Assembly (NCBI RefSeq): GCF_009914755.1
Contig: NC_060933.1
Reading direction: 5' to 3' (one strand)
Source: the human T2T-CHM13v2.0 reference genome, Homo sapiens
Length of the DNA: 64,000 nucleotides
Positions 1 to 64,000 of the stretch are shown one piece after another. Each line of letters opens with the position of its first letter. The first letter of the stretch is position 1. Position numbers and translations under genes: made by a program. The notes beneath the pieces were generated by a model. That model saw nothing but the letters and a program-made list of their open reading frames with translations, did no database searches and was not told the DNA's origin.

Positions 1-2340
1 TATTCCGTACCATTCCATTCCATTCCATTCCATTCCATTCCATTCCATTCCATTTCCTTCCATTCCATTCCATTCCATTCCATTCCATTCCATTCCATTC
101 CATTCCATTTCCTTCCATTCCATTCCATTCCATTCCATTCCATTCCATTCCATTTCCTTCCATTCCATTCCATTCCATTCCATTCCATTCCATTCTATTA
201 GGGTTAATTCCATTCCATTCCATTCCATTCCATTCCGTTCCATGCCATTCCACTCGGGTTCATTCCATTCCTTTCCATTCCATTCGAGTTGGATCCATTC
301 CATTCCATTCTATTCCATTCCATTCCTTTCCATTCCATTCAATTCCATTCTATTCCGGTTAATTCCATTCCATTCCATTCCATTCCATTCCATTCCATTT
401 CATTGCAATCGAGTTGATTCCATTGCATTCCATTCCATTCCATTCCAGTCCTTTCCATTCCATTCCACTCGGGTTGATTCCATTCTATTCCTTTCCATTC
501 CATTCGATTGCATTCCATTCCGCTCGATTCCATTCCATTCCACTCTGGTTGATTCCATTCCTTTTCATTCCACTCGAAAACATTCCCTTCTATTCCACTC
601 GGAATGATTCCATTCCATTCCATTCCATTCCATTCCATTTCGTTCCATTACATTCTATTCTGTACCATTCCACTCCATTCCATTCCATTCCATTCCATGC
701 CATTCCTCTCGGGTTGATTCCATTCCTTTCAATTCCATTCGGGTTGAGTCCATTCCATTCCATTCCTTTCCATTCCATTCCATTCCATTGCACTCGGGTT
801 GATTCCATTCCATTCCATTCCGTTCCATTCCGGATGACTCCATTCCATTGCATTCCATTCCATTCCATTCCCCTGCACTCGGTTTCATTACATTCCATTC
901 CATTCACTTCCATTCCATTCCATTCTATTCCATTCCATTCCATTCCATTCCATTCCAATCGAGTTGATTCCATTCCATTCCATTCCATTCCATTCAATTC
1001 CGAATGATGTCATTCCATTGCCTTCCATTCCATTCCATTCCCCTGCACTCGGGTTGATTCCATTCCATTCCATTCCATCCCATTCCATTCCATTCCATTC
1101 CATTTCGTTCCATTCCATTCTATTCCGTACCATTCCATTCCATTCCATTCCATTCCATTCCATTCCATTCCATTTCCTTCCATTCCATTCCATTCCATTC
1201 CATTCCATTCCATTCCATTCCATTCTATTAGGGTTAATTCCATTCCATTCCATTCCATTCCATGCCATTCCACTCGGGTTGATTCCATTCCTTTCCATTC
1301 CATTCGAGTTGAATCCATTCCATTCCATTCCATTCCATTCCATTCCATTGCACACGGGTTCATTTCATTCCATTCCATTCCATTCCATTTCGTTCCATTC
1401 CATTCTATTCCATACCATTCCATTCCATTCCATTCCATTAGACTCCATTCCATGCCATTCCACTCGGTTTTATTCCATTCGTTTCCATTCCATTCGGGTT
1501 GAATCCATTGCATTCCATTCCATTCGATTCCATTACATTGCACTCGTGTTGTTTCCATTCCATTCCATTCCATTCCATTCCATTCCATGCCATTCCACTC
1601 GGGTTGATTTCATTACATTCCGTTCCATTCGAGTCGAACCCATTCCATTCCATTCCATTCCATTCCATTCCAATCCATTGCACACGTGTTCACTCCATTC
1701 CATTCCATTCCATTCCATTCCATTCCATTTCGTTCCATTCCATTCTATTCGGTACCATTCCATTCCATTCCATTCGGTACCATTCCATTCCATTCCAATC
1801 CATTCCATTCCATGCCATTCCACTTGGGTTGATTCCCTTCCTTTCCATTCCATTCGGGTTGAATCCATTCCATTCCATTCCATTCCATTCCATTCCATTC
1901 CATTCCATTCCTTTCAATTCCATTGCACACGGGTTGGTTCCATTCCATTCCTTTCCGTTCCATTCCGGATGACTCCATTTCATTGCATTCCATTCCATTC
2001 CATTCCCCTGCACTCGGGTTCATTACCTTCCATTCCATTTACTTCCATTCCATTCCATTCCATTCTATTCGGGTTAATTCCATTCCATTCCATTCCATTC
2101 CATTCCATTCCATTCCATTCCATTCCATTCCATTCCATTGCAATCGAGTTGATTCCATTCCATTCCATTCAATTCCGGATGATTCCATTCCATTGCCTTC
2201 AATTCCATTCCATTCCCCTGCACTCGGGTTGATTCCATTCCATTCCATTCCATTCCATTCCATTCCATTCCATTTCATTCCATTCCATTTCGTTCCTTTC
2301 CATTCTATTCCGTACCATTCCATTCCATTCCATTCCATTC
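1..2340 (+). repeat. HSat3 dialect A domain 1 (working label)
   Basis: Contains CATTGCACACGGGTTC and CATGCCATTCCACTCGGGTTG...CATTCGAGTTGAATCC, keeps a constant 5-bp register, and lacks CCGGAAGATTCC and TCAAGTTG. Confidence 0.7.
230..2340 (+). repeat. Copy 1 of a ~2 kb segment duplicated ~21.6 kb downstream
   Basis: Markers at offset 21,630: TATTCCGGTT 351/21981, CACTCGAAAA 571/22201, GGGTTGAGTC 741/22371, GACTCC 1441/23071. Markers at offset 21,510: CATTCGGTAC 1771/23281, GGGTTGGTTC 1931/23441, CGTTCCTTTC 2291/23801. Confidence 0.9.
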
Positions 2341-4727
2341 CAGTCCATTCCATGCCATTCCACTCGTGTTGATTCCATTCTTTCCATTCCATTCAAGTTG
2401 AATCCATTCCATTGCATTCCATTCCATTCCATTCCCCTGCAGTCGGGTTGATTCCATTCCATTCCATTCCATTCCATTCCATTCCGTTCCGTTCCGTTCC
2501 GTTCCATTCCATTCCATTCCATTCTATTCGGGTTAATTCCATTCCATTCCATTGCATTCCATTCCAGTCGAGTTGATTCCATTCCATTCCATTCCATTCC
2601 ATTCCACTCCATTCCAGTCCTTTCCATTCCATTCCACTCGGGTTGATTCCAATGTATTCCTTTCCATTCCATTCCATTCCATTGCAATCGAGTTGATTCC
2701 ATTGCTTTGCATTCCATTCCATTCCATTCCATTCCGGATGATTCCATTCCATTGCATTCCATTCCATTCCATTCCATTCCATTCCATTCCATTCCATTCC
2801 CTTCCATTCCATTCCATTACATTCGGATTGATTCTATTCAATTCCCTTACACTCCATTACATTCCATTCCATTAGGGTAGTTTCCATTCCATTCCATTCC
2901 ATTCCTCTCCATTCCATTGCACTCGGGTTGATTCCATTCCATTGCATTCCATTCCATTCCATTCAATTCCATTCCGTTCCATTCCATTCCATTACATTTG
3001 GATTGATTCTATTCAACTCCCTTACTCTCCGTTACATTCCATTCCATTCGGGTTGTTCCATTCCATTCCATTCCATTCCACTCCATTCCATTGCACTCGG
3101 GTTTATTCCATTCCGTTCCATTCAATTCCATTCCATTCCGGAGGATTCCATTCCATTGCATTCCATTCCATTCCATTCCCCTGCACTCGCGTTGATTCCA
3201 TTCCATTCCATTCCATTCCATTCCATTCCATTCCTTTCCGTTCCATTCCATTCCATTCCATTGCATTCCAATTCATTCCATTCCGTTCCGTTACGTTCCA
3301 TTCCATTCCATTCCATTCTATTCGGGTTAATTCCATTCCATTCCATTCGATTGCAATCGAGTTGATTCCATTCCATTCTATTCCATTCCATTCCATTCCA
3401 TTCCATTCCTTTCCATTCCATTCCATTACGGATGATTCCATTCCATTGCATTCCATTCAATTCCATTCCCCTGTACTCGGGTTGATTCCATTGCATTCCA
3501 TTCCAATCCATGCCATTCCACTCGTGTTGATTCCATTCTTTCCATTCCATTCAAGTTGAATCCATTCCATTGCATTCCATTCCATTCCATTCCCCTGCAG
3601 TCGGGTTGATTCCATTCCATTCCATTCCATTCCATTCCATTCCATTCCGTTCCGTTCCGTTCCATTCCATTCCATTCCACTCCATTCCAGTCCTTTCCAT
3701 TCCATTCCACTCGGGTTGATTCCAATGTATTCCTTTCCATTCCATTCCATTCCATTGCAATCGAGTTGATTCCATTGCTTTGCATTCCATTCCATTCCAT
3801 TCCATTTCGGATGATTCCATTCCATTGCATTCCATTCCATTCCATTCCCCTGCACTCGGGTTGATTACATTCCATTTCACTCCATTCCGTTCCATTCCAT
3901 TCCATTCCATTTTATTCGGGTTAATTCCATTCCATTCCATTCCATTCCATTCCATTACAATCGAGTTGATTCCATTCCATTCCATTCCATTCCAGTCCTT
4001 TCCATTCCATTCCACTCGGGTTGATTCCATTCTATTAATTTCCATTCCATTCCATTCCCTTCCATTCCACTCTGGTTGATACCATTCCTTTCCATTCCAC
4101 TCGAATACATTCCCTCCTATTCCACTCGGAACGATTCCATTCCATTCCATTCCATTCCATTCCATTCCATTCCATTTCGTTCCATTCCATTCTATTCCGT
4201 ATCATTCCATTCCATTCCATTCCATTCCATTCCATTCCATTCCGTTCTATTCCATTCCATTACATTCGGATTGATTCTATTCAACTCCCTTACTGTCCAT
4301 TACATTCCATTCCATTCGGGTTGTTCCATTCCATTCCATTCCATTCCACTCCATTCCATTGCACTCGGGTTGATTCCATTCCATTCCATTCCATTCCATT
4401 CCATTCCATTCCATTCCGGATGATTCCATTCCATTGCATTCCGTTCCATTACATTCCCCTGCACTCGCGTTGATTCCATTCCATTCCATTCAATTCCATT
4501 CCATTACAATTCGTTCCATTCCATTCTATTCCGTACCATTCCATTCCATTCCATACCATTCCATTCCATTCCATTCCATTCCGTTCCGTTCCATTCCGTT
4601 CCATTCCATTCCATTCCATTCTATTCGGATTAATTCCATTCCATGCCATTCCATTCCATTCTATTCCATTCCATTGCAATCGAGTTGAATCCATTGCATT
4701 TCATTCCATTCCATTCCATTCCATTCC

Positions 4728-4742
4728 ATTCCGGAAGATTCC
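4728..4742. promoter_or_regulatory. Canonical heat-shock element (nTTCnnGAAnnTTCn), first of 10 copies in B domain 1
   Basis: ATTCCGGAAGATTCC. Other copies start at 6481, 7384, 9142, 10350, 13082, 14821, 17274 (ATTCAGGAAGATTCC), 18983 and 19737. The motif match is direct; function is inferred. Confidence 0.6.
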
Positions 4743-7700
4743 ATTCCATTGCATTCCATTGCATTCCATTCCCCTGCACTCGCGTTGATTGCATTCCATT
4801 CCATTCCATTCCATTCCGTTCCGTTCCGTTCCATTCCATTCCATTCCATTCCATTCCATTCCGTTCCGTTCCATTCCATTCCATTCCATTCTATTCGGGT
4901 TAATTCCATTCCATTCCATTCCATTGCAATCGAGTTGATTCCATTCCATTCTATTCCATTCCATTCCATTCCATTCCATTCCTTTCCATTCCATTACGGA
5001 TGATTCCATTCCATTGCATTCCATTCCATTCCATTCCCCTGTACTCGGGTTGATTCCATTCCATTCCATTCCAATCCATGCCATTCCACTCGTGTTGATT
5101 CCATTCTTTCCATTCCATTCAAGTTGAATCCATTCCATTGCATTCCATTCCATTCCATTCCCCTGCATTCGGGTTGATTCCATTCCATTCCATTCCATTC
5201 CATTCCATTCCATTCCGTTCCGTTCCGTTCCATTCCATTCCATTCCATTCTATTCGGGTTACTTCCATTCCATTCCATTCCATTCCATTCCATTCCAATC
5301 GAGTTGATTCCATTCCATTCCATTCCATTCCATTCCACTCCATTCCAGTCCTTTCAATTCCATTCCACTCGGGTTGATTCCAATGTATTCCATTCCATTC
5401 CATTCCATTCCATTGTAATCGAGTTGATTCCATTGCTTTGCATTCCATTCCATTCCATTCCATTCCGGATGATTCCATTCCATTGCATTCCATTCCATTC
5501 CATTCCCCTGCACTCGGGTTGATTCCATTCCATTCCACTCCATTCCGTTCCGTTCCATTCCATTCCATTGTACTCGGGTTAATTCCATTCCATTCCATTC
5601 CATTCCATTCCATTCCATTCCATTACAATCGAGTTGATTCCATTCCATTCCATTCCATTCCAGTCCTTTCCATTCCATTCCACTCGGGTTGATTCCATTC
5701 TATTAGTTTCCATTCCATTCCATTCCCTTCCATTCCACTCTGGTTGATACCATTCCTTTCCATTCCACTCGAATACATTCCCTCCTATTCCACTCGGAAC
5801 GATTCCATTCCATTCCATTCCATTCCATTCCATTCCATTCCATTCCATTCCATTCCATTTCGTTCCATTCCATTCTATTCCGTATCATTCCATTCCATTC
5901 CATTCCATTCCATTCCATTCCATTGTACTCGGGTTGATTCAATTCCATTGCATTCCATTCCATTCCATTCCATTCCATTCCATTCCGTTGCATTCCATTC
6001 CATTACATTCGGATTGATTCTATTCAACTCCCTTACTCTCCATTACATTCCATTCCATTAGGGTTGTTCCATTCCATTCCATTCCATTCCACTCCATTCC
6101 ATTGCACTCGGGTTGATTCCATTCCATTCCATTCCATTCCATTCCATTCCATTCCATTCTATTCCGGATGATTCCATTCCATTGCATTCCGTTCCATTAC
6201 ATTTCCCTGCACTCGCGTTTATTCCATTCCATTCAATTCCATTCCATTCCATTCCATTACATTACAATTCGTTCCATTCCATTCTATTCCGTACCATTCC
6301 ACTCCATTCCATACCATTCCATTCCATTCCATTCCATTCCATTCCATTCCGTTCCATTCCGTTCCATTCCATTCCATTCCATTCTATTCGGATTAATTCC
6401 ATTCCATTCCATTCTATTCCATTCCATTGCAATCGAGTTGATTCCATTCCATTCCATTCCATTCCATTCCATTCCATACCATTCCGGAAGATTCCATTCC
6501 ATTGCATTCCATTCCATTCCATTCCCCTGCACTCGCGTTGATTCCATTCCATTCCATTCTATTCCATTCCATTCCCTTCCTTTCCGTTCCATTCCATTCC
6601 ATTCCATTCCATTTCATTCCATTCCGTTCCGTTCCATTCCATTCCATTCCATTCCATTCCATTCCATTCCGTTCCGTTCCATTCCATTCCATTCCATTCT
6701 ATTCGGGTTAATTCCATTCCATTTCATTCGATTGCAATCGAGTTGATTCCATTCCATTCCATTCCATTCCATTCCATTCCATTCCATTCCATTCCTTTCC
6801 ATTCCATTACGGATGATTCCATTCCATTGCATTCCATTCCATTCCATTCCCCTGTACTCGGGTTGATTCCATTACATTCCATTCCAATCCATGCCATTCC
6901 ACTCGTGTTGATTCCATTCTTTCCATTCCATTCAAGTTGAATCCATTCCATTACATTCCATTCCATTCGATTCCATTCGATTGCACTCGGGTTGATTCCA
7001 TTCCATTGCATTCCATTCCATTCCGTTCCATTCCATTCCATTCCATTCCATTCCGTTCCATTCCATTCCATTACATTCTGATTGATTCTATTCAATTCCC
7101 TTACACTCCATTCCATTCCATTCCATTCGGGTAGTTTCCATTCCATTCCATTCCATTCCTCTCCATTCCATTGAACTCGGGTTGATTCCATTCCATTGCA
7201 TTCCATTCCATTCCATTCAATTCCATTCCGTTCCATTCCATTCCATTACATTCGGATTTATTCTATTCAACTCCCTTACTCTCCATTACATTCCATTCCA
7301 TTCGGGTTGTTCCATTCCATTCCATTCCATTCCACTCCATTCCATTTCACTCGGGTTTATTCCATTCCATTCCATTCCATTCCATTCCGGAAGATTCCAT
7401 TAAATTCCATTCCATTCCATTCCATTCCCCTGCACTCGTGTTGATTCCATTCCATTCCATTCCATTCCATTCCATTCCATTCCATTCCGTTCCGTTCCAT
7501 TCCATTCCATTCCATTCCATTCCAATCCATTCCGTTCCGTTCCGTTCCGTTCCATTCCATTCCATTCCATTCTATTCGGGTTAATTCCATTCCATTCCAT
7601 TCGATTGCAATCGAGTTGATTCCATTCCATTCCATTCCATTCCATTCCATTCCATTCCTTTCCATTCCATTACGGATGATTAAATTCCGTTGCATTCCAT

Positions 7701-10700
7701 TCCATTCCATTCCCCTGTAGTCGGGTTGATTCCATTCCATTCCATTCCAATCCATGCCATTCCACTCGTGTTGATTCCATTCTTTCCATTCCATTCAAGT
7801 TGAATCCATTCCATTGCATTCCATTCCATTCCATTCCCCTGCAGTCGGGTTGTTTCCATTCCATTCCATTCCATTCCATTCCATTCCATTCCATTCCGTT
7901 CCGTTCCATTCCATTCCATTCCATTCTATTCGGATTAATTCCATTCCATTCCATTCCATTCCATTCCATTACATTCCATTCCATTCCAATCGAGTTGATT
8001 CCATTCCATTCCATTCCATTCCATTCCACTCCATTCCAGTCCTTTCCATTCCATTCCACTCGGGTTGATTCCAATGTATTCCTTTCCATTCCATTCCATT
8101 CCATTGCAATCGAGTTGATTCCATTGCTTTGTATTCCATTCCATTCCATTCCATTCCGGATGATTCCATTTCATTGCATTCCATTCCATTCCATTCCCCT
8201 GCACTCGGGTTGATTCCATTCGATTCCACTCCATTCCGTTCCATTCCATTCCATTGCATTGTATTCGGGTTAATTCCATTCCATTCCATTCCATTCCATT
8301 CCATTCCATTCCATTCCATTACAGTCGAGTTGATTCCATTCCATTCCATTCCATTCCAGTCCTTTCCATTTCATTCCTCTCGGGTTGATTCCATTCTATT
8401 AGTTTCCATTCCATTCCATTCCCTTCCATTCCTCTCAGGTTTTTTCCATTCCTTTCCATTCCACTCGAATACATTCCCTCCTATTCCACTCAGAACGATT
8501 CCATTCCATTCCATTCCATTCCATTCCATTTCGTTCCATTCCATTCTATTCCGCATCATTCCATTCCATTCCATTCCATTCCATTCCATTCCATTCCATT
8601 GTACTCGGGTTGATTCAATTCCATTGCACTCCATTCCATTCCATTCCATTCCACTCCGTTGCATTCCATTCCATTACATTCGGATTGATTCTATTCAACT
8701 CCCTTACTCTCCATTCCATTCCATTCCATTCGGGTTGTTCCATTCCATTCCACTCCATTCCATTGCACTCGGGTTGATTCCATTCCATTCCATTATATTC
8801 CATTCCATTCCATTCCATTCCGGATGATTCCATTCCATTGCATTCCGTTCCATTACATTCCCCTGCACTCGCGTTGATTCCATTCCATTCCATTCCATTC
8901 CATTCAACTCCATTCCATTACAATTCGTTCCATTCCATTCTATTCTGTACCATTGCATTCCATTCCATACCATTCCATTGCATTCCATTCCATTCCATTC
9001 CGTTCCATTCCGTTCCATTCCATTCCATTCCATTCTATTCGAATTAATTCCATTCAATTCCATTCCATTCCATTCTATTCCATTCCATTGCAATCGAGTT
9101 GAATCCATTGCATTTCATTCCATTCCAGTCCATTCCATTCCATTCCGGAAGATTCCATTCCATTGCATTCCATTCCATTCCATTCCCCTGCACTCGCGTT
9201 GATTCCATTCCATTCCATTCCATTCCATTCCATTCCGTTCCGTTCCATTCCATTCCATTCCATTCCATTCCGTTCCGTTCCATTCCATTCCATTCCATTC
9301 TATTCGGGTTAATTCCATTCCATTCCATTCCATTCGATTCCATTCCATTGCACTCGGGTTGATTCCATTCCATTCCATTCCATTGCATTCCATTCCATTC
9401 CATTCCGGATGATTCCATTCCATTCCATTCCATTCCATTCCATTCCCCTGCAGTCGGGTTGATTCCATTCCATTCCATTCCATTCCATTCCATTCCGTTC
9501 CATTCCATTCCATTCCATTCTATTTGGGTTAATTCTATTCCATTCCATTCCATTCCATTCCATTCCATTCCAATCGAGTTGATTCCATTCCATTCCTTTC
9601 CATTCCATTCCACTCCATTCCAGTCCTTTCCATTCCATTACACTCGGGTTGATTCCATTCTATTCCTTTCCATTCCATTCCATTCCATTGCAATCGAGTT
9701 GATTCCATTGCTTTGCATTCCATTCCATTCCATTCCATTCCGTATGATTCCATTCCATTGCATTCCATTCCATTCCATTCCCCTGCACTCGGGTTGATTC
9801 CATTCCATTCCACTCCATTCTGTTCCATTCCATTCCGTTCCATTGTATTCGGGTTAATTCCATTCCATTCCATTCCATTCCAATCCATTACTCGAGTTGA
9901 TTCCATTCCATTCCATTCCATTCCATTCCATTCCATTCCAGTCCTTTCCATTCCATTCCACTCGGGTTGATTCCATTCTATTAGTTTCCATTCCATTCCA
10001 TTCCCTTCCATTCCACTCTGGTTGATTCCATTCTTTTCCATTCCACTCGAATACATTCCCTCCTATTCCACTCGGAACGATTCCATTCCATTCCATTCCA
10101 TTCCATTCCATTCGATTCCAGTTCGTTCCATTCCATTCTATTCTGTACCATTCCATTCCATTCCATTCCTTTCCATTCCATTCCTTTCCACTCGTGTTGA
10201 TTCCATTCCTTTCCATTCCATTCGGTTTGAAGGCATTCCATTCCATTCAATTCCACTCCATTCCATTCAATTCCATTCCATTCTATTCCATTCCATTGCA
10301 ATCGAGTTGAATCCATTGCCTTTCATTCCATTCCATTCCATTCCATTCCATTCCGGAAGATTCCATTCCATTACATTCCATTCCATTCCATTCCCCTGCA
10401 CTCGCGTTGATTAAATTCTATTCCATTCCATTCCATTCCGTTCCGTTCAATTCCATTCCATTCCATTCCATTCCGTTCCGTTCCATTCCATTGCATTCCA
10501 TTCTATTCGGGTTAATTCCATTCCATTCCATTCGATTGCCATCGAGTTGATTCCATTCCATTCCATTCCATTCCATTCCATTCCATTCCTTTCCATTCCA
10601 TTACGGATGACTCCATTCCATTGCTTTCCATTCCTTTCCATTCCCCTTTACTCGGGTTGATTCCATTCCATTCCATTCCACTCCATTCGGTTCCGTTGCA

Positions 10701-11849
10701 TTCCATTCTATTGCATTCCATTCTATTCGGGTTAATTCCTTTCCATTTTATTCCATTCCATTCCATTCCATTCCATTGCAATGGAGTTTATTCCATTCCA
10801 TTCCATTCCATTCCGGATGATTCCATTCCATTGCATTCCATTCCATTCCATTCCCCTGCTCTCGTGTTGATTCCATTCCCTTCCATTCCATTCCATTCCG
10901 TTCCATTCCATTCCATTCCATTCTATTCCGGTTAATTCCATTCCATTCCATTCCATTCCATTCCATTCCATTCCATTCCATTCCATTCCATTCCATTCCA
11001 TTGCAATCGAGTTGATTCCATTCCATTCCTTTCCATTCCATTCCATTGCCTTGCATTCCACTCGGGTTGATTCCATTCCCTTCTTTCCACTCCATTACAT
11101 TCCCTTCCATTCCACTCGGAATGATTGATTCCATTCCATTCCATTCCATTCCACTCCATTCCATTGCACTCGGGTTGATTCCATTCCATTCCATTCAATT
11201 CCATTCCATTCCGGATGATTCCATTGCATTGCATTCCGTTCCATTACATTCCCCTGCACTCGGGTTGATACCATTCCATTCCATTCCATTCAATTCCATT
11301 CCATTCGATTCCATTCCGGATGATTCCATTCCATTGCATTCCATTCCATTCCATTCCCCTGCACTCGGGTTGATTACATTCCATTTCCTTCCCTTCCATT
11401 CCTTTCCATTCCATTCCTTTCCATTCTATTCGGGTGAATTCCATTCCATTCCATTCCATTCCATTCCATTCCATTCCATTCTATTCCATTCCATTCCATT
11501 CCATTGCAATCGAGTTGATTCCATTCGATTCCATTCCATTCCGTTCCGGATGATTCCATTCCATTCCATTCCATTCCATTCCATTCCCGTGCAGTCGGGT
11601 TGATTCCATTCCATTCCATTCTATTCCATTCTATTCCATTCCATTCCGTTCCATTCCATTCCATTCCATTCTATTCGGGTTAATTGCATTCCATTCCATT
11701 CCATTCCATTCCATTCCATTCCAATCGAGTTGATTCCATTCCATTCCATTCCATTCCATTCCACTCCATTCCAGTCCTTTCCATTCCATTACACTCTGGT
11801 TGATTCCATTCTATTCCTTTCTATTCCATTCCATTCCATTGCAATCGAG

Positions 11850-14800
11850 TTGATTCCATTGCTTTGCATTCCATTCCATTCCATTCCATTCCGGATGATT
11901 CCATTCCACTGCATTCCATTCCATTCCATTCCCCTGCACTCGGGTTGATTCCATTCCATTCCACTCCATTCCATTCCATTCCATTCCATTCCATTTTATT
12001 CGGGTTAATTCCATTCCATTCCATTCCATTCCATTCCATTCCATTCCATTCCATTACAATCGAGTTGTTTCCATTCCATTCCATTCCATTCCATTCCATT
12101 CCATTCCATTCCATTCCATTGCAATCGAGTTGATTCCATTCCATTTCATTCCATTCCATTCCATTACATTCCATTCCAATCGAGTTGATTCCATTCGATT
12201 TCATTGCATTCCATTCCATTCCATTCCATTCCAGTCCTTTCCATTCCATTCCACTCGGGTTGATTCCATTCTATTAATTTCCATTCCATTCCATTCTCTT
12301 CCATTCCACTCTGGGTGATTCCATTCCTTTCCATTCCACTCGAATACATTCCCTCCTATTCTACTCGGAACGATTCCATTCCATTCCATTCCATTCCATT
12401 CCATTCCATTCCATTCCATTCCATTTCGTTCCATTCCATTCTGTTCCGTATCATTCCATTCCATTCCATTCCATTCCCTTCCATTCCATTCCATTACATT
12501 CCACTCGTGTTGATTCCATTCCTTTCCATTCCATTCGGTTTGAAGGCATTCCATTCCATTCCATTCCATTCGATTCCATTCCATTGTACTCGGGTTGATT
12601 CTATTCCATTGCATTCCATTCCATTCCAATCCGTTGCATTCCATTCCATTACATTCGGATTGATTCTATTCAACTCCCTTACTCTCCATTACATTCCATT
12701 CCATTCGGGTTGTTCCATTCCATTCCATTCCATTCCACTCCATTCCATTGCACTCGGGTTGATTCCATTCCATTCCATTCCATTCCATTCCATTCCGGAT
12801 GATTCCGTTCCATTGCATTCCGTTCCATTACATTCCCCTGCACTCGCGTTGATTCCACTCCATTCCATTCCATTCCATTCCATTCAATTCCATTCCATTA
12901 CAATTCGTTCCATTCCATTCTATTCCGTACCATTCCATTCCATTCCATACCATTCCATTCCATTCCATTCCATTCCATTCCGTTCCGTTCCATTCCGTTC
13001 CATTCCATTCCATTCCATTCCATTCCATTGCAATCGAGTTGAATCCATTGCATTTCATTCCATTCCATTCCATTCCATTCCATTCCGGAAGATTCCATTC
13101 CATTGCATTCCATTCCATTCCATTCCCCTGCACTCGCGTTGATTCCATTCCATTCCATTCCATTCCATTGCATTCCGTTCCGTTCCGTTCCATTTCATTC
13201 CATTCCATTGCATTCCATTCCGTTCCCTTCCATTCCATTCCATTCCATTCTATTCGGGTTAATTCCATTCCATTCCATTCGATTGCAATCGAGTTGATTC
13301 CATTCCATTCCATTCTATTCCGTTCCGGATGATTCCATTCTATTGCATTCCATTCCATTCCATTCCCCTGCAGTCGGGTTGATTCCATTCCATTCCATTC
13401 CATTCCATTCCGTTCCATTCCATTCCATTCCATTCTATTCGTGTTAATTCCATTCCATTCCTTTCCATTGCATTCCATTCCATTCCAATCGAGTTGATTC
13501 CATTCCATTCCATTCCATTCCATTCCACTCCATTCCAGTCCTTTCCATTCCATTACACTCGGGTTGATTCCGTTCTATTCCTTTCCATTCCATTCCATTC
13601 CATTGCAATCGAGTTGATTCCATTGCTTTGCATTCCATTCCATTCCATTCCATTCCGGATGATTCCATTCCATTGCATTCCATTCCATTCCATTCCCCTG
13701 CACTCGGGTTGATTGCATTCCATTCCACTCCATTCCGTTCCATTCTAGTCCATTCCATTGTATTCGGGTTAATTCCATTCCATTCCATTCCATTCCATTC
13801 CCTTACAATGTAGTTGATTCCATTCAATTCCATTCCATTCCATTCCATTCCAGTCCTTTCCATTCCATTCCACTCGTGTTGATTCCATTCTATTAGTTTC
13901 CATTCCATCCCATTCCCTTCCATTCCAATCTGGTTGATTCCATTCCTTTCCATTCCACTCGAATACATTCCCTCCTATTCCACTCAGAACTATTCCATTC
14001 CATTCCATTCCATTCCATTCCATTCCATTCCATTCCAGTTCGTTCCATTCCATTCTATTCCGTACCATTCTATTCCATTCCATTCCTTTCCATTCCATTC
14101 CATTCCACTCGTGGTGATTCCATTCCTTTCCATTCCATTCGGTTTGAAGGCATTCCATTCCATTCAATTCCATTCCATTCCATTCCATTCCATTCCATTC
14201 CATTCCATTCCATTCCATTGTACTCGAGTTGATTCCATTCCATTGCATTCAATTCCATTCCATTCCATTCCATTGTACTCGAGTTGATTCCATTCCATTG
14301 CATTCCATTCCATTCCATTCCATTTCATTCCGTTGCATTCCATTCCTTTACATTCGGATTGATTCTATTCAACTCCCTTACTCTCCATTACATTACATTC
14401 CATTCGGGTTGTTCCATTCCATTCCATTCCATTCCACTCCATTCCATTGCACTCGGGTTGATTCCATTCCATTCCATTCCATTCCATTCCATTGCGGATG
14501 ATTCTATTCCATTGCATTCCGTTCCATTACATTCCCCTGCACTCGCGTTGATTCCATTCCATTGCATTCCATTCCATTCCATTCAATTCCATTCCATTGC
14601 AATTCGTTCCACTGCATTCTATTCCGTACCATTCCATTCCATTCCATACCATTCCATTCCATTCCATTCCATTCCGTTCCGTTCTGTTCCTTTCCATTCC
14701 ATTCCATTCTATTCGGATTAATTCCATTCCATTCCATTCCATTCCATTCTATTCCATTCCATTGCAATCGAGTTGAATCCATTGCATTTCATTCCATTCC

Positions 14801-17800
14801 ATTCCATTCCATTCCATTCCATTCCGGAAGATTCAATTCCATTGCATTCCATTCCATTCCATTCCCCTGTACTCGCGTTGATTCCATTCCATTCCATTCC
14901 ATTCCATTCCATTCCGTTCCGTTCAATTCCATTCCATTCCATTCCATTCCATTCCATTCCATTCCGTTCCGTTCCATTCCATTCCATTCCATTCCATTCT
15001 ATTCGGGTTAATTCCATTCCATTCCATTCGATTGCAATCGAGTTGATTCCATTCCATTCCATTCCATTCCAGTCCTTTCCATTCCATTCCACTCGGGTTG
15101 ATTCCATTCTATTAGTTTCCATTCCATTCCATTCCCTTCCATTCCACTCTGGTTGATTCCATTCCTTTCCATTACACTCGAATACTTTCCCTCCTATTCC
15201 ACTCGGAACCATTCCATTCCATTCCATTCTATTCCATTCCATTCCATTCCATTCCATTTCGTTCCATTCCATTCTATTCCGTATCATTCCATTCCTTTCC
15301 ATTCCATTCCATTCCATTCCATTCCATTGTACTCCGGTTGATTCCATTCCATTGCATTCCATTCCATTCCATTCCATTCCATTCCGTTGCATTCCATTCC
15401 ATTACATTCGGATTGATTCTATTCAGCTCCCTTACTCTCCATTACATTCCATACCATTCGGGTTGTTCCCTTCCATTGCATTCCATTACACTCCATTCCA
15501 TTGCACTCGGGTTGATTCCATTCCATTCCATTCCATTCCATTCCATTCCGGATGATTCCATTGCATTGCATTCCGTTCCATTACATTCCCCTGCACTCGC
15601 GTTGATTCCATTCCTTTCCATTCCATTCCATTCAATTTCATTCCATTACAATTCGTTCCATTCCATTCTATGCCGTACCATTCCATTCCATTCCATTCCA
15701 ATCGAGTTGATTCCATTCCATTCCATTCCATTCCATTCCACTCCATTCCAGTCCTTTCCATTCCATTCCACTCGGGTTGATTCCAATGTATTCCTTTCCA
15801 TTCCATTCCATTCCATTGCATTCCGTTCCATTACATTCCCCTGCACTCACGTTGATTCCATTCCATTCCATTCCATTCCATTCAATTCCATTCCATTACA
15901 ATTCGTTCCATTCCATTCTATTCCGTACCATTCCATTCCATTCCATTCCAATCGAGTTGATTCCGTTCCATTCCATTCCATTCCATTCCACTCCATTCCA
16001 GTCCTTTCCATTCCATTCCACTCAGGGTGATTCCAATGTATTCCTTTCCATTCCATTCCATTCCATTGCAATCGAGTTGATTCCATTGCTTTGCATTCCA
16101 TTCCATTCCATTCCATTCCGGATGATTCCATTCCATTGCATTCCATTCCATTCCATTCCCCTGCACTCGGGTTGATTCCATTCAATTCCACTCCATTCCG
16201 TACCATTCCATTCCATTCCATTCCATTGTATTCGGGTTAATTCCATTCCATTCCATTCCATTCCATTCCATTCCATTCCATTCCATTCCATTGCAATCGT
16301 GTTGATTCCATTCCATTTCATTCCATTCCATTCCATTCCATTCCATTCCAATCGAGTTGATTCCATTCCATTTCATTCCATTTCATTCCATTCCATTCCA
16401 TTCCAGTCCTTTCCATTCCATTCCACTGGGGTTGATTCCATTCTATTAGTTTCCATTCCATTCCATTCTCTTCCATTCCACTCTGGGTGATTCCATTCCT
16501 TTCCATTCCTCTCGAATACATTCCCTCCTATTCTACTCGGAAAGATTCCATTCCATTCCATTCCATTCCATTCCATTCCATTCCATTCCATTCCATTCCA
16601 TTCCATTTCGTTCCATTCCATTCTGTTCCGTATCATTCCATTCCATTCCATTCCATTCCCTTCCATTCCATTCCATTACATTCCACTCGTGTTGATTCCA
16701 TTCCTTTCCATTCCATTCGGTTTGAAGGCATTCCATTCCATTCCATTCCATTCCATTCCATTCCATTCCATTGTACTCGGGTTGATTCTATTCCATTGCA
16801 TTCCATTCCATTCCAATCCGTTGCATTCCATTCCATTACATTCGGATTGATTCTATTCAACTCCCTTACTCTCCATTACATTCCATTCCATTCGTGTTGT
16901 TCCATTCCATTCCATTCCATTCCATTCCACTCCATTCCATTGCACTCGGGTTGATTCCATTCTATTCCATTCCATTCCATTCCATTCCGGATGATTCCGT
17001 TCCATTGCATTCCGTTCCATTACATTCCCCTCCACTCGCGTTGATTCCATTTCATTCCATTCCATTCCATTCCATTCAATTCCATTCTATTACAATTCGT
17101 TCCATTCCATTCTATTCCGTACCATTCCATTCCATTCCATACCATTCCATTCCATTCCATTCCATTCCTTTCCGTTCCGTTCCATTCCGTTCCATTCCAT
17201 TCCATTCCATTCCATTCCATTGCAATCGAGTTGAATCCATTGTATTTCATTCCATTCCATTCCATTCCATTCCATTCAGGAAGATTCCATTCCATTGCAT
17301 TCCATTCCATTCCATTCCCCTGCACTCGCGTTGATTCCATTCCATTCCATTGCATTCCGTTCCGTTCCGTTCCATTTCATTCCATTCCATTCCATTCCAT
17401 TCCATTCCGTTCCGTTCCATTCCATTCCATTCCATTCTATTCGGGTTAATTCCATTCCATTCCATTCGATTGCAATCGAGTTGATTCCATTCCATTCCAT
17501 TCCATTCCGTTCCGGATGATTCCATTCTATTGCATTCCATTCCATTCCATTCCCCTGCAGTCGGGTTGATTCCATTCCATTCCATTGCATTCCATTCCGT
17601 TCCATTCCATTCCATTCCATTCTATTCGGGTAAATTCCATTCCATTCCTTTCCATTCCATTCCATTCGATTGCAATCGAGTTGATTCCATTCCATTCCAT
17701 TCCATTCCATTCCACTCCATTCCAGTCCTTTCCATTCCATTACACTCGGGTTGATTCCGTTCTATTCCTTTCCATTCCATTCCATTCCATTGCAATCGAG

Positions 17801-18950
17801 TTGATTCCATTGCTTTGCATTCCATTCCATTCCATTCCATTACGGATGATTCCATTCCATTGCATTCCATTCCATTCCATTCCCCTGCACTCGGGTTGAT
17901 TCCATTCCATTCCACTCCATTCCGTTCCATTCTAGTCCATTCCATTGTATTCGGGTTAATTCCATTCCATTCCATTCCATTCCATTCCATTCCATTACAA
18001 TGTAGTTGATTCCATTCAATTCCATTCCATTCCATTCCATTCCATTCCTTTCCATTCCATTCCACTCGGGTTGATTCCATTCTATTAGTTTCCATTCCAT
18101 TCCATTCCCTTCCATTCCAATCTGGTTGATTCCATTCCTTTCCATTCCACTCGAATACATTCCCTCCTATTCCACTCAGAACGATTCCATTCCATTCCAT
18201 TCTATTCCATTCCATTCCATTCCATTCCATTCCAGTTCGTTCCATTCCATTCTATTCCGTACCATTCTATTCCATTCCATTCCTTTCCATTCCATTCCAT
18301 TCCACTCGTGGTGATTCCATTCCTTTCCATTCCATTCGGTTTGAAGGCATTCCATTCCATTCAATTCCATTCCATTTCATTCCATTCCATTCCATTCCAT
18401 TCCATTCCATTCCATTGTACTCGAGTTGATTCCATTCCATTGCATTCCATTCCATTCCATTCCATTCCATTCCGTTGCATTCCATTCCATTACATTCGGA
18501 TTGATTCTATTCAACTCCCTTACTCTCCATTACATTCCATTCCATTCAGGTTGTTCCATTCCATTCCATTCCGTTCCACTCCATTCCATTGCACTCGGGT
18601 TGATTCCATTCCATTCCATTCCATTCCATTCCATTCCGGATGATTCCATTCCATTGCATTCCGTTCCATTACATTCCCCTGCACTCGCGTTGATTCCATT
18701 CCATTCCATTCCATTCCATTCCATTCCATTCAATTCCATTCCATTGCAATTCGTTCCATTCCATTCTATTCCGTACCATTCCATTCCATTCCATACCATT
18801 CCATTCCATTCCATTCCATTCCGTTCCGTTCTGTTCCTTTCCATTCCATTCCATTCTATTCGGATTAATTCCATTCCATTCCATTCCATTCCATTCCATT
18901 CTATTCCATTCCATTGCAATCGAGTTGTATCCATTGCATTTCATTCCATT
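11850..18950 (+). repeat. ~2.9 kb direct duplication at ~4.2 kb spacing (~11850-14800 vs ~16060-18950)
   Basis: Shared private variants: CTGGGTGATT ~12311/~16483, CTATTCTACTCGG ~12356/~16527, CATTCTAGTCC 13741/~17928, ACAATGTAGTTG ~13805/~17997, GTGGTGATTC 14111/~18308, GTTCTGTTCCTTTCC 14681/~18828. Confidence 0.85.
15571..16070 (+). repeat. 250-bp tandem duplication
   Basis: TTCCGTTCCATTACATTCCCCTGC at 15571/15821 and TTCCAATGTATTCC at 15781/16031. Confidence 0.85.
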
Positions 18951-21389
18951 CCATTCCATTCCATTCCATTCCATTCCATTCCATTCCGGAAGATTCCATT
19001 CCATTCCATTCCATTCCACTCGTGTTGATTCCATTCCTTTCCATTCCATTCGGTTTGAAGGCATTCCATTCCATTCCATTCCATTCCATTCCATTCCATT
19101 CCATTCCATTGTACTCGGGTTGATTCCATTCCATTGCATTCCATCCCATTCCATTCCATTCCAATCCGTTGCATTCCATTCCATTACATTCGGATTGATT
19201 CTATTCAACTCCCTTACTCTCCATTACATTCCATTCCATTCGGGTTGTTCCATTCCATTCCATTCCATTCCACTCCATTCCATTGCACTCGGGTTGATTC
19301 CATTCCTTTCCATTCCATTCCATTCCATTCCGGATGTTTCCATTCCATTGCATTCCGTTCCATTACATTCCCCTGCACTCGCGTTGATTCCATTCCATTC
19401 CATTCCATTCCATTCCATTCAATTCCATTCCATTACAATTCGTTCCATTCCATTCTATTCCGTACCATTCCATTCCATTCCATACCATTCCATTCCATTC
19501 CATTCCATTCTATTCCATTTCGTTCCATTCCGTTCCATTCCATTCCATTCCATTCTATTCGGGTTAATTCCATTCCATTCCATTCCATTCCATTGCATTC
19601 CATTCCATTCCAATCTATTCCATTCCATTGCAATCGAGTTGAATCCATTGCATTTCATTCCATTCCATTCCATTCAATTCCATTGCAATCGAGTTGAATC
19701 TATTGCATTTCATTCCATTCCATTCCATTCCATTCCATTCCGGAAGATTCCATTCCATTGCATTCCATTACATTCCATTCCCCTGCACTCGCGTTGATTC
19801 CATTCCATTCCATTCCATTCCATTGCATTCCATTGCATTCCATTCCCCTGCACTCAGGTTGATTCCATTCCATTCCATTCCATTCCATTCCATTCCATTC
19901 CTTTCTATTCGCGTTAATTCCATTCCACTCCATTCCATTACATTCCATTGCAATCGACTTGATTCCATTCCATTCCATTCCATTCCATTCAAGTCCTTTC
20001 CATTCCATTCCACTCGTGTTGATTCCATTTTATTAGTTTCCATTCCATTCCATTCCCTTCCATTCCACTCTGGTTGATTCCATTCCTTTCCATTCCACTC
20101 GAATTCATTCCCTTCTATTCCACTCGGAATGATTCCATTCTATTCCGTTCCATTCCATTCCATTTCGTTCCATTCCATTTTATTCCGTACCATTCCATTC
20201 CATTCCATTCCATTCCATTACATTCCATTCCATTCCATTCCATGCCATTCCACTCGGGTTGATTCCATTGCTTTCCATTCCATTTGGGTTGAATCCATTC
20301 CATTCCATTCCATTCCATTCCATTCCATTCCATTCCATTCCATTCAATTGCACTAGGTTTGATTCCATTCCACTGCATTCCATTCCATTCCATTCCATTC
20401 CATTCCATTCCATTCCATTCCATTCCATTCCCCTGCACTCGGGTTCATTCCATTCCATTCCATTTACTTCCATTCCATTCCATTCCATTCCATTCCATTC
20501 CATGCCATTCCACTCGCGTTGATTCCATTCCCTTCCATTCCATTAGAGTTGAATCCATTCCATTCCATTCCATTCCATTATATTCCATTGCACACGGGTT
20601 CATTCCATTCCATTCTATTCCATTCCCTTACATTCCATTTCGTTACATTCCATTCTATTCCGTACCATTCCATTCCATTCCATTCCATTCCATTCCACTC
20701 CATTCCATGCCATTCCACTCGGGTATATTCCATTCCTTTTAATTCCATTCGGGTTGAATCCATTCCATTCCATTCCATTCGGTTCCATTACATTGCACTC
20801 GGGTTGATTCCATTCCATTCCATTCCATTACATTTCATTCCATTCCATTCCATTCCATTTCATTCAATTCCATTCCATTCCATGCCATTCCACTCTTGTT
20901 GATTCCATTCCTTTCCATTCCATTACATTTCATTCCATTCCATTCCATTCCATTTCATTCAATTCCATTCCATTCCATGCCATTCCACTCGTGTTGATTC
21001 CATTCCTTTCCATTCCATTCGAGTTGAACCCATTCCATTCCATTCCATTCCATTCCATTCCATTCCATTCCGTTCCATTCCATTGCACGCGGGTTCATTC
21101 CATTCCATTCCGTTCCATTACATTCCATTCCATTCCATTCCATTCCATTACATTCCATTTCGTTCCATTCCATTCTATTCCGTACGATTCCATTGCATTC
21201 CATTCCATTCCATTCCTTTCCATTCCATTGAATTCGAGTTGATTCCATTCCATTCCGTTCCATTCCATTCCATTCCATTCCGGATGATTCCATTCCACTG
21301 CATTCCATTCCATTAAATTCCCCTGCACTTGGAGTGATTCCTTTCCATTCTATTCCATTCCATTCCATTCCATTCCATTCCATTCCATT

Positions 21390-22450
21390 TCATTGCAATC
21401 GAGTTGATTCCATTGCATTCCATTCCATTCCATTCCAGTCCTTTCCATTCCATTCCACTCGGGTTGATTCCATTCTATTCCTTTCCATTCCATTCAATTC
21501 CATTCCATTCCACTCTGGTTGATACCATTCCTCTTCATTCCACTCGAAAACATTCCCTTCTATTCCACTCGGAATGATTCCATTCCATTCCATTCCATTC
21601 CATTCCATTCCATTCCATTCCGTTTCGTTCCATTACATTCTATTCCGTACCATTCCACTCCATTCCATTCCATTCCATTCCATGCCATTCCTCTCGGGTT
21701 GATTCCATTCCTTTCCATTCCATTCGGGTTGAATCCATTCCATTCCATTCCTTTCCATTCCATTCCATTCCATTGCACTCGGGTTGATTCCATTCCATTC
21801 CATTCCATTCCATTCCATTCCATTTCCTTCCATTCCATTCCATTCCATTCCGTTCCATGCCATTCCACTCGGGTTGATTCCATTCCTTTCCATTCCATTC
21901 GAGTTGAATCCATTCCATTCCATTATATTCCATTCCATTCTATTCCATTCCATTCCTTTCCATTCCATTCAATTCCATTCTATTCCGGTTAATTCCATTC
22001 CATTCCATTCCATTCCATTCCATTCCATTTCATTGCAATCGAGTTGATTCCATTGCATTCCATTCCATTCCATTCCAGTCCTTTCCATTCCATTCCACTC
22101 GGGTTGATTCCATTCTATTCCTTTCCATTACATTCGATTGCATTCCATTCCACTCGATTCCATTCCATTCCACTCTGGTTGATTCCATTCCTTTTCATTC
22201 CACTCGAAAACATTCCCTTCTATTCCACTCGGAATGATTCCATTCCATTCCATTCCATTCCATTCCATTTCGTTCTATTACATTCTATTCTGTACCATTC
22301 CACTCCATTCCATTCCATTCCATTCCATGCCATTCCTCTCGGGTTGATTCCATTCCTTTCCATTCCATTCGGGTTGAGTCCATTCCATTCCATTCCTTTC
22401 CATTCCATTCCATTCCATTGCACTCGGGTTGATTCCATTCCATTCCATTC
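21390..22450 (+). repeat. ~400-bp segment repeated at ~650 bp spacing
   Basis: CATTGCAATCGAGTTGATTCCATTGC at 21391/22031 and CACTCGAAAACATTCCCTTC at 21541/22201. Confidence 0.8.
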
Positions 22451-23850
22451 CGTTCCATTCCGGATGACTCCATTCCATTGCATTCCATTCCATTCCATTC
22501 CCCTGCACTCGGTTTCATTACATTCCATTCCATTCCATTCCATTCCATTCCATTCCATTCCATTCCGTTCCATTCCATTTCAATCGAGTTGATTCCATTC
22601 CATTCCATTCCATTCCATTCAATTCCGAATGATGTCATTCCATTGCCTTCCATTCCATTCCATTCCCCTGCACTCGGGTTGATTCCATTCCATTCCATTC
22701 CATCCCATTCCATTCCATTCCATTCCATTCCATTTCGTTCCATTCCATTCTATTCCGTACCATTCCATTCCATTCCATTCCATTCCCTTCCATTCCATTC
22801 CATTTCCTTCCATTCCATTCCATTCCATTCCATTCCATTCCATTCCATTCCATTCTATTAGGGTTAATTCCATTCCATTCCATTCCATTCCATGCCATTC
22901 CACTCGGGTTGATTCCATTCCTTTCCATTCCATTCGAGTTGAATCCATTCCATTCCATTCCATTCCATTCCATTCCATTGCACACGGGTTCATTTCATTC
23001 CATTCCATTCCATTCCATTTCGTTCCATTCCATTCTATTCCATAACATTCCATTCCATTCCATTCCATTAGACTCCATTCCATGCCATTCCACTCGGTTT
23101 TATTCCATTCGTTTCCATTCCATTCGGGTTGAATCCATTGCATTCCATTCCATTCGATTCCATTACATTGCACTCGTGTTGTTTCCATTCCATTCCATTC
23201 CATTCCATTCCATTCCATTCCATTCCATTCCATTCCATTTCGTTCCATTCCATTCTATTCGGTACCATTCCATTCCATTCCATTCGGTACCATTCCATTC
23301 CATTCCAATCCATTCCATTCCATGCCATTCCACTTGGGTTGATTCCCTTCCTTTCCATTCCATTCGGGTTGAATCCATTCCATTCCATTCCATTCCATTC
23401 CATTCCATTCCATTCCATTCCTTTCAATTCCATTACACACGGGTTGGTTCCATTCCATTCCTTTCCGTTCCATTCCGGATGACTCCATTTCATTGCATTC
23501 CATTCCATTCCATTCCCCTGCACTCGGGTTCATTACCTTCCATTCCATTTACTTCCATTCCATTCCATTCCATTCTATTCGGGTTAATTCCATTCCATTC
23601 CATTCCATTCCATTCCATTCCATTCCATTCCATTCCATTCCATTCCATTGCAATCGAGTTGATTCCATTCCATTCCATTCAATTCCGGATGATTCCATTC
23701 CATTGCCTTCAATTCCATTCCATTCCCCTGCACTCGGGTTGATTCCATTCCATTCCATTCCATTCCATTCCATTCCATTCCATTTCATTCCATTCCATTT
23801 CGTTCCTTTCCATTCTATTCCGTACCATTCCATTCCATTCCATTCCATGC
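21845..23850 (+). repeat. Copy 2 of the ~21.6 kb-offset duplication, lacking a 120-bp module
   Basis: Collinear with 230-2340. The module at ~1580-1700 (GAGTCGAACCC...CACACGTGTT) is absent here. Confidence 0.9.
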
Positions 23851-25872
23851 CATTCCACTCGGGTTGATTCCATTCCTTTCCATTCCATTCGAGTTGAATC
23901 CATTCCAATCCATTCCATTCCATTCGATTCCATTCCATTGCACACGGGTTCATTCCATTCTATTCCATTCCATTCCATTCCATTCCATTCCATTTCGTTC
24001 CATTCCATTCTATTCCGTACCATTCCATTCCATTCCATTCCATTCCATTCCACTCCACTTCATGCCATTCCACTCGGGTTTATTCCATTCCTTTCCATTC
24101 CATTCGGGTTGAATCCATTCCATTCCATTCCATTCCATTCGATTCCATTACTTTGCACTCGGGTTGATTCCATTCCATTCCATTCCATTCCATTCCACTC
24201 CATTCCATGCCATTCCACGCGGGTTTATTCCATTCCTTTCCATTCCATTCGTGTTGAATCCATTCCATTCCATTCCATTCCATTCGATTCCATTACACTG
24301 CACTCGTGTTGATTCCATTCCATTCCGTTCCATTCCATTCCATTCCATTCCATTTCATTCCATTCCATTCTATTCTGTACCATTCCATTCCATTCCATTC
24401 CATTCCATTCCATTCCATGCCATTCCACTCGGGTTGATTCCATTGCTTTCCATTCCATTTGAGTTGAATCCAATCCATTCCATTCCATTCCATTCCATTC
24501 CATTCCATTCCATTCCATTCCATTGCACTATGTTTGATTCCATTCCACTGCATTCCATTCCATTCCCTTCCGTTCCATTCCATTCCATTACATTCGGATT
24601 GATTGTATTCAATTCCCTTACACTCCATTACATTCCATTCCATTCTGGTTGTTTCCATTCCATTACATTCCATTCCACTCCATTCCATTGCACTCAGGTT
24701 GATTCCATTCCATTCCATTCCATTCCATTCCATTTCGTTCCATTCCATTCTATTCCGTACCATTCCATTCCATTCCATTCCATTCCATTCCATGCGATTC
24801 CACTCAGGTTTATTCCATTCCTTTCCATTCCATTCGGGTTGAATCCATTCCATTCCATTCCATTCCATTCCATTCCATTCCTTTGCACTCGGGTTGATTC
24901 CATTCCATTCCCTGCCATTCCATTTCATTCCATTCCATTCCATTCCATTCCATTCCATTCCATTCCATTCCTCTGCATTCTATTGCACTCGGGTTGATTG
25001 ATTCCATTCCATTGCATTCCATTCCATTCCATTCGATTCCATTCCATTCTGTTCAGGTTAATTCCATTCCATTCCATTCCCTTCCATTCCATTCCATTCC
25101 ATTCCATCCCATTGCAATCGAGGTGATTCCATTGCATTCCATTCCATTCCATTCCATTGCATTCCATTCCATTGCATTCCCCTGCACTCAGATTGATTCC
25201 ATTCCATTCCTTTCCATTCCATTCCGTTCCATTCCTTTCCATTCCATTCTATTTGCGTTAATTCCGTTCCATTCCATTCCATTACATTCCTTTGCAATCG
25301 AGTTGATTCCATTCCATTCCGTTCCATTCCATTCCATTCCATTCCATTCCATTCCATTCCATTCCATGCCATTCCACTCGGGTTGATTCCATTCCTTTCC
25401 ATTCCATTCGAGTTGAATCCATTCCATTCCATTCTATTCCATTCGATTCCATTCCATTGCTCACGTGTTCATTCCATTCCATTCCATTCCATTCCATTCC
25501 ATTCCATTCCATTCCATTCCATTCCATTTCGTTCCATTCCATTCTCTTCCGTAGTATTCCATTCCATTCCATTCCACTCCATTCCATGCCATTTCACTCG
25601 GGTTTATTCCATTCCTTTCCATTCCATTCGGGTTGAATTCATTCCATTCCATTCCATTCCATTCCATTCAATTCCATTACATTGCACTCGGGTTGATTCC
25701 ATTCCATTCCATTCCATTTCAATCCATTCCCTTCCATTCCATTTCTTTCCATTCCATTCCATTCCATTCCATTCCATTCCATTCCATGCCATTCCACTCG
25801 GGTTGATTCCATTCCTTTCCATTCCATTCTAGTTGAACCCATTCCATTCCATTCCATTCCATTCCATTGCAC

Positions 25873-25876
25873 ACGG
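25873..25876. other. Inversion breakpoint (strand-polarity switch) within the satellite
   Basis: Sequence reads ...ATTCCATTGCACACGG/AATGGAATGG... The left motif CATTGCACACGGGTTC (intact at ~1346 and ~23936) is cut after CACACGG and joins directly to GGAATG repeats. No foreign sequence is inserted. Confidence 0.95.
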
Positions 25877-28800
25877 AATGGAATGGAATGGAAACAACCC
25901 GAATGGAATGGAATGTAATGGAGTGTAAGGGAATTGAATACAATCAATCCGAATGTAATGGAATGGAATGGAACGGAATGGAATGGAATGGAATGCAGTG
26001 GAATGGAATCAAACCTAGTGCAATGGAATGGAATGGAATGGAATGGAATGGAAGGGATTGGATTCAACCCAAATGGAATGGAAAGCAATGGAATCAACCC
26101 GAGTGGAATGGCACGGAATGGAATGGAATGGAATGGAATGGAATGGAATGGTACAGAATAGAATGGAATGGAACGAAATGGAATGGAATGGAATGGAATG
26201 GAACGGAATGGAATGGAATCAACTCGATTGCAATGGAATGTAATGTAATGGAATGGAATGGAATTAACGCGAATAGAATGGAATGGAATGTAATGGAACG
26301 GAATGGAATGGAATGGGATGGAATGGAATCAATCTGAGTGCAGGGGAATGGAATGGAATGGAATGCAATGGAATGGAATGCAATGGAATGGAATGCAATG
26401 GAATCAACTAGATTGCAATGGGATGGAATGGAATGGAATGGAATGGAAGGCAATGGAATGGAATGGAATTAACCTGAACAGAATGGAATGGAATGGAATG
26501 GAACGGAATGGAATGGAATGGAATGGAATGGAATGGAATGGATTCAAACCGAATGGAATGGAAAGGAATGGAATAAACCCGAGTGAAATGGCTTGGAAGG
26601 GAATGGAATGGAATGGAATGGTACGGAGTAGAATGGAATGGAACGAAATGGAATGGAATGGAATGGAATGGAATGGAATGGAATGGAATGGAATGAACCC
26701 GTGAGCAATGGAATGGAATGGAATGGAATGGAATGGAATGGAATGGAAGGGAATGGAATGGGTTCAATTCGAATGGAATGGAAAGGAATGGAATCAACCC
26801 GAGTGCAATGGCATGGAATGGAATGGAATGGAATGGAATGGAATGGATTCAACCCGAATGGAATGGAAAGGAATGGAATAAACCCGAGTGGAATGGCATG
26901 GAATGGAGTGGAATGGAATGGAATGGAATGGAATGGAATGGAATGGAATGGAATTAACCCTAATAGAATGGAATGGAATGGAATGGAATGGAATGGAATG
27001 GAATGGAATGGAAGGGAATGGAATGGAATGGAATGGAATGGAATTAACACGAATAGAATGGAATGGAATGGAATGGAATGGAATGGAATGGAATCAACTC
27101 GATTTCATTGGAATGGAATGGAATGGAATGGAATGGAATGGAAGGGAATGGAATGAAATTAACCCGAATAGAATGGAATGGAATGGAATGGAATGGAATG
27201 GAATGGAATGGAATGGAATAGAATGGAATCCAACCGAGTGCAGTGGAATGGAATGGAATGGAATGCAATGGAATGGAATCATACGGAATGGAATGGAATG
27301 GAATGGAATGAAATGGAATGGAATGCAATGGAATGGAATGGAATCAACCCGATTGCAATGGAATGGAGTGGAATGGAATGGAATGGAATGGAAACAACCC
27401 GAATGGAATGGAATGTAATGGAGAGTAAGGGAATTGAATAGAATCAATACGAATGTAATGGAATGGAATGGAATGGAATGGAATGCAATGGAATGGAATG
27501 GAATGCAATGGAATGGGATCAACCCGAGTGAAATGGAATGGAATCGAAAGGAATGGAATGGAATGGAATGGTTTCAACCAGAATGGAATGGAAAGGAATG
27601 GAATCAACCCGAGTGGAACGGAATGGAGTGGAATGGAATGGAATGGAATGGAATGGAATGGGTTCAACTCGAATGGAATGGAAAAGAATGGAATCAACCC
27701 GAGTGGAATGGCATGGAATGGAATGGAATGGAATGGAATGGAATGGAATGGATTCAACTCGAATGGAATGGAAGGGAATGGAATAAACTCGAGTGGAATG
27801 GCATGGAATGGAGTGGAATGGAATTGAATGGAAGGGAATGGTACGGAATAGAATGGAATGGAACGAAATGGAATGGAATGGAATGGAATGGAATGGAATG
27901 AACCCGTGTGCAATTGAATGGAATCGAATGGAATGGAATGCAATGGAATGGATTCAACTAGAATGGAATGGAAAGGAATGGAATCAACCCGAGTGGAATG
28001 GCATGGCATGGAATGGAATGGAATGGAATGGAAAGGAATGGTACGGAATAGAATGGAATGGAACGAAATGGAATGGAATGGAATGGAATGGAATGGAATA
28101 GAATGGAATGGAATAGAATGGAATCCACCCGATTGCAGGGGAATGGAATGGAATGGAATGGAATGGAATGGAATGGAATGGAATGGAATGGAATGGATTC
28201 AACCCGAATGGAATGGAAAGGAATGGAATCAACCCGAGTGGATTGGCATGGAATGGAATGGAATGGAATGGAATGGTAGGGAATAGAATGGAATGGAACG
28301 AAATGGAATGGAATGGAATGGAATGGAATGGAATGGAATGGAATGGAATGGAATGGAATCAACCTGAGTGCAATGGAATGGAGTGGAAGGGAATGTAATG
28401 GAACGGAAACAACACGAATGTAATGGAATGTAATGGAGTGTAAGGGAATTGAATACAATCAATCCGAATGTAATGGAATGGAATGGAATGGAATGGAATG
28501 GAATGCAATGGAATGGAATGGAATGGAATGGAATGGAATGGAATGGAATAAAATGGAATGGCAGGGAATGGAATGGAATCAACCCGAGTGCAATGGAATG
28601 GAATGGAATGGAATGGAATGGAATGGAATGGAATGGATTCAACCCGAATGGAATGGAAAGGAATGGAATAAACCCGAGTGGAATGGCATGGAATGGAATG
28701 GAATGGAATAGAATGGTACGGAATAGAATGGAATGGAACGAAATGGAATGGAATGGAATGGAATGGAATGGAATGGAATGGAATGGAATCAACCTGAGTG

Positions 28801-28899
28801 CAATGGAATGGAATGGAATGGAATGGAATGGAATGGAATGGAAACAACCCGAATGGAATGGAATGTAATGGAGTGTAAGGAATTGAATACAATCAATCC

Positions 28900-31370
28900 G
28901 AATGGAATGGAATGTAATGGAGTGTAAGGAATTGAATACAATCAATCCGAATGTAATGGAATGGAATGGAACGGAATGGAATGGAATGGAATGCAGTGGA
29001 ATGGAATCAAACCTAGTGCAATGGAATGGAATGGAATGGAATGGAATGGAATGGATTGGATTCAACCCAAATGGAATGGAAAGCAATAGAATCAACCCGA
29101 GTGGAATGGCATGGAATGGAATGGAATGGAATGGAATGGAATGGAATGGAATGGTACGGAATAGAATGGAATGGAACGAAATGGAATGGAATGGAATGGA
29201 ATGGAACGGAATGGAATGGAATCAACTCGATTGCAATGGAATGTAATGGAATGGAATGGAATTAACGCGAATAGAATGGAATGGAATGGAATGGAACGGA
29301 ATTGAATGGAATGGGATGGAATGGAATGAATCTGAGTGCAGGGGAATGGAATGGAATGGAATGCAATGGAATGGAATGGAATGGAATGGAATGCAATGGA
29401 ATCAACTCGATTGCAATTGGATGGGATGTAATGGAATGGAATGGAATGGAAGGGAATGGAATGGAATGGAATTAACCTGAACAGAATGGAATGGAATGGA
29501 ATGGAACGGAATGGAATGGAAACAACCCGAATGGAATGGAATGTAATGGAGTGTAAGGGAATTGAATAGAATCAATACGAATGTAATGGAATGGAATGGA
29601 ACGGAATGGAATGCAATGGAATGGAATGCAATGCAATGGAATGGGATCAACCCGAGTGTAATGGAATGGAATCGAAAGGAATGGAATGGAATGGAATGGT
29701 TTCAACCCGAATGGAATGGAAAGGAATGGAATCATCCAGAGTGGAATGGAATGGAATGGAATGGAATGGAATGGAATGGAATGGAATGAACCCGTGTGCA
29801 ATGGAATGGAATCGAATGGAATGGAATGGAATGGAATGGATTCAAGTCGAATGGAATGGAAAGGAATGGAATCAACCCGAGTGGAATGGCATGGAATGGA
29901 ATGGAATGAAATGGAATGGAATGGAATGGAATGGTACGGAATAGAACGGAATGAAACGAAATGGAATGGAATGGAATGGAATGGAAAGGAATGGAATGGA
30001 ATCAACCCGAGTGCAGGGGAATGGAATGGAATGGAAGGCAATGGAATGCAATCATCCGGAATTGAATGGAATGGAATGGAATGGAATGGAATGGAATGGA
30101 ATGGAAACAACCCGAATGGAATGGAATGTAATGGAGTGTAAGGAATTGAATACAATCAATCCGAATGTAATGGAATGGAATGGAACGGAATGGAATGGAA
30201 TGGAATGCAGTGGAATGGAATCAAACCTAGTGCAATGGAATGGAATGGAATGGAATGGAATGGAATGGATTGGATTCAACCCAAATGGAATGGAAAGCAA
30301 TAGAATCAACCCGAGTGGAACGGCATGGAATGGAATGGAATGGAATGGAATGGAATGGAATGGTACGGAATAGAATGGAATGGAACGAAATGGAATGGAA
30401 TGGAATGGAATGGAACGGAATGGAATGGAATCAACTCGATTGCAATGGAATGTAATGGAATGGAATGGAATTAACGCGAATAGAATGGAATGGAATGGAA
30501 TGGAACGGAATAGAATGGAATGGGATGGAATGGAATCAATCAGACTGCAGGGGAATGGAATGGAATGCAATGGAATGGAATGGAATGGAATGGAATGCAA
30601 TGGAATCAACTCGATTGCAATTGGATGGAATGGAATGGAATGGAATGGAATTGAATGGAAGGGAATGGAATGGAATGGAATTAACCTGAAGAGAATGGAA
30701 TGGAATGGAATGGAACGGAATGGAATGGAATGGAATGGAATGGAATCAACCCGATTGCAATGGAATGGAGTGGAATGGAATGGAATGGAATGGAAACAAC
30801 CCCAATGGAATGGAATGTAATGGAGTGTAAGGGAATTGAATAGAATCAATACGAATGTAATGGAATGGAATGCAACGGAATGGAATGCAATGGAATGGAA
30901 TGCAATGCAATGGAATGGGATCAACCCGAGTGTAATGGAATGGAAACGAAAGGAATGGAATGGAATGGAATGCTTTCAACCCGAATGGAATGGAAAGGAA
31001 TGGAATCATCACGAGTGGAATGGAATGGAATGGAATGGAATGGAATGGAATGGAATGGAATGAACCCGTGTGCAATGGAATGGAATCGAATGGAATGGAA
31101 TGGAATGGAATGGATTCAAGTCGAATGGAATGGAAAGGAATGGAATCAACCCGAGTGGAATGGCATGGAATGGAATGGAATGAAATGGAATGGAATGGAA
31201 TGGAATGGTACGGAATAGAACGGAATGAAACGAAATGGAATGGAATGGAATGGAATGGAAAGGAATGGAATGGAATCAACCCGAGTGCAGGGGAATGGAA
31301 TGGAATGGAAGGCAATGGAATGCAATCATCCGGAATTGAATGGAATGGAATGGAATGGAATGGAATCAAC
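28900..31370 (-). repeat. ~1.2-1.27 kb tandem duplication
   Basis: Markers: GTAAGGAATTG (1-bp deletion) ~28924/~30138, AAGCAATAGAATC 29081/30295, TTCAAGTCGA 29841/31115, ATAGAACGGAATGAAACG 29941/31215. Confidence 0.85.
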
Positions 31371-34300
31371 TCGATTGCAATGGAATGTAATGGAATGCAA
31401 TGGAATGGAATTAACCCTAATAGAATGGAATGGAATGGAATGGAAGGGAATGGAATGGAATGGAATGGAATGGAATGGAATTAACCGGAATAGAATGCAA
31501 TGGAATGGAATGGAATGGAATGGAATGGAATGAAATGGAATCAACTCGATTTCAATGGAATGGAATGGAATGCAATGGAATGGAATGGAATGGAATGGAA
31601 TGAAATTAACCCGAATAGAATGGAATGGAATGGAATGGAATGGAATAGAATGGAATGGAATAGAGTGGAATGGAATGGAATGGAATATAATGGAATCCAC
31701 CCGAGTGCAGGGGAATGGAATGGAATGGAATGCAATGGAATGGAATCATACGGAATGGAATGGAATGGAATGGAATGGAATCAACCCGATTGCAATGGAA
31801 TGGAGTGGAATGGAATGGAATGGAATGGAAACAACCCGAATGGAATGGAATGGAATGGAGTGTAAGGGAATTGAATAGAATCAATACGAATGTAATGGAA
31901 TGGAATGGAGTGTAAGGGAAGTGAATAGAATCAATACGAATGTAATGGAATGGAATGGAACGGAATGGAATGCAATGGAATGGAATGGAATCCAATGGAA
32001 TGGGTTCAACCCGAGTGCAATGGAATGGAATCGAAAGTAATGGAATGGAATGGAATGGATTCAACACGAATGGAATGGAAAGGAATGGAATCAACCCGAG
32101 TGGAATGGAATTTAATGGAATGGAATGGAATGGAATGCAGTGAAATGGAATCAAACCTAGTGCAATGGAATGGAATGGAATGGAATGGAATGGAATGGAT
32201 TAGATTCAACCCAAATGGAATGGAAAGCAATGGAATCAACCCGAGTGGAATGGCATGGCATGGAATGGAATGGAATGGAATGGAATGGAATGGAAAGGTA
32301 CGGAATAGAATGGAATGGAACGAAATGGAATGGAATGGGATGGAATGGGATGGAATGGAATGGAATGGAATAGAATGGAATCCACCCGATTACAGGGGAA
32401 TGGAATGGAATGGAATGCAATGGAATGGAATGGAATGGATTCAACCCGAATGGAATGGAAAGGAAAGGAATAAACCCGAGTGAAATGGCATGGAAGGGAA
32501 TGGAATGGAATGCAATGGTACGGAGTAGAATGGAATGGAACGAAATGGAATGGAATGCAATGGAATGGCATGGAATTGGATGGAATGAACCCGTGAGCAA
32601 TGGAATGGAATGGAATGGAATGCAATGGAATGGAATGGAATGGGTTCAACTCGAATGGAATGGAAAGGAATGGAATCAACCCGAGTGGAATGGCATGGAA
32701 TGGAATGGAATGGAATGGAATTGAATGGAATGGAATGGATTCAACCCGAATGGAATGGATTCAACCCGAATGGAATGGAAAGGAACGGAATAAACCCGAG
32801 TGGAATGGCATGGAATGGAGTGGAATGGAATGGAATGGAAGGGAATGGTATGGAATAGAATGGAATGGAACGAAATGGAATGGAATGGAATGGAATGGAA
32901 TGGAATGGAATGGAATGGAATGAACCCGTGTGCAATTGAATGGAATCGAATGGAATGGAATGCAATGGAATGGATTCAACTAGAATGGAATGGAAAGGAA
33001 TGGAATCAACCCGAGTGGAATGGCATGGCATGGAATGGAATGGAATGGAATGGAATGGAAAGGTATGGAATAGAATGGAATGGAACGAAATGGAATGGAA
33101 TGGAATGGAATGAATGGAATGGAATGGAATAGAATGGAATCCACCCGATTGCAGGGGAATGGAATGGAACGGAATGCAATGGAATGGAATGGAATGGATT
33201 CAACCCGAATGGAATGGAAAGGAATGGAATCAACCCGAGTGGAATGGCATGGAATGGAATGGAATGGAATGGAATGGTACGGAATAGAATGGAATGGAAC
33301 GAAATGGAATGGAATGGAATGGAATGGAATGGAATCAACCTGAGTGCAATGGAATGGAGTGGAATGGAATGTAATGGAACGGAAACAACCCGAATGGAAT
33401 GGAATGTAATGGAGTGTAAGGGAATTGAATACAATCAATCCGAATGTAATGGAATGGAATGGAACGGAATGGAATGGAATGGAATGGAATGGAATGGAAT
33501 GGAATGGAATGAAATGGAATGGCAGGGAATGGAATGGAATCAACCCGAGTGCAAAGGAATGGAATGGAATGGAATGGAATGGAATGGAATGGAATGGATT
33601 CAACCCGAATGGAATGGAAAGGAATGTAATAAACCTGAGTGGAATGGCATGTAATGGAATGGAATGGAATGGAATGGTACGGAATAGAATGGAATGGAAC
33701 GAAATGGAATGGAAAGGAATGGAATCAACCTGAGTGCAATGGAATGGAGTGGAATGGAATGTAATGGAATGGAAACAACCCGAATGGAATGGAATGTAAT
33801 GGAGTGTAAGGGAATTGAATACAATCAATCCGAATGTAATGGAATGGAATGGAACGGAATGGAATGGAATGGAATGCAGTGGAATGGAATCAAACCTAGT
33901 GCAATGGAATGGAATGGAATGGAATGGAATGGAATGGAATGGAATGGAATGGATTGGATTCAACCCAAATGGAATGGAAAGCAATGGAATCAACCCGAGT
34001 GGAATGGCATGGAATGGAATGGAATGGAATGGAATGGAATGGAATGGAATGGTACAGAATAAAATGGAATGGAACGAAATGGAATGGAATGGAATGGAAT
34101 GGAACGCAATGGAATGGAATCAACTCGATTGCAGTGGAATGTAATGGAATGGAATGGAATGGAATTAACGCGAATAGAATGGAATGGAATGTAATGGAAC
34201 GGAATGGAATGGAATGAGATGGAATGGAATCAATCTGAGTGCAGGAGAATGGAATGGAATGGAATGCAATGGAATGGAATGGAATGGAATGGAATGGAAT

Positions 34301-37300
34301 GCAATGGAATCAACTAGATTGCAATGGGATGGAATGGAATGGAATGGAATGGAAGGGAATGGAATGGAATGGAATTAACCTGAACAGAATGGAATGGAAT
34401 GGAATGGAACGGAATGGAATGGAATGGAATGGAATGGAATGGAATGCAATGCAATGGGATCAACCCGAGAGCAGTGGAATGGAATGGAATGGAATGCAAT
34501 GGAATGGAATCAATCAACCCGAGTGCAATAGAATGCAGTGGAATGGAATGGAATGGAATGGAAATTACCCGAATGGAAAGGAATGTAATGGAGTGTAAGG
34601 GAATTAAAAAGAATCAATCCGAATGTAATGGAATGGAATGGAACGGAATGGAATGGAATGGAATGGAATGGAATGGAATGAAATGGAATGGCATGGAATG
34701 GAATGGAATCAACCCGAGTTCAATGGATTGGAATCAAATGGAATGGAATGGAATGGAATGGATTCAACCCGAATGGAATGGAAAGGAATGGAATAAACCC
34801 GAGTGAAATGGCATGGAAGGGAAAGGAATGGAATGGAATGGTAAGGAATAGAATGGAATGGAACGAAATGGAATGGAATGGAATGGAATGGAATGGAATG
34901 GAATGGAATGAACCCGTGTGCAATGGAATGGAATGGAATGGAATGGAATGGAATGGAATGAAATGGGTTCAACCAGAATGGAATGGAAAGGAATGGAATC
35001 AACCCGAGTGGAATGGCATGGAATGGAATGGAATGGAATGGAATGAAACGGAATGGAAGGGAATGGATTGAAATGGAATGGAATGGAATGGAATCAACCC
35101 GAGTGCAATGTAATGGAATTGAATGGAATGGAATGGAATGGAATGGAATGAATTCAACCCGAATGGAATGGAAAGGAATGGAATAAACCCGAGTGGAATG
35201 GCATGGAATGGAGTGGAATGGAATGGAATGGAATACTACGGAAGAGAATGGAATGGAACGAAATGGAATGGAATGGAATGGAATGGAATGGAATGGAATG
35301 GAATGGGTTCAACTCGAATGGAATGGAAAGGAATGGAATCAACCCGAGTGGAATGGCATGGAATGGAATGGAATGGAATGGAATGGAATTGAATGGAATG
35401 GAATGGAATGGTACGGAATAGAATGGAATGGAACGAAATGGAATGGAATGGAATGGAATGGAATGGAATGGAATGGAATGGAATGGAATGGAACGGAATC
35501 AACCCGAGTGCAGGGGAATGGAATGGAATGGAAGGAAATGGAAGGGAATCATCAGGAATTGAATGGAATGGAATGGAATGGAATGGAATGGAATGGAATG
35601 GAATGAACTCGATTGAAATGGAATGGAATGGAATGGAATGGAATGGAATGGAATGGAATGGAATTAACCCTAAAAGAATGGAATGGAATGGAATGGAATG
35701 GAATGGAATGGAATGGAATGGAATGGAATTAACCTGAATAGAATGGAATGCATTGGAACGGAATGGAATGGAATGGAATGGAATGGAATGGAATGGAATG
35801 GAATGGAATGGAATGGAATCAACTCGATTTCAATGGAATGGAATGGAAAGGAATGGAATGGAATGAAAGGGAATGGAATGGAATGAAATGGAATGGAATG
35901 GAATGGAATGAAATTAACCCGAATAGAATGGAATGGAATGGCATGGAATGGAATGGAATGGAATGGAATGGAATGGAATGGAATGGAATAGAATGGAATC
36001 CACCCGAGTGCAGGGGAATGGAATGGAATGGAATGCAATGGAATGGAATCATACGGAAAGGAATGGAATGGAATGGAATGGAATGGATTCAACCCGAATG
36101 GAATGGAAAGGAATGGAATCAACCCGAGTGGAATGGCATGGAATGGAATGGAATGGAACGGAATGGAATGTTAAGGAATAGAAAGAATGGAACGAAATGG
36201 AATGGAATGGAATGAAATGGAATGGAATGGAATGGAATCAACCTGACTGCAATGGAATGGAGTGGAATGGAATGTAATGGAATGGAAACAGCCCGAATGG
36301 AATGGAATGTAATGGAGTGTAAGGGAATTTAGTACAATCAGTACGAATGTAATGGAATGGAATGGAACGGAATGGAATGGAATGGAAAGGAATGGAATCA
36401 ACACGAGTGCAGGGGAATGGAATGGAAGGGAATACAATGGAATGGAATCATCCTGAATGGAATGGAATGCAATGGAATGGAATCAATCAACCCGAGTGCA
36501 ATAGAATGCAGAGGAATGGAATGGAATGGAATGGAAAGTACCCGAATGGAATGGAATGTAATTGAGTGTAAGGGAATTAAAAAGAATCAATCCGAATGTA
36601 ATGGAATTGAACGGAAAGGAATGGAATGGAATGGAACGGAATGGAATGGAATGGAATGAAATGGAATGGCATGGAATGGAATGGAATCAACCCGAGTTCA
36701 ATGGAATGGAATGGAATGGAATGGAATGGATTCAACCGGAATGGAATGGAAAGGAATGGAATAAACCCGAGTGAAATGACATGGAAGGGAATGGAATGGA
36801 ATGGAATGGTAAGGAATAGAATGGAATGGAACGAAATGGAATGGAATGGAATGGAATGGAATGGATTGGAATGGAATGAACCCGTGTGCAATGGAATGGA
36901 ATGGAATGGAATGGAATGGAATAGAATGGAATGGGTTCAACTGGAATGGAATGGAAAGGAATGGAATCAACCCGAGTGGAATGGCATGGAATGGAATGGA
37001 ATGGAAGGGAATGGAATGGAAGGGAATGGAATGAAATGGAATGGAATGGAATGGAATCAACCCGAGTGCAATGGAATGGAATGGAATGGAATGGAATGGA
37101 ATGAATTCAACCCGAATGGAATGGAAAGGAATGGAATAAACCCGAGTGGAATGGCATGGAATGAAGTGGAATGGAATGGAATGGAATGGTACGGAAGAGA
37201 ATGGAATGGAAAGAAATGGAATGAAATGGAATAGAATGGAATGGAATGGAATGGAATGCAATGAATCCGTGAGCAATGGAATGGAATGGAATGGAATGGA

Positions 37301-40300
37301 ATCGAATGGAATGGATTCTACTCGAATGGAATGGAAAGTAATGGAATCAACCCGTGTGGAATGGCATGGAATGGAATGGAATGGAATGGAAAGGAATGGA
37401 ATCAACCCGAGTGCAGAGGAATGGAATGGAATGGAAGGCAATGGATTGGAATGAAATGGAATGGCATGGAATGGAATGGAATCAACCCGAGTTCAATGGA
37501 ATTGAATGGAATGGAATGGAATAGAATGGAATGGAATCAACTCGATTGCAATGGAATGGAATGGAATGGAATGGAATGGAATGGAATGGAATTAACCCTA
37601 ATAGAATGGAATGGAATGGAATAGAATGGAATGGAATGGAAGGGAATGGAATGGAATGGAATGGATTTAACCAGAATAGAATGGAATGGAATGGAATTGA
37701 ATGGAATGGAATGGAATGGAATCAACTCGATTTCAATGGAATGGAATGGAATGGAATGGAATGGAATGGAATGGAATGGAATGGAATAGAATGGAATCCA
37801 CCCGAGTGCAGGGGAATGGAATGGAATAGAATGCAATGGAATGGAATCATACGGAATGGAAAGGAATGGAATGGAATTTAATGGAATGGAATGGAATGGA
37901 AACAAACCGAATGGAATGGAATGTGATGGATTGTAAGGGAATTGAATAGAATCAATCCGAATGTAATGGAATTGAATGGAACGGAATGGAATGTAATGGA
38001 ATGGAATGGAATGGAATGGAATGCAAAGGAATGGGATCAACCCGAGTGCAATGGAATGGAATCGAAAGGAATGGAATGGCATGGAAAGGCTTCACCCCGA
38101 ATGGAATGGAAAGGAATGGAATCAACCCGAGTGGAATGGAATGCAATGGAATGGAATGGAATGGAATGGAATGCAATGGAATGGAACGGAATGGAATCAA
38201 CCCGATTGCAATGAAATGGAATGGAATGGAATGGAATGGAATGGAATTAACCCGAATAGAATGGAATGGAATGGAATGGAATGGTATGGAATGGAAGGGA
38301 ACGGAATGGAATGGAATGGAATGGAATGGAATGGAATCAACCCGGGTGCAGGGGAATGCAATTGAATGGAAGGCAATGGAATGCAATCATCCGGAATGGA
38401 ATGGAATAGAATGGAATGGAATGGTTTCAACCCGAATGGAATGGAATGGAAAGGAATCAACCCGAGTGGAATGGCATGGAATGGAATGGAATGGAATGGA
38501 ATGGAATGGAATGGAATGGTATGGAATAGAATGGAATGGAACGAAATGGAATGGAAAGGAATGGAATGGAATGGAATGGAATCAACCCGACTGCAATGGA
38601 ATGGAGTGGAAAGGAATTGAATGGAATGGAAACAACCCGAATGGAATGGAATGTAATGGAGTGTAAGGGAATTGAATACAATCAATACGAATGTAATGGA
38701 ATGGAATGGAACGGAATGGAATGGAATGGAATGGAATGGAATGGAATGGAATGGATTCAACCCAAATGGAATGGAAAGCAATGGAATCAACCCGAGTGGA
38801 ATGGCATGGAACGGAATGGAATGGAATGGTATGGAATAGAATGGAATGGAAAGAAATGGAATGGAATGGAATGGAATGGAACGGAATGGAATGGAAAGGA
38901 ATGGAATGGAATGGAATGGAATAGAATGGAATGGAACGAAATGGAATGGAATGGAACGGAATGGAATGGAATCAATCCAAGTGGATTAGAAGGGAATGCA
39001 ATCGAGTAGAATGGAAAGGAATGGAATCAACCAGAGTGGAATGGAAGGGAATGGAATGGAATGGAAACTAATAAAATGGAATCAACACGAGTGGAATGGA
39101 ATGGAAAGGACTTGAATGGAATGGAATGGAATGGAATGGAATCAACTCGATTGCAATGGAATGTAATGGAATGGAATTGAATGGAATTAATGCGAATAAA
39201 GTGGATTGGAATGGAATGGAACGGAATGGAATGGAATGGAATGGAATGGAATCAAACTGAGTGCAGGGGAATGGAATGGAATGGAATGGAATAGAATGGA
39301 ATGGAATGGAAGGGAATGGAATGGAATGGAATTAACCTGAACAGAATGGAATGGAATGGAATGGAACGGAATGGAATGGAATGGAATGGAATGGAATCCA
39401 CCCGAGTTCAGGGGAATGGAATGGAATGGAATGCAATGGAATGGAATCAATCAACCCGAGTGCAATAGAATGCAGTGGAATGGAATGGAATGGAATGGAA
39501 AGTACCCGAATGGAATGGAATGTAATGGAGTGTAAGGGAATTAAAAAGAATCAATACGAATGTAATTGAATGGAATGGAACGGAATAGAATGGAATGGAA
39601 TGGAATGGAATGGAATGAAATGGAATGGCATGGAATGGAATGGAATCAACCCGAGTGCAATGGAATGGAATTGAATGGAATGGAAGGGAATGGAATGGAT
39701 TGAACCCGAATGCAATGGAAAGGAATGGAATAAACCCGAGTGGAATGGCATGGAATGGAATGGAATGGAATGGAATGGAATGGTACGGAATAGAATGGAA
39801 AAGAACGAAATGGAATGGAATGGAATGGAATGGAATGAACCCGTGTGCAATGGAATGGAATGGAATGGAATGCAATGGAATGGAATGGGTTCAACTCGAA
39901 AGGAATGGAAAGGAATGGAATCAACCCGAGTGGAATGGCATGGAATGGAATGGAATGGAATGGTATGGAATGGAATGGAATGGAATGGAATGGAATGGAA
40001 TGGAATGGAATGGATTGGAATCAACCCGAGTGTAATGTAATGGAATCGAATGGAATGGAATGGAATGGAATGGATTCAACCCAAATGGAATTGAAAGGAA
40101 TGGAATCAACCTGAGTGGAATGGCATGGAATGGACTGGAATGGAATGGAATGGTACGGAATAGAATGGAATGGAACGAAATGGAATGGAATGGAATGGAA
40201 TGGAATGGAATGGAATGGAATGAACCCGTGTGCAATGGAATGGAATCGAATGGAATGGAATGGAATGGAAAGGATACAACTCGAATGGAATGGAAAGGAA

Positions 40301-43139
40301 TGAAATCAACCCGAGTGGAATGGCATGGACTGGAATGGAATGGAATGGAATGGAATGGAATGGAATGGTGCGGATTAGAATCGAATGGAATGAAATGGAA
40401 TGGAATGGAATGGAATGGAATGGAATGGAAACAACCCGAGTGCATGGTAATGGAATGGAATGAAAGGCAATGGAATGGAATCATCCGGAATGGAATGGAA
40501 TGGAATGGAATGGAATGGAATGGAATCAACTCGATTGCAATGGAATGGAATGGAATGGAATGGAATGGAATGGAATGGAATGGAATGGAATTAACCCGAA
40601 TAGAATCGAAGGGAATGGAATGTAATGGAATGGAATGGAATGGAAGGGAATGGAATGTAATGGAATGGAATGGAATTAACCCGAATAGAATGGAATGGAA
40701 CGGAAAGGAAGGGAATGGAATGGAATGTAATCAACTCGAGTGCAGGGGAAAGCAATGCAATGGAATGAAATGGAATGGAGTCATACGGAATGGAAGGGAA
40801 TGGAATGGAATCAACCAGAGTGCAATGGAATGGAGTGGCATGGAATGGAATAGAATGGAAACAACACGAATGGAATAGAATGTATTGGAGTATAAGGGAA
40901 TTGAATAGAATCAATCCGAATGTAATTGAATGGAACGGAAAGGAATGGAATGGAATGGAACGGAATGGAATGGAATGGAATGGAATTAAATGGAATGGCA
41001 TGGAATGGAATGGAATCAACCCGAGTTCAATGGAATGGAATGGAATGGAATGGAATGGAATGGAATGGAATCAACTCGATTGCAATGGAATGGAATGGAA
41101 TGGAATGGAATGGAATGGAATGGAATTAACCCTACTAGAATGGAATGGAATGGAATGGAATGGAATGGAATGGAATGGAATGGAATGGAATGGAATTAAC
41201 CCTACTAGAATGGAATGGAATGGAATGGAATGGAATAGAATGGAATGGAAGGGAATGGAACGGAATGGAATGGAATGGAATTAACCCAAATAGAATGGAA
41301 TGGAATGGAATGGAATGGAATGGAATGGAATGGGATCAACCCGAGTGAAATGGAATGGAATCGAAAGGAATGGAATGGAATGGAATGGTTTCAACCCGAA
41401 TGGAATGGAAAGGAATGGAATCAACCCGAGTGGAATGGAATGGAATGGAATGGAATGGAATGGGTTCAACTCGAATGGAATGGAAAGGAATGGAATTAAC
41501 CCGAGTGGAATGGCATGGAATGGAATGGAATGGAATGGAATGGAAGGTTATGGAATGGAATGGAATTAACCTGAACAGAATGGAAGGGAATGGAATGGAA
41601 CGGAACGGAATGGAATGGAATGGAATGGAATGGAATGGAATGCAATGGAATGGGATCAACCCGAGTACAGGGGAATGGAATGCAATTCAATGCATTGGAA
41701 TGGAATCATCCGGAATGGAATGGAATGGAATGGAATGCAATGGAATGGAATCAATCAACCCGAGTGCAATAGAATGCAGTGGAATGGAATGGAATGGTAT
41801 GGAAACTACCCGAATGGAATAGAATGTAATGGAGTGTAAGGGAATTAAAAAGAATCAATCCGAATGTAATGGAATTGAATGGAACGGAATGGAATGGAAT
41901 GGAATGGAATGGAATGGAATTAACCCGAATAGAATGGAATGGAATGGAATGGAATGGAATGGAATGGAAGTAAATGGAATGGAATGGAATGAACCCGAGT
42001 GCAGGGGAATGGAATGGAATGGAATGCAATGGAATGGAGTCATCCAGAATGGAACAGAAAGGAATGGAATGGAATCAACCCGTGTGCAATGGAATGGAAA
42101 GGAATGGAATGGAATGGAATGGAATGGAATGGAATGGATTCAACCCGAATGGAATGGAAAGGAAGGGAATTATCCCAAGTGGAATGGCATGGAATGGAAT
42201 GGAATGGAATGGAAGGGAATGGAATGGAATGGAATGGTACCGAATAGAATGGAATGGAACGAAATGGAATAGAATGGAATGGAATGGAATGGAATCAACC
42301 CGAGTGCAATGGAATGGAGTGGAATGGAATGGAATGACATGGAAACAACCCGAATGGAATGGAATGAAATGGAGTGTAAGGGAATTGAATACAATCAATC
42401 CGAATGTAATGGAATGGAATGGAACGGAATGGAATGGAATGGAATGGAATGCAGTGGAATGGAATCAAACCTAGTGCAATGGAATGGAATAGAATGGAAT
42501 GGAATGGAATGGAATGGATTCAACCCAAATGGAATGGAAAGCAATGGAATCAACCCGAGTGGAATGGCATGGAATGGAATGGAATGGAATGGAATGGAAT
42601 GGAATGGAATGGTACGGAATAGAATGGAATGGAACGAAATGGAATGGAATGGAATGGAATGGAACGGAATGGAATGGAATCAACTCGATTGCAATGGAAT
42701 GCAATGGAATGGAATGGAATGCAATTAACGCGAATAGAATGGAATGGAATGGAATGGAACGGAATGGAATGGAATGGAATGGAATGGAATCGAATGGAAT
42801 CAACCTGAGTGCAGGGGAATGGAATGGAATGGAATGCAATGGAATGTAATGGAATGGAATGCAATGGAATCAACTCGATTGCAATGGGATGGAATGGAAT
42901 GGAATGGAAGGGAAAGGAATAGAATGGAATTAACCTGAACAGAATGGAATGGAATGGAATGGAACGGAATGGATTGGAACGGAATGGAATGGAATGGAAT
43001 GGAATGAACCCGTGTGCAATGGATTGGAATGGAATGGAATGGAATGGAATGGAATGGGTTCAACTCGAATGGAATGGAAAGGAATGGAATCAACACGAGT
43101 GGAATGTCATGGAATGGAATGGAATGGAATGGAATGGAA

Positions 43140-46100
43140 TGGAATCAACCCGACTGCAGGGGAATGGAATGGAATGGAATGCAATGGAATGGATTCAACT
43201 TGAATGGAATGGAAAGAATGGAATCAACACGAGTGGAATGGCATGGATTGGAATGGAATGGAATGGAATCAACCCGAGTACAGGGGAATGGAATGGAATG
43301 GAATGCAATGGAATGGAATCATCCGTAATGGAATGGAAAGGAATGGAATGGAATGGAATGGAATGGAATGGAATGGAATGGAATCAACTCGATTGCAATC
43401 GAATGGAATGGAATGGAATTAACCCGAATAGAATGGAATGGAATGGAATGGAACGGAACGGAACGGAATGGAATGGATTGGAATGGAATGGAATGGAATG
43501 GAATGGAACGGAAAGGAATGGAATGGAATGGAATGGAATGGAATGGAATGGAATGGAATAAACCCGAGTGCAATGGAATGGAGTGGAATGGAATGGAATG
43601 GAATGGAACAACCCGAATGGAATGGAATGTAATGGAGAGTAAGGGAGTTGAATAGAATCAATCCGAATGTAATGGAATGGAATGGAACGGAATGGAATTG
43701 AATGGAATGGAATGGAATGCAATGGAATGGAATCAACCCGAGTGCAATGGAATGGAGAGGAATGGAATGGAATGGAATGGAAACTACCCGAATGGAATGG
43801 AATGTAATGGATTGTAAGGGAATTGAATAGAATCAATCCGAATGTAATGCAATGGAATGGAACGGAATGGAATGGAATGGAATGGAATGGAATGGAATGG
43901 AATGGAATGCAATGGAATGGAATCAACCCGAGTGCAATCGAATGGAATCGAATTGAATGGAATGCAATGGAATGGATTCAACTTGAATGGAATGGAAAGA
44001 ATGGAATCAACACGAGTGGAATGGCATGGATTGGAATGGAATGCAATGGAATCAACCCGAGTACAGGGGAATGGAATGGAATGGAATGGAATGCAATGGA
44101 ATGGGAACATCCGGAAGGGAATGGAAAGGAATGGAATGGAATGGAATGGAATGGAATGGAATGGAATGGAATGGAATCAACTTGATTGCAATCGAATGGA
44201 ATGGAATGGAATTAACCCGAATAGAATGGAATGGAATGGAATGGAACGGAACGGAATGGAATGGAATGGAATGGAATGGAATGGAACGGAACGGAACGGA
44301 ATGGATGGAATGGAATGGAATGGAATGGAATGGAATCAACGCGAGTGCAGGGGAATGGAATGGAATGGAATGCAATGGAATGGAATCTTCCGGAATGGAA
44401 TGGAATGGAATGAAATGCAATGGATTCAACTCGAATGCAATGGAATGGAACAGAATGGAATGGAATGGAATGGAATGGAATGGAATTAACCCGAATAGAA
44501 TGGAATGGAATGGAATGGAACAGAATGCAACGGAATGGAACGGAATGGAATGGAATGGAATGGTATGGAATGGAATCGAATGGTACGGAATAGAATGGAA
44601 TGGAACGAATTGTAATGGAATGGAATTGAATGGAATGGAATGGAATGGAATGGAATCAACGCGAGTGCAGGGGAATGTAATGGAACGGAATGCAATGGAA
44701 TGGAATCATCCGGAATGGAATGGAATGGAATGGATTGGAATGGAATGGAATGGAATCAACCCGATGCAATGGAATGGAGAGGAATGGAATGGAATGGAAT
44801 GGAAACTACCCGAATGGAATGGAATGTAATGGAGAGTAAGGGAGTTGAAAAGAATCAATCCGAATGTAATGGAATGGAATGGAACGGAATGGAATGGAAT
44901 GGAATGGAATGGAATGCAATGCAATGGAATGGAATCAACCCGAGTACAATGGAATGGAATGGAATGGAATGGAATGGAATGGAATGGAATGGAATGGAAT
45001 GCAATGGAATGGAATCTTCCGGAATGCAATGGAATGGAATGGAATGGAATGGAATGGAATGCAATGGATTCAACTCGATTGCAATGGAATGGAATAGAAT
45101 GGAATGGAATGGAATGGAATGGAATGGAATTAAACCGAATAGAATGGAGTGGAATGGAATGGAACGGAACAGAACGGAACGGAACGGAACGGAGTGGAAT
45201 GGAATGGAATGGAATTGTATGGAATGGAATGGAATGGTACGGAATAGAATGGAATGGAAAGAATTGGAATGGAATGGAATCGAATGGAATGGAATGGAAT
45301 GGAATGGAATCAACCCGAGTGCAGGGGAATGTAATGGAACGGAATGCAATGGAATGGAATCATCCGGAATGGAATGGAATGGAATGGAATGGAATGCAAT
45401 GGAATGGAATCAACCCGAGCGCAATGGAATGGAGTGGAATGGAATGGAATGGAATGGAACAACCCGAATGGAATGTAATGTAATGGAGAGTAAGGGAGTT
45501 GAATAGAATCAATCCGAATGTAATGGAATGGAACGGAATGGAATGGAATGGAATGGAATGGAATGGAATGCAATGGAATGGAATCAACCCGAGTACAATG
45601 GAACGGAATGGAATGGAATGTAATGGAATGGAATGGAATGGAATGGAATGGAATGGAATCAACCCGAGTGCAATGGAATGGAGAGGAATGGAATGGAATG
45701 GAAAGGAAACTACCCGAATGGAATGGAATGTAATGGAGTGTAAGGGAATTGAATAGAATCAATCCGAATGGAATGGAATAGAATGGAAGGGAATGTAATG
45801 GAATGGAATGGAATGGAATCAACCCGAGTGCAGGGGAATGGAATGGAATGGAATGCAATGGAATGGAATCATCCGGAATGGAACGGAATGGAATGGAATG
45901 GAATGGAATGGAATCAACCCGAGTGCAATGGAATGGAGTGAAATGGAATGGAATGGAATGGAGACAACCAGAATGGATTGGAATATAATGGAGTGTAAGG
46001 GAATTGAATAGAATCAATCTGAATGTAATGAAATGGAATGGAACGGAATGGAATGGAATGGAACGGAATGGAATGGAATGCAATGGAATGGAATCAACCC

Positions 46101-48100
46101 GAGTGCAATCGAATGGAATCGAATGGAATGGAATGCAATGGAATGGATTCAACTTGAATGGAATGGAAAGAATGGAATCAACACGAGTGGAATGGCATGG
46201 ATTGGAATGGAATGGAATGGAATCAACCCGAGTATAGGGGACTGGAATGGAATGGAATGCAATGGAATGGAATCATCCGTAATGGAATGGAAAGGAATGG
46301 AATGGAATGGAATGGAATGGAATGGAATGGAATCAACTCGATTGCAATCGAATGGAATGGAATGGAATTAACCCGAAAAGAATGGAATGGAATGGAATGG
46401 AACGGAATGGAATGGAATGGAATGGAATGGAATGGAATGGAATGGAACGGAAAGGAAGGGAATGGAATGGAATAGAATGGAATGGAATGGAATCAACGCG
46501 AGTGCAGGGGAATGGAATGGAATGGAATGCAATGGAATGGAATCTTCCGGAATGGAATGGAATGGAATGGAATGGAATGGAATGGAATGGAATGGAATGG
46601 AATCAACCCGAGTGCAATGGAATGGAGTGGAATGGAATGGAATGGAATGGAACAACCCGAATGGAATGGAATGTAATGGAGAGTAAGGGAGTTGAATAGA
46701 ATCAATCCGAATGTAATGGAATGGAAAGGAACGGAATGGAATTGAATGGAATGGAATGGAATGCAATGGAATGGAATCAACCCGAGTGCAATGGAATGGA
46801 GAGGAATGGAATGGAATGGAATGGAAACTACCCGAATGGAATGGAATGTAATGGAGTGTAAGGGAATTGAATAGAATCAATCCGAATGTAATGGAATGGA
46901 ATGGAACGGAATGTAATGGAATGGAATGGAATGGAATGGAATGCAATGGAATGGAATCATCCATAATGGAATGGAAAGGAATGGAATGGAATGGAATGGA
47001 ATGGAATGGAATGGAATGGAATGGAATGGAATCAACTCGATTGCAATCGAATGGAATGGAATGGAATTAACCCGAATAGAATGGAATGGAATGGAATGGA
47101 AAGGAACGGAATGGAATGGAATGCAATGGAATGGAATGGAATGGAATGGAATGGAACGGAACGGAATGGAATGGAATGGAATGGAATGGAATGGAATGGA
47201 ATGGAATCAACGCGAGTGCAGGGGAATGGAATGGAATGGAATGCAATGAAATGGAATCATCCGGAATGGAATGGAATGGAATGGAATGGAATGGAATGGA
47301 ATCAACCCGAGTGCAATGGAATGGAGTGGAATGGAATGGAATGGAATGGAACAACCCGAATGGAATGGAATGTAATGGAGAGTAAGGGAGTTGAATAGAA
47401 TCAATACGAATGTAATGGAATAGAATGCAACGGAATGGAATGTAATGGAATGGAATGGAATGCAATGGAATGGAATCAACCCGAGTACAATGGAATGGAA
47501 TGGAATGGAATGGAATGGAATGGAATCATCCGGAATGGAATGGAATGGAATGGAATAGAATGGAATGGAATGGAATGGAATCAACTCGATTTCAATGGAA
47601 TGGAATGGAATAGAATGGAATGGAATAAACACGAAAGAATGGAATGGAATGGAATGGAATGGAAAAGAAAGGAATGGAATGGAATGGAATGGAATCAACC
47701 CAAGTGCAGGGGAATGGAATGCAATGGAATTCAATGGAATGGAATCATCCGCAATGGAATGGAATGGAATGGAATGGAATCAACCCGAGTGCAATGGAAT
47801 GGAGAGGAATGGAATGGAATGGAATGGAAACTACACGAATGGAATGGAATGTAATGGAGTGTAAGGGAATTGAATAGAATCAATCCGAATGTAATGGAAT
47901 GGAATGCAACGGAATGGAATGGAATGGAATGGAATGGAATGGAATGGAATGCAATGGAATGGAATCAACCCGAGTGCAATCGAATGGAATCGAATGGAAT
48001 GGAATGCAATGGAATGGATTCAACTTGAATGGAATGGAAAGAATGGAATCAACACGAGTGGAAGGGCATGGATTGGAATGCAATGGAATGGAATCAACTC
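43140..48100 (-). repeat. Copy 1 of a ~5 kb visible segment repeated ~15.85 kb downstream
   Basis: Private markers pair in collinear order: ATTGTAAGGG 43811/59737, ATGGATGGAA 44301/60192, CCGATGCAA 44761/60622, CAACCCGAGCGC 45411/61262, GAGACAACCAG 45961/61827, ATAAACACGAAAG 47625/63451. Confidence 0.88.
44382..44396. promoter_or_regulatory. Canonical heat-shock element (nGAAnnTTCnnGAAn), first of 13 copies in B domain 2
   Basis: GGAATCTTCCGGAAT parses as gGAAt-cTTCc-gGAAt. Other copies start at 45011, 46539, 48420, 49788, 50317, 51743, 52502, 53786, 57713, 60273, 60857 and 62395. The motif match is direct; function is inferred. Confidence 0.6.
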
Positions 48101-51100
48101 GAGTACAGGGGAATGGAATGGAATGGAATGCAATGGAATGGAATCATCCGTAATGGAATGGAAAGGAATGGAATGGAATGGAATGGAATGGAAGGGAATG
48201 GAATCAACACGGTTGCAATCGAATGGAATGGAATGGAATTAACCCGAATAGAATGGAATGGAATGGAATGGAACGGAACGGAATGGAATGGAATGGAATG
48301 GAATGGAATGGAACGGAACGGAATGGAATGGAATGGAATGGAATGGAATGGAATCAACGCGAGTGCAGGGGAATGGAATGGAATGGAATGCAATGGAATG
48401 GAATGGAATGCAATGGAATGGAATCTTCCGGAATGGAATGGAATGGAATGGAATGAAATGCAATGGATTCAACTCGACTGCAATGGAATGGAATAGAATG
48501 GAATGGAATGGAATGGAATGGAATTACCCCAAATAGAATGGAATGGAATGGAACGGAATGGAATGGAACGGAATGGAACGGAATGGAATGGAATGGAATG
48601 GTATGGAATGGAATGGAATGGTACGGAATAGAATGGAATGGAACGAATTGTAATGGAATGGAATTGAATAGAATGGAATGGAATGGAATGGAATCAACGC
48701 GAGTGCAGGGGAATGTAATGGAACGGAATGCAATGGAATGGAATCATCCGGAATAGAATGGAATGGAATGGAATGGAATGGAATGGAATCAACCCGAGTG
48801 CAATGGAATGGAGTGGAATGGAATGGAATGGAATGGAACAATCCGAATGGAATGGAATGTAATGGAGAGTAAGGGAGTTGAATAGAATCAATCAGAATGT
48901 AATGGAATGGAATGCAACGGAATGGAATGGAATGGAATGGAATGGAATGGAATGTAATGGAATGGAATCAACCCGAGTACAATGGAATGGAATGGAATGG
49001 AATGGAATGGAATGGAATGGAATGCCTTCAAACCGAATGGAATGGAAAGGAATGGAATCAACACGAGTGGAATGGAATGGAATGGAATGGAATGGAATGG
49101 AATGGAATGGAATGGAATGATACGGAATAGGATGGAATGGAACGAAATGGAATGGAATGGAATGGAATGGAATGGAATGGAATGGAATGGAATGGAATCG
49201 TTCCGAGTGGAATAGGAGGGAATGTATCCGAGTGGAATGGAAAGGAATGGAATCAAACAGAGTGGAATGGAAGGGAATGGAATGGAATGGAAACTAATAG
49301 AATGGAATCAACCCTAGTGGAATGGAATGGAAAGGACTGGAATGGAAAGGAATGGAATGGAATGGAATGGAATGGAATGGAATGGAATGGAATCAACGCG
49401 AGTGCAGGAGAATGGAATGGAATGGAATGGAATGGAATGGAATGTAATGGAATCAACCCGAGTGCAGGGGAATGTAATGGAACGGAATGCAATGGAAAGG
49501 AATCATCCGGAATGGAATGGAATGGAATGGAATGGAATCAACCCGAGTGCAATGGAATGGAGTGGAATGGAATGGAATGGAATGGAACAATCCGAATGGA
49601 ATGGAATGTAATGGAGAGTAAGGGAGTTGAAAAGAATCAATCCGAATGTAATGGAATGGAATGGAACGGAATGGAATTGAATGGAATGGAATGGAATGCA
49701 ATGGAATGGGATCAACCAGGGTACAATGGAATGGAATGGAATGGAATGGAATGGAACGGAATGGAATGGAATGGAATGCAATGGAATGGAATCTTCCGGA
49801 ATGGAAAGGAATGGAATGGAATGGAATGGAATGGAATGCAATGGATTCAACTCGATTGCAATGGAATAGAATAGAATGGAATGGAATGGAATCGAATGGA
49901 ATGGAATGGAATGGAATCAACCCGAGTGCAAAGGAATGGAGAGGAACGGAATGGAATGGAATGGAAACTACCCGAATGGAATGGAATGTAATGGAGTGTA
50001 AGGGAATTGAATAGAATCAATCCGAATGTAATGGAATGGAATGGAACGGAATGTAATGGAATGGAATGGAATGGAATGGAATGGAATGGAATCAACCCGA
50101 GTGCAATGGAATGGAGTGGAATGGAATGGAATGGAATGGAACAACCCGAATGGAATGGAGTGGAATGGAGACTAAGGGAGTTGAATAGAATCAATCCGAA
50201 TGTAATGGAATGGAATGCAACGGAATGGAATGGAATGGAATGGAATGGAATGCAATGGAATGGAATGGAATCAACACGAGTGCAGGGGAATGGAATGGAA
50301 TGGAATGCAATGGAATGGAATCTTCCGGAATGGAATGGAATGGAATGGAATGGAATGAAATGCAATGGATTCAACTCGATTGCAATGGAATGGAATAGAA
50401 TGGAATGGAATGGAATGGAATGGAATGGAATGGAATTAACCCGAATGGAATGGAATGGAATGGAATGGAACGAAATGGAACTGAATGGAATGGAATGGAA
50501 TGGAATGGAATGGAATGGAATGGTATGAAATGGAATAGAATGGTACGGAATAGAATGGAATGGAACGAATTGTAATGGAATGGAATTCAATGGAATGGAG
50601 TGGAATGGAATGGAATCAACACGAGTGCAGGGGAATGTAATGGAACGGAATGCAATGGAATGGAATCATCCGGAATGGAATGGAATGGAATGGAATGGAA
50701 TGGAATCAACCCGAGTGCAATGGAATGGAGTGGAATGGAATTGAATGGAATGAAACAACCCGAATGGAATGGAATGTAATGGAGAGTGAGGGAGTTGAAT
50801 AGAACCAATCCGAATGTAATGGAATGGAATGCAACGGAATCGAATGGAATGGAATGGAATGGAATGGAATGGAATGGAATCAACTCGAGTGGAAAGCAAT
50901 GGAATGGAATGGAAAGGAATGGAAAGAAATCAACTCGAGTGGAATGGAATGGAATGGAATGGATTGGAATGGATTGCAATGGAATGAAATGGAATGGAAT
51001 GGAATGGAATCAATCATTCCGAGTGGAATGGAAGGGAATGTAATGGAGTGGAAAGAAGGGAATGGAATCAACCCGATTGGAATACAAGGCAATGGAATGG

Positions 51101-54100
51101 AATGGAAACGAATGGAATAGAATCAACTCGATTGCAATGGAATGGAATGGAATGGAATGGAATGGAATGGAGACAACCAGAATGGATTGGAATATAATGG
51201 AGTGTAAGGGAATTGAATAGAATCAGTCTGAATGTAATGAAATGGAATGGAACGGAATGGAATGGAATGTAATGGAATGGAATGGAATGCAATGGAATGG
51301 AATCAACCCGAGTGCAATGGAATGGAATCGAATGGAATGGAATGCAATGGAATGGATTCAACTTGAATGGAATGGAAAGAATGGAATCAACACGAGTGGA
51401 ATGGCATGGATTGGAATGGAATGGAATGGAATCAACCCGAGTATAGGGGAATGGAATGGTATGGAATGCAATGGAGTGGAATCATTCGTAATGGAATGGA
51501 AAGGAATGGAATGGAATGGAATGGAATGGAATGGAATGGAATCAACTCGATTGCAATCGAATGGAATGGAATGGAATTAACCCGAATAGAATGGAATGCA
51601 ATGGAATGGAACGGAACGGAATGGAATGGAATGGGATGGAATGGAATGGAACGGAAAGGAAGGGAATGGAATGGAATAGAATGGAATGGAATGGAATCAA
51701 CGCGAGTGCAGGGGAATGGAATGGAATGGAATGCAATGGAATGGAATCTTCCGGAATGGAATGGAATGGAATGGAATGGAATCAACCCGAGTGCAATGGA
51801 ATGGAGTGGAATGGAATGGAATGGAATGGAATGGAATGGTATGGAATGGAATGATATGGAATAGAATGGAATGGAACGAAATGGAATGGAATGGAATGGA
51901 ATGGAATGGAATGGAATGGAATGGAATCGTTCCGAGTGGAATAGGAGGGAATGTATTTGAGTGGAATGGAAAGGAATGGAATCAACCAGAGTGGAATGGA
52001 AGGGAATGGAATGGAATGGAATGGAATGGAATGGAATGCAATGGAATGGAATCAAACCGAGTGCAATCGAATGGAATCGAATGGAATGGAATGCAATGGA
52101 ATGGATTCAACTTGAATGGAATGGAAAGAATGGAAGCAACACGAGTGGAATGGCATGGATTGGAATGGAATGGAATGGAATCAACCCGAGTACAGGGGAA
52201 TGGAATGGAATGGAATGCAATGGAATGGAATCATGCGTAATGGAATGGAAAGGAATGGAATGGAATGGAATGGAATGGAATGGAATGGAATGGAATGGAA
52301 TCAACTCGATTGCAATCGAATGGAATGGAATGGAATTAACCCGAATAGAATGGAATGGAATGGAATGGAACGGAACGGAACGGAATGGAATGGAATGGAA
52401 TGGAATGGAACGGAACGGAACGGAGTGGAATGGAACGGAATGGAATGGAATGGAATCAACGCGAGTGCAGGGGAATGGAATGGAATGGAATGCAATGGAA
52501 TGGAATCTTCCGGAATGGAATGGAATGGAATGGAATGGAAGGAAATGCAATGGATTCAACTCGATTGCAATGGAATGGAATAGAATGGAATGGAATGGAA
52601 TGGAATGGAATTAATCCGAATAGAATGGAATGGAATGGAATGGAACGGAATGGAACGGAATGGAATGGAATATAATGGAATGGAATGGTATGGAATGGAA
52701 TGGAATGGTACGGAATAGAATGGAATGGAACGAATTGTAATGGAATGGAATTGAATGGAATGGAATGGAATGGAATGGAATCAACGCGAGTGCAGGGGAA
52801 TATAATGGAACGGAATGCAATGTAATGGAATCATCCGGAATGGAATGGAATGGAATGGAATGGAATGGAATGGAATCAACCCGAGTGCAATGGAATGCAG
52901 TAGAATGGAATGGAATGGAATGGAATGGAACAACCCGAATGGAATGGAATGGAATGCAGAGTAAGGGAGTTGAATAGAATCAATCCGAATGTAATGGAAT
53001 GGAATACAACGGAATGGAATGGAATGGATTGGAATGGAATGGAATGGAATGGAATGGAATGGAATGCAATGGAATTGAATCAACCCGAGTACAATGGAAC
53101 GGAATGGAATGGAATGGAATGCAATGGATTGGAATGGAATGATTCGGAAAAGAATGGAATGGAACGAAATGGAATGGAATGGAATGGAATGGAATGGAAT
53201 GGAATGGAATCGTTCCGAGTGGAATAGGAGGGAATGTATTCGAGTGGAATGGAAAGGAATGGTATCAACCAGAGTGGAATGGAAGGGAATGGAATGGAAT
53301 GGAAACTAATAGAATGGAATCAACCCGAGTGGAAGGGAATGGAAAGGACTGGAATGGAATGGAATGGAATGGAATCAACTCGAATGTAATGGAATGGAAT
53401 GGAATGGAATGGAATGGAATTAACCCGAATACAATGGAATGGAATGGAACGGAACGGAATGGAGTGGAATGGAATGGAATCAACCCGAGTGCAGGGGAAT
53501 GGAATGGAATGGAATGCAATGGAATGGAATCATCCGGAATGGAATGGAATGGAATGGAATGCAAAGCAATGGAATCAACTCGATTGCAAAGGAATGGAAT
53601 GGAATGGAAAGGAATACATTGGAATCAACCCGAGTGTAATGGAATGGAAAGGACTGGAATGGAGTGGAATGGAATGGAATGCAATGGAATGGAATGGAAT
53701 CAACTCGATTGAAATGGAATGGAATGGAATGGAATGGAATCAACGCGAGTGCAGGGGAATGGAATGGAATGGAATGCAATGGAATGGAATCTTCCGGAAT
53801 CGAATGGAATGGAATGGAATGGAATGGAATGGAATCAACCCGAGTGCAATGGAATGGAGTGGAATGGAATGGAATGGAATGGAACAACCCGAATGGAATG
53901 GAATGTAATGGAGAGTAAGGGAGTTGAATAGAATCAATCCGAATGTAATGGAATGGAATTTAACGGAATGGAATTGAATGGAATGGATTGGAATGCAATG
54001 GAATGGAATCAACCCGAGTGCAATGGAATGGAGAGGAATGGAATGGAATGCAATGGAAACTACCCGAATGGAATGGAATGTAATGGAGTGTAAGGGAATT

Positions 54101-54680
54101 GAATAGAATCAATCCGAATGTAATGGAATGGAATGGAACGGAATGTAATGGAATGGAATGGAATGGAATGGAATGCAATGGAATGGAATCAACCCGAGTG
54201 CAATCGAATGGAATCGAATGGAATGGAATGCAATGGAATGGATTCAACTTGAATGGAATGGAAAGAATGGAATCAACACGAGTGGAATGGCATGGCTTGG
54301 AATGGAATGGAATGGAATCAACCCGAGTACAGGGGAATGGAATGGAATGGAATGCAATGGAATGGAATCATCCATAATGGAATGGAAAGGAATGGAATGG
54401 AATGGAATGGAATGGAATGGAATGGAATGGAATCAACTCGATTGCAATCGAATGGAATGGAATGGAATTAACCCGAATAGAATGGAATGGAATGGAATGG
54501 AAAGGAACGGAATGGAATGGAATGGAATGGAATGGAATGGAATGGAACGGAACGGAATGGAATGGAATGGAATGGAATGGAATGGAATGGAATCAACGCG
54601 AGTGCAGGGGAATGGAATGGAATGGAATGCAATGAAATGGAATCATCTGGAATGGAATGGAATGGAATTGAATGGAATGG

Positions 54681-55578
54681 AATCAACCCGAGTGCAATGG
54701 AATGGAGTGGAATGGAATGGAATGGAATGGAACAACCCGAATGGAATGGAATGTAATGGAGAGTAAGGGAGTTGAATAGAATCAATCCGAATGTAATGGA
54801 ATGGAATGCAACGGAATGGAATGTAATGGAATGGAATGGAATGCAATGGAATGCAATCAACCCGAGTACAATGGAATGGAATGGAATGGAATGGAATGGA
54901 ACGGAATGGAACCGAATGGAATGGAATGGAATGGAATGGAATGGTATGGAATGGAATGGAATGGTACGGAATAGAATGGAATGGAACGAACTGTAATGGA
55001 ATGGGATTGAATGGAATGGAATGGAATGGAATGGAATCAACGCGAGAGCAGGGGAATGTAATGGAACGGAATGCAATGGAATGGAATCATCCGGAATTGA
55101 ATGGAATGGAATGGAATGGAATGGAATGGAATCAACCCGAGTGCAATGGAATGGAGTGGAATGGAATGGAATGGAATGGAACAACCCGAATGGAATGGAA
55201 TGTAATGGAGAGTAAGGGAGTTGAATAGAATCAATCCGAATGTAATGGAATGGAATGCAACGGAATGGAATGTAATGGAATGGAATGGAATGCAATGGAA
55301 TGCAATCAACCCGAGTACAATGGAATGGAATGGAATGGAATGGAATGGAACGGAATGGAACCGAATGGAATGGAATGGAATGGAATGGAATGGTATGGAA
55401 TGGAATGGAATGGTACGGAATAGAATGGAATGGAACGAACTGTAATGGAATGGGATTGAATGGAATGGAATGGAATGGAATGGAATCAACGCGAGAGCAG
55501 GGGAATGTAATGGAACGGAATGCAATGGAATGGAATCATCCGGAATTGAATGGAATGGAATGGAATGGAATGGAATGG
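54681..55578 (-). repeat. Near-perfect 449-bp tandem duplication
   Basis: ACCGAATGG at 54911/55360 and CGCGAGAGCAGG at 55041/55490. ORFs 54772..54996 and 55221..55445 give identical translations. Confidence 0.92.
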
Positions 55579-58500
55579 AATCAACCGGAGTGAAATGGAA
55601 TGGAATGGAATGGAATGGAATGGAATGGAACAACCCGAATGGAATGGAATGTAATGGAGAGTAAGGGAGTTGAATAGAATGAATCCGAATGTAATGGAAT
55701 GGAATGCAACGGAATGGAATGGAATGGAATGGAATGGAATGCAATGGAATGGAATCAACCCGAGTACAATGGAATGGAATGGAATGGAATGGAATGGAAT
55801 GGAATGGAATGGAATGATACGGAATAGAATGGAATGGAACGAAATGGAATGGAATGGAATGGAATGGATTGGAATGCAATGGAATGGAATCGTTCCGAGT
55901 GGAATAGGAGGGAATGTATTCGAGTGGAATGGAAAGGAATGGAATCAACCAGAGTGGAATGGAAGGGAATGGAATGGAATGGAAACTAATAGAATGGAAT
56001 CAACCCGAGTGGAATGGAATGGAAAGGACTGGAATGGAATGGAATGGAATGGAATCAACTCGATTGTAATGGAATGGAATGGAATGGAATGGAATGGAAT
56101 GAAATTAACCCGAATACAATGGAATGGAATGGAACGGAATGGAGTGGATTGGAATGGAATCAACCCGAGTGCAGGGGATTAGAATGGTATGGAATGCAAC
56201 GGAATGGAATCATCCGGAATGGAATGGAATGCAAAGCAATGGAATCAACTCGATTGCAATGGAATGGAATGGAATGGAAAGGAATACATTGGAATCAACC
56301 CGAGTGGAATGGAATGGAAAGGAGTGGAATGGAGTGGAATGGAATGGAATGGAATGGAATGGAATCAACTCGATTGGAATGGAATAGAATGTAATGGAAT
56401 TGAATGGAATTAACCCGAAGAGAATGGAGTTGAATGGAATGTAACGGAACGGAATGGAATGGAATGGAATGGAATGGAATGGAATGGAATGGAATCAACC
56501 CGACTGCAGGGGAATGGAATGGAATGGAATGCAATGGAATGGATTCAACTTGAATGGAATGGAAAGAATGGAATCAACACGAGTGGAATGGCATGGATTG
56601 GAATGGAATGCAATGGAATCAACCCGAGTACAGGGGAATGGAATGGAATGGAATGCAATGGAATGGAATCATCCGTAATGGAATGGAAAGGAATATAATG
56701 GAATGGAATGGAATGGAATGGAATGGAATCAACTCGATTGCAATCGAATGGAATGGAATGGAATTAAACCGAATAGAATGGAATGGATTGGAATGGAATG
56801 GAACGGAACGGAATGGAATGGAATGGAATGGATTGGAACGGAAAGGAATTGAATGGAATGGAATGGAATGGAATGGAATCAACGCGAGTGCAGGGGAATG
56901 TAATGGAACGGAATGCAAAGGAATTGAATCATCCGGAATGGAATGGAATGGAATGGAATGGAATGGAATGGAATGGAATCAACCCGAGTGCAATGGAATG
57001 GAGTGGAATGGAATGGAATGGAATGGAATGGAATGGAATGGAATGGAATGCAATGGAATGGAATCAACCCGAGTGCAATGGAATGGAATCGAATGGAATG
57101 GAATGCAATGGAATGGATTCAACTTGAATGGAATGGAAAGAATGGAATCAACACGAGTGGAATGGCATGGATTGGAATGGAATGGAATTAACCCGAATAG
57201 AATGGAATGGAATGGAATGGAACGGAATGGAATGGAATGGAATGGAATGGAATGGAATGGAATGGAATCAACCCGACTGCAGGGGAATGGAATGGAATGG
57301 AATGCAATGGAATGGATTCAACTTGAATGGAATGGAAAGAATGGAATCAACACGAGTGGAATGGCATGGATTGGAATGGAATGGAATGGAATCAACCCGA
57401 GTACAGGGGAATGGAATGGAATGGAATGCAATGGAATGGAATCATCCGTAATGGAATGGAAAGGAATGGAATGGAATGGAATGGAATGCAATAGAATGGA
57501 ATGGAATCAACTCGATTGCAATCGAACGGAATGGAATGGAATTAACCCGAATAGAATGGAATGGAATGGAATGGAACGGAAAGCAATGGAATGGAATGGA
57601 ATGGAATGGAATGCAATGGAACGGAACGGAATGGAATGGAATGGAATGGAATGGAACGGAATGGAATCAAAGCGAGTGCAGGGGAATGGAATGGATTGGA
57701 ATGCAATGGAATGGAATCTTCCGGAATGGAATGGAATGGAATGAAATGCAATGGATTCAACTCGATTGCAATGGAATGGAATAGAATGGAATGGAATGGA
57801 ATGGAATGGAATTAATCCGAATAGAATGGAATGGAATGGAATGGAACGGAATGGAACGGAATGGAATGGAATGGAATGGAATGGAATGGTATGGAATGGA
57901 ATGGAATGGTACGGAATAGAATGGAATGGAACGAATTGTAATGGAATGGAATTGAATGGAATGGAATGGAATGGAATGGAATCAACGCGAGTGCAGGGGA
58001 ATGTAATGGAACGGAATGCAATGGAATGCAATCGTCCGGAATGGAATGGAATGGAATGGAATGGAATGGAATGGAATGGAATGGAATGGAATGGAATCAA
58101 CCCGAGTGCAATGGAATGGAGTGGAATGGAATGGAATGGAATGGAGTGGAATGGAATGGAATGGAATGGAACAACCCGAATGGAATGGAATGTAATGGAG
58201 AGTAAGGGAGTTGAATAGAATCAATCCGAATGTAATAGAATGGAATGCAACGGAATGGAATGGAATGGAATGGAATGGAATGGAATGGAATGCAATGGAA
58301 TTGAATCAACCTGAGTACAATGGAATGGAATGCAATGGAATGGAATGGAATGGAATGGAATGGAATGATACGGAATAGAATGGAATGGAACGAAATGGAA
58401 TAGAATGGAATGGAATGGAATGGAATGGAATGGAATGGAATGGAATGGAATCGTTCCGAGTGGAATAGGAGGGAATGTATTCGAGTGGAATGGAAAGGAA

Positions 58501-59059
58501 TGGTATCAACCAGAGTGGAATGGAAGGGAATAGAATGGAATGGAAATTAATAGAATGGAATCAACCCGAGTGGAATGGAATGGAAAGGACTGGAATGGAA
58601 TGGAATGGAATGGAATCAACTCGATTGTAATGGAATGGAATGGAATGGAATGGAATGGAATTAACCCGAATACAATGGAATGGAATGGAATGGAACGGAA
58701 TAGAATGGAATGGAATGGAATCAACCCGAGTGCAGGGGAATGGAATGGAATGGAATGCAATGGAATGGAATCATCCGGAATGGAATGGAATGGAATGGAA
58801 TGCAAAGCAATGGAATCAACTCGATTGCAATGGAATGGAATGGAATGGAAAGGAATACATTGGAATCAACCCGAGTGGAATGGAATGGAAAGGACTGGAA
58901 TGGAGTGGAATGGAATGGAATGGAATGGAATCAACTCGATTGGAATGGAATGGAATGGAATGGAATGGAATTAACCCGAATAGAATGGAATGGAATGGAA
59001 TGGAACGGAACGGAACGGAACGGAATGGAATGGAATGGAATGGAATGGAATGGAATGGA

Positions 59060-62000
59060 ATGGAATCAACCCGACTGCAGGGGAATGGAATGGAATGGAA
59101 TGCAATGGAATGGATTCAACTTGAATGGAATGGAAAGAATGGAATCAACACGAGTGGAATGGCATGGATTGGAATGGAATGGAATGGAATCAACCCGAGT
59201 ACAGGGGAATGGAATGGAATGGAATGCAATGGAATGGAATCATCCGTAATGGAATGGAAAGGAATGGAATGGAATGGAATGGAATGGAATGGAATGGAAT
59301 GGAATCAACTCGATTGCAATCGAATGGAATGGAATGGAATTAACCCGAATAGAATGGAATGGAATGGAATGGAACGGAACGGAACGGAATGGAATGCATT
59401 GGAATGGAATGGAATGGAATGGAACGGAACGGAAAGGAATGGAATGGAATGGAATGGAATGGAATGGAATGGAATGGAATGGAATAAACCCGAGTGCAAT
59501 GGAATGGAGTGGAATGGAATGGAATGGAATGGAACAACCCGAATGGAATGGAATGTAATGGAGAGTAAGGGAGTTGAATAGAATCAATCCGAATGTAATG
59601 GAATGGAATGGAACGGAATGGAATTGAATGGAATGGAATGGAATGCAATGGAATGGAATCAACCCGAGTGCAATGGAATGGAGAGGAATGGAATGGAATG
59701 GAATGGAAACTACCCGAATGGAATGGAATGTAATGGATTGTAAGGGAATTGAATAGAATCAATCCGAATGTAATGGAATGGAATGGAACGGAATGGAATG
59801 GAATGGAATGGAATGGAATGGAATGCAACGGAATGGAATCAACCCGAGTGCAATCGAATGGAATCGAATGGAATGGAATGCAATGGAATGGATTCAACTT
59901 GAATGGAATGGAAAGAATGGAATCAACACGAGTGGAATGGCATGGATTGGAATGGAATGGAATGGAATCAACCCGAGTACAGGGGAATGGAATGGAATGG
60001 AATGCAATGGAATGGAAACATCCGGAAGGGAATGGAAAGGAATGGAATGGAATGGAATGGAATGGAGTCAACTTGATTGCAATCGAATGGAATGGAATGG
60101 AATTAACCCGAATAGAATGGAATGGAATGGAATGGAACGGAACGGAATGGAATGGAATGGAATGGAATGGAATGGAACGGAACGGAACGGAATGGATGGA
60201 ATGGAATGGAATGGAATGGAATGGAATCAACGCGAGTGCAGGGGAATGGAATGGAATGGAATGCAATGGAATGGAATCTTCCGGAATGGAATGGAATGGA
60301 ATGGAATGGAATGAAATGCAATGGATTCAACTCGAATGCAATGGAATGGAACAGAATGGAATGGAATGGAATGGAACAGAATGGAACGGAATGGAACGGA
60401 ATGGAATGGAATGGAATGGTATGGAATGGAATCGAATGGTACGGAATAGAATGGAATGGAACGAATTGTAATGGAATGGAATTGAATGAAATGGAATGGA
60501 ATGGAATGGAATCAACGCGAGTGCAGGGGAATGTAATGGAACGGAATGCAATGGAATGGAATCATCCGGAATGGAATGGAATGGAATGGAATGGAATGGA
60601 ATGGAATGGAATGGAATCAACCCGATGCAATGGAATGGAGAGGAATGGAATGGAATGGAATGGAAACTACCCGGATGGAATGGAATGTAATGGAGAGTAA
60701 GGGAGTTGAAAAGAATCAATCCGAATGTAATGGAATGGAATGGAACGGAATGGAATGGAATGGAATGGAATGGAATGCAATGCAATGGAATGGAATCAAC
60801 CCGAGTACAATGGAATGGAATGGAATGGAATGGAATGGAATGGAATGCAATGGAATGGAATCTTCCGGAATACAATGGAATGGAATGGAATGGAATGGAA
60901 TGGAATGGAATGCAATGGATTCAACTCGATTGCAATGGAATGGAATAGAATGGAATGGAATGGAATGGAATGGAATGGAATTAAACCGAATAGAATGGAG
61001 TGGAATGGAATGGAACGGAACAGAACGGAACGGAACGGAACGGAGTGGAATGGAATGGAATGGAATTGTATGGAATGGAATGGAATGGTACGGAATAGAA
61101 TGGAATGGAAAGAATTGGAATGGAATGGAATCGAATGGAATGGAATGGAATGGAATGGAATCAACCCGAGTGCAGGGGAATGTAATGGAACGGAATGCAA
61201 TGGAATGGAATCATCCGGAATGGAATGGAATGGAATGGAATGGAATGCAATGGAATGGAATCAACCCGAGCGCAATGGAATGGAGTGGAATGGAATGGAA
61301 TGGAATGGAACAACCCGAATGGAATGTAATGTAATGGAGAGTAAGGGAGTTGAATAGAATCAATCCGAATGTAATGGAATGGAACGGAATGGAATGGAAT
61401 GGAATGGAATGGAATGGAATGGAATGGAATGCAATGGAATGGAATCAACCCGAGTACAATGGAACGGAATGGAATGGAATGTAATGGAATGGAATGGAAT
61501 GGAATGGAATGGAATGGAATGGAATGGAATCAACCCGAGTGCAATGGAATGGAGAGGAATGGAATGGAATGGAAAGGAAACTACCCGAATGGAATGGAAT
61601 GTAATGGAGTGTAAGGGAATTGAATAGAATCAATCCGAATGGAATGGAATAGAATGGAAGGGAATGTAATGGAATGGAATGGAATGGAATCAACCCGAGT
61701 GCAGGGGAATGGAATGGAATGGAATGCAATGGAATGGAATCATCCGGAATGGAACGGAATGGAATGTAATGGAATGGAATGGAATCAACCCGAGTGCAAT
61801 GGAATGGAGTGAAATGGAATGGAATGGAGACAACCAGAATGGATTGGAATATAATGGAGTGTAAGGGAATTGAATAGAATCAATCTGAATGTAATGAAAT
61901 GGAATGGAACAGAATGGAATGGAATGGAACGGAATGGAATGGAATGCAATGGAATGGAATCAACCCGAGTGCAATCGAATGGAATCGAATGGAATGGAAT

Positions 62001-64000
62001 GCAATGGAATGGATTCAACTTGAATGGAATGGAAAGAATGGAATCAACACGAGTGGAATGGCATGGATTGGAATTGAATGGAATGGAATCAACCCGAGTA
62101 TAGGGGAATGGAATGGAATGGAATGCAATGGAATGGAATCATCCGTAATGGAATGGAAAGGAATGGAATGGAATGGAATGGAATGGAATCAACTCGATTG
62201 CTATCGAATGGAATGGAATGGAATTAACCTGAAAAGAATGGAATGGAATGGAATGGAACGGAACGGAATGGAATGGAATGGAATGGAATGGAATGGAATG
62301 GAAAGGAAAGGAATGGAATGGAATGGAATAGAATGGAATGGAATGGAATCAACGCGAGTGGAGGGGATTGGAATGGAATGGAATGCAATGGAATGGAATC
62401 TTCCGGAATGGAATGGAATGGAATGGAATGGAATGGAATGGAATGGAATCAACCCGAGTGCAATGGAATGGAGTGGAATGGAATGGAATGGAATGGAACA
62501 ACCCGAATGGAATGGAATGTAATGGAGAGTAAGGGAGTTGAATAGAATCAATCTGAATGTAATGGAATGGAATGGAACGGAATGGAATTGAATGGAATGG
62601 AATGGAATGCAATGGAATGGAATCAACCCGAGTGCAATGGAATGGAGAGGAATGGAATGGAATGGAATGGAAACTACCCGAATGGAATGGAATGTAATGG
62701 AGTGTAAGGGAATTGAATAGAATCAATCCGAATGTAATGGAATGGAATGGAACGGAATGTAATGGAATGGAATGGAATGGAATGGAATGCAATGGAATGG
62801 AATCATCCATAATGGAATGGAAAGGAATGGAATGGAATGGAATGGAATGGAATGGAATGGAATGGAATGGAATCAACTCGATTGCAATCGAATGGAATGG
62901 AATGGAATTAACCCGAATAGAATGGAATGGAATGGAATGGAAAGGAACGGAATGGAATGGAATGGAATGGAATGGAATGGAATGGAATGGAATGGAACGG
63001 AACGGAATGGAATGGAATGGAATGGAATGGAATCAACGCGAGTGCAGGGGAATGGAATGGAATGGAATGCAATGAAATGGAATCATCCGGAATGGAATGG
63101 AATGGAATGGAATGGAATGGAATGGAATGGAATCAACCCGAGTGCAATGGAATGGAGTGGAATGGAATGGAATGGAATGGAACAACCCGAATGGAATGGA
63201 ATGTAATGGAGAGTAAGGGAGTTGAATAGAATCAATACGAATGTAATGGAATAGAATGCAACGGAATGGAATGTAATGGAATGGAATGGAATGCAATGGA
63301 ATGGAATCAACCCGAGTACAATGGAATGGAATGGAATGGAATGGAATGGAATGGAATCATCCGGAATGGAATGGAATGGAATGGAATGGAATGGAATGGA
63401 ATGGAATCAAATCGATTTCAATGGAATGGAATGGAATAGAATGGAATGGAATAAACACGAAAGAATGGAATGGAATGGAATGGAATGGAAAAGAAAGGAA
63501 TGGAATGCAATGGAATGGAATCAACTCAAGTGCAGGGGAATGGAATGCAATGGAATTCAATGGAATGGAATCATCCGGAATGGAATGGAATGGAATGGAA
63601 TGGAATGGAATGGAATGGAATCAACCCGAGTGCAATGGAATGGAGAGGAATGGAATGGAATGGAATGGAAACTACGCGAATGGAATGGAATGTAATGGAG
63701 TGTAAGGGAATTGAATAGAATGAATCCGAATGGAATGGAATGGAATGGAATGGAAAGGAATGGAATGGAATGGAATGGAATGCAATGCCATGGAATCAAC
63801 CCGAGTGCAATCGAATGGAATCGAATCGAATGGAATGCAATGTAATGGATTCAACTTGAATGGAATGGAAAGAATGGAATCAACACTAGTGCAATGGCAT
63901 GGATTGGAATGGAATGGAATGGAATCAACTCGATTGCAATCGAATGGAATGGAATGGAATTAACGCGAATAGAATGGAATGGAATGGAATGGAATGGAAC
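59060..64000 (-). repeat. Copy 2 of the ~15.85 kb-offset duplication (runs close to the window end)
   Basis: Carries the same ordered markers as 43140-48100, at offsets of 15,826-15,926 bp. Confidence 0.88.

What the first reader, a model, noticed from the sequence alone, without database searches (positions are those of the whole stretch)
4728..62409. About 23 perfect heat-shock elements confined to the dialect-B domains
Seen: GGAATCTTCCGGAAT is an exact three-pentamer inverted nGAAn array. I count 10 copies in 2341-19850 and 13 in 43131-64000, about one per 1.6-1.7 kb, usually just after CAACGCGAGTGCAGGGG. I found none in the ~23 kb central A domain, where the homologous position reads GGAATCATCCGG or GGAATCATACGG. 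Plain (GGAAT)n has only direct nGAAn repeats, so one A>T change creates the HSE. Established: HSF1 trimers bind inverted nGAAn repeats, bind Satellite III and drive SatIII lncRNA and nuclear stress bodies. Inference: this variant could determine which sub-arrays are stress-inducible, producing two HSF1 platforms either side of an HSE-free core.
Basis: partly seen in the sequence, partly recalled or inferred. Interest (0 to 1): 0.8.

Follow-up and report, generated by a model that had tools for sequence, protein, structure and literature searches.

The report
Heat-shock elements in chromosome 9 satellite
One repeat module of the chromosome 9 Satellite III array carries a perfect heat-shock factor binding site made by a single base change, and its patchy distribution is real but has already been reported in outline.

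Summary
GAAnnTTCnnGAA occurs 23 times in the window: 10 at 4729-19750 and 13 at 44383-62408. None lies in the 24.6 kb between them. All 23 sit at one position of one repeat module. Paralogous modules read TCATCC there, so a single A>T change was made once and then amplified. The framing needs correcting. The left arm is minus-oriented, with a strand switch at 25861-25881. In 264 kb of contiguous chr9 sequence, HSE-bearing sequence is the default. HSE-free 'A' sequence forms about 22-kb islands around copies of that same junction. The junction has 80 copies, all on chr9. TCATCC is commoner inside the B domains (37 of 42) than in A. The genome holds 12,700 exact copies of the 15-mer, none on chr1-8. 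The functional reading is plausible but I could not test it here. It is largely anticipated: Franklin et al. (bioRxiv 2024.10.22.616524) report HSF1 motifs confined to sub-regions of HSat3 arrays, with HSF1 ChIP-seq enriched there. The nucleotide-level account was not found in print. Verdict: real, already known in kind, moderate interest.

The parts
1..2340 (-). A-type HSat3 with no HSE. It duplicates the sequence at about 22-24 kb.
   Evidence: 32-mer sharing with bin 22-24 kb is 67%. No inverted dyads.
2341..19850 (-). B-type HSat3 domain, (ATTCC)n on the + strand. It holds 10 HSEs and 30 anchored modules (1.71 per kb).
4729..4741 (-). HSE core GAATCTTCCGGAA
6482..6494 (-). HSE core GAATCTTCCGGAA
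7385..7397 (-). HSE core GAATCTTCCGGAA (anchor variant CAACACG)
9143..9155 (-). HSE core GAATCTTCCGGAA
10351..10363 (-). HSE core GAATCTTCCGGAA
13083..13095 (-). HSE core GAATCTTCCGGAA
14822..14834 (-). HSE core GAATCTTCCGGAA. The 5' flank is T, so it does not match the exact 15-mer.
17275..17287 (-). HSE core variant GAATCTTCCTGAA. The spacer CpG is lost and the core is intact.
18984..18996 (-). HSE core GAATCTTCCGGAA, with no CAGGGG anchor upstream
19738..19750 (-). HSE core GAATCTTCCGGAA, the last one before the A island
19851..43130 (.). A-type island with no HSE and no inverted nGAAn dyad. It holds 8 anchored modules (0.34 per kb) and spans the strand switch.
25861..25881 (+). Inversion junction ATTCCATTGCACACGGAATGG, where (ATTCC)n changes to (GGAAT)n. 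It is one of 80 identical copies, all on chr9.
43131..64000 (+). B-type HSat3 domain, (GGAAT)n on the + strand. It holds 13 HSEs and 36 anchored modules (1.72 per kb). The stretch at about 44-48 kb is duplicated at about 60-64 kb, with an offset of about 15.85-15.89 kb.
44383..44395 (+). HSE core GAATCTTCCGGAA
45012..45024 (+). HSE core GAATCTTCCGGAA, no anchor
46540..46552 (+). HSE core GAATCTTCCGGAA
48421..48433 (+). HSE core GAATCTTCCGGAA; the anchor lies 20 nt further upstream than usual
49789..49801 (+). HSE core GAATCTTCCGGAA, no anchor
50318..50330 (+). HSE core GAATCTTCCGGAA
51744..51756 (+). HSE core GAATCTTCCGGAA
52503..52515 (+). HSE core GAATCTTCCGGAA
53787..53799 (+). HSE core GAATCTTCCGGAA
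57714..57726 (+). HSE core GAATCTTCCGGAA
60274..60286 (+). HSE core GAATCTTCCGGAA (paralogue of 44383)
60858..60870 (+). HSE core GAATCTTCCGGAA (paralogue of 45012)
62396..62408 (+). HSE core GAATCTTCCGGAA (paralogue of 46540)

Best explanation
The 23 sites are copies by descent of one module of the nested repeat of the chromosome 9 HSat3 (subfamily B5) array. The module reads CAACGCGAGTGCAGGGG, then about 29 nt, then GGAATCTTCCGGAAT. One A>T substitution (TCATCC to TCTTCC) turned a GGAAT-derived pentamer into nTTCn. That created a minimal perfect heat-shock element (nGAAn-nTTCn-nGAAn) inside otherwise purely direct nGAAn repeats. The module was then amplified with the array to about 12,700 exact copies.

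HSE-bearing 'B' sequence is therefore the default state of the array around this window. The HSE-free 'A' stretch is a different HSat3 flavour. At least one of its marker 21-mers is shared with HSat arrays on other chromosomes. It forms islands of a few kb to about 23 kb around one inversion junction, and that junction has itself been copied 80 times across the array.

Inferred, not shown here: on heat shock, HSF1 trimers bind these canonical sites, spaced about 0.5-4 kb apart. The sites supply the high local density of binding sites that makes 9q12 the main seed of nuclear stress bodies and SatIII transcription. On this reading the A islands are small holes in a continuous platform. They do not divide it into two platforms.
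For: Shown here.
- All 23 sites share the same flanks and the same offset from the anchor.
- Of 76 anchored modules in the window, 18 read TCTTCC at the scanned offset and all 18 are in B. 46 read TCATCC: 40 in B, 5 in the central A domain, 1 in 1-2340.
- The genome holds 6460 + 6240 = 12,700 exact 15-mers, against 0 and 3 for the reversed control. The first listed copy is C9:49,755,937 in a listing sorted by contig and position, so none lies on C1-C8.
- This variant makes up 12,700 of the 14,004 GGAATNTTCNGGAAT sites in the genome.
- In 264 kb of contiguous sequence there are 127 regex HSEs and 116 exact 15-mers (0.44 per kb). HSE-free A-type sequence occurs only at C9:53,944-53,966 kb and 54,084-54,107 kb, both at the same minus-to-plus junction.
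- The junction 21-mer has 80 copies, all on C9 between 52.34 and 76.36 Mb.
- All 4 further junction copies sampled have A-type sequence on both sides.
- An A-marker 21-mer also occurs on chr1, 2, 4, 5 and 7 and on chr9 at 48.5-49.3 Mb.

From papers (passages read).
- Franklin et al., bioRxiv 10.1101/2024.10.22.616524: HSF1 motifs lie in sub-regions of HSat3 arrays, and HSF1 ChIP-seq from heat-shocked MCF7 cells is enriched where motif density is high.
- PMC4552642: HSF1 prefers canonical HSEs over discontinuous ones.
- PMC11622622: heat-shock transcripts map across the chr9 hSat3_9_3(B5) array.
Against: - No binding or transcription data could be examined here, so HSF1 occupancy of this exact 15-mer is inferred.
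- Franklin's Figure 2b and supplementary data were not visible to me. I cannot say that their motif hits are these sites, or that their sub-regions are on chr9.
- The site has only three pentamers, and the flanking pentamers are in the wrong orientation for a second trimer.
- The two spacer bases between TTC and GAA are a CpG in heterochromatin, and I do not know what its methylation does to binding.
- Jolly et al. 2002 (PMC2173303) obtained HSF1 binding in vitro to the 158-bp pHuR98 clone. They described its NGAAN units as not organised like a canonical HSE, so non-canonical binding exists.
- Whether copies lie on C10-C24 was not resolved. There is only a density argument (0.44 per kb times about 26.6 Mb gives about 11,700, against 12,700) and one HSE-free 10-kb chr15 sample.
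- The 0.44 per kb density comes from one contiguous region.
Confidence: 0.7

Rival explanations
1. The B-A-B layout is a functional unit: two discrete HSF1 platforms are separated by an HSE-free core that sets which sub-arrays are inducible.
For: Within the 64-kb window the layout looks like this. The core contains a strand switch from which G-rich transcription would run outward on both sides.
Against: - In 264 kb the B state is continuous background and A forms islands.
- The island lengths on either side of the junction vary between copies: 6.1 and 18.5 kb here, about 18 and 4-6 kb at the copy 127 kb away, and down to 1.6-3.6 kb on one side in other copies.
- A second junction type, at C9:53,989,931, lies in B sequence with HSEs nearby.
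- The pattern is what duplication of an inversion cassette would produce, so no function is needed to explain it.
Confidence: 0.08
2. HSF1 is recruited to 9q12 by the bulk satellite, either through direct 'step-type' nGAAn repeats or through unusual DNA structure. On this view the perfect HSE is a neutral passenger variant of one module.
For: - Step-type GAA(7)GAA(7)GAA is everywhere, at about 66 per kb, about 100 times denser than the perfect HSE.
- Jolly et al. 2002 saw HSF1 shift pHuR98, which they describe as lacking canonical HSE organisation, and they suggested secondary structure.
- Heat-shock transcripts are reported across the entire chr9 array.
Against: - Step-type density is the same in A and B (65.8 against 65.6-66.9 per kb) and presumably in other HSat3 arrays, so it cannot explain sub-regional ChIP enrichment or the preference for chr9.
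- Step-type HSEs give low activation, and HSF1 prefers canonical HSEs (PMC4552642).
- pHuR98 needed more HSF1 than the consensus HSE did (>12.5 ng against >3 ng).
Confidence: 0.15
3. The sites are perfect on paper but unused in vivo, because CpG methylation in the spacer or heterochromatin packing blocks them. HSF1 foci would then depend on other features.
For: The two spacer bases are a CpG. The array is constitutive heterochromatin (general knowledge; stated in passages).
Against: The CpG lies at 'n' positions, not in the GAA/TTC cores, and copies that have lost it still fit the consensus. HSF1 ChIP-seq enrichment tracks motif-dense regions. Jolly 2002 reports that granule reconstitution on chromosomes needs no stress-induced chromosomal modification.
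Confidence: 0.05

Closest known systems
HSF1 motif-dense sub-regions of HSat3 arrays (Franklin et al., bioRxiv 10.1101/2024.10.22.616524; passages read, figures and supplements not seen)
   Same: Same satellite family and same assembly (T2T-CHM13v2.0). Same claim that HSF1 motifs are confined to sub-regions while other motifs are uniform. ChIP-seq support from heat-shocked MCF7 cells.
   Different: The passages I read give no site sequence, no module or single-base origin, no copy number and no link to inversion junctions. I also could not tell the scale of their sub-regions or which chromosomes they lie on.
Perfect HSEs in chromosome Y SATIII (DYZ1), Chromosoma 2021, PMC7889540 (passages read)
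   Same: Canonical HSEs interspersed in a GGAAT-derived satellite, about one per kb (4 in 3564 bp), tied to HSF1 binding and nuclear stress bodies.
   Different: Different chromosome and repeat unit. The Y site sequences were not compared here, because my one chrY sample was not HSat3.
Putative HSEs in 9q12 SATIII, noted as 'our unpublished observation' in the review PMC9032817 (passages read)
   Same: Same locus and same idea.
   Different: The review gives no sequence, count or distribution, and states that the number of sites is unknown.
Canonical promoter HSE (for example HSP70 proximal HSE; nGAAnnTTCnnGAAn)
   Same: All nine core bases of a three-unit inverted array match.
   Different: It has three units only and is embedded in thousands of direct nGAAn repeats. 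It is repeated about every 1.5 kb and does not sit at a defined promoter. No transcription start site is known.
HSat3B5 inversion breakpoints (Altemose et al., bioRxiv 10.1101/2021.07.12.452052; passages read)
   Same: The strand switch at 25861-25881 is one of the 'over 200 inversion breakpoints' reported for the chr9 HSat3B5 array.
   Different: Here 80 breakpoints share one junction 21-mer and 28 share another. The first type carries HSE-free flanks. I did not see this in the passages read.

Membership tests
Canonical (perfect, 3-unit) heat-shock element | Three contiguous nGAAn pentamers in alternating orientation | tested here: met
   23 of 23 sites match GAAnnTTCnnGAA; 21 are the exact 15-mer.
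Canonical (perfect, 3-unit) heat-shock element | Bound by HSF1 trimers in vitro or in vivo | not testable with these tools
   Only indirect evidence: ChIP-seq enrichment at motif-dense HSat3 sub-regions in Franklin et al..
Canonical (perfect, 3-unit) heat-shock element | Confers heat-inducible transcription on adjacent DNA | not testable with these tools
   Heat-shock transcripts are reported across the chr9 B5 array at Mb scale. Nothing is available at site scale.
HSat3 subfamily B5 (chr9 array) | GGAAT/ATTCC pentamer-derived satellite | tested here: met
   TRF finds period 5 across 2-25868 (ATTCC) and 25875-63999 (GGAAT). Exact pentamers make up about 56-59% of bases.
HSat3 subfamily B5 (chr9 array) | Location in the annotated chr9 B5 array | tested here: met
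   The window is C9:54,064,001-54,128,000. The figure legend of PMC11622622 places hSat3_9_3(B5) at chr9:52,732,572-72,971,764.
HSat3 subfamily B5 (chr9 array) | Subfamily-diagnostic k-mers of Altemose et al. 2014 | not tested
   The k-mer set was not available. It is unknown whether A-type islands would be classed as B5.
Nuclear stress body seeding locus (9q12) | HSF1 foci and SatIII lncRNA arise from this DNA on heat shock | not testable with these tools
   Established for 9q12 as a whole (Jolly 2002), not for this window.
Gap-type or step-type discontinuous HSE | nTTCnnGAAn(5 bp)nGAAn, or three direct units 5 bp apart | tested here: met
   The gap-type pattern is present at all 23 sites and nowhere else. 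The step-type pattern is at about 66 per kb in A and B alike. Definitions are from PMC4552642.

The most novel reading that the evidence does not exclude
A single A>T substitution in one module of the chr9 HSat3 nested repeat, amplified to about 12,700 copies and essentially private to chr9, is what makes 9q12 the primary HSF1 target and seed of nuclear stress bodies. Other large HSat3 arrays, such as chr15, would lack it. The 80 HSE-free junction cassettes would then be built-in negative controls, and copy-number variation of this module among people would set individual stress-body capacity.
Probability: 0.35. Interest if true: 0.6.

Novelty: already known. Interest (0 to 1): 0.35.

Why it matters
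Why HSF1 gathers on 9q12 has been open since 2002. At that time the cloned chr9 repeat seemed to lack canonical HSE organisation. A 2022 review still called the number of sites unknown. The complete assembly shows an abundant, perfect site that is largely or wholly on chr9. Its paralogue differs by one base, and HSE-free islands lie inside the same array. Existing HSF1 ChIP-seq data can therefore be re-read at k-mer level to separate canonical-site binding from bulk-satellite binding. The general point, that HSF1 motifs mark sub-regions which bind HSF1, is already in a preprint. What this adds is resolution and a clean test, not a new phenomenon.

Tried and rejected
- Inverted duplication. I tested whether the window is a palindrome centred on the strand switch. 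Shared 60-mers between the reverse-complemented left arm and the right arm fall on many diagonals, and the HSE-free spans are asymmetric (6.1 against 18.5 kb), so I rejected this.
I replaced it with 80-mer diagonals.
- TRF at high score reports only the 5-bp period. It found no regular higher-order period up to its 500-bp limit. HSE spacing is irregular.
- I tried to define the HSE-bearing module subtype by its upstream prefix alone, so as to compare core and spacer decay. With up to 2 substitutions the prefix also captured paralogous modules (356 hits). No selection test was possible and I dropped it.
As a result the array-wide HSE density and the tally per chromosome beyond C9 remain estimates.
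- The one chrY sample (C24:40.0 Mb) was not HSat3.
- The Science version of Altemose et al. was not held under the id I tried, so I read the preprint instead.
- A literal search for the site sequence (four 12-13-mers, both strands) found 8 papers, none of them a satellite paper. I opened only one, where the match lay inside a Cas12a coding sequence. Figures are not held and bioRxiv supplements are closed, so a printed logo or table could have been missed.
Full report
**1. The observation**

The window is T2T-CHM13 chr9:54,064,001-54,128,000, which is C9 of the held genome.

- The exact 15-mer GGAATCTTCCGGAAT occurs 21 times. Eight are on the minus strand between 4728 and 19751, and 13 are on the plus strand between 44382 and 62409.
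The two extra sites are 14822 and 17275.
- Dinucleotide-preserving shuffles give 3.05 +/- 1.62.
- No site lies between 19751 and 44382. Neither 19851-43130 nor 1-2340 holds a single inverted dyad, GAAnnTTC or TTCnnGAA. So there are no imperfect two-unit HSEs there either.
- Mean spacing is 1668 bp on the left and 1501 bp on the right, with a range of 529-3927 bp.

**2. What the sites are**

Aligned by eye in GGAAT orientation, all 23 share the same flanks. By my count from that table, 14 have the exact 17-mer CAACGCGAGTGCAGGGG upstream and 19 have it with at most one mismatch. Most are followed by GAAATGCAATGGATTCAACTCGATTGC.

Listing every CAAnnCGAGTnCAGGGG anchor gives 76 modules in the window.

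| Domain | Modules | Per kb |
|---|---|---|
| B left | 30 | 1.71 |
| B right | 36 | 1.72 |
| Central A | 8 | 0.34 |
| 1-2340 | 2 | 0.85 |

At a fixed offset after the anchor, the modules read as follows.
- TCTTCC in 18 modules, all in B.
- TCATCC in 46 modules: 40 in B, 5 in the central A domain, 1 in 1-2340.
- Rare one-off variants in the rest (TCCTCC, TCGTCC, TCATAC and others).

The HSE state is linked to one subtype: anchor CAACGCG followed by AATGGAATGGAATGGAATGC. Sister subtypes carry TCATCC. These are CAACGCG with AATGTAATGGAACGG, CAACCCG...GCAAAGC, and CAACCCGAGTACAGGGG...CCGTAATGG.

It was one historical change in one module type, later amplified. It was not 23 separate events.

The TCATCC 15-mer is not the A-domain counterpart. 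Of its 42 copies, 37 lie in the B domains.

**3. Architecture**

The window changes strand at 25866-25875. (ATTCC)n lies to the left and (GGAAT)n to the right. The left HSEs are therefore on the minus strand.

A 32-mer sharing matrix confirms two sequence flavours.
- B covers about 2-20 kb and about 42-64 kb.
- A covers 0-2 kb and 20-42 kb.
- 1-2 kb duplicates 22-24 kb (67% sharing).
- 44-48 kb duplicates 60-64 kb (79% and 63% sharing), with HSEs offset by about 15.85-15.89 kb.

The structure is not a palindrome. The HSE-free span is 6.1 kb to the left of the junction and 18.5 kb to the right.

**4. Wider context**

I read the 200 kb to the left of the window. Over the resulting 264 kb, HSEs occur in nearly every 4-kb bin: 127 regex sites and 116 exact 15-mers, or 0.44 per kb.

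HSE-free A-type sequence appears at only two places, C9:53,944-53,966 kb and the window's own 54,084-54,107 kb. Both surround a minus-to-plus strand switch. The two junction sequences are nearly identical over at least 300 bp.

The junction 21-mer has 80 exact copies in the genome, 47 forward and 33 reverse. All are on chr9 between 52.34 and 76.36 Mb.

Four further copies, at 57.1, 66.5, 72.4 and 76.0 Mb, all have A-type sequence on both sides. At these four the nearest HSE lies beyond 5 kb, at +1.83 kb, at +1.56 kb and at -3.6 kb respectively.

A plus-to-minus switch at C9:53,989,931 lies in B sequence with HSEs close by. It belongs to a second junction family of 28 copies, all on chr9.

So B is the background. 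A is a cassette that travels with one amplified inversion junction. 'Two platforms around a core' is what one such cassette looks like in a 64-kb frame.

**5. Genome-wide**

- The HSE 15-mer has 12,700 exact copies (6460 + 6240), against 0 and 3 for the reversed control.
- The listings are sorted by contig and position, and the first copy listed is C9:49,755,937. So chr1-8 and proximal chr9 have none.
- The TCATCC 15-mer has 20,563 copies.
- Of 14,004 GGAATNTTCNGGAAT sites, 12,700 are this one variant. The first 100 listed, which cover C1-C7, are all other variants at scattered positions.
- The local density of 0.44 per kb, taken over the roughly 26.6 Mb from 49.76 to 76.4 Mb, predicts about 11,700 copies. 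That is close to the genome total. Most copies are probably on chr9, but this was not shown directly.
- One 10-kb HSat3 sample from chr15 (10.0 Mb) has no HSE and no inverted dyad. The chrY sample was not HSat3.
- An A-marker 21-mer has 1,131 copies. It also occurs on chr1, 2, 4, 5 and 7, and on chr9 at 48.5-49.3 Mb, proximal to the first HSE. This hints that A is an older, shared flavour and B a chr9-specific derivative. It rests on one k-mer.

**6. Mechanism**

The site fits the canonical three-unit HSE in all nine core bases. Its neighbours on both sides are direct GGAAT units, so a second trimer would find a poor site. The two spacer bases between TTC and GAA are a CpG. Copies that have lost the CpG still fit the consensus.

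Plain (GGAAT)n is formally an endless step-type HSE. The density of that pattern is the same in A and B, at 65.6-66.9 per kb. PMC4552642 (passages) gives the gap-type and step-type definitions. It reports low activation from step-type sites and a preference of HSF1 for canonical sites.

So A and B differ only in canonical and gap-type sites. This makes the A cassettes natural negative controls for separating canonical-site recruitment of HSF1 from bulk-satellite recruitment. That HSF1 binds these sites in vivo is inference.

**7. What is in print**

- Jolly et al. 2002 (PMC2173303; passages) showed HSF1 binding to 9q12 and to the pHuR98 clone. They noted that its NGAAN units are not organised like a canonical HSE.
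- The review PMC9032817 (passages) mentions putative HSEs in 9q12 SATIII as an unpublished observation. It states that the number of sites is unknown.
- PMC7889540 (passages) found four perfect HSEs in the 3564-bp chrY unit.
- Altemose et al. (preprint; passages) report over 200 inversion breakpoints in the chr9 HSat3B5 array.
- PMC11622622 (passages) places hSat3_9_3(B5) at chr9:52.73-72.97 Mb and reports heat-shock transcripts across the array.
- Franklin et al. (bioRxiv 10.1101/2024.10.22.616524; passages) state that HSF1 motifs are enriched in sub-regions of HSat3 arrays, unlike TEAD motifs. They also state that HSF1 ChIP-seq from heat-shocked MCF7 cells is enriched where motif density is high.

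I could not see their figure or supplements.

A literal search for the site sequence found no satellite paper. Searches for HSat3 + HSF1, for satellite III + HSF1 + HSE + 9q12, and for HSF1 + CHM13 listed nothing with a nucleotide-level account, judged from listings and the passages I read.

**8. Verdict**

The single-base origin is supported. The 'two platforms and a core' architecture is a local view of a recurrent junction cassette. The functional idea is plausible and consistent with published data, but it was not tested here and is already known in outline.

What remains apparently undescribed in the library I searched:
- the site's sequence and module,
- its copy number,
- its absence from chr1-8,
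- the HSE-free junction cassettes.

Together these give a direct k-mer test on existing data.

Noticed in passing
window 25861-25881 and 79 other places on C9:52.34-76.36 Mb: One inversion junction (ATTCCATTGCACACGGAATGG) is present in 80 exact copies, 47 forward and 33 reverse, all on chr9. A large share of the array's reported 'over 200 inversion breakpoints' may therefore descend from a few events copied by large duplications.
   Followed up: partly
C9:52.3-60.7 Mb versus 61.0-71.3 Mb (positions listed): The order, strand and spacing of junction copies repeat at an offset of about 8.7-10.6 Mb. For example, 52,915,254(-)/52,954,494(+)/52,975,693(+) match 61,655,031(-)/61,694,271(+)/61,715,460(+). 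This points to a multi-megabase duplication inside the array. The window's own paralogue should lie near C9:62.83-62.89 Mb.
   Followed up: no
L021, C9:53,989,931 (74 kb left of the window): A second junction type, plus-to-minus, lies in B-type sequence with HSEs nearby. It has 28 exact copies, all on chr9.
   Followed up: partly
window 44-48 kb and 60-64 kb: A direct duplication of at least 4 kb with an offset of about 15.85-15.89 kb carries three HSEs in the same order.
   Followed up: partly
window 1-2000 and 22000-24000: A-type sequence at the left edge of the window shares 67% of its 32-mers with 22-24 kb. A second A fragment therefore lies beyond the left B domain.
   Followed up: no
window A island; C1:127.5-128.7 Mb, C7:58.39-58.96 Mb, C9:48.5-49.3 Mb: An A-enriched 21-mer (GGAATGGAAGGCAATGGAATG) has 1,131 copies and is shared with HSat arrays on other chromosomes and with proximal chr9. 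The HSE 15-mer is absent from chr1-8.
   Followed up: partly
C9:54,044,001-54,064,000 (L027-L028, just left of the window): About 20 kb has intermediate k-mer sharing with both A and B (0.22-0.28 and 0.13-0.23). HSEs are present in 4 of its 5 bins. It may be a third flavour or a mosaic.
   Followed up: no
window 3178, 47208, 54594, 63034: Four modules have the HSE-type anchor and prefix but lack the HSE (TCCTCC, TCATCC, TCATCT, TCATCC). Three of them share a GCAATGAAATGG signature. They could be the pre-mutation state or revertants.
   Followed up: no
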